64,000 nt of DNA from Plasmodiophora brassicae (GCA_036867785.1 CP145425.1:310001-374000); one strand, 5' to 3'. Counted from the stretch's first letter, positions 1-64,000 are shown. A program made the numbers and translations. The notes: a model not told the origin generated them from the sequence alone.

Positions 1-285
1 GGGCACCTTTATGCTGTTCCGAACGGCAACGTTTGCTCCCGATGTCCAGTGCGTTTCGAATACGCCATTGCCGTCGATGTTGCCAGTGACTTTGCGCCAT
101 ACAGCATCAACCGCGAGGCTCGGGACCAAATTGTTCGGAACAATGTCGAGGAAGGTCAACAGTACTTCGACCATCCGCTTCGCCAGCGGCTGAAGCACGC
201 CAGCAAGAGCCTGTTCGGCGACTTGAACGAGCGCATGAGCCGACCGGACGCGGAAGCGCCCAAGAAGAAGCACGCCGACCACTAA
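1..285 (+). CDS. 3' end of a hypothetical protein (partial)
   Basis: Frame 1 is open from base 1 to TAA at 285 (...RFEYAIAVDVASDFAPY...KKKHADH*). No recognisable motif. Confidence 0.45.
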   Translation, partial: GHLYAVPNGNVCSRCPVRFEYAIAVDVASDFAPYSINREARDQIVRNNVEEGQQYFDHPLRQRLKHASKSLFGDLNERMSRPDAEAPKKKHADH

Positions 286-427
286 GACGACTTCTACCTC
301 CCAGGTGGGCGCGACCAGCAGGTCGCGCCCTCGGCAGTAAATCGGTCACGATTCTCGACGCCGCTAGCTGACAATCGTAGCCATAGGTGCCTGAATGGCA
401 TATGCAATCTCTTTCCAATGTTGCTAG

Positions 428-721
428 TTACGGCTGCGTCGTCGGCGTCTGCTGGCTTGACAAGCGACCATCAGCCCTGCCCGGTATCAGATAGTCTAGG
501 ACGGGGTCGGGCGCCCCGACCCACTCCAGAAACCGGAAGGACCACGGCTCTGGGATGATGGCCAACGACGCCGGGTACGGCGGGTGCTTGCGGACGAAGA
601 TCCAGATTGCAAACGGCGAACACACGCCTGTCGCCACGGTCGCGATCCCTATCTTGGTCCGCACGTGCTGCGGCATCGAATGGGGATACATCCAGTACTG
701 CAACAGCCTAGCGCGCCACAT
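428..721 (-). CDS. small hypothetical protein with one hydrophobic segment
   Basis: 97-aa ORF with a hydrophobic stretch (IGIATVATGVCSPFAIWIFV), divergent from ISCA1. May have an upstream exon. Confidence 0.35.
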   Translation of the reverse strand: MWRARLLQYWMYPHSMPQHVRTKIGIATVATGVCSPFAIWIFVRKHPPYPASLAIIPEPWSFRFLEWVGAPDPVLDYLIPGRADGRLSSQQTPTTQP

Positions 722-1012
722 CGCGCCTCGCTCGACCGCTGTGAATACCTGGCGGAACGCGTCGGTCCGCCGGATTCCGATACCCAGTTCCTGTCGCCGA
801 AAGAGGGCGCTCGGCTGGTGGTACCATTTCGGGGCACTACTTACGCCGAGACAGTGCTGTCAACTGCAGAGCTGCAATTACAGCTCCGTAGTTGACGAAC
901 CGGACAGGCACGTTGTTCACTGGTCTGGACTGGTCTGGACCGGATGAGCTCTCAAGTAGTCCGCAAAACGGGGCGGTGGCGGTGGCGGCGGTTGCACCTA
1001 TTTCGATGCCCA

Positions 1013-1557
1013 ATGCTAACGGCTGTTCTGCGTCGATGTCGAGGGCGTGCGTGGGTGTCGCCCGCGGTGCTGTATAGGGGCCTGTCGGATGAAGCAGCGC
1101 GACGTCGACCTCGTGCACCTAGGCCGGACCCGTTGGTGATCACGGAGCGGGCCGCCCAGCGTCTGGAGGACCTGCTCCGGAGTCGTTCCGATTCGTATGC
1201 GGCGTGTGGGCGACATCAGGGCGCGTCTGATGGTTGAATTAGGCTCGGTGTGCGGATTGGGATCATTCGACGCGGGTGCAATGGGCAATCGTACACGATG
1301 AAATACGCGAACGAGATTGCGCCAACGGACGAAGTCGTCAAGCAGCATGGTAAGGCGGCCAAGGTGCCAACGTGCACGTGGATCGAACCTCATATCCGAC
1401 ATTGACAGGCGTCACTGTTCTCGTTGATGGCAAGGCCCTCATGTTCCTTGTGGGGACCACAATGGACTTTGTCGAAGACGACCTCAAGGCTGAATTTGTA
1501 TTCAACAACCCAAACGTCAAAGGCATGTGTGGATGTGGGGAGAGCTGGTCCTTCTAA
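1013..1557 (+). CDS. ISCA1: iron-sulfur cluster assembly protein IscA/Isa1 (mitochondrial), spliced
   Basis: Exons encode [22 protein letters not shown] and [19 protein letters not shown]...[20 protein letters not shown] (A-type carrier Cys motifs). Arg-rich N-terminus [10 protein letters not shown]. Confidence 0.92.
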
Positions 1558-1892
1558 GATCCAGTCGGGTGTTCATCTGTCCTCTCCTGCACTTCCCTCT
1601 ACCTTATATATGTAGCTCACGGTATAGACCACTGACATGTCAACCCGGTTTTGCTTATTGTACACGCTGCCATGCATCACTGCATTGCCGGTCGAATCGT
1701 CGCAAGCTGCTACTGTAGAGGCTGTCGTATTCCAGCGGGCGTAGGACGATACGTGCCGTTAGCGACCCACTGTGTCGCTCGTCAGGTTTTCCGACGCGTA
1801 TTCTATTTCGACGCGGAACTCCGTTGGATTGCAGTGACTGCCCAGTGGCCCGTGTGCGTCGTGTGGTTCGTCTCGTGACAGCGGGCAGGGGC

Positions 1893-4800
1893 ATGTCGGA
1901 TCTGCCAGTGACGGACGCCGAGCTGGCAGAGGCGTACGGGTTCCACCTGCCGTCGTGCAGCGGTCCGCTCGTGGTCGCTGTGCAGCGCGTTCTGCACTGA
2001 TAGTGCCAGTCGTCTAGGTCGTAGATGTCCCAAGAACCCGAACTGCCAGTCCCGCATCTGGACGAAGTCGTGCTCGAAGGGCATCTGGTCGAGTACGCCG
2101 TCAGAACGGGTCTGTCGGTGCCGGTAACGCTTATTCCCTGTTGCTGAAAGACCATGATGTAGGTTGCGTTGCTGAGATCCCAAGTGGATGACCTGATGCC
2201 CCGATCGCCAACGATGCCGGTCGGGCTTCGCAATATGGGCGCCACCTGCTATATCAATTCGCTGCTGCAACTCCTATTCGCCAATCGACGATTTCGAAAC
2301 GGTATCCTGACGTTTGACGGGGACGGCGATCCGATTGTGAGCGAGCTTCGGAAACTGTTTGCCCGGTTGTCGCTGTCACAGGCACAGAGCATCGCGCCTG
2401 TCGATTTCATCGAAGCGCTGCAACTGGATATCAATGTACATCAAGACCTGCACGAGTTCAACAAACTTCTCTTGGCACATATCCAGGTTGGCATCTGTCT
2501 TGTTGTCGATACTGGTCGGTTTGATTCGGGACTCAGGAGCGCATGCGCCCCCTATCCCTTGTCGAAGACGAATTCCATGGACAGTATGAGTACGTGACAA
2601 CGTGTCAGGGATGTGGAACGATAACGACTCGCTCGGAATCGTTTCCTGACCTGCAGCTGAACATCAAGGAAACCCTGCAAGCGAGGTACACGTGCAGAGT
2701 GCTGTTACTGCATGTCAATTGCTCAGGGCCGTTAGCATGGACGAACTGACGCAGATTGAGGTGCTGGACGGCTCAAACGCGTTCTACTGCAACGTATGCA
2801 AATGCAAGTGCACAGCGCGCAGGTGTCTTCGGCTGACAAGGCTTCCTCGCGTACTCAACCTGCACCTGCTTCGCTTCGTATTCGACAAGACGTCGCTATC
2901 GAAAAAGAAGGTCGGCCAGGTTCACGTACATTGTGCAGCGCTCATGTACTGGAACGGTTGCAGGTGAAGTCCCCCACAGAAATACCCAAGCAGATGGACT
3001 TCAGTCGGTGGACGTCTGGTGAATCGGCGACCTACGAGGCAGTTGCTGTCCTTCGTCACCTGGGCTCGTCTGCTGATAGCGGCCATTTCGTTGCCGATAT
3101 CCGCAACGCAGATGGGACCGCGTGGCACTCGTTCAACGACGAAACCGTAGTGATTCTACCTGGGTTTCCTGCTGTGATGTGACGATGGTTTCGTGTCAGG
3201 TCGAAGTGATGAAGGAGGGCTCGTTTATCCAGAATGATGCGGTTCGGTCTACGACGGCATATCTCGTTGTTTATGCCCGGGCTGCAGATAGCGATGAACG
3301 CGATTCGACCTGTCCAGTCACCAAGGAACTGTCAGACCTTGTCGACGTGCAGAATGAGGACATGGCGAAAGGTCTTGCTGAAAGGACTGCAGAACTCTGC
3401 CAACTTGTACAGGCATGGCTTCAGTAACGCCGTTCGCATGCTGCTTATTGTGTGATCCCTCCAGGAAGAGCAGGTTACTGGACGAAAGCATGCGGTCGCG
3501 CTTGCGTTTGACGGAGAACACCCACCCGTTGAACCATTACTGGCAGCCGAGCCTGGCGGTTTGGACTCGTCCGCCGTTGTCCTTCCGCTGGTCTGGGCAG
3601 TTGACTGGGCGAGGGGTGTCGACATTCCTGACCTGCTCGAACCTCCCGATTTCGCATCGCTGCTGTGCACCCACGGTTGTCTCGACCCTTTGAAGTCTGG
3701 GTATCCACATTTCTGCTTTCTTCGTCGCGTCTGACACTGACACTTGCTATCTAGTTCCATGGTGCGTATCAGCTTGAGAACGTGGAGTACGATATCGGCG
3801 ACGTTGCCGACTGACACTCCTGCGGCGCCACCCACTCACCGTTTATGTCGCCCATGTGTCTTTGAAGCCACACGTGGCTCTCGACTATTGGAAGCGATCG
3901 AGTCGTTCCTGCAGTCTGACCTTCAAAGAGACCCAAACGCACGTTGGATAAGGTCGAAATGCTTATCCGACGTGTGACCCAGACCAACTCAGTCTCCGTT
4001 CTTTGCAGCAAACCCTTCATGTCACAGTTGAAGAAGTCGCTCAAGGATCCGTCCCCGTCGAATCCTGCGCCCGACCGCGCGTCGTCTACGATGTGGGAGG
4101 GCGTGCTGTGCGCGCACGGCGGCTTGACAAACTCTAAGCAAGGCCGGACGCTAATCAGCGTCGACGTGCGCGAGCTGATGATCGGGCACGGCTATTCAGA
4201 CGAGTCACTCTTGCCGGCAACCGCGACCGTTTGCGAACTGTGCCTGGAGCAGAAACTCCAGACACAGATGACGCGACGCGATGCCGTCGATGAGTTGAAA
4301 CGTGAACGGCAACTCGTTCGAGAATCGCTCAAGCTGACCGGCTCCCCGCCCGGTGATTACATTGTGTTGCCGATGGCCTGGTTTGACGCATGGTCGATAT
4401 TCACAAAGACAGACCGAGGAGGTCCAGCTGGCCAGCGCCCCGGGCCGATCATTACCGAGTCGATGCTGTGCACTGCACATGGCAAGCTCGTCTGCGACAC
4501 GCCATGGACGGGAAACGTTTACAACAGCATGGCCGATCGCGCTGTTCGCCTCTTTCTGAAGAACGAATTCGACGTCGTCGTCGAACGATACGGCATTGTT
4601 GGTCCCGCCGTCTCCGTCACGATCCACCATGACGGCTCTTCATCGACCGCGCCCGAAGTCTGCCACGCTTGCACGCACGAGGACAGGTTCATCTATCAAG
4701 GCGCTGGGATTCGTGCTATTGCTAGCAACGATGCGGAGACCGCTCGGCAATCGTAAGCGGAGCACGCCTCACTGGAACCCATCAATCTGACCAGGGCCAA

Positions 4801-5231
4801 CTGGCAGGCACTCACGTAAACGCAGTCGGCGCAGCGTGGGCCTGCCGCCGATCGATTTGCAGGTCAACTCGACCGATTCGATCTACGAGCTGAAGCTGAG
4901 GCTCCTCGAGCACTGGGATGTCCCGCCAGACCGGCAGCACATTCTTGGCCCGGATGGTGCAGAACTGTCCGACTCGTTGACGCTGGAGGTGGTTGCCGCG
5001 TGTGGTGATCTGGTATTGCATGCGCTCCCTGGCTGAGTTGTCGTTGCACAGCAATGTGAAATCCCCAGAGGGACGACCGTGACGGTGATCGTTGATCCGA
5101 TTGGGGACGATGATCCCGACACGGAGCTGCTGACCCTGCACATTCCCGAAGAGCGGCGCAGCCAGAGGAAGGAGACGGGATTCGCGGGCACAGCGCTGAA
5201 CCCGACCTGCAATGGCGAGACGACCCGCTGA
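1893..5231 (+). CDS. USP48: ubiquitin C-terminal hydrolase, USP48/UBP26-like, multi-exon
   Basis: Cys box GLRNMGATCYINSLLQ, His box HLGSSADSGHF...WHSFNDE, N-terminal CPKNPNC, DUSP-like WFDAW..PGPI..LCTAHG, C-terminal ubiquitin-like domain and terminal ETGFAGTAL. Confidence 0.85.
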
Positions 5232-5362
5232 GCGGCACTCTGTCTACCCACATTCTACATCAATTCTATTTATGCGTTTATATGTAAATATGTACATGTC
5301 GTTCGTCACAGCATCATAAATACGGCCCTCCCCCCGATGGACGCGTGCGCGGCTGAGTCGCG

Positions 5363-6194
5363 CTACTGTATAGAGCAGCAATGTTTCGGCAGCGCTGTAC
5401 AGATACCGTCGTCAACTTCGGCGAATGCAAACGCACAGCGCGCGCACACCTTTCGTTTGCTTGTAGAACTGTTTCGACCGGGCGGACAGGTCCTCCGACT
5501 TGTGGACAAGCATGTCGAGGTCGTCGCCTCGGCCCAGCGTCTGCTCGATGTTCTTGTGCATGATCCGCTTCACGTCGTCGATCTCCCGGAGCGTTTGCCC
5601 GACCTTATCGTCGGGGTTCTGATACTGCCGAAGGGCGTCCTTGAGCCAGGGGAAGTCGTACATCTTGTCAGCCTTCTCCGACTTCCAGTCTGAACACATC
5701 CGTGTGCTCAGCGCCGCGGCCTGACGCGATCGCTGTGGACGCACACACCTTTGAACGTTTCTTCGAATTTCTGCAGCGTGAGTGTGACCAGCGAGTGCGC
5801 CTTGCGGTCTGGGTACTCCTGGTCGGTCATCACGAACGCGATGAGACCGTTCCCCTTGAGGAAGTAATGCGCCGTGTGGCCTGTCCGATGACCATCACCT
5901 CACGATCCTGCAGGGCGGCACGTCAACAGCGCAGACCTTCGTGATCCAGGCTGCTGCGCTCGCCAACGATCGCCTTCTTGGCCGTGTTCCGCGCCAGGAA
6001 CACCGACATTTCCTGGACACTACGTACGAACGGCCGCCCCTCAATCAGTTCGAGGGACGGTATCGGCCGGGATCGTGCTGCGACCTCTTCCGCTGGAAAT
6101 ACGAGAAGCTGGACACGTCGTGTTCCGCGGCCAGGATGATCGGGTCGGGCAGCGTCGGCTGCGCCGACAGCACCACCATGCTGATCAGCTTCAT
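5363..6194 (-). CDS. YKT6: longin R-SNARE YKT6, spliced
   Basis: DVSSFSYFQR..SVQEM, TDQEYP, SNARE motif IMHKNIEQTLGRGDDLDMLVHKSEDLSARSKQFYK, and C-terminal CCSIQ* (CCaaX). Confidence 0.93.
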
Positions 6195-6548
6195 CGCCCA
6201 CGAGACCCGGCTAATATCGACGCCAACCCTCCCCCCGGACAGCGATCGTCGCGGTCGTACCTCTGGCCGCTGTGACTCGAGTCGGTTTTCCCGTCGCGCG
6301 CGATATATCGCGTCATGGGACGACATGCATGACGTCCCACAAATAGCCTGAGACGGCAGGCACGGGTCTGCCATCTCATCGTTACCTATAACAGTTTTAA
6401 TGGATTCGTCACTTCCCACACCCAATGCATACCAACGGGGCAGTCGTAAGGGTCGTCTGGCGCCGTGAGTCACTGCCCGTTGCCTCTGGCGATCACGTTC
6501 CGCGCTGGTCGCCCTGGGCATACTTGCCTTGCAGCAGCGCGAGCCGAC

Positions 6549-7586
6549 ATGGGCTGCTGTTCGTTCCTGACGGAGAGTTGCGCCTGCTGCGCGAACACGT
6601 GCGCCTGCTGCGCCAGCAGTTGCACGTGCCTGACCGCATGCACGGTCTGCTGCGGCGTCTGCTGCTGTGCCGACAAGCGCGACCGTCGCCGCAGCCACAG
6701 CGCCGATCGACGTCGACGTCGGCCACTTGCCGCGTCGACCCCGCCGTCCAGGGTGCTCCTCGAAGACCTCCTCAAGCTGATCACGATCTGCGCCGGCGAC
6801 TCGACGCCCAAGACGGTGGCAACGTCGTTAGACACCGGGGAGGTCGCCCTGAGCCGCCACGCCGCGTTCGTCAAACAGGCACGATGCGGGCAGGCGAGCG
6901 TGACGGCCATCGAGGTGCACGACAGGGACCTGCTGGTCCACCACCACGTTGCCGAGGTGCAGACCAACCCGGAGATGATCCTCGTGTTCCACGCGGACGG
7001 CGTACCGAGCGCCGTCGTCGACATTGACGACTACGAGCTGGAGCCGTTCGCCGAGGCGCAGGGCATCGACGTCGACGCTGCCGTCCACAGCGGCATTGCC
7101 GGTCTGTGGCGATCCGTCTACGAGGACGTGACCGAGACCGTCCAGCTGTTCATCAAGGAGCACCCGCACGGGACGGTCGTGGCGACCGGGTGGGGCGCCG
7201 GCGGTGCCATGGCCGCCCTGCATGCCCTGTTCACGCAGACGCAGCTGGTCCTGGGCGCGCGCCTCACGTTCGTCAGCTTTGGCGCCATGCGCATCGGAAA
7301 CGGGCGGTTCCAGCAGGAATTCGACCGCCTGATCCACGAGGGGCACGCGTACCGCATCGTGAACAACAGGGACGAGGTCCCCGAGTACATGCGGGGCGGG
7401 CTGTTCGCCGGGTCCCGCCTGCAACACTGCGGCCAGGTCGTCCACATGCGCCGCGAACGCGTCTGCGATCGGTACTGGGCAGGGTGCAAGCGCGCGTGCA
7501 AGTCCCTACGGTACGACGACCACGACGTGCACGCGTACCAGATGCGCGTTGCGTCGTGGGACGGGCGCTTCCTCCGCTTGCAGTAG
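6549..7586 (+). CDS. lipase class 3-like protein lacking the catalytic Ser, with Cys-rich N-terminus
   Basis: VHSG, VVATGWGAGG (GxSxG position), SFGAMRIGN, RIVNNRDEVP and DH..HAY match the Lipase_3 order of motifs. N-terminus is MGCC with 16 Cys in 40 aa. Confidence 0.75.
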   Translation: MGCCSFLTESCACCANTCACCASSCTCLTACTVCCGVCCCADKRDRRRSHSADRRRRRPLAASTPPSRVLLEDLLKLITICAGDSTPKTVATSLDTGEVALSRHAAFVKQARCGQASVTAIEVHDRDLLVHHHVAEVQTNPEMILVFHADGVPSAVVDIDDYELEPFAEAQGIDVDAAVHSGIAGLWRSVYEDVTETVQLFIKEHPHGTVVATGWGAGGAMAALHALFTQTQLVLGARLTFVSFGAMRIGNGRFQQEFDRLIHEGHAYRIVNNRDEVPEYMRGGLFAGSRLQHCGQVVHMRRERVCDRYWAGCKRACKSLRYDDHDVHAYQMRVASWDGRFLRLQ

Positions 7587-7655
7587 GATACAAACGACCA
7601 CCCCCCGGGTCTCTGAAACGTGCCTTGTTATTGCGACCGTTGCTGTTGTCCCACG

Positions 7656-8735
7656 TCAGGCAGGGCATGTCCACCAGGACGTTTCCCAGCAGTCCAGGTA
7701 CCGGCACCAGGGGCAGATGGTGTAGCCGTGCACCTTCGAGACGAAGAGGAGGTAGGCGAGGCCGCCGGCGTACGCCAGCGCGAGGACCGCGAACGCAACG
7801 CAGAGGGCCAGCGTTCGGCTGTTGTACTTGAGCCAGGGCTGGCCGCGAATGGTTTGGAATCGCGACAGGCAGACCATGCTGAACAGGACGCCGCCGATGA
7901 ACCCGCCAATGTGCGCAAAGTTGTTCAGCATCGGGTGCAGACCCAGGCCCAGGCCGACGATGGACGAGACGAGGAAGACGGCGAAGAAGGTCCAGCGGGA
8001 CGGGCCCAGGTCGGCGTAGTAATGGACGAAATACGCCAGGTCCGACCCGAACAGGCCGAACAGGGCGCCCGATGCGCCCACCGTGACCTGGTTCGAAAGG
8101 CCGAACACGGCAGAGGCGAACGACCCACACAGGCCGGAGAAGAGGTACAGGGACAGGAACGTCAACAACCCGTGCTCGAGTTCAATGTCGGAACCTGCGC
8201 GATAGAGCGCGCCCATGTTCAGCAGGAGATGAACGATACCGGCGTGCAGCCAGATGGACGTGAACAGTCGCCAGTGCTCGCCGTCGTCGACGATCGCTGC
8301 CCGCGACCCAGAGAAGCGCTGCAGGACGCTGGTAGGCGGCCCTATCACTGCATACGGGTCAGCCCAGGCGTCCGCAGGTCGCACCGATCCATACGCTGGT
8401 TGTGCTGGAAGTCGTCGACGGCCCACCCGCCCATTGCAAACAGCGCAACCATAAGCGCCTGACAGCAAACACGAGCGCAACAGCATGTCAGCGACAGGCG
8501 AACGGCAGACGAACGGGACGACGCCTACGATATTGGCGGCAATGAAAGCGTACGTGCACCAGGGTCGGCGGGCGGCGGCCTTGCGCAGCGGGAACGACGG
8601 CGTCGCCGCCGTCGAGTACATGTCCATGGAGAAGGCGGCGCCGCCGTCGCAGTCCAGCACGTCGGTCGACAGCCGGATGGCACCGGCCGGCGCCATCCGG
8701 CTGCCGGATTCGGCGCAGCACACGAACCCGCCCAT
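7656..8735 (-). CDS. rhomboid intramembrane serine protease
   Basis: GEHWRLFTSIWLHAGIVHLLLN, catalytic VGASGA, NFAHIGG and C-terminal CPWCRYLDC. Start is uncertain and one intron is likely. Confidence 0.92.
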   Translation of the reverse strand: MGGFVCCAESGSRMAPAGAIRLSTDVLDCDGGAAFSMDMYSTAATPSFPLRKAAARRPWCTYAFIAANIVGVVPFVCRSPVADMLLRSCLLSGAYGCAVCNGRVGRRRLPAQPAYGSVRPADAWADPYAVIGPPTSVLQRFSGSRAAIVDDGEHWRLFTSIWLHAGIVHLLLNMGALYRAGSDIELEHGLLTFLSLYLFSGLCGSFASAVFGLSNQVTVGASGALFGLFGSDLAYFVHYYADLGPSRWTFFAVFLVSSIVGLGLGLHPMLNNFAHIGGFIGGVLFSMVCLSRFQTIRGQPWLKYNSRTLALCVAFAVLALAYAGGLAYLLFVSKVHGYTICPWCRYLDCWETSWWTCPA

Positions 8736-8933
8736 ACGCTACGAAGGATGTACCGATGGACGGCGTCGGGGCGTGATTCCGCGTCACCGGCGACTGCGGG
8801 ATCCCGCGGCAGACGCCGCCGCGGTTACAGCGCAATTCTATTCTTGGCCATCGGGGGTGCGTTTTGCGGAGGAAGCGGCGGCGCTTTTATGGAGGTTGGG
8901 GGGAAGGACGGCCCAGTGTGTGTGTGTACGTAG

Positions 8934-9488
8934 CTAGACGTTGGCCTCGTTGCCGGTGTCCTTTTCGAACCGCTCGGCGGCCTCGTGTTCGTCGGTCTCT
9001 TTGCTGAGCGTCGAGCAGCACTTGGGGCACTTTGTCGCTTCCAGCTTGATGTCCTCGCAGCAGTACCTGCACGTGCGCTTCTTGATGTGGAACGCCTTGA
9101 GGTAGGTTTTCATGACGAAGAACAGCATGATGGAGAGGATGAAGAAGTTGAGGAGCTGCTGCAGGAACCGGCCGTAGTTCCAGGTCACCGTGCCGTCCTT
9201 CGCCGCCTGCTCCAGGGTGGGCATCGAGTTCCCGTACCGCCAGTGGCAGTAGCTGCGAAGGCCCCATCCCATTCGCCCCTGCGCGTCGCTGCATTTGATG
9301 ATCAAGAAGTTCTCCTCGAGCTTGTACGGGAAGATGATCGACACGAGCGGCAGGAACAGGTCCGACGTCATGGACGTCACGATGCTGTTGAACCCCGCGC
9401 CCATGACCACACCGATCGCCATCTCCACGGCGCCGCCGCGCTGCAGGAACGCCTTGAACTCATTGAGCAGCTTGACCTTGATCCTCAT
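8934..9488 (-). CDS. mscL: large-conductance mechanosensitive channel MscL with C-terminal CxxC...CxxC
   Basis: LNEFKAFLQRGGAVEMAIGVVMGAGFNSIVTSMTSDLFLP (S1+TM1), NYGRFLQQLLNFFIL (TM2), CRYC...CPKC tail. Intronless. Confidence 0.92.
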   Translation of the reverse strand: MRIKVKLLNEFKAFLQRGGAVEMAIGVVMGAGFNSIVTSMTSDLFLPLVSIIFPYKLEENFLIIKCSDAQGRMGWGLRSYCHWRYGNSMPTLEQAAKDGTVTWNYGRFLQQLLNFFILSIMLFFVMKTYLKAFHIKKRTCRYCCEDIKLEATKCPKCCSTLSKETDEHEAAERFEKDTGNEANV

Positions 9489-9756
9489 GGTCGCCCGGTT
9501 TCGATATCGCCTCAGCGGGGCAGTTTGGATTGTGTGTCGTGCCTGCAGCCGGAACCGCCCGGAACGATGCCGCCCGAGTACGTCGCCGTGACTCACGCCT
9601 GTGACCCCATTAACCTGACGAGCTGCATTCCGGGGTACGTCGCCCCCCGCGCGGGCAGCTTCGGCACTGCGTCCGTTGGTTCGTCACAACACGACACAGC
9701 GTGGCGTGGTGGCGCCCGAGGATATTTTCCAAACGCCGTACGTCGGGCCGGCGGTG

Positions 9757-11930
9757 ATGATGTCGCGAGTTCGCGATGCGCCGCTGACTGCGCTGCGCCG
9801 GGTGATGGCCGACCAGGCCGTCGCCGCCTGTATCGTGCCGTCCGAGGACGCGCACCAGTCCGAGTACGTTGCTCCCGCCGCCGAGGTGCGGTGTTGCTGT
9901 GCGTGTCGTCCCGGGGGAACTGCCGGTCACGTGTGTGTGTGCAGAGGCGAAGGTTCCTGTCCGGGTTCACGGGATCGGCGGGGACGGCGGTTGTGACCGC
10001 GACCCAGGCGCTGCTGTGGACGGATGGACGGTACTTCGACCAGGCGACGAACGAGCTGTCGTCGTCCTGGACGCTGATGCGCCAGGGGAATGCCGATGTG
10101 CCGCAGATCCACGAGTGGCTGGCATCCAACCTGACACGTGACGCGAGAATCGCAGGTCGGGCATTCGTGGCGTCCGGCGCGGTGACGGCTAAGCGCTCGT
10201 GTTCAGTGGACCCGTTTGTGACGTCGCTCAGCGTGTTTCGAACCCTAACTGGGGCGGGGCTTGCCGAGATCACGCCGATCACGCCGAACCTTGTCGACAC
10301 GGTCTGGGACGACAAGCCTGACGCGCCTGCCGATCCTGTCTTCACACACCCGCGAGAGTATTCCGGTATCGGGTCCACGTTGCGTCGTCGAACATGTACT
10401 GACGGATGGCGCACCAGGCGAAAGTACTCAGGACAAGCTCGCTGCGGTTCGCAAACGCCTGGAAGAGAAGGGCGCTTTCGCATTTGTCGTGTGCGCTCTC
10501 GACGAAGTGGCATGGCTGCTCAACCTACGGGGGTCGGACATCGCGTTCAACCCTGTGTTCTTCTCGTATGCGATCGTGACGATGGACGACGTGCTGCTGT
10601 TCATCGACAGCAACAAACTGTCGACGGACGTTGCCGACTACCTCGGTGGGTTGTCCGTTCAAGTGCTACCGTACGACGCCATCGTAACGGAGCTGTCGCG
10701 GCTTCCTGTTCCTGAGGGCAAGAAGATCTGGATCGATCCTTTGCAGTGCTCGTTGGCGCTGTTCAACGCCATCAGGAAGACGCCGATTCTGGAGTTGCAA
10801 TCCCCAGTCTGCGAGTTGAAGGCCATTAAGAACGATGTGGAATTAGAGGGATTCCGGCAGTGTCACATCCGCGATGGCGCTGCCGTCTGCCAGTTCCTGT
10901 GCTGGCTTGAGGCTCAGGTCAAGGCGGGCGCGCCCATTGACGAGATTAGCGCTGCTGACAAGCTCGAAGCCTTCCGCAAGCACCGGCGCCTGTTCAAAGG
11001 ACTATCATTCTCAACCATTCCGGGGTCAGGCCCGAATGGCGCCATCATCCACTACCACCCAACGGCCCAGACGAAGCGTCCCGTGACGTCGAATGAGATG
11101 TTCCTGCTCGATTCGGGTGGACAATATTTAGACGGGACGACCGACGTGACAAGGACGGTGCACTTTGGCGAACCTACTCAGCACGAAGTTGACTGCTTCA
11201 CGAGGGTTCTGATTGGACATATTCGTCTCGCCATGGCGACATTTCCTGGTGGCACAACGGGGCATCAGCTCGACTGCTTGGCACGGACGTCGCTGTGGTC
11301 GGTGGGGCTGAATTTCAACCATGGGACCGGCCATGGCGTTGGCGCCTTCCTGAATGTCCATGAGTACGTGAGCACGCAGCCATTGGTCGTTGCGACTCGC
11401 GCTGACGTCGCTCGAACGTGTCAGGGGTCCCCATGGCATCAGTCACTTGCTGAGACGGATTGCTGTCGCGACTTCTCCTCTGAAAGCGGGCATGACGGTC
11501 TGCTTTGCGAATTGTCCCCCAACCCTATGCTGGTGCTGATGCCCTTCAGGTGACGAACGAACCTGGATACTACGAGACGGGGAGGTTTGGCATCCGAACG
11601 GAAAGTGTCATGCTGGTGCGCCCTCAGAAGACGCAACACGAGTTCGGGTCTGCAGGATGGCTTGGTTTCGAAACGGTACGTTCGCGCGCGGTCGGTTTGC
11701 TCAGCCTCATATCTGATCGCGCTTCGATGAAGGTCACGATGGTCCCGCTGCAGGCGTCGTTGATGAACCTTGACCTGATGAGCGACGCCGAAATCGAATG
11801 GGTGAACAACTACCACGCGGAATGCCTGGAGAAGCTAGCGCCAGAACTAGGTGATGATCGTGATACGCTTGCCTGGCTCCGCAAAGCCTGCAGGCCGCTC
11901 CGGCCGGCCAAGCCTCTCCATCAGCAGTGA
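9757..11930 (+). CDS. XPNPEP1: Xaa-Pro aminopeptidase (aminopeptidase P, M24B), multi-exon
   Basis: VPSEDAHQSEY, LSGFTGSAG, LWTDGRY, WLLNLRGSDI, DSGGQYLDGTTDVTRT, HGTGHGVG..LNVHE and NEPGYY..FGIRTE. Confidence 0.95.
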
Positions 11931-12324
11931 TCATCTGGTAGCCAAACACTATTCGGGCTGTTGTCTATTCCATACATTATAACGTACCAGCGGAACGGCT
12001 CGCGCGATGTCGTATTGACGACGGCGGCCATGTGGCTGGCGCCCGCACAGGACGGCCGACCTCGGCGGGATGTGAACGTCATGCTGCATAACGGTGACGC
12101 AAACGTGTTTGTAAATTTGGATCATCGCGCTGCTCAGAGGATACCGACGCGCCAGATAGGCCATTGATGTCGCTGTACAGTCGGGGCGGGGCGTCCTGCA
12201 GAGCCTGGGCCGCTCGGGGTGTACCCGGAATCTCCTCCCGAAGTTTCATTTCGTAAACGAGGCGGCATTACGATGGCTTCATTACTGGTTCCGGGATGGA
12301 TGGGATCGCACAATTGCATAATGA

Positions 12325-13348
12325 TTAGAACCACTGTAGGTCAGGCTTTGGCATCTTGAGTAGCATCGTGAGGTGATGCCCTAACGCGCTCTTGATACGA
12401 TGTACATCATTCCGGTGGGCCTGAATCAGAGCGCGCGTTTGTTCGTTATCGTCGTGGCTTTCGATGATGGACCGCTCCCACTCCTCGGCATAATGGAGCT
12501 TAGCGAGCAAGGCGCGCCTCCTCGGATGCAACAGGTACTTTTGAATCTCAGTGACCGCGTTGCCTGGGGGAGCGCTTGCAGCCGGGGGCTCACCGGCGCC
12601 GACGTCTGTGCCGTCCCAGAGCCAAATTGTGAAGCACAACCGTTCCGTTCGCGACGGAAGGACACGATGCAGACAGAACGGGGAGGAAAACATGACGCAC
12701 CGATTGAACACCGGTTCGATATCGACGGAGGCGTTCGGGAACGGGTACAGCCTCAGCTGACCACCGTCGCGACCCGCCTCGTAGCCCTCGTTTAGGTACA
12801 CGATTGCACTGCGAAACGCCCCACGGTCAGTGTCAGGACTGGCGTATGGACGACCCGCGTGTGTCAATCCCTGACGTGAGAAACCGGGTGTCGACGCCCT
12901 CGTGCGTATCGAAGTGCATTGGGAAGCAGGCGCCGCCTCCGAAGTTGATCTGGGCCTTCACGGTCTGCCGAACGACTTCGCGCCTGCCGCCCAGGCCGTA
13001 CCGGACCGCCTCCGCGAGGGTGGCGTCGGCAGCGAACCCAGACAGCACCGGCAGTTGCTGGGCGACCGTCGGCGACGCCAGGTCGAGTTCCGCAATGCCC
13101 CGTTTCGGGACGAGGACGCGGTCGCGATCCCGCACCAGGATCGTCGCGTTCGCGCTGAGCAGCGACGTCTGCTCGACGGCCGCCCGGATCATCTCCTGGC
13201 GCAGGGCGCGCGCCGTCTCCGCCGGCATCGCATTGTCCACGACCGCGTACCCATGCCGGCGCAGGCGCGCGAACGCCTCGCCGCCCACGTTCCACGCGAA
13301 CCGGACGGGCGCCGGCGCGCTGTGAACCCACCGTCGCGGCGCCCGCAT
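12325..13348 (-). CDS. 2OG-Fe(II) oxygenase (prolyl-4-hydroxylase/EGLN-like)
   Basis: FPMHFD (HxD), AIVYLN..GGQLRL and HRVLPS..RLCFTIW. One intron. Confidence 0.85.
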
Positions 13349-13765
13349 TCCGGCGGCGCACCCGTCTGGGCAACGCGTTGCATTCGATTCTGTATTCAGT
13401 TGGCGAACTGCAGCGGGCGGACAGCGCGGAACTGTTCGCTGCAGCAAGGAAAAGGTTACAGGGGCGTACGGTATGTTCTGTAGGTAGTTCTTGACCGTAG
13501 GTCGGCCTCCGCGCCGCACTGCAACACGACCACAGTGGCAGTGCCGTCGACCTCACCAATTTTAGACATGTGGAGCGGATTTGGCTCCCGCGGAGGACTC
13601 GGTCCGTCGGGGCGCCATTTGGACTCGGCAAGCGAGCGAGCCCGTTCTGAGCTGCACGTCACGCCGGGAGCGTTTGGCGTCGTAGGCTCGGTGCGTTGAT
13701 CAGCGTGCCGCCGCAGTGTGAGGGGGGGTGCGCGCCCGGAGTGTGACGGGCCAGTGGACGTGCCG

Positions 13766-14179
13766 ATGGTGGCGGCGGAGAAGGGCGGCGCTGTGCGCGC
13801 CGACCGCTGGAGCAAGCTGCTGCAGTTTGGCGTCAGCGCCGAGCACGTCGCCGGCTATGCGGCGTACTGCGAGATGCAGACGTCGACGAAGCTGGGCCGC
13901 CTGCTGACCAGCGACATGCCGACCCTGGAGGAGTTCATCGCCATGCGCGAATCGTACGCGAACGCGCGCTGCGACATGCTGCTCGAGCAGGCGCGCCGGA
14001 CGCCGCGCCGGCTCAGCGTCGACCGCGTGTTGCTCGTCGACGACGACCGACGGCCGCCCAGCGTCCGCAGCAAACTCTGCCGTATCATGGGCGTCAACGG
14101 CAACGACCTCAAGTACTACATCCGATTCGGCAAGGCCGTCCAGATCCTCGGCGACGCGCCAACGTTATCCGTCCAGTGA
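13766..14179 (+). CDS. hypothetical protein
   Basis: Intronless, GC3-rich ORF of about 137 aa. No recognised family. Confidence 0.6.
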   Translation: MVAAEKGGAVRADRWSKLLQFGVSAEHVAGYAAYCEMQTSTKLGRLLTSDMPTLEEFIAMRESYANARCDMLLEQARRTPRRLSVDRVLLVDDDRRPPSVRSKLCRIMGVNGNDLKYYIRFGKAVQILGDAPTLSVQ

Positions 14180-14620
14180 ACCTGGCGACCCATCCCGCTA
14201 TTATCGAAACACATTATACCCTGTTGTTGTTTGTCGTTTGGTATTGTACCCATCGTGCTGTATGCGTGTGTAGAGGTATTCGATGCACCTATTATTGGTC
14301 GTCAGTCATTTCGTGAGCGACTTGAACAGTGGACGCGGGATGCTGCTGCTGGGCAGATGCCGATGCGATTCGGGCAGGCAATGGCGTGCGTGCTGGAGCA
14401 GGACACGAAACGGTCGAGGGCGATGTATCGACTGCGTCCTGAGGCGTCAGGCACCCGTTCGGGTACCGCATGGCTTCTTCGGTGACATCCAAACCCTTCT
14501 TGATCACATTCAAGCGTTTCGATCGTGTCCCGATGGCGATTGCCTGTCTGTGCGACGACGCAGACACTGTCCCGAGGACAACAACGAAATGGTACACGTG
14601 GCACGTTTAGTGGTGACATG

Positions 14621-15714
14621 TCACCGTCTCGTCGTTGTCGCATACCCTGTCGCCCGTCGATGCGTCGTTGATGAGCTGCTGCTGTTGCCGCCGCCGCCGC
14701 CGCCGTCGCTGCTGTTGCTTGTCGCCGCGTGGGAGAACCCAGAGTGAGACGGTCGGCTGCCCCACCCTCCGAACCACCCAGGACTGTCGTAATGCGAGCT
14801 CGCATAGGTGCGCGCCCGATTGCGATTGCCAAACATGTAGCCGAGTACGCCACCAAGCCCCATGCCGGAGAAGAACCCCGGCCCGCTGGATCGTGACGAC
14901 GAAGACGTGGAATACGAAGGAGGAGTGTCGCAGGACGGTGCAGGGCGTTCGAACGCGCTGTACGGCGGCGGATCATGTGGTGGGTGACCGCCGCCCCAGC
15001 CGCCGCCATCACCGCTATGGCGTTCCCGACCGCGACCAGAGCAGCACGACGTCCAGATAAAGTATGCGACCAGGGCGAATACTGCCCATTGGATCAACGT
15101 CGCCGCCCAGGCGTCCTTCGACGTGTCGCGGCCATAGCGATCCGGCCGCCGGGTCGAATCCCCAGCCGACACGACCTAATGCGATCGTTCAGATACGCAA
15201 GATGACAGGCGAATGGAAATGTATACCTCATACGTTAGACCGCAGGATCCGGCCAGCACGAACGGGTCGTCTGGGTAGCTGTAACCTTCACAGGACACCT
15301 CGACGATTCCGAACCGATAGCTGGATGGCATATCCTATGGGAACCGTCAAACCGGGAACCCAGACCTGCTTTGCCTGCGTGAAGCGCATACCGCGTAACA
15401 TTCCCATTGGACATCTGCGCCAGTATATCAGCCGCTTAGTACCAAATGTATGTTTCGGCAGCGGTACCTGATCCATCCCAGCCGACGTTCCTGCACTGGA
15501 CGGTATCAGGCCGGTACTTACACGACCCGCGGCACGTCAGCTGCGGAATCGGCGATGCTCGCCGCCCCTTCGTCATCTTGGACGTATGGAACGTCAGCAC
15601 GGACACGTCGCGCAGGCGCACCTTGTCAGCGGCACCGGCGACGACCACCACCGCTGCGACCACCGCAGCGACAGACAGTGCAGCGACGACCTGCCAGCGA
15701 CACGTCATCATCAT
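14621..15714 (-). CDS. SARAF: SARAF/TMEM66 (DUF1183) family protein, spliced
   Basis: Signal peptide, DKVRLRDVSVLTF..MTKGRRASPIPQLTC..PDTVQCRNVGWDG, a TM segment, PPPY, GPGFFSGMGLGGVLGYMFG and terminal TGYATTTRR*. Confidence 0.9.
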
Positions 15715-15929
15715 CACGAAGATAGAAGCGATGGGTGCGGCCAGCAAAGCGCGGGGCTCGGTCCCGGGCGCGTTTTTGCTCTCGGGTCACGCGTTCGATC
15801 ACGCCGATGCCGTCTGGACGCCCATTTGTGTTGTTTTGCCGGCCGTGATCCGCATCGCTCCCGTTGAGTTTAGCGGGACCGGTCTGGAAGGGTACCCCCG
15901 AACCGGTTGGTAAGACTATACGAGACACC

Positions 15930-17478
15930 ATGGTGTCGTCTTTAGTAGCCAGTGTTCTGCGGCTGTTTGCCAACGTGGTTTGTGCCGCGCCTGTGTTATG
16001 GACATCGGTCGGCGTGTACCGGTACCGGGCGCATCGGGTGATCAGCTGGCGCGGCGTTCGTAGCGTGCTATGGCGCAACGCGCTTCTGGTCCTGTGGATC
16101 ACGACGTCGGTTTGGGGCGCTGCTCTCCCTGATGGTGCAGTATGCTGGTTCCGGATCGCGAATGTTGTCGTGCTTTGGTCGCTGCTGGCCAGCATTTCCT
16201 GCCATATCTGGTACGCGTTCGTGTCCTGGTGCAGTATCTCGACGGTCCTCAGCGATAACGCCGTATCGATCATGAGCAAACCCGGCTTCCTGCTACGGTA
16301 TCGACGTGCGCTGACCTCGACACCTGCAATGTCGATTCTATTCACTGCCGTCGTTGCCCTCGGTTCCACCAAACCCATCGTCGACCTGGCCGTCCATGGC
16401 GCAGCACCAAGGTACACGCGGTGCATTGGTCGACGGTACGCGACGCACACTAAGTCAGTACCGCAGCAACGATACGTCGTTTTCATGGATGATGCGGTGC
16501 CCAGGGGCGCCAGGGCTCGTCACGTCCGCTGCAACAGGTATCATTGGGGTCTGGCAAGCGGTTCTGGTGTTCTTCCTTCGCAACGTCAGCGATTCGTATG
16601 GCGTGCGGAACGAGGTCCTGTCCATGGCGGTGGTCATGTTCCTAACTGCGATCACCATCGTCGCTGTGCCGTTCGTGAATTCCCTCACGGCACAATCCGT
16701 GACGTACCTTATGCTGATTCTCTTCATTACCGTGATGTTACTGTACTCGTCGCAATGGATCCCCTTGCGGATTGCCCTGGCGGCCCAGACAAAAGTCGTC
16801 TCCGCCGACGAACTGTCATCGCGAATATCGACGCAGACGGCCGGTGGCATGGTTACGAACCCGGTCACTGTGACGTTCTCTAATAAGCGCCTGACGCGTA
16901 AGAGCAAGCTGTTCGATGTCCTGAACAGCGACGAAGGCCTGTCCGTTTTGTTCAAGTTCTGCCTGTCCGAATTCTCGGTGGAGAATGTCACGTACCTGTC
17001 GTCCAGCATTGCCCTTTGCACAAAGTACGGCCTAACGGATATCATCCGACGCGCGCGACTCGGAAAGGTACGAACTTGACGTCGCCGTGGCAGAAGAACC
17101 GGCTACCTAACTTGGTTTCGATAGCGAAACCAAGTTGCTGATGCCCTGAACCCTGAACGGCACAAAGAATACGTTGCCGACTGCCAACAGATTGTCAATG
17201 CACATCTCACTGAGTCGTCCCACCTGTACGACATATCGTCGGGGAGATCCCCAAACGCGGCCCACTGACAACCATTTTCCAGGCAAGTGAACCTACCGAC
17301 GGAACTGACTCAGGCGGTGGCCGCATTCCTCGCAACGGAAGGTTCACCGGTCGGCGAACGCGCTCTACAAGGCGCTGCACTGCATAGGCGCGTCGATGAC
17401 GCTGTATACGACCTCGTAGAACGCGACACCTTCGTTCGGTTTACGAACAGCGAATTATTCCGCGCCCTCGTTACGTGA
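15930..17478 (+). CDS. multi-pass membrane protein with C-terminal RGS domain (7TM-RGS-like), spliced
   Basis: Several TM segments followed by LFDVLNSDEG..FKFCLSEFSVENVTYL, VNLP and AVYDLVERDTFVRFTNSELF. Confidence 0.8.
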
Positions 17479-18162
17479 CGAACCGTCGAGATCATAAACA
17501 TACGGCCGTGATGCACTGCTGCCTCTGTATAAACGGCACCCGGCAATAATACGTCGGCGGGCTATGCTAGCCGCTGACATTTCTGGACTCAATGAGGTCG
17601 ACAGCCAGAGCTGGGCCGGGCCGTCCTGGACGACCCCCTCCCCCGACCCCGCTGGAGGCACAGACGCATATCGACTGATACACGGTCATCATGGAGAGCT
17701 TCGCCCGGGCCCTGCAGGCCAACGCAACACTGCCAACCGCCCTGCTACACGACCTGCCCTACTCTCCGACACCTTCTGATACGCTAACGATAATCCTGCA
17801 ATGACGTGTTCGTACTGACTCACCACACAATGGCGCCGACGGCGTCGACTGGGCGGAAACCAGCGTTATACGCAGGAAGAAGTGATACGATATTCGGACG
17901 AACGCTTTCAAGAATAAGAACAACCATCCTGAACCGATCACGCCGCGATGTGGGCTCGGTGAAATTCGGCGCGGACCAGCTTAGTTAAACGGGCTGAGAG
18001 GTTCCGGGGGTTCCTGATACTCCGGCCTATCACAAATCACGAGACGGCCAAACCTTGAAGAATCGTTGCCCGGCAGCGTGACGTTGTAGGCCCGAGCCGG
18101 ACCCGGAGTTTGCGCGGGACGGAAGGGCGACCCTATGCGCTTGCCGTGACCGGTACCTGTGA

Positions 18163-19680
<1,518 letters not shown>

Positions 19681-19796
19681 ACTTGCCACCGCCGCTGATG
19701 GCGCCTCGTCAATGATACATGTCTTCGGATCACAAATACCGCTGGATAGTTGTTCGGCGTCACATTTTATTAGGTCGACAGAACTATAGTGCCCGT

Positions 19797-21110
19797 TCAG
19801 TGTGGCGCTGTGGATAACGCGCTGGCAGTATTGCCTGCTAAGAGCGTCGTCGCCTGCAAAGGCACCTCCTGCCTAGGATTCGCCTGCGCGGGCGGTTTCT
19901 GGGACGCGATGTCGTTGGGAACGCGTGTGATGTCGACCATGAGGTCGTGCCGGATATTCGACCCACACGTCTTATCGTCGCCAGATGCCGGCCCCGGCGT
20001 TTCGCTTGTGCAGACGAGATTGCGGCAGAAGAACTCGATGCGGAAGTCGGCGGGGAACTCCCGACCGCATTCCATCCGACCCTCGTTGAGATGGTAGACG
20101 CTCTGGAACGCGCTGAAGCGGACAGTGCTGACGGCGGACTGCCTGCTGCACATCCCCTGGAACACGTTCACGCGGTCCTTGCTGGCCGTGATCCAACTGT
20201 AGATCACAGCGATCGCGTCCGACGCCGAAATAACGTTCTGCAGGTTGGCGGGCCCGAGCCAGAGCAGGATGAGGCAGAACTCCGTCAGCATCATACGCGG
20301 TGCCCAGCTGAGCGTCCGATCGTGGACGGTGAACCCGGCGCCCGACAACCAGAACAACTTCTGCAGCATGGCGACGTCCAGGCCCCATGCGGTCTCCGGC
20401 GATCCCGACTTCTGCATCGTCAGGATCAGCTTGGCGAACTCGTTGAAATCGGCGCTGTGCTTGTGCGGGCCAAGGATCGTGACCCAGTTCCGGACGCCGA
20501 TCGTGATCCAGTGACGGTAGTATCCCTGATTCCGGGACGTCGACGCCGACGACATCGACGGGCGAAGGAAATGGTTCTCCTTCAGGTCGCCGATGACCTG
20601 CTGGACAGTGAAACGCACAGCCTGCACGAGATCTCGTCTTCGAAGCCCGCCTTTCAAATCGGCATTGTGGTCCGCCTCCGTCTGGACACCGCATCAGTCA
20701 ACCGAGCCGTCCAGTGGCACAGATGGCAATACCGACCCGATCGTTTGATACAGCGGCACCGCCACCCGTTGACGGTTCCGCATGCGATACTGCCGGCATG
20801 TGCATTGCAGGCATCGTGTTGCCGCCCGTAGTGTCGTCATCGTCGTCGTCGTCATCGTCGCCGTCGCCGTCGACGTCGTCGAAATGATCTGTTTGCCCTA
20901 CGGGTACCGGGACAATCGCGGCAGGAAGGCCAGACTCCAGCGACGATGCATGACGACCGTCTGGTACGGGTGGCGGATTCAACCGTCGGCGCTTGTCGAC
21001 AGATGCAAAGCCTGACGGACTGTGTCCATCTGCAACAGCTACGACGAGCGGTTATTCGTTTAGCGATCGCAGGAAGCCGGCGGTCGGCATCACCTTCATG
21101 ATCTCCCAAT
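19797..21110 (-). CDS. hypothetical protein, probably spliced
   Basis: 286-codon open frame at 19797-20657 with coding-like composition, plus an upstream acidic exon (20698-20982). The 5' end is uncertain. Confidence 0.55.
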
Positions 21111-21636
21111 GGCGCTGTCATTCCGAGATGCTGCTGATATACAATCTCGTTAGACCGCACGATCGCGTTGGCGTTCTGTGCGGACGGCGACGCCGACGAC
21201 GGTACGATTTGGCGGTCGATGCGGTTCTGTACGCAGCCGCACCATTAGTCGCCGATGGCGTCTGTTCGGGTCAAAACCCATTCCTACGGCGTCAAACGGC
21301 AGGCCGTTCGTCCCTCTGCGGGACGACGACGCGACGAACGCGCCGCCGATGCCCGACGCGCTCATGGTGCGGTACGGCGGTAAATACCCGCGCGTCGTGC
21401 GTGCCACAGCGCTCCGACGGGGAGGTCCAGGGCTAACGCGGGATACCGCACGGACCCCGAGACCTGCGCTATTTTAAGCACCCGCGGCTGGGCCGCGCAG
21501 CCACGTCCGGACGCGGGCGCGCGTACGTCGGCACGCGTACCTGGTCGCTTGCCGAACATAACGGAGGCAGCACCATAGTATATATATAGACGGGTTGGTC
21601 GTCGTTGTTCGCCCATTTGGGGATGGTGCAGGCTGG

Positions 21637-23612
21637 TCATGTTTGTTCTCTCATCAGACGCTGCAGGGTTTCACTGACGAGCGGCGTGCTTAGGCAGCCG
21701 GGGCCGTTGTACTTGGCGATCACGTCGCCGACGAGGCAGTTGAGCTTGCGGTACTTGTTCTTATGGAGGATGGCGTGAACCTGCAGACGGTGGAGATCAG
21801 GGTCGAACTTCAACGGGGATATTCGTGGTACCTCTCGGGGATGCGCCTTGATGGCATCGAGGCAGAGCGGTTCGATGATTGAAACATCGGTAACCTGTTC
21901 CCATCCGTGATCGCGAATGATATCAAGGACGGGACGATTGTCGCCGTCCGTCATCAGATCGAGAACGGCCTTGCCTGAACGGCCTGTCCAGACAGTCGCG
22001 AGGTTAGCGTCGACGCGCCACATCCACGGATCACGTCGCACCGGTTATCACGCCCGACGTGATGGCATCAGTCAGGGAACGAAGCCGTTCTGGATTCACG
22101 TTGCAGTCGTCGATGTCCAATCCTTTGGCATTCAGTCGGCCGAAGAGCTCCGTTGTCAACCAGTTGGCATGGACGGCTGCAGTCTCTGGCGTCAATGGGC
22201 ACGACGACGGTGCTTGAAGCATTGACTCGAAGTACGCCGTGATCGCATTCCTGGAGCCAACAATTTCAGCAGCCTGCGAAACCAAACGTTGTCAGACTTC
22301 GAACGGTAGTCCAAGCGCGTGCCTACTTTCAGCGAAATCCCGTATTGCGTCTGCAGCCGGGCGACCAGGACATCAGGCATTTCGGGCATGGATCCGCGAA
22401 TACCGTCGACAAACGATTGGTCTAGCCTCAGCAAAGGCAAGTCTGGTCGCAGGATCAATATCCGCAACGGGAACGTAAACCCAAATCGACATCCGTACCG
22501 GGGTCGGGGAACATCCTGTAATCGGCAAGCTGCTCCTTTGATCGCAGGCGGCTAGTTGATCCTGACACAGCATCGAACGACCTCGTTTCTCGCTCCACAG
22601 GACGTCCTGCCGGCGCTACCCGTTATGGCGAAGGGCAACGACGTGTGGCTGAATCGCTGACCTTGTTCGAAGGATGCGATTTGACGCTTCGTTTCGAAGG
22701 CGATGGCGTTCTCAACGGCTCGAATACTGTTCAGGTTCTTGACCTCAATGCGCTCTCCATCAATCTTCGCCGACTGGTCATGAACAGACACGTTCACGTC
22801 GCACCGCATGGAACCGCTTGCCATGATGCCATCACAGACGTCTGCAGAGAGGGGTCGATGAGAGATACCTTGAGGGTGCCACAAGACAATGTCCTCACCA
22901 AGCCGGGAAAGAATTTGCTGCAATTTCTTCAGGAACGACCCGGCTTGCTCGCCTGTCGTCATGTCTGGTTTTGTAACTATCTCGATTAACGCCATCCCTA
23001 GTGCCATTGTCAGATGAAAGGGATACGATGACGGGAACAACCGCGTCCATACCGGCACGGTTAAGGTCGACGTAACTGAACGACTCGTCAATGTCGTTGA
23101 TGGATTTCCCCGAGTCCTGTATACACGTTAGTGAAGGTTGCCGGGCAAACGTTTCTCACCAGGACCTGCTCGAGCTGTATACGGTCGATGCCAACAGTGA
23201 GGTTATGGTCAGGAAGGAAGACCAGTCCGCCGCTTATAATCGGGTCATCCTGCTGCGTGATCTGGTACCCCAGCGGCAAATCGCAGTAGAAATAGTGTTT
23301 GCGAACGAATCGGCTGGTCAAATTCACCGCCCCTCCAAACGCTGTGTCCGGACACACGTCACGATATGCCATTTACGCGGGCCAAATGGCTGTGCACGAA
23401 CCGATGCCCGCGCGAACTGCCAGGCGAACCGGTTCGGCGTTCAGACGCGGTAAGGTCCCCGGGATGGCCGCATCGAACAACGTGCAGTGCGTGTTGGGTG
23501 CAGCACCCAGTGGGCCCACGAAGCTGCCGGAGAACAGCTTCCGGGCGCACTGCAGCTGCGCATGCACCTCCAGGCCGATCTTCGCCTGCCAACGACCGCC
23601 AGCGCCGCCCAT
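21637..23612 (-). CDS. GATB: Glu-tRNA(Gln) amidotransferase subunit B (mitochondrial GatB/PET112), multi-exon
   Basis: [59 protein letters not shown] and EVKNLNS. Confidence 0.95.
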
Positions 23613-24203
23613 TGCCCGGCTACGCAGTTCCCTCGATGCAGCACAACCTATCTATGTACAGTGGTACGACAACACGCCAACAGCGCTGTCGTTGACGCAG
23701 GGTTCACGTGTTTTATTTCCTCGTTGTCTATCGCGTCAGGTGGCACATATCACGCTGATGCCTGTATTGCAAGGCATGCGACGTCCGAACAGACAGCGGA
23801 AGCGCTCGTGCGGGGAAAACCGTTCAAATCGAACGAGGCCGAGCAGTTTACGGCAAAGACCTCTGTAGATGGGACTGTTTAATGAGGAGGATGGAATGCT
23901 ATCGTATTCCGACCACCGTATGCCACACGGCGACGTGTGCCCACAGGGGTAGGCATAGGTCTGGCGTTCAGGCGACGTTCCAGCGAGGCGACGATTCATC
24001 ACTCTGATGAAGTGAAGGTTTGAGCGGCGGGCAAACTTTTTTTGTGGAGCAGTCGGCAGTCGCACTGGAGGAGCAGCCAGAGAGCGGCACTTCACTGGGC
24101 TTCGGGTTGGCTGTTCCACACGGCAGATGCATCGATCTGTAGGCGCTCAGTAGGCCGGTGTCATTACCCAGCGGCGTCCCAGGTGGGCGGAGCGGTACCA
24201 CAG

Positions 24204-26517
24204 ATGGCGCTGGACGACCACGGTGCCGGCGTCGTCCTGGAGGAGGCGGACGGGTCGTTCGTCGTCCGGGCCGCCCAGTCGAACGGCAGCGACCTGCTGG
24301 ATCGGTTGCGCGACGGCGGCGTTGACGCATGGACCGTTATCCAACACCTGGCCTACACGAGGTACATGCGTCGTTTCGCTCGGATGATCTCGGTCTCATT
24401 CAGTGTTGGCCGCAGTCACGGTGGCGTTCGCGATTATTTAATCAACCAAATGTATGAAATGAAACCCGAAGATATCGACTTCTTTCTGCCTCAGCTATGG
24501 TACTGATGGTTGACCTGTATCAACTGTATTGCTGACCGCTGCTTGCCATCGCAGCTGTTTCCTCGTGACATGGCCCGAATCCGATCGCGAATCGCTGGAA
24601 CAATTCATGCTGTTTAAATGCAGCAAATCGCTGCACTGCGCCATGAAGATGTTCTGGTTGCTGCAGGCGATGGCTCCGTACTGCACGAGCGGGGAACAGC
24701 GAACGCGGTGTATGACGCTGGCGACGCACTGTGAGACCGTCGTCATCAACAGCTGTCAGCCCAAGTTCCTCGGGCTCGATCCCCGGCATCTTCCCACAAC
24801 GAAGGCGAAGGCGGCAAAGAAAACGACCAAGGTCGACGACCTGCTGGCGAGGAGCGCATCGCTCCTCCAACGGATTGCTGTCGTGCAGCAGCGTCTTGGC
24901 ATTGCGCCCGCATCGCCGTCCAGTTACTCGCGAACCACCATGGTGCGATCGCATTCACTGGACTCGTTTATGGCGCTTGACCCTGCGAACGCCGTCCCGC
25001 CACTGTCCCTCGTTTCGCCTGACGACGAGCGCATTCGACGAACGTCGTCGAGTGGGTCGTCCACGAAACGGTTCTGGACGGAAGACGAAAGAGAGCTCGC
25101 GGCTGGGTCGTCGTTCGCCGCCCATCGGCACAGTCTGGTTGGGCTATCCCCTACCAGCCTCGGCGCCAGCATCCGCGACTTCGACATCTTTCTGGCCAAG
25201 CAGCAGATGAGCGAATTCTTCACCGCCGAACTCCACCTGATCGCCGAATTGCAGGAGATCTCGAACGACCTGCTGCGCTTCGAAGGCATCCATCGGAAGT
25301 TGCAGCTGCAGCGCCTGGTCACGATGCTGAACGAACGGGCCTGCCGAGGGCTGTACTTTCCGACGGGCCAGGCCACCGACCGCCACTACGTGATCCTTCG
25401 GATCCTGGCGCAGGAGGTTACGCCGCTATCGTCCCGCGAAAAGGTCCCGTTCCTGATGCCGGTCGAGATCATGTACACCGGGCACGACTGCTCCGAAGAC
25501 GTCCACAAGGAGTACTTCGTCGACCATGAGTCGTGCAGGCGGTACCTGCTCAACCTGATGGAGCAGAACAACAACGCGGACTACCCGTTGTCCCCTCAAG
25601 GCCAACAGAGTACGCCGTCGTTGTCGGCCAACTCGAAGTGCGGCCTGCCCTTTGGGGAGCTACTCGACGATCGCAAACGGCGGATCCGAGCGTCGTCTCC
25701 GTTCGGCAGGCTCCGCAACTGGGACCTGATGTTGATGATCTTCAAGAGCGGCGACGACTGCCGGCAAGAGCACCTGGCCATGCAGATGATCACCTACGTC
25801 GACGGCTTGTTCCGGTGCGCGCGCCTCCCGCTGCGGCTGCACCCGCTGGAGATACTCATCACGTCCCCGACATCCGGCTTTATCGAATGTGTGCCCGATT
25901 CGCGATCGATCGATTCGCTGAAGAAGTCGGTCCCCGGGTTCCAGTCCCTGCTCTGGTTCTTCGAGGAGCACTTCGGCCCTCGCGGTTCGGACACGTTTCG
26001 CGCCGCCCAGAAGAATTTCGTGGAGAGCCTGGCAGCGTATTCTCTAGTCTGCTACCTGCTCCAGATCAAGGACCGGCACAACGGGAACATCCTGTTGACG
26101 AACGACGGGTCCATCGTCCATATCGATTTCGGGTTCATGCTGTCCAACAGTCCAGGCGGGAACATGAACTTCGAGCGCGCGCCGTTCAAGCTGACGGCAG
26201 AGTACGTCGAGGTGATGGAGGGCGAAGACAGCGAGGCGTTCCGATACTTCCGCCTGCTAATGATTCGCGGGTTCCTCGAACTCCGCCAACACTGCGACAG
26301 GCTCGTCGCCCTGGCCGAAATCCTGTTTATGGGCCCGCCCAACGACTGCTTCTACGGCGGCAGGCAGTGCCTCGTCGATTTCCGCAACCGGTTCCACGCC
26401 ACCGACTCTGAACAGATCGTCGTCGAGTTCGTCTACTCGCTCGTCAGCCAGAGCATTAACAACTGGCGGTCCGTCCAATACGATACCTACCAGAGAATCA
26501 CGAACGGCATCCTCTGA
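24204..26517 (+). CDS. PI4KB: phosphatidylinositol 4-kinase, type III beta (PIK1-like)
   Basis: IDFFLPQL, LSSREKVPF, KSGDDCRQE, IKDRHNGNIL, HIDFGF, FERAPFKL and terminal YDTYQRITNGIL*. Confidence 0.95.
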
Positions 26518-26663
26518 ACGCCTCTCCCTATATAATACATAAGTATGTTAGACTGGTATAGACTGCATCACGGTCGCACGGCGCGGGGTCACCGTGCAGC
26601 CACGCAGATTCAGGTGCAGCTCCCAGTGCCGCAGTTTGTTTTTCGGCGCAGATCGGAACGCCA

Positions 26664-27689
26664 ATGGCGGCAAGCGCCAGCAGGAACAGCGGCCTGGCGA
26701 CGTGCGCCGGCGCGTTCTTCAACCCGGGCCGATGCGAGCGGCAGGTGTCGGCAAACGCGCGCGTCTGTGCGCACTGCCACAGCTTCGAGGTGCCGCGCGC
26801 GCGGATCATGCGCTGCCGACGCTGCCGACAGACGCCGTTCTCGGCGCGCAAGCGCCTGATCCGCGTCGACGACCTCACCCTGAATCTGCGGTTCTTCTCC
26901 ATGGGCGAGGACGGCCTCGTCGTGTTCGAGGACGACTCCCAGGCGCGGACCGCACTGGACACCTGGCCGCGCGAACTGGAACCACTGGACAATGACCACG
27001 ACGCCGTGCAATTCGTCAAATGCCACTGGTGCCGGCGCAAAGTCCACCCGTCGTTACTGTCGTCCTGCACGAAACCGTCCTGTGAGAAACTGGCGACCGC
27101 TGCCTCCGTATCCGCCACGACGAAATCCAAGAAACGTTCGCTGAGGCGAACGTCGGACCGCGGCGAGGACAGCGTTCCCGATGACGAGAAACGGCGAAGG
27201 CAATGGCGGATCTGTAAGCCACCGGTTCGCATCCACATCGGCTTGCAATGCGCTGACGACGTGTGTGCAGGTCCCGAGCAGTGCAGCGTGAACCCGTTCG
27301 GCGAAACCGTACGTGCAGTGATTCAGAGCCCCGAAGAGCTCGACGCGGACACGGTCGGCGTTACGTTTGGCGGCCGGCATCTTCGACGAGACGTCGACTT
27401 CTTCTGTGGGCTTCGCGAGATCGTGATCCCGAACGTGCCCCGCCCGGCGGAACTGGTGGGCGACCGGACGGCGGTGCAGGTCGACGTTCTGGACGGGAAC
27501 CAGAACGTGTCGGGCAGCGTCCTGTTCACGTTCTGCCGCGGGTCGGATCTCGACGAGCAGATCCAGCGCTTGCTGCAGATTGACCTGCACGACGGCTCCC
27601 GACTGCTGGACGACACGATCGACCAGTTCAACGCGCTGTCGCCGCTGTTCCCCGACGACGACGTCGACCTGCGGCCGCCCCAGCAATAG
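26664..27689 (+). CDS. hypothetical protein with CxxC clusters and a possible IPT/TIG-like C-terminal domain
   Basis: CAHC, CRRC and CHWC motifs, basic NLS-like KKRS/KRRR, and beta-rich VTFGG..VQVDVLDG..LFTF. The domain call is inference. Confidence 0.55.
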   Translation: MAASASRNSGLATCAGAFFNPGRCERQVSANARVCAHCHSFEVPRARIMRCRRCRQTPFSARKRLIRVDDLTLNLRFFSMGEDGLVVFEDDSQARTALDTWPRELEPLDNDHDAVQFVKCHWCRRKVHPSLLSSCTKPSCEKLATAASVSATTKSKKRSLRRTSDRGEDSVPDDEKRRRQWRICKPPVRIHIGLQCADDVCAGPEQCSVNPFGETVRAVIQSPEELDADTVGVTFGGRHLRRDVDFFCGLREIVIPNVPRPAELVGDRTAVQVDVLDGNQNVSGSVLFTFCRGSDLDEQIQRLLQIDLHDGSRLLDDTIDQFNALSPLFPDDDVDLRPPQQ

Positions 27690-27714
27690 AGCAAGCCAGA
27701 CAGCCTCTTGTGTA

Positions 27715-30139
27715 TCACGGATGGCCAGCGATCTTTCTACCGGTCGGGCGCCACTGCTGTCGCTGTCGCCCATTAGCGTTTCGGTGGAGGTCCTGGGCCT
27801 GCCCCGGCACCTGAAGCACCTGCGGCGTCGTGCCCTTCTCCTGGATCTTGCACATGAGCATGTTCAGGTCGCGCGACACGCCAAAGAACGCCTTGTGCAC
27901 GGAGCCGCCGGCGAACGGGAACACGCGGGCCCAGCCGCGCCGACGTTCGTACTCGCGCGCCGACTCCTCCGCTACGATCTGCTGCATGACCAGCGCGTCA
28001 TCCCTGTTCCTGCCGCGTAGCCAGTAGCTGGGCGCCGACGCCCGGTACCGCGCCGACTGGGCACTGCCCGTCGTCGTCGTCGCCGGCTTCCTGTTCTGGA
28101 TGCCCAGCATCGTCAGCAGGTCGGCCAGGATCGTCGACTTGATGCGGTAATCCAGCGGCGAGTCGGACGACAGCGACGGGTGCCCGTTGACCTCCAGCAA
28201 CCACGGGCGGAGCGTCGCGTCCAGCAGCACATCGAACCTGTGCGACGCGGCTGGGTTCCCATCTGGTGCAGCACGACCACCCGTCCTACCCTAGCAGGCA
28301 GAAGCAGGAATCGCGGGCGCCCACGTTCTTGTGCACAGCGGCGTTGACCTGCCCAGGCAGAGGCGGTTCACACAGGGGCCGGTCGACGCCCGTCGCGTTA
28401 CCTGATCCTCGATCGAGACGATGGTTTTGAGGATGATCTGGTGGATGTCGTTGAAGACGCTGCGGTCGTTGAGGCCGCGCGCGCGCAGGTGCCTCCGCAG
28501 GGCGGTCAGCGACCACTTGTGCCCGCCATCGTCGTCGTTGGCGTCGTGGTTCCGGATGAACGCCGCGCTGTTCTTGTTGATCGAATAGTTCGTCAGGTGC
28601 ACGAACGGGTTGTCCAGCGACTTCCCGCTGATGTCGTACGGCTCGGTTGCGAACCGCAACAGGCCCTGTGATGCCAGGCGGGCGATCAGCACCGACCTCG
28701 TACCAGCGCGCGTGCGCGTTGCACGTCGAATCGTCACCTCTTCGTGGACGTAGATGCGCAGCGGGTCGAACGACGTGACCGCGACGTATAGGCGAATGTC
28801 GAACTTGCGCCCGTTGATCAGGTACGGGTGGGCAATGTACCGGGAGACGATCAGGTGCGCGTTGTGCGGTATGTCGGTCAGTTGGCGCGTCACGAAGATG
28901 CCTCGACCCTGGGACGCCGCATGCGGCTTCACGATCCAGAGCGACGACCGGTTCGCCAGCGAATGGTACGCCCGGTCGAGTTTATCGGCGTCCTAATGCA
29001 CGGGCGTCAGTGTCGCCCCATGAGCGCCGGGTGCCACGACGGGGTCACCATGGGCAGCAGGAACGTTTCGGGGATGAAGCAGAACGGGTTGCCGGCGGCG
29101 TGCAGCCGCTGCATTCTGGCGATGTTCATGAACAGGGAGTCCTTCCTCGTCAGCTGCTCGACGTTCGGGAACCGGGAGATCTTCTGCCCGGCGCGCAGGT
29201 GCCGGTACACCTCGTTGCGGACGACGGCCCGCCCCGTCCAGTGCAGGTCCCACTGGTGGCCCCGGTACGTCCTCGTGAACCCGGCCTGGTGGAGCAGCGC
29301 CCGAAGGATGCGGTTATCACCTGCGCAGGGGAACAATCGGGAACGACGCTCGGCCAAACGGTGCTTCTTCGTCGTCGTCTTACCGTTCATTCGGTACTGC
29401 AGAGTGACGGGTGCCGCCGACCTAGGGACGTCCACGATGCTGGCGGTGCCGTCATTGTCGACCTCGCCGACCAGGTCAACGTCTTCATCCGTGTCCACGT
29501 CGACAAGGTCGTCGTCGTTGTCGTTGTCGTCGTCGCCAGCGCCAGCCGTGGGCACCGGCGGGGCCACGAATTCCACAAGTTCGCCGGGGTCGTCGGCGCC
29601 GCTCTTCACGATGACGCTGGACGGTCGGGGCAGCTTTGGGTGTGGGCGCGGCGACACTGGCTTGCCGGGGTCCAGACGTGGCCGACTGTTCGAATGCGCC
29701 CTGGTCGCTGACGACGTCATCGACGACCGCGCGCGAATCGGGGGCGGCTTCGTCCCGGTCCGGTCGTCGGCGCCTTTGACGATGCAGTCGAGACGAGCGG
29801 ACGCCCGGCTCCACTGCTGATGGTGACGGGACATCAGCGTCTGCTTGGCTCGCGAATGAACCTGATGGGGAGCAGACGCTCATCCGCATGGGCAAACGCT
29901 GAGACGCGGGGGGCGATTACGGCTCGTGTGTCGGCGACCGACGAGCGCCGCTCATGATCCCAGACGCTGATCGTCTTCATAATCTGCTTGAGCTGGTCGC
30001 GTACGATCATCTGCTCCTGGAGCATGGCGGAGGCGGGCGGCGGCGTCGGTCCGGCCGCTAGCGCCTGGTGGCTCTCCTCGTAGCTGTGCACGAGGCTATA
30101 GAGGCGCTCGCGCAGCCTGGCCCGCACGTCGGTCGGCAT
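27715..30139 (-). CDS. tubulin polyglutamylase (TTLL4/5-like), multi-exon
   Basis: WDLHW, QKISRFP..LTRKD, FIPETF, WIVKP..SQGRGI, RYIAHPYLINGRKFDIRLYV, HLTNYSINK and PWLLEVNGHPSL. Confidence 0.92.
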
Positions 30140-30295
30140 AGCACGGTCGGTGCCCACGACGACCAAGCGAACGCCGGGCAGAACGGTACCCTGCAATCCT
30201 CAGTTAGCTCGCGGCTGCCGGTCGCGACGTACTAATGGGGGCCATCTCTGGTGCAGGAGATGGGATCGCGGGGCGCATGCAATCGCCGAGATTAG

Positions 30296-31274
30296 ATGCT
30301 GCTGCGGCCGGGCAAGCGCCTGCGGTACCTGACGACGCGGGCGGTGGCGCCGATCGGCGCCGTCACGTCCAAGCGGACGTTCTTCTTCGGCGCACGCCTC
30401 CGTACAGGTAATCGTTCGATGGCTGGGCTCGCCGGCGCGCCGACCGATGACGTTGCTGTGTCAGATGTGCCGCTGTTTGGACGGGTGCGACGTCGAGCAC
30501 GCCGCCCCAGTGATGTGGGTCTCTGATGCGTGATGATTAGGGCGACGAGAGCCTGTTCGTTGACGACGTCGAGCTGGTGGGGCCTGGCGTCGATCAGGCG
30601 GCGTCGCCCGACAGCGCCTGGCGGCCGCTGGGCACCATGCCGCACGACGACGTGTACCTGCTCGACTCCAGCCTCGTCCTCGGGTACTGCAACGACGAGA
30701 TTCCCGGCTGGAAAGCGTTCGTCAACGACCACGTTCAGATGGGTGCGTCGGATGCCCGCCTGGCAACGGGCCGGGCGACTCTGACCGTCGTGCGTGCTCA
30801 GGGAAACGATTCTACCTGTTGCCACAGGCCGCCGCGATCGCATCGGAGCATGCGGTCGAACTCCCGGGCGGGTTCGTCAGGGCGAAATTGGACGACGGCG
30901 CCCACGAGATGTCCCAGGTCGAGCGCGACGCGGTACGCGAGGAGGTCATCAGGACGTTGGACATTCAGGGCACACGACGGGCGCGCTTCCGGGTCAGCAT
31001 CGACCTGCTGGTCGAGGCGTGCCACTTCGTTGCCGCCGCCGACCCGTCGCAGCTGTCCGCCGACGACGTCCACTACAACAGGGTCGTGTTCGCGTCCAGC
31101 AACCTGGCGAGCATCAAGCGGCTGGTCGGGTGCCGGGCCAAGGCCGACCTCGTCCAGCGCGCGCTGTCGAAACATGCGCTCGGCACCATGACCCGGGTGC
31201 GGCACGTTTCCGCACGCCAGTCGTGGAACGACTTCTGTCGCCTGCCCTCCGTCATTTATCCTCGTTGCTATTAG
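30296..31274 (+). CDS. unknown family member 1 (PIN-like fold inferred), spliced
   Basis: MPHDDVYLLDSSLVLGY..EIPGW..H..G|KRFYLLP...DLLVEA...VVFASSN. Paralogous to the genes at 35018 and 35975. Arg-rich N-terminus. Confidence 0.75.
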
Positions 31275-31437
31275 CGCTCTCTGCACAAATAATATTTACA
31301 GAGTTTAACCTCACTTTAGCCACATGCAATTGCACCTGTGTGACTAAATGTCGCGTTATATGAAGCCGCGCTAACACCGCGGGCCTTTCCCACGGGCCAC
31401 GGCATCTCACGGCCTTTAACTAACGTACTCACTTTTC

Positions 31438-31690
31438 ATGGGCCCAAGCGACGCCGTGGGCGGCGATGGGAAGTCACACATGGCCGTGGTTCGCCCGTCC
31501 CTGTTCGAGCAGATAGCTGCTCCCAAGCTACAAACGAGCGACCGACCAGCGATCATCCTGTTCATGGATCAGCTCAAGACGTACAACTCCAAGATCATGG
31601 AGAAGATTGCTCTGGGCGAGAACATCGCCCCGATTGACATCAAAAACATGCTAGACGAGGGCATGCTCGCCACCATCTTCAAGTCGATTT
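31438..31690 (+). mobile_element. possible retrotransposon gag-like fragment, truncated by a fold-back
   Basis: ORF (IAAPKLQTSDRPAIILFMDQLKTY...) ends abruptly in its own inverted copy. The gag-like identity is a weak impression. Confidence 0.35.
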
Positions 31691-31756
31691 TGCAGATGGT
31701 GGCGAGCATGCCCTCGTCGAGCATGTTTTTGATGCCAATCGGGGCGATGTTCTCGC
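31616..31756. repeat. inverted repeat / hairpin 1
   Basis: Arms 31616-31678 and 31694-31756 (63 bp, 2 mismatches) with a 15-nt quasi-palindromic centre. Confidence 0.97.
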
Positions 31757-32331
31757 TCACGGGCGGACGTCGACGCACGATCGAGGATCAACTCTTATCG
31801 TGATCGATTGTCAGATGGCCTCCGGTGATAAAAGGTCTCGACATCGGGTCGCGAATGAGGACAATCTCAAGGTGATGGTGAAGTACATTGAGGTCAATGC
31901 GGGCATATCCCACCAGGCGGCGGCGGATCGTTTTCGCGTTGATCGATCGCGAGAAAATCAGACGGTTGTGTACAGAGTCGGACGCAGCGAGGTCCAAAAA
32001 GGTCGCCAAGGTCGGTTCCAGCTTCTGCCCTACCATTGATGACATGGTCTACGCCTGGCAGCTCCGCGTGGAAAACGACGCTCCTGAACTGAACGACACC
32101 CTGCAAGTTCTACAAGAGAAATCCCTTGAGTTTAGAGGACGAGCGCTGGATGCCTTCAGTGATGACCTTGACGAGAAGACGCTGTCGCGACTGCGATCCT
32201 TCACTGCTTCCAATGGCTGGGTGACACGCTACACTTTCAGGAAAGGCCTCCGCAGTGTGCGCCGCTGTGGGAAACACTAGGCTGTGCCAAATTCAGAAAA
32301 TTCTTGCAGGGATGACGTCATCAGCAATGAC

Positions 32332-33883
32332 CAGGCCTCATTAAAGGTGGAAATTTCCACTTTTCCCACTTTTAACTTAAAAGTGGGAAGAATCTGGACC
32401 TTAAAAGTGGAACTGACGAAATATAGCCTAAAAGTGCCCATTTTTGAGGTGGATTTATCACAACGAGCCCAGCAGGTCGAATTGCTTCGCCTGGAAGATG
32501 CCCTCCAAGGAGAGGTCGAGGAGGTTCTCGCGATACGCGTCCTTCTCCCACTTGAGAATGGAAAAGTCGGACTCGATCGACGTCGTGTTGAGGAGCGCGG
32601 TAGCCAACCCGACACAGAACCGACGCAGAAGCTCGAACCGTCCACCGGCGCGAGGAGCTTGTCGGCCCACGAGGGGTAGACAGCAGAGAGCAGCTTCTTC
32701 AACATCGCGACCTGGTGGTTGGCCGTGTGTCTGTCGAAGTGCGGCATGGCGATCAGAAGGATGTTGTGCAGCACGCCCTTGACGCCGAGACGGACACGCA
32801 AGTCGAAGAACGTCGTCCCGCGGTGACTGCTGCCGTCGAACCCGATCGACATCGTCCAGACATCGTCCGTGGCAAGTAGATCGCCGATCTTCTGGATGGA
32901 GACGCCGACGAGGACACGGACGAACCGGCCGACCATGTTGTCGTTGATGCCGGTCAGCTTGCTGAGGTTGAAGGTGGCGCGCACGGCCTCCATGGCGTTG
33001 GCAGTCTGCCGGAACGACAGGCCGTGCGAGACGAGCTTGATGGCGAGCTTGAACCGATCGACGTTCTTGATGGTGGTCTTGTACGACCCGTCTTCCTGGA
33101 CATTGAACAGGAGCAGAGCGTTGCGCTTCAACTGGGCAATGCCGGCGGGAGATGCTCGAGCGACGGCGATCGCACTCTCGTCCATGTCGTTGTCCAGAGC
33201 GGCCATCTCGTCTTCAGGCCGGAACATGAGCTCGGCGATCACGACCTCGACCGTCTCGCTGCTCATGCTGAACTCCAACACGTCGCCAGTGAGATCCCAA
33301 TAGTTGTGGAGCGTATTGCTGAGAGCGATGCGGCCCTTGAAAAATGCCTTCTTGCCGTCGATGGACTCGTTCTGGTACGCATCCCACAAGTCGGCGTGCT
33401 GATTGGTGAGGTGTTTCATGAAGAGGTCTGTGCGCCACGAGGTGTGGTACTGCGGCCCCTTCCTGGCAGCGCGCTGGCGGCCCACCATGTCGAGTTGGCG
33501 GCCGTGGAACTTGCAGAACAGGCAGATCGTGGAGGTGACGGCGCCGCCCGAGCTTCTTTCGGTGACCTCCATGGCGTATTTCAACGACCACGACTGGTCG
33601 TAGACCATACGAGCCTTCTTCGGGCCCATGATGCCGTGTCAGTCGAAGTGATGGGGTGGCATCGACGTCCGCTTGCTCCAGCACCAATGGGTGGGTCCGT
33701 GGAAGTCCTTATTGGTCCGTATGGAGTCCGGAAGTAGCAACGACGGTCTCTGCTCGGTTGCATGTGCCTCCAATAAGCTCCAGAGACCTGTTTGCGGAAC
33801 TTCCTTAAAAGTGGGAACATTTCGGACCTTAAAAGTGTTAAAAGTGGAAACTATTTATAGATTTCCACCTTTAATGAGGCCTG
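32332..33883 (-). mobile_element. hAT-superfamily DNA transposon (1552 bp, internally deleted)
   Basis: Perfect 23-bp TIRs CAGGCCTCATTAAAGGTGGAAAT (32332-32354 / 33861-33883), 8-bp TSD GCAATGAC (32324-32331 / 33884-33891), and subterminal AAAAGTG repeats at both ends. Confidence 0.95.
32458..33629 (-). pseudogene. hAT-like transposase with internal deletion and frameshift
   Basis: N-terminal CLFC...H...H Zn-finger-like region and catalytic SIGFDGSSH. Near 32655 it jumps to the dimerisation-like tail NTTSIESDFSILKWEKD..R..L.DLSLEGIFQAKQ in another frame. Confidence 0.8.
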
Positions 33884-33949
33884 GCAATGACTGAGTAATC
33901 GCTTCCTCATGGCGGTTCTAGATGTCCCTTCTGATGCGATATTCATCGC

Positions 33950-34192
33950 CGACGAGACCGCTGCCTTGTACCTAACCACGTTGACGAGAACATATGTTTC
34001 CATCAACAACGATAAACGGGGAACAAAACGGCTCAAACACCTTTTAACGGTCACCCTGATCGTTAGTGCTGCCGGGAAGAAACTCCAACTTTAAGTGAAC
34101 GGTCATTGAGCCTTTTTGTTCCCCGTTTATCGTTGTTGATGGAAACATATGATCTCGTCGACGTGGTCCGGTACAAGACAGCGGTCTCGTCG
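33950..34192. repeat. inverted repeat / hairpin 2 (copy of transposase coding sequence)
   Basis: Arms 33950-34036 and 34106-34192 (87 bp, 6 mismatches) with a 69-nt spacer. Both strands translate to DET...RTYVSINNDKRGTK-like peptides. Confidence 0.97.
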
Positions 34193-34649
34193 TGATGGAT
34201 TGTCTTCGAGCGGAATGGGTTTGATTCAGGTGGACGCCAAAGTTCAGGTGAGGAACGCATCAGGGATCGCTATTGCCTTTCGAGTCGTGGAAGGCTTGAC
34301 CGGCTCCGTAGTCTATTTGGCATTCAGCAGCGAATGACAAAGCAGTGGTTGACGAACTTGAAGTGGCTCCTGGGTATGAAGATCAACTTCTGACCATTCC
34401 TAACTCGTCTGTCACCACGATTGGTGAGGCCGGCCACCGCCACGTCTTTAAACTTGGCGAGTTACGTGTTGTCTGAGGGGGAGTTGCCCGCAGAACTGCC
34501 TGTAATGCCTTGTGGTCCCGTTCTTATTGGCCCGTATCTTGTACATGATGTGAATATCGTGGGATAGGATTGCTCCGGGTGAAGGATGCGCCAGACGGTG
34601 GCTCCGTTTGCGGTCCCCAGGCGACGGAGAGCCGTTCCTGTTCCGAGAT

Positions 34650-34678
34650 GGGGGGGGGGGGGGGGGGGGGGGGGGGGG
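34650..34678 (+). repeat. G29 homopolymer
   Basis: 29 consecutive G. Confidence 0.95.
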
Positions 34679-35017
34679 TCGGAGACAGACCCCAAATCGT
34701 TCTTCAAGGAAGTGATCAGCCGCCGCCGATCCATCGCAATCCTGGCATCCAGCGGCCGACAGAAACTGCTGTCGCATGGAATCATCACCTCCAACACCCT
34801 CCGCCCGCGTAACTGCGCCTCCTTCAGCCGGAGCGTGCCGAACAGGATGGGTCCCCTGGCCATTCGAGTTGGGTCTCTGTCTGCTTCGCTCCGCCGACAT
34901 CCGACCTCCGTCCCATCACCAGAACAGCAATACTGATGGGTCGCTCTGGCCATTGATCAGGTCATCACGGGCATATAGCGGCCGGTGCGGCCGCGCATTG
35001 CCGCACCGGTGCGGGTC

Positions 35018-35870
35018 ATGCTGCTGGCGACGGCGTGTGCTGCTGGACGGCCGTTACGCCGAACCGTAAGCCGCTTGCCGATGGCGGCTCCTCGGTGCCA
35101 GCGTCGGCTGTATACGGATCTGGATCTCAGCGACCGCGACAGGAAGCGCTTCCGGTACCTGGCCGGCCGGCTTGGGCAGCGTAGGGGCCGGGAGCCGCTG
35201 AACCGGATGCCGCACAAGGACGTGTACCTGATCGATATCAGCCTTGCGATTGGGTACGCGTTCGACGAGGTCAGCGGGTGGAGGGATTGGGTGCACGGCC
35301 ACCTGCTGCGCGGTCGGTTGTGTGCCTCCGAGAGACGGTGCCCGCGTGTGTCTGACTCGACGCGTGGCAGGCAAGAAGTGCTACCTGCTGCCCGAGGTTG
35401 CTAAAGCGTTCGCCAGGAGCTATCCGGGGCATGCCCTGCCGCACACGTTCGAGGTCCTGCGCTTGAGCGACGATATCATGCAGACGCATCGGTCGCAGCT
35501 CGACACTGTATTCAGCGAGATCGCGTCCGCGCTCGACCTGAAGGGGCGCACCGTCGACGTCATGAGGCCGAAGATGGACCTGTTCATCGAGGCGTTCCTG
35601 TTCGCGCGGTCCTGCGACCCGGCGCAGATCGACCCGGCCGACTTCGAGTCCGGCCTCGTCGTGTTCGCGTCGCACAGCTACAAGACGATCACGAAGATGG
35701 TGGGCAACGTGTTCAAGGCGCGGACCGTCGAGCGGATCCTCCGGCGGCACGGCGTCGCGCGCATGCTGCCCGTCCGCCTCGTGGACAACAACGCCATGTG
35801 GGCCGACGTGCCCCGCGAGTACTTCGAGAGCGTGCCCCCGGCGCCAGCGCGTCGTCTCCTCGACATATAA
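35018..35870 (+). CDS. unknown family member 2 (PIN-like fold inferred), spliced
   Basis: MPHKDVYLIDISLAIGY..EVSGW..H..G|KKCYLLP...DLFIEA...VVFASHS. Same intron position as members 1 and 3. Confidence 0.78.
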
Positions 35871-35974
35871 ACAGTACAGCATCGGGTGTGGAGCGGCAGC
35901 CACCGGGTTGTGTGCCCATGGCGCCGGCTGCGCCCCCTGGACTGCTACATGGGCCGTGCGCGCGCAGAAGTTCG

Positions 35975-36807
35975 ATGCGAGCGCTGACGGCACTGCGTCG
36001 TCGAGCGTTGCTGCCGTGCGCCCTGCAGCGGCCCTATCCTCGACGTGGTAAGCCATGTACGGCGCGCCCCCGTCGACGACGCAGGGCTGACGTTCACTGT
36101 AGTGGTCGCCGTTGCGAGGCGGCCGTACACGCGAACCGTTGATGTGCGCCCCGTCGAACGTGCGGGGCCGTGCCGTACGCTGCTGCCGTTGTCGGTGATG
36201 CCGCACAACTACGTCTACCTCGTCGATTCGACGCTCATCATCGGGTACGCCCGGGACGAATTCCCTGGCTGGAGAGCCTGGGCCGAGGAGCACGTTCGAA
36301 ACGGTGGGAGCAGGCATCTGGCTCCCGGCAAAGGTCTCCTCCGCGTCCTGATGCTGTCCGTTAGGCAGGACGTTCTATGTGCTGCCCCCGATTGTCCCCG
36401 TTGCCACCGTGCATGGCCCTGAGCTGCCTGACGGGTTCGTAGCGCTGCAGATGGCCGATGAGGCGAGCCTGGCAGGGCTACAGGATAAATCCATCGCCGT
36501 CTTCCGGGACGTCGTGGCGGAGCTCGACCTGAAAGGCAGGACGGTGTCGAGAATGGAAGCGTTCACCCGGTTCTACGCCACCGCGCGGGCGTACGTCGAG
36601 GCTTGCGACCGGTCGCAAATCGCTTCGCAGGACCTAGAGCTGCGGCGCGTCATCTTCCTGACCAGCAATTTCGGCGCAGCGTCACGCCTGATGAGCAACC
36701 GGGCCAAGGTCAACACCCTCGAGATGATCCTGTCCCGGTACGACATCGCCGGTCTGCTCAAGCTCCGGTACGTGTCCAACCAGCACTCGTGGCACGACTT
36801 TAACTGA
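35975..36807 (+). CDS. unknown family member 3 (PIN-like fold inferred), spliced
   Basis: MPHNYVYLVDSTLIIGY..EFPGW..H..G|RTFYVLP...LDLKGRTV...VIFLTSN...SWHDF. Confidence 0.78.
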
Positions 36808-36856
36808 ATACACGCCATCCACTGTACAAATGGTAAAGACCCGCGTTCTTGGCGTT

Positions 36857-38125
36857 CTATTCGCTGCCGGCGTCGTTCTCGGCTGGAATGGATTCAACGG
36901 GTGCAGGTTGCTCTAGAAGGTCGTACGGGTCCTTGATGACGCCGAGCACCGGATGGCCCGCCTCGCCAGCCAGCACCTCATCGCTGTCGACAGCATCTGC
37001 GATGTCTCCACCCAAGGGCATACACCGCTGGACGAGACCGCCGGCTTCGTAGAACGCCATCCCTACTGGTACCAGCAAGCGATCCCGCCCATCCTCATCT
37101 AACAACGAACGAGGCCCGTGTAATGCGAACCGACATGTTTACAGTGAATGCTAGGGGTCGGCTCATCGTGTCGCGCGAGGTCGCACTCCCTTGCCAGGTA
37201 CATCATCGTCGCTTTCGTCATCGTCGAAATCACTCTCGTCGTCGTCGTTGTCGTCGTAATCATCGCTGTCGTCGGCGTAATCACTATCATCGCTGTACGC
37301 ATCGTCATCCGAATCGTTGTCGTCGTCGTCGTCGTCGTCGGCACCAGCACGGAAGTCGTCGTCATCGTCATCGTCGCTACTTTCAAGTTCTTCTTCATCA
37401 GTGAACCCCTCGTCCTCATCGTCGTCGACTCTCAGGTCGTCGTCATCGCTGCCGGACTCGAATATGTCGTCGGAATCATCCGCTTCGTCAGCAGCGGCCC
37501 CCTGAAGCGGATCGCCAGCGCCACTGTCCTTCTCGATACTGGAATCGGCATGCTGAGCCATAGGACCCCTCTTTGCGCTAGCAAGAAGCGCCAGCCTGGA
37601 TCCAGATGGTACTGCACCCGCTCCGAGAAGGCCGCCTTTCCTCACCAGACAGCCAGGCTGGTTCAGTTTGCTGGCGTACGGGATCGGACCTTCAATCGGG
37701 ATCGGGTTGTACCTCTTGAACAGCGACGACGCGTGCAGATCGGTAAGGAACTTGTCGAAAGGCGGACGCGGGTACGAGTTCCACGACATCAGCACCTGAT
37801 CGACAAGCTCCTCCCGCCACTTGATATCCGTCAGCTTCTTCTTGTGCCCCTTCTTCTTCACCTCCTTGAATTTGACCACGCCGAGCGTCTCGCTCAGCAT
37901 CTTGTAGACCTGCGCCTTCTTCGGCTTCTTCGTGACTGCACCAGCACATCAGCGGGCGACAGCCTGTCCCGACAAAGGGCGCTACCTACTGCCGGGGATA
38001 TCCAGATGCACGTGCAGTTTGTTCATCGTCTTGCCGTCGATGGGCGGCCAGTGCTTCGGCCCGCGTATATGCGACAGGTACTCGAGCACGAAGTTCCGCA
38101 CGATCACCTTGCTGGGTCGCACCAT
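36857..38125 (-). CDS. hypothetical protein: unknown N-terminal domain plus long Asp/Glu-rich tract, spliced
   Basis: MVRPSKVIVRNFVLEYLSHIRGPKHWPP..., an acidic run of about 90 aa, and GT-AG introns near 37940-37990 and 37150-37200. Confidence 0.7.
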
Positions 38126-38324
38126 TGTGCCGCACGACGCCTGCCGCTGCTGGTGGTGGTGGTGGTGATGGCCGTGTGGCGGCGGCGACCCGCACTCCGC
38201 GACACGATGCAGCTCGTGCGCGTCAAGCAGCGGGGGGAGGGGGCGCGTTCCGCGCGGTGTAACGTAAGGTCCGCGCGCGCGACGCAGTCGCTCTCGTGCG
38301 GCGCTGCATCGACAGCAACAGGGG

Positions 38325-38747
38325 ATGACTCCGCCGAGCAAGCATGTGGTCATGACGTACTCGATGGAGTTCCTGGCGTTGATCCGGGAGCCCGACTACT
38401 GGAAGCCGACCTGGAAACGGTGCCTGAACCTGCACAGCCGGTATAACATACCGCACATGTCGAAGAAGCCGGGCATGCGCGACCTGTTTGACTTCTACGA
38501 GCACATGCGCCTGGCGCATCGGACGTGGATCCAGCCGGACCCGAGGCTGAGGAAGGAGCTGATTGTGGACTGGAACGAATCGCTGGTCGACTATATACTG
38601 TCCAAGTTCAACGTCGACCCGCCGCCCACCATCGAGAAAGTCTGCGTCGACTTCAAGAAGTCCAAAGAGTTTCTCGAGGCGGACGCGGCGTTCAGAAAAC
38701 GAGAAATGGAGGAGCGCCTGGCACTGTTCAAGGACGAGGAGCTCTAG
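38325..38747 (+). CDS. hypothetical protein, paralogue of the N-terminal domain of the divergent neighbour
   Basis: 140-aa intronless ORF MTPPSKHVV...IREPDYWKP...KKP...WNESLVDYIL. Confidence 0.75.
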   Translation: MTPPSKHVVMTYSMEFLALIREPDYWKPTWKRCLNLHSRYNIPHMSKKPGMRDLFDFYEHMRLAHRTWIQPDPRLRKELIVDWNESLVDYILSKFNVDPPPTIEKVCVDFKKSKEFLEADAAFRKREMEERLALFKDEEL

Positions 38748-38840
38748 ACTGCTAAACCATATACAACCCACGCCGCACTAGTAACAAGGAACCGGTTGTG
38801 CAATGAGCACTGAGGAACAGCTGTAATTATGCTGGCGGCT

Positions 38841-40345
38841 TCAAATAAGGTCGGCAACGTTCATAGGCATCTCGTCGATCTGGGTACCGTAGTACTGTTC
38901 GATGTCGCGCAGTATGCGAACGTCATCGTTCTTGACAAAGTTGATGGCGACGCCCTTGCGCCCGAAACGCCCGGACCGCCCGATACGGTGAATGTACAAC
39001 TCACGGTTCGTGGGCAGGTCGTAGTTGATCACCAGCGACACTTGCTGGACGTCGATACCGCGGCCGAAGATGTCGGTGGCGATCAGGACGCGGCTCTTGC
39101 CCGACCTGAACTCGTTCATGATCGCGTCACGTTCCGACTGGGGCATCTCGCTGTGCATAGCGGAGACGGTGAAATTGGCTTCTCGCATCTTCTCGGTGAG
39201 CCAATCGACCTTGCGTCGGGTGTTGCAGAAGATGACAGCCTGGGCAGAACAACGGTTCACTTTCGCCGTTAACAGCAGACCACAGCGAGAACCGGGAACG
39301 CACCTGCGTGATCGTTAACGTATCGTACAGGTCGCAGAGCGTGTCGAACTTCCACTCCTCCTTCTCAACCGCGACGAAGAACTGCTTGATACCTTCGAGC
39401 GTCAACTCATCGCGCTTTACCAGGATACGGACGGGGTTCGACATGAACTTGGTGGTCATCTCGAGGATCTCATGCGGCAGCGTGGCACTGATCAGAACGA
39501 CCTGCGTGGTCGGCGGCAGGTAACGATAAATATCGTATATCTGGTCCTTGAACCCCTGAGAAAGCATCTCGTCTGCTTCGTCGATGACCAGCATACGAAT
39601 GTGACGAGTCTCAAGAGCGCGCCTGCCGGGATACCATTAAGAGGCGTTGAAGCGCGGGACCCCGACACGTGCCCTACCGCTTAATCATGTCGTAGACACG
39701 GCCGGGCGTTCCAGAAACGGCATGCACGCCGGATTCGAGCGCGCGAATATCGTCGCCGACAGACTTTCCTCCAATGCACGCATGGCACCGGGCGTTCATG
39801 TAGTCGCCCAGCGCCAGCATTACGTTTCGCGACTGTTCGGCAAGTTCACGCGTTGGCGACAGAACCAAGGCTTGCAGGTCCTGCATGAAACTGTCATTAC
39901 TCGAATTCGACGCTCGACGAGGGCTTCGTATCAAACCTTCTTCTTCGTGTCGATCATTTGCAGGATTCCAACGCAGAAAATCGTCGTCTTGCCCGTTCCT
40001 GACTGCGACTGGGCAATGACATCACGACCTGGACAACGTCTGTCAGCGAACGAGGACGCAGACGATGCGCGAACGCATAATCGGCACCTGATAAGATCGG
40101 GACAATCGCCCGCTGTTGGATGGCGGATGGCCTTTCGAACCCATAATTGTAGATCCCACGCAGCAGATCCGGTTTAAGGTCCATATCGTCGAACGACGTC
40201 ACGATATCGATCTTGCCGGACGTCTCGTACAGCTCCTCGTTGTGATCTACCCGTCAACGTCAGCATGCGGCGCCGCATGCGCGCCAATCCGAACCCGTCT
40301 ATCCCCACCTGGCTTGGCTCGCTTCGTAGCGCTGCCCGACGCCAT
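38841..40345 (-). CDS. EIF4A3: DEAD-box helicase eIF4A-III (exon junction complex core)
   Basis: [68 protein letters not shown] and terminal [12 protein letters not shown]. Confidence 0.95.
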
Positions 40346-40572
40346 CGCATCGCCATCGTTCGTGCTGGCGTCGGCGCGGTGCTTGGACGTGTGCAGGCCG
40401 TCGGGGCTACGATCGCGTCGTCGTGATCCACTCATTGCCCCAATGCCCGCCACCGTCCACGGACTCCGTGAACTACCGACGGACCGACAGCCAACGACCG
40501 ACCACCGTTGGCCAACTGGCCATCGACTATCGAGCACTGTACCCGTCTTCGTACACACACACACAGACACCT

Positions 40573-41526
40573 TTATTGCATTGGGAAATCCATGGTGGAT
40601 TTGGAAGGTGGGCGCTTTTCTTGCCAGAGGCACTTCAAGGTGTAGACTGCGAGGCCTGAAGAGACGAGGACGGTAGCGGAGCAGAGCGCTTGATGGACGA
40701 CCCGTGGAGAGCCGACAACGTTTGGATTGAGGCAAGCCATGGTCTGCAGAATGCGGTACGCGACGTGCACGGCGATCTGGACCCAGATTCCCGGTACTGT
40801 GACGATGCGGCGTTTGCCCACCTCCATGCGCCGGTAGATCATCAGGCCGGATCGCAGGCCGAGTGCAACGTGCACGGGAACGCGCAGCACCGATCGAAAC
40901 GTCATGATCATCGACCGCCCGTTTATAAGCGTGTACAGGACCCCAGGGAGAAAGTGTGCCTTGAGGCACATGAGCAGTGCTTCCGCCATGCTGAACCCAA
41001 GAGACCCGGCCACAGCAAACAGCATGACTTGCGTCCGAGACGACAGCGGACGCTTACGAACCGCGAGCGTCGTTATCGTCCACTTGTGCAGCTCGCTGAA
41101 GACGGCCGGGAACACGCCCGATACAAAAACCACGTCCAACACGATTCGCCAGTTGTACCCTGCGCCCGACCGGACGCTATCATGACGCGGGTCTCCGATG
41201 AAGATCAGGAGCTCAGCGGCGGCCGCGCATGCCGCATTCGCTAACAGCGGCAGAACGGCAAGAATGTACCCGCGCGCGTACGCCATCGTCACCGCAACCA
41301 GCCCAACGTTGTCCTCGCGTTCGTTGTACCGGTTCCAGACGAGCAGCGCTATCGTCGGCAGCAGCATACCAGCGCCTGCACCGAGGATAGGTACCTGCTC
41401 AGCGATAACGGACACCGCGATCCATCCGCCCACGACCGTGGTCCAGAACAGCACCAGCAGGCCACGCTGCAGATGCGACGTCGACCCGCTGCCCATGGTG
41501 CTCTGGCCAGTGGACGGCAGTTTCAT
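40573..41526 (-). CDS. PrsW (M82)-like intramembrane protease family protein, degenerate motifs
   Basis: Multi-TM protein with SELHK (EExxK), GSLGFSMAE (FxxxE), RSVLRVPVH and HVAYR (HxxxN). Intronless. Confidence 0.6.
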   Translation of the reverse strand: MKLPSTGQSTMGSGSTSHLQRGLLVLFWTTVVGGWIAVSVIAEQVPILGAGAGMLLPTIALLVWNRYNEREDNVGLVAVTMAYARGYILAVLPLLANAACAAAAELLIFIGDPRHDSVRSGAGYNWRIVLDVVFVSGVFPAVFSELHKWTITTLAVRKRPLSSRTQVMLFAVAGSLGFSMAEALLMCLKAHFLPGVLYTLINGRSMIMTFRSVLRVPVHVALGLRSGLMIYRRMEVGKRRIVTVPGIWVQIAVHVAYRILQTMACLNPNVVGSPRVVHQALCSATVLVSSGLAVYTLKCLWQEKRPPSKSTMDFPMQ

Positions 41527-41771
41527 GCGAGGTTTCCGCTATTTCTGGCGGGTCCCGCACTGTGCGCTAAGTGCAGCTTGCCAAAGCCAGCACTACAAAA
41601 GGGTGCGGTGAGATTACCGTAATTGCCGTACAGTTGCGATCCCGCTTCGCCTGGTTATTACTAGGGCGGGCCGCGGGTCGTCTATATCTGTGGGATGCGG
41701 TACACGGGTCGATCATTGGAGTCAATCGTCGTTGGCGTGGTGGTGTGCGGGTCGGCAGACCCCGCGGGCCA

Positions 41772-43418
41772 ATGTTCGTCAACAAGAGCCTGTTCGACGA
41801 CGAGTCGTGCGACCTGCAGAGCGAGCCGGTGCGCCCGCCAAACCTGGTGGACGCCGGCCAGTCGTACGGGTTCGACGCCACCAACGATGGCACCGACGGC
41901 AAGAAGTCCAAGATGAAGGACATGCTGGCCGAGCAAAGGTCTGGTTGCTTTCGGCGGAATCGGGAATCCGAGCTGAACGCCCTGTTAGAGCGCTGGCCGC
42001 CAAGAAGAAGGACGCCAGGCGGGTGGTCGGCGCCGTGAATGGCGTCACCATGATCCGGAACGACCCGGTCTCCGCATCGACTAAATCGCGAACCTTAGCG
42101 CAAGGGCACAGCTTCGACGACTCGAACGAGATACCAGTGAGAGCCGTATTGCCACCTGGGGTTACTGCCCGTGTCCTGACGGGCGCCAGCAGGACGGGAA
42201 GATTGGTTCGTCGGATGGGAGCAGCATCGACCAAATCGACCCGATATACGACCCGAAGGAGCAGAAGGTGGTCGCGATCAAAGGGCCCGAAGTCGAGGCC
42301 GAGAAGAACGCCGAAGCGACGAACGCCCCGGTGGACCTAAGCGACATGAACCGGTTCCTGACGTCGCCCGCATCGGCCCCGCTCCAATGCTACATCGTCC
42401 GGATCAAGGATAGCATCAAGAGCAGGCTGTACCCCAAGTACGAGTTGTACCTGAAGAACGGCGACCGTCTGATCCTGGCCGCCAAGAAGAGGTGACGCAC
42501 GTCCGCTTACCCTCCACCGCCCTGCTCCCATGTCGTGACGGCGCATTGCAATTCAGGACGAAGAACAAGTCGTCGAACTACCTGATCTCGAAGGACAGCA
42601 ACGACCTGAACAAGGCGTCGCCGAACTTCCTCGGCAAGCTCCGATCGAACTTCATCGGCACCGAGTTCGCCATCTACGACAATGGGCAATCGGAGAAGGC
42701 CGTCTCGAAGGGCGGATCCGCCGGCACCCCGAAACGAAAGGTAGCGTCGGAACGACCGGGCACGGGTCGATTCGCGTCCAACGTGTGGGTTCATGCAGGA
42801 TCTGGGGTGCATCTTTTACCAGTCGAACATACTAGGGTCGAGGGGCCCCCGCAAGATGACGGTTCTGCTGCCCACAAAGTAGGTCGTCGCGCCCGGCGCC
42901 GCTGTCGATTTGACACGTTGACTGAAGCGGCAGGGTGTCCGGCAGCCCGGGCGAGGTCGACATCAGCGAGGCGTTCAAGAGCGGGACGCACCTGAACAAC
43001 GCGCGGATCGTCTCCCTGGAGAACAAATCGCCAAAGTGGAGCGACCGTAAGCCCCTACCCGCGTCCGTCCGCGTGCGCGCGATCCCCCCATCGTCTAACG
43101 CGTCGCGCCAGAGGTCGGCGCCTACGTCCTCAACTTCAACGGGCGCGTCACGATGGCCAGCGTGAAGAACTTCCAGCTCATACAGAGCGGGACGGACGGC
43201 TCGGCGGCGGGCGCGACGCCGGCGACGCCGGAAGGCCCCGTCATCATGCAGTTTGGACGCGTCTCCAAGGACAACTTCACGATGGATTTCCGGTACGAAC
43301 CTTCCCCCCGCCAGCCAGCCGCACGCGCTGATCGCACGCGTACAGGGCCCCGCTGTCTCCGTTGCAGGCGTTCGCCATCGCCCTGAGCAGCTTCGACTAC
43401 AAGCTGGCCTGCGAATAG
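41772..43418 (+). CDS. Tubby-like protein, multi-exon
   Basis: [70 protein letters not shown] and [16 protein letters not shown]. Confidence 0.95.
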
Positions 43419-43549
43419 GGCCGGACGCGCGCGGTCGGGTCCCCTCATTCACCGTTTATATAGACGCAAAGGATGGAACCCGAATGCCATCGGCACACTC
43501 ATTGCGGCGGCGACCGGGCATACACCTGCGAGCAACACACACACACGGG

Positions 43550-44205
43550 TCACGGTCGGCGTATGGCCCCCATACGGGCGAGACGCAGACGTACGCGAAC
43601 AGTGCCTGGGTAGGGCAGCGGGCGGCGCTCCGCCTGTCGGCGTCGCCGGTGCGGCCGATCGACGCAGGTGGCCGCCTTGCCCGTGTCGCGGCACCGGCGG
43701 CACGGGCGCTGCTTGTCGCAGCCGAGCTTGTGCTTGGCGCAGCTGACGCAGGCGACCTTGGTGGCGTAGCGCGGGTTCGTCGGCGTGCGTTGCACCTCGG
43801 TCAGCGGCGGCGGCGGCATCGGGTCCGCGACGTCGACGAACGCGGGCGCCGGGTCAAACTGTGTGAGGCACGGCGCCCCCGGTCAGCGCTGCGGGCGGAT
43901 GGCGGGAACGCAGCGGACCAACGCACGACCGACGTGTACATCTTCGGCGGGTACGGCGACGCCGTCGCCGCCGACTGTATCAGCATGGGGTCGGCGGGCG
44001 GGAACAGGTGCGCCGACAGCAGGTCGGAGAACGACGACTCGGACGACGTGTGCCGCATCGACGCGTACGGCGTGTGGTCCGTGTCCGTCTCGACGCCGTC
44101 CTGGTCGGCGGCGTCGTCATCGTCGTCGGTCAGCAGCCAGGGTTCGTCCGGCGGCGCCCGGTCCAGGTCGCCGGACGGCCGATTCGTACCGCCGGCGGTC
44201 GACAT
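43550..44205 (-). CDS. small Zn(II)2Cys6 (GAL4-type) cluster protein
   Basis: ACVSCAKHKLGCDKQRPCRRCRDTGKAATC (Cx2Cx6Cx5Cx2Cx8C) after an acidic N-terminal exon. Confidence 0.82.
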
Positions 44206-44514
44206 CGCGGGTCGGTATCGGGCGCGGATCGGACGAACACGGCTCTGGCGTATCGGTCGGAGACGGCTCCTCCCCCCGCCCGGGGGGACACGCGCGCGCG
44301 CACGTCCACCCCCGCCACAATCGACCGGAGCCCATCGCTACCTGAAGCGGCTACGCGCAGGGGTCCCGTACCCGCCTCTTCGGGATGGTTTCCGAGGCCT
44401 GGCAAGAGGCGGGGCCTCTGCGAGTGCACAGGAACGACGGCAGCAACAGCACCGCCGACACACACAGACGGTGTTGGTTGCGCCGCCGCCAGGCAGGCCA
44501 GCGGGCGGGCGCCC

Positions 44515-47498
44515 ATGTCGATCAACGCGAAGTCGTCGATGCGCGTGTCGGGCGACAATCCCGCGGCGACGAAAACGCTGACCGACCTGAACTCCAAGTC
44601 GATCATGTTCGGGTCGCGGAAGACGAAAGGTACCGCGCCCGAGGCCAGCGACGGGCGCGCGTTCCTGATGGTTCGCATATGGCGCGGCAGCGTCCACGCG
44701 ATCGGGCAAGCAGCATGCGGCGGATCCAACCCGGATCCTCATCAACGGGGTCGATTGCACGCCGCGCCCCCTGGTCGACGTCCCGAAAGCCAAGAAGTCC
44801 AAGTCCAAGTCGAAGAAGGTCGGCGCGCGTGCCGTCCCGGTGCGCCCGCGTTAAACGAATCATCATCAGACCAGCGGACAGGACCGAACGTCGACGGGAT
44901 CCAGCATCTCGTCGCTGGCCAGATCCAGCTCCGTTGCAGGGAGCAATCTGACCCGAGAAGGTCCACCTGCACCGCCCTGCACGTGCCGTCATCGTTTGAC
45001 GTTATTGTCGGAAGGCGGGAGCGTACTCGGCCCATTGGACGGGAGCGCATCGTTCGTCGGGTCCGACGTCAGCGAGTCGTTGGACGGGACGCAGGCGACC
45101 AGCAGCGAAGCGGACGCGTCCGAGTTCGGCGCCGCCCGATCCGACGTCGACGGCGCCGACTCGGAGCACAACGTACCGTCGGAGCCCACCGAGGAGGACC
45201 TGACCGTCCAGGTTTCGCGATGTTCGTCGTCGCCCGGTCGGCGTGCCGCTGACTTGTCGCAGGCGGCCGTGCAGGAAACGCCCAAGCACGACTGGACGTC
45301 GCAGGAGCTGAACGAGCTCATTGAAGTGCGTCTGACGGAATCGGGCACGACGACGTTGCTGAACCTGCCGTCGCTCTGCATCTGGTCGAAGCAGGCCGAC
45401 CTGGCCGCCCAGGCCGAGGTAAACCGGCGGCACACACGCACAGGAGCCCCCATTCTGGCACGCCGCTGAGGCGCCCATCGAAACACAGGCGGAGAACGCG
45501 CGTTATGCACAGCGGGTGACCTCCCGGATGACGTCGTCGGAGAGGGCGGCGCAGACGTTCAACCCGCCGATGAAGACGAAGGAGGTGCAGGCGAAACCGC
45601 CCGCCAAGTTCAGCGTCGGTGGCCATTCGTTCCGCTGCAGGGCCACACCTCTGATCGGGGCTTGCCAACACAGGTGTCGTGCCAGAGTTCGCGGTGGGAC
45701 ATTTACGATTCGCGCGCAGAGGACAGCAACGACGCCGATCCCAAGCCGACAGGTGGGTCGCAGTGGCAGGCGTGGGGCCGGCGCCTGACGTCGGATGACA
45801 CACGCACGCAGGGAGGCGGTCGGTGTCCCACACGAAGCTGCTGAGGTCGTTGTCGATCATGGAGAAGGCGTTGATCCAGAACCAGATCCACGGCAAGCAC
45901 CTCCTGTATCGCAACCAGCAGCAGGCGCCGGCAGCGACGCCAGCGGCACCAGCAGCGCCAATGTCGTGCCGTGCGTTCCAATGCCCACCCGTACTGACCC
46001 TGCGTCGTTCGTCAGGACGAGACCGTCGCTGGATAGGACGGCGTCGGTGGTTGCCGCCCTGCAGAAATCGGCGCCGGTGGTGGAGACGAACGCGGACGCG
46101 GGCGAGGCGCCCGCCGGGACGCTGGACAGGCTCTGGAGCTACAGCTGCGCCCACGTGTACGATCCGGATATTAGGGCCGGCCCGTCATATACGCTGACGC
46201 GCGCGCGCACTGACATGGTGGCACAGGCTGGGGCACAACATCACGTCGATGGACTGGAACAAGGCGAACGCCGACGTGCTGGCCGTCGGGTACGGCCAGG
46301 CGGATTTCTCGACGACGTCGACGGCGTCGGTGAAGCTGTACGACGACAGCCCGGGCATGATCGCCGTCTGGACGCTCAAGAACCCGGACTACCCCAGTCG
46401 GATCTTCAGGTCGCAGGTCGGCGTCACGAGCCTCGACTTCAGCCAGGACAACCCGCAGTTGCTCGCCGGTAGGCGGGGTGTTGTTCCCCTGGTGTGGTCG
46501 TTGCGGTCGTTTGACAGGTTGGACAGCCGGGCTCTACGACGGCTCGCTGGTGATATACGATGTGAGGGCGCCCGGCAACGCACCCATCCTGAAGGCGGCG
46601 AGTGGGACGCACAGCCACAGCGATCCGGTCTGGGGCGTCAAGTGGGCGTCGAAGGGCGCGCAGCAGCACAGCGAGGTCGTCATGTCGATATCGACGGACG
46701 GGCACGTCAAGCAGTGGAGCATGAAGAAGGGCCTGTACGCGCAGGACATCATGGTCCTGAAGCGGGTGCATAACCAGTCGCAAATGACGACCGAGACCGG
46801 TGCGCGTAACGCTCCCGCGCTGTGCACCCTCGCTGACCGATAACGGGTGTCGCGCAGGTGAAGGCATGATCAATCGGCACGGGTCGAGCCTCTGTTTCGA
46901 TTTCTCCAAGGTGGACCCGACGCTGTACCTGGCGGGGACCGAGGACGGCGTCGTGCACAAGTGCTCGCAGTCGTACAACGAGCAGGTCATCGAGAGCTAC
47001 TTCGGGCACACCGGCCCGATCAACCGCCTGAAAGTGTCGCCCTTCGTCGACGGCGTGTTCCTGACGTGCTCCACCGACTGGACCGTCCGCCTCTGGTCGC
47101 AGAAGTCCACCCAGTCGATCATGTCGCTCCAGAGCGGCTACGACTACATCAACGACGTGGACTGGTCCCCTTCCAACTCGTGCGTCTTCGCGTCCGCCTC
47201 ACGAGATGGCCGTTTGGATGTATGTCAGCGGCACGGGGTTGGCGGGTCCCCGTTATTAACGCTGTCTATGGCCCAGGTCTGGAACATTGAAGCGTCGCCG
47301 ATCAGCCCCTGGATCACGGAGACGATGGAGGACGACACGAACCTAACGACGGTCCTGTTCAGCCCGAACGCCCCCGTGGTCGTCTGTGGGACCCAGACCG
47401 GGATCGTGCACGTCTACCGACTCGGGGGCCTGACCGACGGAGGCCCGCCCGCCCAGCAGCAGACGCGCCTGAACAAGATCATCAGCGCCGACAACTGA
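44515..47498 (+). CDS. WDR78: axonemal dynein intermediate chain, WDR78/IC138-like, multi-exon
   Basis: IEVRLTESGT..L, RAAQTFN, MEKALIQN, WTLKNPDYP, HSDPVW and GTEDGVVHKCSQSYNEQ..GHTGPI...FLTCSTDWTVRLW. Confidence 0.85.
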
Positions 47499-47525
47499 AT
47501 GTATATAGGATTATCGTCTCCGGGG

Positions 47526-50500
47526 CTAGGCCGTGTCGGGCGTCAGCGATGACGACCGCGAGTCGGCGACGGGATGCTGCTGCTGGGTGTCGGGCGACGA
47601 CGCATAGGTCGTTATACGCGACACGGCGCCCGTTTGGTCGGTGGACGCCTCGGAGCCGCCGGTATCCGACCTGATCTTCTGCTGTATGCGCCTGCTGATG
47701 CTGATGCTGTTCCGCGTCGGGTCGTTGCGGTGGAATTCGTGGCGGCGGTGCTGGACGACGTTCTGGATGCGCTTGACGAAGTCGGGGTGATCCTCCAGCA
47801 TCGTGGCGAAGTGCGCCTTGTCCAGGCGGACGAGATGGGTCGGTTCGATGGCGATGATCGAGGCGGAGCGGACGCCCCCGCTCAGCATGGCCGCTTCGCC
47901 GAAGCACGTCCCCGGGTGCAGGAACTTGACCGGGACGATCGCGCCGGGCAGCACCAATCCGACGAGGCCCTTCAGGATGAAGTACACGCTGTCGCCAATG
48001 TCGCCGTTCTATGGCAGATCGTCAATGGCGGGACGGGGACAGGCAGGGCGAGGGCGGGCGCCACCTGGAAGATGAACTGCTCGGCGGGTATGGACACGAA
48101 CGTCATGTGGCCGACGATGGGTCGCAGCATGCTGGCGGACACCTTCTCGAACAGCGCCGAGGTCATCAGGATCTTCCCGCAGATCTCCATCATGACGTCC
48201 TGGCGCAGGCACAGGGGCAGGTCGCCCAGGGCCACCTCCGGATCCACGCCCCGGTTCGACTGGTCCTGCGCGGGGGGAACATCGCGTTACGCATCCGGAC
48301 GCGACCAGCGCTGACAGGTTAGCGGACCTCGTACTGGAAGAACCGGAACGCGTCCGTTCGCAGCTCGACCGGCACGTTCAGCGTCGACAGGATCGCGTCC
48401 GTCCGTCGGACGCGGTGGTGGAAGTCGTTATCGGCCACGTCGATGCGGGCGATCAGGTTGCCGACGCGGCCTTCGTTCATTGGCGGGATCAGCCACGGGA
48501 GAGCGGTGCGTTGCAGCAGACGCACCGATGACGTAGCCGACGACGAACAGGCCGGCGATGCTGGTTGCGATGGTGTAGACGAACTCCAGGGTGGTCGTCG
48601 GGGCCGCCAGGGACCCGATCCGGATCAGCACCTTCAGCGAGAAGAACAGGCCGTGGGAGTAACGCGACCCGGGCGTCGAATGCGACAGGTTAAAGGGGAT
48701 GGCCCAGGACGTCGCGTCGTTGCGCGCCCCGTACCCGTCGAACGTGTTGACGATCAGATACCTGTGTTCGCGTTAGCTGTACTGTCGTTCAGCAACACCG
48801 GACCGGGACAGGAGGACCCGCAGGTGGTGACGTGGACGACGGCGAGGAAATGCGCCGTCATCTTCATCAGCTGGGCCAGGCTGGCCTCGAAGTACACGTG
48901 GAGCTGCTGGTCCAGCAGGGCGTTCAGCCTGGACACCCAGACGAGCTTGTTGATGCGCATCCAGGGGTTGCTGGGCATCGCCACGCCGGCCGGGACGCAC
49001 CCGATCAGGTACCACCAGAACTGTCGGGATCGCAAGAACCGTCGCTCGATGTTCCTCGGCGCCACCTCCAGCGTCCCGTTCGGCAGGGAGACGCATAACC
49101 GAAACCGCAGGATTAAATCGACGAACATGATCGCGTTGCTGACCGTGTCGAATGCGATTCCGCCAGGCGTCACTAGGCTTTCGTTCGTCGACAGGAGCAC
49201 CGACAGGCGCACCGACATGGCCACGATGACAAGCAGGACGATCGTTTCCCATCTAGACAGGTTTGCTAAGGATTCGGAACTTGTCAGATGGGGGCGGACG
49301 CCCAACCTTTGCCACATCGGGTGCAGCGGATGTATCGTGAACGTCTTCGCGATGTGCCACGTCTTCTGCGCCCTTTGCCGCCACGTCCTCCTCCTGCCGC
49401 GCACCGTGAACCAAACCGAATACCGGATCTTTCGCCATCGCGCTCGAGCCTTCTTCGCCTGTGATGCGCTCGCATGAGCGCGGGCCGGTGGCCGCACCAG
49501 CATTGGTGACGACGAACCTCAGCGTCGCCACGTTCGACCTGGTCGATTTCAATGCGCCTGTTCTGGTCCGTCTGCGCCTGGATACGCGCTTTGAACGCGC
49601 CCAGGACCGCGTTCGTGTCGTGCGCGTACAGGCGCGCCAGCGTCTGCCATTTGTCGTGCGACAGGCAGTACAACTCGCAAGGGCTCAGCGCCTGGCCGAC
49701 GTCAATCCACCTGGCCGATTGGCATCGTCACGGGCCGTACCTGCGCGGTCACGATGTACCGCTCGCCAGGAAGGATGGCCACCTCGCCAAAGACGGTCTG
49801 GCCGGTGAGGATGCTCGTGCGCGTGTACCGTCCCGCACTGCTGCAGTACAGCAGGGAGACACGCCCGGACTTCATGAAGAACAGGTTCTGGGCCTTGGCG
49901 TCCTGCGTGCAGATGACCTCGTCGGCGACCTGTCGCGCACCCGGGTTCACAGCGCCGCCGTGATGAACGCTGCCAGAGCGCTTTCGTACCGTGTAGCGCT
50001 GCCGCAGGCTGCTGACGAAGCAGCGCTTGGCGGCGGGCGACATGCTGTTCAGGAACGGCATGCTGTCGAACATGTCCTTCAGGATGTGCATGACGACCAG
50101 CGTCTTCAGGTTGTGTGGCAGGCGGTCGATCTCCGATCCGGAGATCAGCGAGTTGTGCTTCGACCCTGAGGCAGACCCGCGTTGAGCGCAGGACTATGCG
50201 CACAGGTCAGGTGTTCGCCGTACACAGGTACCGGTAGTGGTTCTGGATGCGCAATTGCAGGCCCTTCGATATCTTATGCTGCCTGCCAGACGCGGTCGGG
50301 GATCAGCGCAGCGCATGCCAGTCAGGTCAGCCAGGACCCACTTCAGGAATCGTTGGCAGTAGTGCCGTTTCTGGTCGTGGACTACCCAGGCGTCGTCCAG
50401 CGCGTTCCCGGCAATGTCGATGGACCCGACCTGGGCAGCAGGCGGTTACAACGGCGATGACGACGACGACGGCGACGGTTTCGAACGTGGCCTACCACGT

Positions 50501-51886
50501 AAGCCAGGAGCATGATTGATATGAGGGAGACGGCCAGCGTGAAGATAATCTCGAGGTTGGTAACTGGTTGCGGCGTTTCCGCCTGGGAGAACATCAGCCC
50601 GACGGCGAAGTACATCGCGGACAGGTATTGCTGCAGGAGGCTGGATTCGAGCAGTTCGCGACTCGGAAGCCAGTTGTTCTCCCCGAAACCCTGTCATCGA
50701 ATCAGGTCCTAAATAGGAACGCGCGCTTTCACGTACACGCACCTCGATCCACCCGAGCCCGAACCAGATGCACGCGACGTAATGGCAGAGCAGGACGGCG
50801 TAGATGATGAGCTTCGTGACGCGTACGAGCGACAGGTTCACGTCGCGCGAGTGCTCCAGGTCGCGAATCAGCAGGACGCAATGGAACACGGACATCAGCT
50901 TATTGGCGCCCAGGATCGGCGACGTGTGCGGCAACCACAACCGAATAATGTCCTACGGGCCACTCAGGCCGCGCATCACGAGCTCTAACGACGACGGGCG
51001 TTTACCATGGGCACGGACGCGACCAGGTCGATGGCAAAGCTGCCGTTCAGGTAATGTTTTCGAATGCGGGCCGGGTCGCGGATCAGGCGGCCTTCGTCCA
51101 TGAACCCCTGGGGAACGGTGCCGCTGCGTGTGAGGGATCGAGCGGTGGCACGGCCCTTGTAGCAGTCGACGGTGCGTACCGTGCGGAACTTGCGGACAAT
51201 GTCCAGGATGAAGAACGCGTCGATGACGATGGAGACGGCCGTCAGCAGGACGCTATCCGTCTCGAATGCTGGGCGACACCGTTATATAGGGACGCCAGGC
51301 GGTGCGGATCGTGACCGACCGGTCTCGAACGGCACGGCGTACACGGCGAACGTGATCATGGCCGTCAGTATCGTCAACCACACGGTGACGAACGGCGAAT
51401 CCGGTGCGAATATAACGGGCCTGTCTCAAGTGTAAACCAACAGAAGAGTTATCGTATCGGCGGGTACCCGTGCAGGGCCTCCTCGCTCTCCACAACGACG
51501 TCTTCGTCGTCATCGTCGCCGTCGTCGCTTTTAGGGTTGACGATCACGACATGAGGCTGCTGGTTGCTGCCGTAGGCAGCGGATTCCGATTCGCGGACGA
51601 CGGAGAGGCGCTTCGAGATGGTCGTTGACGACGACGCTCGCGAGTGCGCCGACTCGAACAAGGAGACACGCAGGCGCGACGCAATCATCGATACGAGCGA
51701 CTGGTGGCGGGGGCGCCCATAGATCTCGTCCCCGTCCCGCACCGAAACGCCTTTGCTCTCGTCGGACACCAACTTGTTGTCCGAATGCTGCTCGTCCGAC
51801 GTCGACGTCAACTCCTCCTTCACCGCTCCCCACGCCGTCGGCAATGGCATGGGCGCCACGACATACTTGCCTCGCGTCGTCGTCAT
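47526..51886 (-). CDS. cyclic-nucleotide-gated-type cation channel with two tandem [6TM + C-linker + CNBD] repeats
   Basis: Two S5 signatures (HYVAC / HVTTC), two pore loops (FSQAETPQP / IRIGSLAAP) and two CNBDs (FGEVAIL / FGEAAML..RSAS). Many introns. Confidence 0.85.
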
Positions 51887-52002
51887 CGTCCCATTTGACG
51901 TGTACACTAATCGGCAAACACGCGGGTCGAATGGTGTACTGTCGTTAACTTGTGCAAGTTTGCTGCTGTATGCATTGGGAATGGGGTCGCCCACCAACAG
52001 GC

Positions 52003-52879
52003 TCAGTGAGCTCCTGGGACAGGCGCCACCGTGTCGCCTCCTGGGCCGTGCGACTCCTGGTACCGTTGACGCGATGGCGAGAACGGGATCGGGACCCGGG
52101 CGGGTACCTCGTCATATCGGTGGCTTTTCCAGAGCAGCGCCTCCGAGCGCGATCGCTGCAACTCTTCCGCCGCTTTCCTGGACTCGCACCGGAGCTGTTC
52201 CGACCGCGTCGTTTTCGGCTTCGAGTGCTTCGTCGACTTGCCCCGTATCGACAGGTTCCTCTGCATCGCCTTGTGCCGCTGACCTTCCAGCCACGTCTTG
52301 TGCGCCGCGTTCTCGATGATGCTCGCGAACGACACCTCCTCTGGATCTCGGCTGCACGGCTTCCCGAACGTGATGTCTCGCAGGTGACTCGGCACCGACG
52401 GCTTCTTTGCGTTCGCGTTGCCCGCCGCGATGCGGATTCGGTACTCGTGTGTCCTTCGAAACTGTGTAATCTGCCCGACGGCTGTGGGTCAGCGCGGCGA
52501 AAACGGTTCGCCGCTCGCGAGATGCCGCACCTGTTGGCTCGTGATCGCACCATGGTCGGCAGAGGCGATGTTGAAGCGGACAAAGTCCGACCCGGGCAAC
52601 GATGACGGATTAGGAACATGGCTCTTCCATTCGGAGATCACTGCGACCGGTATGAGCCACGAAGACAATGAGGGTGCGCGCGCGCCACGTACGTTTGCCA
52701 GCTGTGAGAGCGTCACGATCGCCGTGGCAGCCAAACGTCGTCTCGGGCGGCGGCAGCTTGCAGGTGGGGCGGCGAGCGCGTCCCAGCACCGGATGGACCA
52801 GCAGCGGGTTATGCAGGAAGTTCTTCTGTCGCGGTAGGAACGCCGTATCCATCGCATACGACTCGTGCGGCGGTGCCAT
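52003..52879 (-). CDS. CFAP77: CFAP77 (DUF4483)-like flagellar protein, spliced
   Basis: NPLLVHPVLGRARRPTCKLPPPETTFG, SEW...DFVRFNIAS and ITFGKP resemble CFAP77 motifs. Confidence 0.65.
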
Positions 52880-52946
52880 CGCGTCGCCGACGGACGGGAT
52901 GAAAGCGGCGGCGATCGCGTCAGCGTACCCCCACCCTCGAATCGGG

Positions 52947-54793
52947 TTATCGTGTATTGTTGACTCGTAGGCGGGATCGGATCTTGTCGCGAAGGTCCTC
53001 AATGATGTCGACCGGATCAGGCCCGATAAGTTGCTCGGACAGATGAGGGATGATCGACGACATCATGATCCGGTAGGATTTGGGGACCAGGCGGAAGACG
53101 GCCGATTCCAGGAACGCCGTTAACGTCGTCGGAATCGATCCGACTGGAGTCACATGCAGATCCCGAATCGAAGGCGGATTGTCGAGTACGACATCGACCC
53201 AGCTGTCAGTGTCGTCCATGCTCGCCTTCAACCTGACGCCTTCGAACCGAACCTTCGCCGATTGCAGGCCGATCTGTCGCGTGACGAACCCGTAGGCCAT
53301 TCGACAGTCGAAAAGGATGGCGGGGGAGAGCGGCACCCGGCTTGCGATCGTGTACTCGATGGTCGTCAAGTACTCGTCGTTCCCCAGCGTCTCGTTCATA
53401 TGGACGGTCAGCTGCGACTCGTCGGCAATGTCGACTGCGGCGAGGCCCACCGCGAAGAGTCGCCAGCTGGCGTTGTCGTCGGGCGGCAGGGCGCTGCGCA
53501 GCACCGATTCGACCACGGACGGGTTCAGGACGAACTTGTGGATGGCGTGCTCGAGGAACGTGGCCCAGTGGTCGCGCAGTGCGCCCAGGCTGTGCGTCGA
53601 CAGGTTCAAGTCGCGCAGTTTTGCTTCCGGCTGCGTGCGTGTCCCTCCAGGCGACGCTACCCGATGCTCGTACCGGATCCTGGCGGTCTCCGTGACGTTG
53701 CTCATCTCGATGATGGCGGACAGCGTGTCCAGACGTTGCTGATCGGTGATGGTCGACGGTGTTGGCATTGGCAACGCCTTGCCGACCCGCTGAACGCGGG
53801 GCTTCAGGATCCGGGCGCGTAACGATCGCGCACCGGACAGGAACGTTTCGACTGCGTTCGCCATCAGGCGAACGATGGCCAGCCAGCCTCGTCTGGATCC
53901 GTTAATCGCGCTGAACAGGATCTTTTGCAGGCGACGTTTCAGGGTGCCTAGGTGGCGTAAGGCGAGCTTGATGACGGCAGCAGAACGGCGCTTAACGAGG
54001 GAGACCGAGGGTGACTCTGACGACGGCGTCGTGAAGGCGAACAGCGAAGACATCATGTTGCACAGGAACTCCCAGAGCGATACGATCCAGAGCCAGAGCC
54101 GTGGTGACTGTGGCTTCTGCTCGAAGGACATGGCATTGGGTACCGGTTCCGTCCCGCCGTCGATGTCGAAATCGAAGACGCTGAGGTGGTCGACGTGGAC
54201 CACGAAGTTCCCGACCGTGCTGGACCGAGGCAGGAATACGCTGATATCGACAGCAATGCGCGCGTTCGAGATGAGGATGCCTGTCAGTGGGATCTTGGGT
54301 GCCATTGCAATCACCTCGACCCTCAACTGCGTCATGTTCGCCTGGACTCGTCGATTCAGGCCTCGTTACAGAGGGGAAACAATGATGAAGTCACCTGGAC
54401 GTTGATGTCGTACCACGTGCCAGGTGCTGAGGAACCGTCGTTCTCGAATTCGGTGCCATCTCGGAAGCGGGTGATGGTTGCAAATGGTTTGGAGGTTGCC
54501 GGGTCGAGGGAGGAGAAGACAGCAGATCTCTCCCGCACGTGAAGGAACGGGGACGACGTTGATGCGCGCTTCGAAAGAACAATGTTGATGGCGCGAACGC
54601 ACTGTTTTGTCATGTAGGGCGATGTAAGAAGGCTGAAGACTGATCCTGCCAGTTGTGTGAAACCGGACGCCTGATGATACGGGTCGGCAGACGGCGATGG
54701 AGACGGGTCGATTGGCGTCCCGGGCATCGTCCACGAAACGCCCCCGTGAGGTAGGCACCAGAGAAGAAGAAGAAGGGCCTGTACGACGTGCAT
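52947..54793 (-). CDS. secreted/membrane hypothetical protein (signal peptide)
   Basis: MHVVQALLLLLWCLPHGGVSW signal-like start, one probable intron near 54340-54390, and a 462-codon downstream open frame. Confidence 0.65.
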
Positions 54794-54849
54794 GTCGGAT
54801 TGGAAATGCCTAGTGATGAGGGCTATCTTCGGAACAGCATCGAATTGAT

Positions 54850-55626
54850 GTACCTTGACTTGAACACGGATAGTGTCTGGAGTGTATTGTCGCCAGTGTC
54901 TGACGGCGTCACGAGTGTCTGGGTCTCGGTGTTCGGTGGCCGATTCGCGATCCGGTGCCTGGTCGTCTTCGACCAAGTATGCGTCGAGTTACTGCTCGGC
55001 CGTCTAGTCGTAATCCGGTGCTGGGTCATCAACGTCCTGTTGGTCCGACGCCGAGTCGTATGTGGGTGTCCGGTCGTCGATCGATCTGTGCTCGGGCGCC
55101 GATTCGTGTCCAGATGACGGGTCGTCGACAGAGGCGCCGACGTCTTGGTGCTCGAGCACCCAGTCCGGCACCGGGTCGTCGAGCGATGCGCTGTCTTGGT
55201 CCTCGTACGTCAATTCGTGATCCAGCCTCTGGTTGTTGTCCTATGCGCTGTCTTGGTATTCGGACGCGGAGCCGTGATCCAGTGCCTGGTCGCTGACCTG
55301 AGCGTCCGGGCGCCAAGTTGTGAACCGGCGCCGGGTCGTCGAGCGATGCGCCATCTTGTTGCTTGGGAGCAGAGACGTCGTCCTCGGTCGGGTTGTTGTC
55401 GTCTTGCTGCTCGGTCGTCGTGACGTAATTGGGTGATCTCTGGTCATCGACCGATATGCCGTCTTGTTGGTCGGGCGCCGAGTCGTTATCAGGTACCGGG
55501 CCGACGTCGCGTTGCGGAGGTGCTGGTCCCAGAGGGTGGGCGTTAGGTATAACCTTGCTGTACATCAAGGTACCAAGCCCGAGCTGGTCATAACCGCCAC
55601 TGGCCTCGCCGTAATTGCCGTCGGCC
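54850..55626 (-). pseudogene. 3' part of the alginate-lyase-like gene: conserved C-terminal motif plus Asp-rich repeat tail with stops
   Basis: ADGNYGEASGGYDQLGLGTLMY, then degenerate ~18-aa repeats (QQDxASxDDPAPDYDS) with in-frame TAG/TAA and a frameshift. Confidence 0.75.
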
Positions 55627-55969
55627 GCGAAGGGCGGCCGCGTGGGCTCCCACCCCATGTTTGGACCGACTCGTTTGAATTCGAGAATAATTCAAAAGCT
55701 GGCCTGCAACGCGCTCGCGCGTTGCAGGCCAGTAACACACGCGAAGAGAGCTACCCTGAGTTTACGGAGGCGCGCTGCCCTACTCCAATATTGAACAGCT
55801 GACAACGTCGACATCTGACTATATGTGCAGCCACGATGATGATGGGACGAATGTACTATCGATCGCATAAGAGCGCAGGGATATCACTATGACTGCTTGC
55901 ACTTGCCGCGCGCTCGTGGTTTCTTGGGCTGACCTGCCTTTTTTGTCGGTTTGGAAATGCCTGATCGCA

Positions 55970-56600
55970 TAGCGTCATGGACGGTGCCGTTGACGGCCAA
56001 GGCCCAAGGCAGCAATAGGAGACGCAGGAGATATCAGACGAGCCATAATCGCGACAGAGCCACCTGTGGTACAGCGATCGGGTGAATATAGTAGGCGATG
56101 CACCCGTCGGTGACGCGAGAAGCCTTTCGGGACCGGGAAACAACTGTGGAAGGGTGGAGACGTCCAGCTGAAGGCGTAACACACCAAATGGCAGGCAAAG
56201 GCCGTTCAAACGTCGTTGCCTGCACACAACCGCCAGCGACTTCGGCTGACAACGACACGAAACCGCGTGACTGACTTTGGGCGAACTGCTGCCACTCCAA
56301 TTGCAGTTCCCCTTTCCCACGCCCTGAACCACTATCGCTACAATCATCTTCTGCAGAACAGCGGGCGTGTGCAAGTGGCGGCCATGCTCCCGCGCTGGTC
56401 CCATTAGCGAGGCGCTCCAGTCTCCACCCTTCCACCGTTGTTTCCCGGTCCCGAAAGGCTTCTCGCGTCACCGACGGGTGCATCGCCTACTTCACCCGAT
56501 CGCAGTACCACAGGTGGCTCTGTCGCGATTATGGCTCGTCTGATACCTCCTGCGTCTCCTATTGCTGCCTTGGCCGTCAACGGCACCGTCCATGACGCTA
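55970..56600. repeat. inverted repeat / hairpin 3
   Basis: Arms 55970-56161 and 56420-56600 (~185 bp; two small indels and a few substitutions) with a 258-nt spacer. Confidence 0.97.
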
Positions 56601-56629
56601 CCGCGCAGTTTGAGTAAACGTCCACGGCA

Positions 56630-56920
56630 ACCGTCGGCTTCGGCAGACGGACGTTAATCCGTGTTGTGGAGACAACCGTCGTCCGTCGTGTCGTCTCCTG
56701 ACATTTTAACCGTCTTTCACCGTCCTTAGCCGTCTGGCGTCGCATCGTCTGTCTTTCGTGCCGCTTTGTGGTCGGAACCAGAAACAAAGCGGCACGAAAG
56801 ACAGACGATGCGACGACAGACGGCTACGGACGGTGAAAGACGGTTAAAATGTCAGGAGACGACACGACGGACGACGATTGTCTCTACAACACGGATTAAC
56901 CGTCTGCCGAAGCCGACGGT
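56630..56920. repeat. inverted repeat / hairpin 4
   Basis: Arms 56630-56769 and 56784-56920 (~138 bp; 4 substitutions and a 3-nt indel) with a 14-nt loop. Confidence 0.98.
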
Positions 56921-56926
56921 CTGACA

Positions 56927-58042
56927 ACCCTCCGGCCGTACGTTGTCGGCGAACATCTAATTAGACCACCGGACGCGGCTCTCGGGAACGCCCTTGACGT
57001 AACGATAATGGCTGTAGGGCAGCTCCCACATGGGCCGAACGTTGCCGCGGGCGTTGGGTGAGACGTCCCTGTTGTAGAAGGGATGGTTCATATAAGCCGT
57101 GAAGTTCACATCGAAACCCAGGTTGTACTTGGCCGTGTACTCTGAGCCTTTCAGAACGCGGTTGTCGTCATAGCCGAACAGGTCGCACTTCTGCGCCCAT
57201 GCCATCTGGCAGAATGTCGTCAGCAACATGATGGACAGGGTAGCATGGCCCTGGTCGCGTCCGGATTCCTGATCTTGCGCGGTCCCGTCCTGGCACGTGA
57301 CCCATGACGTTCTGTTGATGGCGCCATTTCCACTGCCGCGATAAAAGTAGTCGACGGCGAAGTTGTAGATATCGGGACGATCGGCGACAACACCGATCGC
57401 GATCAGCGAGGCCATGATGCCGAGGTCCCAGTTCGACCAGTAGTGAACGGGCGAGTGGGCATCGTTATGCCTCACCAGGAAGTCCTTATTCATCGGGTAG
57501 AAGACGTTGAGCATCATGGTGGTGAAGTTCTGGAAACTTTCCTTGGACCAACGCGGATAGCGGCGCAGGATTTCGCCAGCGTTTGCTATCTGGTATCCCT
57601 GAAACCCGGCCATCAGGAACCGATCCGCGGTTCCGTACAGCGCTTCCAGGCTGACGGCGCAGGCATTCAGGATCTGTACGGCGATGTCCGCCCACCTATC
57701 ATCTCCCGATATCTTCCAAAGCAGCGCATGTAGGTAGGCGGCATGCGCGTCGCTCATCAGGTCGTGGTAGTTCTGCGGATGGACGCCGTCATCGCCGCGG
57801 TACACTATCGGACTGGCACGGGCAGTGTACGACAGTCGTGAGTGCCAGTTGTTCTGCAGGGTGCTCCATCCGGACAGATACGGTTCGTAGCCGTGTTCCA
57901 CCCAGAATCGAACGAATTGGAAATCTTCGTCGGTGTGTAGCAGGCCCGGATGAATAAACTCTGATGGTTGATTAATGTAACAGCCGCCAAACACGGTGCC
58001 GAACAGGAGGAGGAACGGCGTTACAGACAGCGCAAACGACAT
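56927..58042 (-). pseudogene. secreted alginate lyase / chondroitin AC lyase-like protein (5' part)
   Basis: Signal peptide, FIHPGLLHT, HYWSNWDL, QESGRDQGH, GSEYTAKYNLG and RGNVRPMWEL. A TAG at 56957-56959 is followed in frame by MFADNVRPEG and then the insertion. Intronless. Confidence 0.85.
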
Positions 58043-58849
58043 TGCGCGTAAACGTCGGGAAGCACTGAGGACAAGCCACAAATGAGCGGGTTCGAGCCGA
58101 TCGACCGAAACGAGATCGAGGATATCTCCTGATTGTGTGAAAATATCCGAGCATCTCCGATCTGAATTCGGTTCACCCGTGCAGATATCAGGAGTTAGGA
58201 GAACACGGAAATGTAGATGAAGGAGCGAATGTGAACCGGTATAATTGAGCAATCTAGCACAGCTCGACAGACATTGTCCAACAACGTTCCAAAGGTTCTG
58301 CCCAGTAATACGTAAACGATGGCGTCAAGCTGCTTCGGCAGTGGTAGGCGGCTCCATAAGAATCTGACAACCTCTTTAGACCAAACCAAACCTAGCGTCG
58401 TCAGCCGCCGACCCTTACAATCTGGGCAGCTGCGAACCCGGCAACGCTTCAGTGGATTCTAGGTGCACCTTAGCGAGGCAGGGCATGTGGACCGGTGTGG
58501 TCGCCAACTAGGCAACAGGACTAGATGCTTCTGTAGCCTAGCTGGCGATACCGATCTACAAGTACCATTCCGTCAATAATCGCAATAGTACTGACATCGC
58601 TTACGCCCCATCATTGAACCAGGGTAAATTCATGCACTACGCTGGGAACCCGTCTCGCAGGAACGGTACTTCACCGATAGTGAAGTGGGCTGTTGAGGCC
58701 TGTTCTGAGGAGCAAATGAGAACAGCCCTGCTAGCGGCAGCACGTTCGGCTAGTCCGTGTCCTGGTAGGACGCGGTCACGTTTACATCTGCGGGCGGCAC
58801 AGCGAATTCGTCTGCGGACAAAGGTCGAGTCCCAGCGGTGGAGCATCTG

Positions 58850-58950
58850 GTGAGTGATGAGTTGATGACTGATTGCTTTTATGAGTTGATGACTGATGAT
58901 TGATGATGACTGATGAGTGATGACTGATGACTGATGACTCGATGACTGAT
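58850..58950 (+). repeat. degenerate (TGA/TGAC)n simple repeat
   Basis: About 100 bp of tgatgactga-type units just upstream of the Src1/MAN1-like gene. Confidence 0.9.
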
Positions 58951-59011
58951 CGGAACGCGCAAACGGAAAAACCGCGGACCCGCACTATTTTTCAGAAGGT
59001 GCCGTATCGTG

Positions 59012-61201
59012 ATGGTGCGGTCGGCCACGCCGAAGGCCCGGCGATCGACGCCGGCGCGCCGTCCGCCCGAACCGGAACCGGAATCCAGGTCGAGTTCCGA
59101 AGAGCAGGACACGGATTATTTGGCGCTGAGCGATGAGGAATTGGCCCTGTTGGACGAGACGCCGGACGCGGCCGTCATTGCGCGACGGTACACTATCGCG
59201 GCGCTGCGGACGTGGCTGACGGAACGCGAGATTGCGTTGCCGACTGGGGCAGCGCGCAAACCCGACTATGTGGCTCTTGTCATTCAGCATATTGACAAGC
59301 AGAGGGTGGGCATCACCGTTGTGTACCGGTGACGTTCAGCACTCTAATCCAGTCGCCTACCTACCTAGGATGCTATGAAGGATGAAGCGCCGGCGAAGAA
59401 GGACGAAGAACAGCCGAAGACGCCTAGTCGAAAGCCTGTGGTGCGGCGCGGAACAACACCAAAGAAGCGTAAAACAGTGCCGCGTACTCCGGCTAAAGAG
59501 CCAGCCGAAGAAGCGGAAGAACAGCCTCCAGCATCGCCTACAAAGAAGCGCAAGGTTGATGGTAAGTAGCAGGGCTATCAATATTTGGAGCCTGCTAAGG
59601 TTGATGTTTGATTCGCTAGAGTCTCCAATCGCCAAGACGGTGCCCACGACTCCTTTTGCAAGCCCTGTCCCCATGGTCGCAACGGTACGACCGTCGTGAT
59701 TCCGCTCGCCTACGTTGTTCCTGATTACTTACAGACGTTCCTGGCTCGCCTGAAACAATCACGTGCGTCGACCTCCGAGCCAATCGAGGTATCTGATGTG
59801 TTGCTATTGTTGCGCTTGGATTTTAAATTGCCATACAGGGACCCGTCCCCGACTCTGGCAAGGAAGTAGCAAAGACGCCACCAAAACCTGCCGAAGATGT
59901 TGAGTCGGGTGTCAACAAGTTCCAGCGGTCGTCGTCAGCGAAGAAGAAATCTGCCAAGGCCAGGATGAGAGATGGAGAGCCGGCTGCAGCGCCCAAGCAG
60001 CCCCCGTCGTCGTCTCTCCTTGGCACGTCCAGAGATCAACCACAGGTTTCCGTAAGAACCATGAGGGATTAACGCAAAGCACACTAACGCGTTGCTATGC
60101 AGACCCCTGTCGAACCTCGGAAACTGTTCGCACCGTCATCCCGACCATCTAGCAGCCCTGTTCGGAGGGTGATCCGCCAAACTGTTGTCGTTCCACCGAC
60201 GTCCCCGAAGGCGAGTTTCCCCACCAATTGCAATCCCGAGCGCGTATGGTTAACGTCCGTGTTGGCCCTAGGTCACTAAGCGTCCGTTCTCGACGCTCAG
60301 GACCATAATCCTACCCGCTGTATCGATCATTGTCGCTGGTTTAGCGTTCCTAATCGCTCGCCATGTTTTTGTTGGTCCTGTCTATTGTCCAACGGATGGC
60401 AGCCCACAGCTCGAGGATTGCCTTCCCTGTCCAGCCCGTGCGTCGTGTGACTCCGCCGGGCGTGCCCATTGCCGAAGCGGTCTAGTGCTGCATCGGGGCA
60501 AGTGTATCGATGATCCTCGTGTCGTCACGTTGGCTGAGCAACTCCTGGAGGACGCGGCCTGGATCGCCGCTGAGCAACTTGGGCGCGTCGAGTGCGGCGA
60601 AGTGTCTGGCCCGCGTGAGATCCCTCAGGCTGAACTTGAACAGCGCCTGAAAGATCTTCATGGAAGCGAACCTCAGTTCCAGGACGCCTACAGAAAGATG
60701 TTGTCCAAACTGCAAACGATTGATCCCCAGACGACCCCGCTTCGATATAACGGTACGCCGCCCCGAATCTGGTCAACCGTCCCGCATCGTTCATTCTCGT
60801 GTGCCGTTCGGCAATGGCTTGCCTCGCACATTCGGACGTTTGTGGCGATTGTCGTCACTGCTTTCGCAATTGCTTTCTGGGTATTTCGCCGCCGACGCCA
60901 CGGTCGTCGTGTCGCCCTCGCCATTCAAGTCTACAAGGCCGCTCTGGGTGTCCTGAAAGACTCTGTCGGCGCAGTTGCTCTTGACCATCTGTCTGTGACG
61001 GCGTTTGAGCAGAGCGGTTTCGCTCGCGATGATGCTGTGTGGGCCCTCGCTCTGGAGCAACTGATGCGGGATGCGCGTATCAACAATTCGCTCGTGTTTC
61101 TCAACGGTGTGCAGAAGAAAGGCCTCGTCTTCTCCCAGATCCCGTTACGTTCCAGTGGCAGCAGCAAACCTGCATTCGTCTACCCGTCCGCCCCTCGGTA
61201 A
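59012..61201 (+). CDS. inner nuclear membrane LEM/HeH + MSC protein (Src1/Heh1/MAN1-like), multi-exon
   Basis: HeH-like YTIAALRTWLTEREIALPTGAARKPDYVAL, basic/SP-rich linker, TM1, luminal CLPCPARASC..C...KCIDD, TM2 and WH-like W..ALEQL..DARI. Confidence 0.8.
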
Positions 61202-62033
61202 CCGGTTCGTTATCCATTTGTATTGTTAACGCTGGTGACATTTGCGCTTGCAGGTGACAATTGGCGCGGGTTCTGACTCAAAACATCACAATCAATACAT
61301 AGGTCTGTCGGTTAAACCTTGCTGTTGCTGAGCGTACGGCGGAATCGCGTGTGGCGTTGGCTCATGGGAGCGAGATATTTTCAGCAGATTCATTAACTAA
61401 CAGTATCTCCACGAGACGTGGTGTATCGTGTGTGGCCCGCTTCTGTTATGTCTCTGTTCGACAACTGGGTCAGGAATGCCGGCCAGTATCCCAGCCAGGC
61501 ATCGTCCGCCAAGCCGGTCAACGCAGCAAGCATCTGGGTAAGACGTCTCCTCCCCTGGTCCGTATCGCTTCCCAATTGTCTGATCGTGTGCCGATAGGGT
61601 GCGGAACGAGTCGAAGATCAACGGTACACCAAAGGTCACGGTTCTGCACATCTAGTTGGGGGTCAGCGCGCCCGCCCGTCGCTGTTCGCCGAAGCTGGTC
61701 GAACAGTGTCGACCCGTCCATTGGACGTCTGCCTGTCGGCGACGTCGTCGTCATGTTCAACTCGCAGGTCGGCTCTCTGTGCCTGGATCATGTCCGTACG
61801 CCTCTTACAGGTACCATAGCAACGTATCGACAAGCAGCTCCATCGTCAGCTCGTGTGGCAGTTCATGCTCATCGACCGTCGAGGACAGGTCGTTCCTCCC
61901 GTTCTCGACGTCGTATGGGTCGGCGTATTGCTCCGCGTTCGAGCGTAAGCTTGTGGTATGGCGTGCTGCGTCGCCGTGTCTTGACGCGTTAACAGCATCA
62001 CAAGTCGTTCCTGGAGCGCGCTGCCGGCAACAA

Positions 62034-62573
62034 ATGCTTGATGAGCGCAAGGCAGAGCTGAAGGACGCTGGCAGGGGCGCATGGGAGAAACGCATCGACC
62101 GTGCCCATGCACGCGACCGCCGCCTGAAAGACCGCATCCTCAGGACGAAAGCTAGACACAACTTTGAGGTCGACTGCCATGAGGTGCAGTGGCCGAAGCA
62201 TCGCAACGAGTTTGGTTTGCTCAACGACCGACAGGTTTATCGATCGATGCTGGAGGCCAAGAATACGCCACGTCTGCCCGATCGCTCGTTCGACCTTGAC
62301 GCAGACGGGATCGTCAGCGCCAGAGACTACGCGATCGCGTCCGCGTTTGATGTCGACGGGGACGGCAAGCTCAACGACCACGAACTAGCAAACGCGAAGA
62401 CCGCTGTTGCTAATGGTACATTGCCAATGCGCCCCCGGATGCCATACACAACAGACGCTAATCGAGTCGGTGTGTGCACAGGAGCTCTGGACTCATATCG
62501 TGGCACGCTGGCGAATCTTCTTGGATTGCCATTGTACCCTGCCGGTTCCTCTGTCACGACAAGCCATACGTGA
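62034..62573 (+). CDS. EF-hand pair-containing protein
   Basis: FDLDADGIVSARDY and FDVDGDGKLNDHEL. Start and 3' intron are uncertain. Confidence 0.7.
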   Translation: MLDERKAELKDAGRGAWEKRIDRAHARDRRLKDRILRTKARHNFEVDCHEVQWPKHRNEFGLLNDRQVYRSMLEAKNTPRLPDRSFDLDADGIVSARDYAIASAFDVDGDGKLNDHELANAKTAVANGTLPMRPRMPYTTDANRVGVCTGALDSYRGTLANLLGLPLYPAGSSVTTSHT

Positions 62574-62671
62574 CTCCCGACCGTATTGCATAAATTGAAG
62601 GTCCAGTGAACGGGTCAACCGAGTGCCCAAACGGTGTAAACTGTGCTGTTAGAGTCGTCTCTCTTCCCGAC

Positions 62672-63246
62672 CTATGTCGCCGGGACGCATGGCTCCGTTA
62701 TGGATTCGTCCATCGGCGGAATCGCAATACTGAACGGTATGAACCCTGCCTTGACGTTGACAGCGATAGCCAGGTCCATTGTGAACGTCGCCGACGACGT
62801 ACACGTCGCCACGACCGCTAGCAGCGCTTTCGTAGCCGGGTCCCCTGCAATCACCGTTTCATCAAACAAGCCCAGCTCGCATTGCAAAGGACGGCGCCAC
62901 CTGGGTCGGTCGGTTTGACGTTGACGACAAACTGAAAGACGTACGTGGAGAGCTGTTTGGCTGGGAAGACGGCCGTTGGCAGTGCATTTGTGGACGATAT
63001 CTGGTTTCCTCTGTAGGATAAGGCAACGTTGCCGGACACGAGGTCGATGTCGTAGCGGTTGCGGTTGGTGACGTTGACGTGCACGTCGAGAGTCACTGCC
63101 AGCGACGTCTGGCTGAACTGGAGGCCGCTGGGCGCCACTGACGCCGAGACGGGCGGATGCAGGTCAGGGAACAGGAGGTAGATCGCGATGCCCAACCCGA
63201 CCAGGATGACAAAGGCGACTAGGCAGATCACCTTACAGCAACCCAT
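62672..63246 (-). CDS. LEA_2/WHy domain membrane-anchored protein (apparent 1-nt frameshift near 62887)
   Basis: MGCC plus TM, then VHVNVTNRNRYDIDL..GNVALSYRG. The C-terminal half continues in another frame. Confidence 0.7.
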
Positions 63247-63419
63247 CGTCGAACCGACTACGAGCGTCAGCAACCGACCACGTCGAGCTAGTCACAGGCG
63301 ACTGATCTCGATCATTCGAGATACAGGTGGTAGCGTCGAATATTCCGCCTTTGCGATTATCAGCAGACCAAACAAGTGAACGCCATGTATAACAATGGAA
63401 ACGAATAGAGGACGCGCGC

Positions 63420-64000
63420 TCAGTACGTGTCGTTGGACTTGCAGCTGGCGCACGAGAAGAACTGTTTCAGTTTCTTCATCGCCTTCTTGAATTTGCTCTG
63501 CTTTGGCGGAACCTGCAACGGGAAGGGTGTGCCGGGCTGGGCTGAGCACTTGTTGCACGTTTTCTCTTCGTCGCCGTTCGTGTACGACTCGATGGATTCC
63601 CCGTCGACGCCCTCGACGGAACTGGCAGTCGACCCCGCTGGAAGCAACTCGGGAACCTGCGACACTGGGCATTAGTGGCCGTCACGCCATGCATGCCGCA
63701 GACCAAGAGTACCGGGCACAGACCGGCCGCTTTGTACTCTGCCCGGGTCATCCGATCCTTCGGCGCTATGTGCTTGTAGCAGTCGGAGGCGCAGAAATCA
63801 GTCGGGCAGTACGGCGGGTCATTGAAGCAGTTGTTCTGGCACCACTCCTGATTGGCGGTCGACTCAGGCAAGGCAGTGCACTGATCGTACAGCGTCGCAT
63901 CGTGGCCCCGGTACGTCCCGTGCGGTCTCACGGGTTCAGATTGTTTCCCAAACGACGCCGATGAGGAAGCGCACGCGACAGGTGAAGGAAGCGAAGCGTA
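63420..64000 (-). CDS. 3' part of a Cys-rich protein (partial at window end)
   Basis: CTALPESTANQEWCQNNCFNDPPYCPTDFC motif, one probable intron, ends ...SCASCKSNDTY*. Confidence 0.55.

Follow-up and report, generated by a model that had tools for sequence, protein, structure and literature searches.

In yeast, one study of break-repair products (PMC11724301) describes two fragments of a single locus brought together in inverted orientation, with median sizes of 50-150 bp, gaps of 2-119 bp, and a median microhomology of 6 bp. In that study, the inversions arise within ssDNA pieces that are subsequently captured by NHEJ, and most local fold-backs measure ~5-34 bp. The tracts of classical snap-back SD-MMEJ (PMC5728401) are far shorter than the arms described below. 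In Plasmodiophora brassicae itself, a small-RNA report (PMC13547706) lists 234 miRNA and 78,890 siRNA loci and describes abundant phased 21-nt small RNAs, chiefly intergenic and then TE-derived, along with two AGOs, the Drosha-like RNase III PbDRL, no Dicer, and no RdRP. The legend to its Fig. 2G states that a palindromic region yields small RNAs.

We compared these systems with four long inverted repeats in a P. brassicae window (the whole stretch of DNA analyzed, 64,000 nucleotides). A repeat search of the entire window returned five inverted pairs; two of these belong to IR3 as pieces of it, leaving four repeats. Arms measure 70-192 nt with 91-99% complementarity, and self-BLASTN likewise recovered the repeats where a sequence-only reading of the window had placed them:

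IR1: arms 31613-31682 and 31690-31759; 70 nt, 94%, 7 nt between them
IR2: arms 33950-34044 and 34098-34192; 95 nt, 91%, 53 nt between them
IR3: 55970-56600, unstranded; arms 55970-56161 and 56420-56600 (192 and 181 nt), spacer of 258 nt, non-coding
IR4: 56630-56920, unstranded; arms 56630-56769 and 56784-56920 (~140 nt), loop of 14 nt, non-coding

The four repeats are real, non-random, and far beyond chance expectation. When the window was dinucleotide-shuffled 20 times, the top inverted self-match never exceeded 38.1 bits, compared with 178-416 bits for IR1-IR4. Folding z-scores were −23.4 and −21.0 for the two strands of IR1, −20.6 for IR2, and −57.3 for the stretch containing IR3 and IR4. 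Self-BLASTN of the whole window gave six inverted matches: IR1-IR4, a 37-nt match at 8667-8706, and a 34-nt match at 55699-55732. It revealed no other long inverted repeat in the 64 kb and no cross-similarity among the four. The sequence-only observation of four mutually unrelated hairpins is confirmed. Substitutions between arms number 4/70 in IR1, 8/95 in IR2, 3/181 in IR3, and 4/~137 in IR4; arm alignment additionally places a 7-nt and a 4-nt indel in IR3 and one 3-nt indel in IR4.

IR1 and IR2 lie in island 1, where 3.7 kb of dead repeat fragments separate two tandem paralogous genes. The island is a nest composed of a 5′ piece of a repeat that we call G, a pogo/Tigger-like pseudogene, and a hAT-like element:

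31297-31687, plus strand: 5′ fragment of G, an uncharacterized multicopy ORF repeat, from paralogous contigs in public runs
31613-31682, plus strand: IR1 left arm, original orientation, inside the G ORF and colinear with the paralogue
31690-31759, plus strand: IR1 right arm, inverted copy of the left arm
31770-32331, plus strand: N-terminal DNA-binding part of the pogo/Tigger-like transposase pseudogene, frameshifted, with a stop at 32278-32280
32332-33883, minus strand: nested hAT-like element with 23-nt perfect terminal inverted repeats and an 8-bp target-site duplication
33892-34105, plus strand: continuation of the pogo-like pseudogene (previously read as a "DDE" frame), ORF 33891-34094, colinear with the paralogue up to 34102
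33950-34044, plus strand: IR2 left arm, original orientation
34098-34192, plus strand: IR2 right arm, inverted copy missing from the paralogous contig
34193-34470, unstranded: further fragment of a repeated family, nature unassigned, from run-contig matches

The G ORF begins at the ATG at 31480 and continues into IR1; when contigs were compared with the window, loose ends appeared before 31297 in runs X4 and X9. A Pfam search assigned its product to no family, and a search of 1.84 billion proteins gave just two matches, the window's own ORF and its sole relative, P0002, which is 81% identical and named as a P. brassicae protein. Neither match is a gag protein, so the proposed "gag-like" identity of the IR1 frame is unsupported. 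The AlphaFold model of the product (pLDDT 51.8) was unusable. Homology of the pogo-like pseudogene to its paralogue begins near 31770, at a loose end in the run contigs. Its N-terminal part (31770-32331) matches Pfam HTH_Tnp_Tc5 at E 0.0074 and 16.7 bits, under the curated cut-off of 22.2, and carries an atlas feature score of 0.94, with 19/30 matches in the HTH_Tnp_Tc5 set. The continuation at 33891-34094, which we take to resemble the first-Asp region of DDE_1, had no Pfam match, DDE_1 included, even at E 10, and its homologue search was empty. The "DDE-transposase" label of the IR2 frame thus finds no domain match in the stretch itself, although the frame just upstream is pogo/Tc5-like. Further downstream, the stretch 34221-34469 recurs in X2 record 7 and X4 record 14, where it shows 36 differences and is bounded on either side by loose ends.

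The nested hAT-like element is flanked by GCAATGAC, an 8-bp duplication at 32324-32331 and 33884-33891. Its 450-aa minus-strand ORF exits through the left end with no stop of its own inside the element; the ORF has no Pfam match and scores 0.93 in the atlas to a DUF4371/ZBED-RNase-like cluster. Variant and internally deleted copies of the element are present among the run contigs. The ordinary duplication and clean ends make it look like a simple later or earlier insertion.

Paralogous contigs from four public runs (X2, X4, X8, and X9) were compared with island 1, covering both IR1 and IR2. G paralogue contigs in all four runs match 31442-31683 with ~25 differences and are unlike the window afterwards, which identifies the IR1 left arm as original and places the break at the turn. 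For IR2, a pogo-like paralogous contig in three of the four runs (X2, X4, and X8) covers 33986-34102 with ~11 differences; it contains the inner left arm and the loop to 34102, then joins 34102 to 34358 and lacks the right arm. As the paralogous contigs either part from the window at the turn or contain no right arm, the hairpin form of both repeats is locus-specific in the four runs. Each of the two left arms sits in an open frame ending at its turn, in agreement with the sequence-only placement of these hairpins where frames break off.

Substitutions within the arms indicate which template was copied. Four paralogue differences fall within the IR1 arm: at 31639 and 31646 a window-specific base is common to both arms, whereas at 31637 and 31653 the right arm has the paralogue base and the left arm alone differs. 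The same two patterns recur in IR2, with shared window-specific bases at 34022, 34025, and 34035 and the paralogue base in the right arm at 34038. Because the right arms bear substitutions specific to the adjacent left arms, the copying took place in cis, and the arms have aged since. The IR1 turn is centered on the self-complementary TCGA at 31684-31687. The inner arm ends of IR2 have decayed and its turn can no longer be read, leaving IR1 as the one repeat with a legible candidate for microhomology at the turn.

Target-site duplications were sought as direct repeats of at least 6 nt within ±4 nt of either end, with the hAT-like element as a control. None was found at IR1-IR4, where the best candidates measured 3, 3, 4, and 5 nt, while the control in the same island returned its perfect 8-nt duplication. 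Island 1 contains two fragments that lose colinearity with their paralogues and are followed by the reverse complement of the preceding 70-95 nt. The order at both is a turn of ~7 or 53 nt, the inverted arm, and then unrelated DNA. A further opposite-strand junction of the pogo-like family occurs elsewhere in the genome in three of the four runs.

Judged by these junctions, IR1 and IR2 look like fold-back duplications that were templated locally, at the points where the fragments are truncated, rather than transposon ends or assembly errors. Their arms are internal sequence, as the sequence-only reading had recognized in denying that they are element termini. That reading had also suggested a recurrent fold-back or template-switch process acting on TEs, which fits IR1 and IR2 in their colinearity to the turn, cis substitutions, lack of target-site duplication, and the further junction. 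On balance, we lean towards hairpins that are fixed, locus-specific fold-back duplications from break repair. Within TE-derived DNA, a 3′ end that is free or stalled would pair back on its own or the sister strand at a short inverted microhomology, be extended by tens to ~200 nt, and yield a product joined or captured by end joining. Such a route would amount to fold-back or microhomology-mediated template-switch repair, like the "templated inverted insertions" at double-strand breaks, and would make a transposase unnecessary. The yeast product sizes match arms of 70-192 nt and turns of 7-53 nt, whereas the far shorter SD-MMEJ tracts count against this route. We infer the mechanism from end products, no ancestral (pre-event) allele having been seen. 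IR3 and IR4 are provisionally assigned to the same process because they share the form of IR1 and IR2 and have no target-site duplication.

For IR3 and IR4, and these two alone, we consider it possible, though somewhat unlikely, that they are non-autonomous fold-back transposons or MITEs inserted side by side in the spacer. At 631 and 291 bp they are small, non-coding, and wholly inverted-repeat, and they fill 922 of the ~1265 intergenic bases of island 2. The hAT-like element with its duplication attests that transposons do insert into this genome. Some DNA transposons carry subterminal transposase-binding repeats, and IR4 is rich in CCGTC/GACGG motifs that resemble them; this likeness favors a mobile-element origin for IR4. 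The 258-nt spacer of IR3 exceeds the gaps reported in yeast, which counts against a fold-back origin. Against insertion by transposition, the best duplications of 4 and 5 nt require shifted ends, the arms begin with no recognizable transposon terminus, and self-BLASTN detected no second copy or fragment of either repeat in the 64-kb window. Two metagenome scans gave 0 matches, which is weak evidence because the collection may contain no DNA of this organism. Neither repeat has a Pfam or Rfam match, and a Pfam search found no transposon protein in island 2, which counts as an insertion island solely through the share of it that IR3 and IR4 occupy. The possibility of ordinary multicopy MITEs with target-site duplications, which the sequence-only reading had named as a refutation, does not hold for IR1 and IR2; at IR3 and IR4, the absence of duplications bears on that half of the description only.

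A reading that concerns function, and is for that reason compatible with a fold-back origin, is that the repeats are hairpin-RNA loci (cf. Mu killer and Drosophila hpRNAs) whose transcripts are diced to 21-nt siRNAs that silence the parent repeats in trans. We regard this as tentative and rather doubtful. Perfect stems are predicted by folding on either strand, and the reported small-RNA repertoire of P. brassicae, with two AGOs and a Drosha-like enzyme (PMC13547706), would suit it. Although plausible, the idea has a precedent, since the same source already ascribes small RNAs to a palindromic region. Its original Dicer premise needs correction, as this source reports a Drosha-like RNase III in an organism with neither Dicer nor RdRP. 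The one direct RNA observation comes from run X9, which is RNA, given its three GT..AG intron joints; its contig record 27 (2465 nt) extends from 31448 into the hAT-like element, joining 31606 to 31753 so that the hairpin is skipped. This joint is absent from the DNA-type runs X2 and X4 and is just what would result if reverse transcriptase jumped over a folded stem; it could equally be a genomic palindrome deletion in that isolate, between the imperfect direct repeats TTGCTC/TCGCTC. A paralogous copy of G occurs in both RNA runs and still matches the arms exactly over stretches of 21 nt or more, making targeting in trans feasible. However, the arms have drifted apart, to 94% in IR1 and 91% in IR2, and show no compensating changes; in so compact a genome, transcription of the island may be no more than read-through. 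Should read-through transcribe them, the repeats would each yield a long, perfectly paired dsRNA stem, a possible substrate of the Drosha-like RNase III. A bolder extension, which we hold to be quite improbable, is that, in a eukaryote with neither RdRP nor Dicer, fold-back duplication of TE fragments in break repair is the regular origin of dsRNA precursors for TE-directed 21-nt siRNAs, with islands acting as a hairpin "memory" processed by PbDRL. If so, the four hairpins would be examples and the hairpin-skipped X9 contig the trace of a folded transcript.

Creation by a transposase, through aberrant or "alternative" transposition or abortive post-excision gap repair as in maize Ac/Ds composite insertions, seems very unlikely. 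IR2 does lie within a DNA-transposon pseudogene with a hAT-like element nested beside it, but the arms are internal rather than terminal, a downstream search for a second terminus of either the pogo-like or the G element was negative, IR1 sits in a repeat of unassigned class, and the hAT-like element has its ordinary duplication and clean ends.

Run contigs also bear on the assembly. All of IR1 is contained in X4 record 10 (625 nt; 31439-32063), which has 0 differences from the window. For IR2, X2 record 6 (33991-34282) crosses the loop and the right arm, and X4 record 12 (33808-34020) and record 13 (34122-34439) likewise show 0 differences; IR1 and IR2 are, on this evidence, not assembly errors. 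X4 possibly derives from the same isolate as the assembly, and its support may not be independent. DNA-type runs from several studies contain 0.91-0.96 of the island's sampled words. Long reads are known to yield palindromic chimeras, and the read check covered IR1 and IR2, but the chance that the repeats are assembly or sequencing artefacts such as fold-back chimeric reads is close to negligible, and for IR1 and IR2 largely refuted, given arms that differ by substitutions (at IR1 and IR2 following paralogue states), short-read-derived contigs from other runs that hold IR1 intact and IR2 in pieces, and at least half of the island's sampled words in 20 runs of 9 studies.

Returning to fold-back duplication, the closest described products are templated inverted insertions. 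In both, an inverted copy adjoins its own template across a short turn, arms span tens to ~150 bp, there is no target duplication, unrelated DNA is joined to the product, and fragile or repeated DNA serves as the donor. The structures here differ in being old and fixed in the germ line of a protist, with arms up to 192 nt, one 258-nt spacer, and microhomology readable at IR1 (TCGA) alone. MITEs and fold-back transposons resemble IR3 and IR4 as short, non-coding, hairpin-forming sequences in intergenic spacers, whereas IR1-IR4 lack target-site duplications and IR1 and IR2 have paralogues with no hairpin, contradicting a multicopy element. Mu killer and the Ac/Ds composite (PMC3440606; bioRxiv 10.1101/2020.01.07.897926) are also natural inverted duplications of a partial transposase gene, transcribable from flanking promoters; theirs include element termini, kilobase arms, and demonstrated siRNAs and silencing, while the arms here measure 70-95 nt, are internal, and come from copies already dead. 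Drosophila hpRNA loci (PMC10317233, PMC10292708) and the P. brassicae palindromic region (PMC13547706) use long genomic inverted repeats as the dsRNA source in organisms with no RdRP, a role that IR1-IR4 would share; membership there requires small RNAs from the stem, and IR1-IR4 are candidates. IR1-IR4 might feed small-RNA defence.

An inverted-repeat search of the whole window returned five inverted pairs, corresponding to four long inverted repeats (IR1 to IR4), with IR3 recovered as two collinear pieces. IR1 and IR2 lie in island 1, and IR3 and IR4 in island 2.

Inverted repeats of the window (arms from the inverted-repeat search, differences between arms from global alignment)
IR1: arms 31613-31682 and 31690-31759; 70 nt, 94% identity; 4 substitutions in 70 nt
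IR2: arms 33950-34044 and 34098-34192; 95 nt, 91% identity; 8 substitutions in 95 nt, inner ends decayed
IR3: arms 55970-56161 and 56420-56600, the two collinear pieces taken together; 3 substitutions, a 7-nt indel and a 4-nt indel
IR4: arms 56653-56769 and 56784-56900 (56630-56920 by self-BLASTN); 4 substitutions and one 3-nt indel

As the sequence-only reading had proposed, four mutually unrelated long inverted repeats are physically present, with the repeat search, self-BLASTN, shuffling and folding in agreement. Self-BLASTN of the whole window detected no cross-similarity among the four, which scored 178-416 bits, versus a best inverted self-match of at most 38.1 bits in every one of the 20 dinucleotide shuffles. 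The predicted stems gave folding z-scores of -23.4 and -21.0 for IR1 (two strands), -20.6 for IR2, and -57.3 for the stretch containing IR3 and IR4. The accompanying claim, that ordinary genes contain no such hairpins, also held: self-BLASTN found only two other inverted matches in the 64 kb, and the sole one among ordinary genes, a GC-rich 37-nt repeat at 8667-8706, is far shorter than IR1 to IR4. The other, a GC-rich, 34-nt near-perfect palindrome (55699-55732), lies on the left margin of island 2, immediately outside an ORF at 55029-55691. The G+C content of the window is about 60%. Rfam returned no matches across 31000-57500, and a Pfam search of 21 ORFs returned only a weak HTH_Tnp_Tc5 match and Alginate_lyase, the latter in a neighbouring gene. 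Among the genes, a single ORF at 18289-19674 comprises six tandem 231-bp units of polyubiquitin, with 77 codons per unit instead of the usual 76. Rhizaria are marked by an additional residue between ubiquitin monomers, and the 77-codon unit thus fits the rhizarian Plasmodiophora brassicae.

To place IR1 and IR2 in their surroundings, contigs from four public sequencing runs (X2, X4, X8 and X9) were compared with 30300-36000 at a likeness of at least 80%; results refer to the pieces listed by that comparison. X8 and X9 are RNA, as both contain the GT..AG joint 35311>35370 (a contig passing straight from the first position to the second) and X9 alone contains 30483>30540 and 30741>30801. X2 and X4 behave as DNA, showing none of the three intron joints among the pieces listed. 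These three introns measure 56-59 nt and belong to the surroundings of island 1 (~31275-34960), a nest occupying one spacer of a tandem paralogous gene family (30564-31274, 35232-35870 and ~35988-36422) that matches no known family. The two flanking ORFs, 30564-31274 and 35232-35870, share 35% identity (E 1e-24).

Features of island 1
from ~31297: G, an uncharacterised multicopy repeat whose ORF runs from the ATG at 31480 into IR1
from ~31770: frameshifted pogo/Tigger-like pseudogene, from a weak Pfam HTH_Tnp_Tc5 match and Atlas features
32332-33883: nested hAT-like element; perfect terminal inverted repeats (23 nt); perfect target duplication (8 bp), GCAATGAC
33892-34105: continuation of the pogo-like frame
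34193-34470: fragment of another repeat family, from contig comparison, followed by a poly-G run

Two family labels given to these frames from sequence alone were not borne out. The G ORF, formerly called gag-like, has no Pfam family and only two matches in 1.84 billion proteins, one being the window's own ORF and the other an 81%-identical protein (P0002) whose source name is Plasmodiophora brassicae; the structure model of P0002 is unusable (pLDDT 51.8). G is nonetheless a repeat, with a ~90%-identical copy in all four runs compared. The frame at 33892-34105, formerly called DDE and which we take to resemble the first-Asp region of DDE_1, gave no DDE_1 match in Pfam even at E 10, and a search for homologues among longer proteins was empty. 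The upstream pogo-like piece matched HTH_Tnp_Tc5 at E 0.0074, under the family cut-off, and scored 0.94 by Atlas features, with 19 of 30 matches in the HTH_Tnp_Tc5 family set; a homologue search of longer proteins was empty for this piece too. The 450-aa ORF of the hAT-like element resembles DUF4371/ZBED-type transposases through Atlas features only (0.93). This element represents a variable multicopy family: X2 and X9 show a variant of its right subterminal region, X2 and X4 a form lacking 18 nt at 33351, and X2 also a copy with an internal deletion, joined at 33330. Its contigs in the RNA run X8 reach depths of 544-811, values that may sum several copies and provide no expression ranking. 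The poly-G run consists of 29 G at 34650-34678, with contigs of the compared runs ending to its left and right (X4 record 15 ends at 34641, and record 16 starts at 34691) and reads cut at 34642-34690. Island 1 repeat families also occur elsewhere in the genome in other rearranged forms, including an X4 contig joining 31332 to 31812.

The DNA contigs support the assembled structures. X4 record 10 (625 nt) is identical and ungapped over 31439-32063, a span that includes the entire IR1, and X2 records 2 and 3 each carry one IR1 arm and break in the loop. For the IR2 region, X4 matches 33808-34020 (record 12) and 34122-34439 (record 13) without a difference, and X2 matches 33991-34282 (record 6) with 12 differences; X4 is possibly the assembly's own isolate. 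Taken together with the substituted arms, these contigs exclude a fold-back chimera for IR1 and IR2, a potential refutation named by the sequence-only reading. Twenty public runs from 9 studies, several labelled plant metagenome, contained half or more of the words sampled from the island. In RNA, X8 record 19 begins shortly past IR1, at 31762, and X8 record 22 begins within the IR2 right arm, at 34142; the X8 and X9 contigs at the locus leave the IR1 stem and the local IR2 left arm and loop uncovered, which counts neither way.

Paralogous contigs reveal which parts of IR1 and IR2 are original. A paralogous G copy (X8 record 18, X9 record 26, and X2 and X4 contigs) matches 31442-31683 with ~25 differences and is unlike the window thereafter, so the IR1 left arm belongs to the original repeat and the break falls at the turn, which is centred on a self-complementary TCGA at 31684-31687. 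For IR2, a paralogous contig (X2, X4, X8) follows 33986-34102, comprising the inner left arm and the loop, and resumes at 34358; the loop is therefore original and the right arm added. The paralogue carries a base other than the window's at four listed positions inside the IR1 arm. At 31639 and 31646 the window's base is common to both arms, while at 31637 and 31653 the right arm has the paralogue's base and the left arm alone differs. Similarly, the window-specific bases at 34022, 34025 and 34035 of IR2 are common to both arms, and at 34038 the right arm agrees with the paralogue. By this mismatch pattern, the right arms of IR1 and IR2 are copies of their own neighbouring left arms in the same element copy, with substitutions in both arms since. 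This agrees with the earlier description of these hairpins as inverted copies of the adjacent frames, placed where the frames break off.

IR1 and IR2 share one layout: source sequence runs up to a point, its last 70-95 nt return in reverse complement beyond a turn of 7 or 53 nt, and foreign DNA follows. A free 3' end undergoing fold-back priming or a microhomology-mediated template switch would yield this layout, and we infer such repair as the mechanism. In yeast, break-repair products include inverted pairs of pieces from a single locus, with median sizes of 50-150 bp, gaps of 2-20 or 30-119 bp and a median microhomology of 6 bp, arising within displaced ssDNA and captured by NHEJ (PMC11724301). 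Those dimensions fit IR1, IR2 and IR4, whereas the 258-nt spacer of IR3 is longer; classical snap-back SD-MMEJ involves tracts shorter than the arms found here (PMC5728401). Elsewhere in the genome, an opposite-strand joint connects pogo-like sequence near 32002-32005 with 33983-33986 (X2, X4, X8), and inverted junctions in this family are hence not unique to the island 1 locus. The proposal of a recurrent fold-back mechanism acting on transposons is consistent with this joint and with the IR1 and IR2 turns.

A MITE or fold-back-transposon origin is conceivable for IR3 and IR4 and, in our estimate, rather unlikely. The two repeats are 29 nt apart and make up 922 of the ~1265 bases separating a repeat-rich ORF from an alginate-lyase-like gene. 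They contain no coding recognisable by Pfam and no Rfam family; a homologue search with an ORF across their arms was empty, and their core words gave 0 matches each in two metagenome scans of a collection that may contain no DNA of this organism. CCGTC/GACGG motifs are frequent in IR4, and we take them to resemble the binding sites that lie subterminally in some DNA transposons. Against such an origin, neither IR3 nor IR4 has a target duplication or a second copy in the window. Within ±4 nt of the ends, the best direct repeats were 3, 3, 4 and 5 nt for IR1, IR2, IR3 and IR4, and the same script recovered the 8-nt duplication of the hAT-like element as a positive control. The downstream sequence showed no further end for either G or the pogo-like element, which rejects internally deleted elements with both ends and agrees with the earlier view that IR1 and IR2 are not element termini. 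Sister-chromatid fusion (breakage-fusion-bridge) appears unlikely, since each of the four centres would require a further break 70-190 nt away. RIP-like mutation was rejected, since arm mismatches mix transitions and transversions.

The hairpins had also been suggested to act as siRNA memory loci processed by Dicer. That premise needs correcting: P. brassicae is reported to have two AGOs and neither Dicer nor RdRP, and a Drosha-like RNase III, PbDRL, makes phased 21-nt sRNAs, mainly of intergenic origin with TEs next (PMC13547706). The same 2026 study calls the origin of siRNA precursors unclear given the lack of RdRP, and its available text contains a single mention of "palindromic", in the legend of Fig. 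2G, for a region that yields small RNAs (PMC13547706). Given 21-nt sRNAs made by PbDRL without Dicer or RdRP, long hairpins are plausible candidate siRNA precursors in this organism, a kind already reported there (PMC13547706). X9 record 27 (2465 nt) starts at 31448 and reaches the hAT-like element through the joint 31606>31753, which removes 146 nt, almost exactly the hairpin, between the imperfect direct repeats TTGCTC/TCGCTC. Since it retains 7 nt of the right arm, this contig derives from a hairpin-bearing form; the joint, not seen among the pieces listed for X2 and X4, was made either by reverse transcriptase jumping over a folded stem or by slippage that deleted this stretch from the DNA of that isolate. 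The paralogous G copy is present in both RNA runs and still matches the arms perfectly over stretches of 21 nt or more, making trans-targeting possible. The fold-back scars may be linked, in a testable way, to this unusual RNAi pathway.

Together, these findings point to real, well-behaved fold-back scars in dead transposons, a new member of a kind already known. The 70-95-nt inverted duplications of IR1 and IR2 sit where dead transposons are truncated in a rhizarian genome, and a preprint places structural variation in such genomes mainly in repeats (bioRxiv 10.64898/2026.10.14.759018). The P. brassicae genome papers, in their accessible portions, mention no inverted repeats, MITEs or hairpins for the nuclear genome. 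Given the lack of RdRP, locus-specific long hairpins from transposon fragments offer a concrete candidate source of siRNA precursors; if silent, they form an ordinary set of repair scars. Whatever their function, the IR1 and IR2 junctions provide a clean instance, occurring in nature, of probable fold-back (template-switch) repair. In origin they come closest to fold-back repair or templated inverted insertion. In possible function, the closest are maize Mu killer and Ac/Ds composite insertions and the hpRNA loci of Drosophila.
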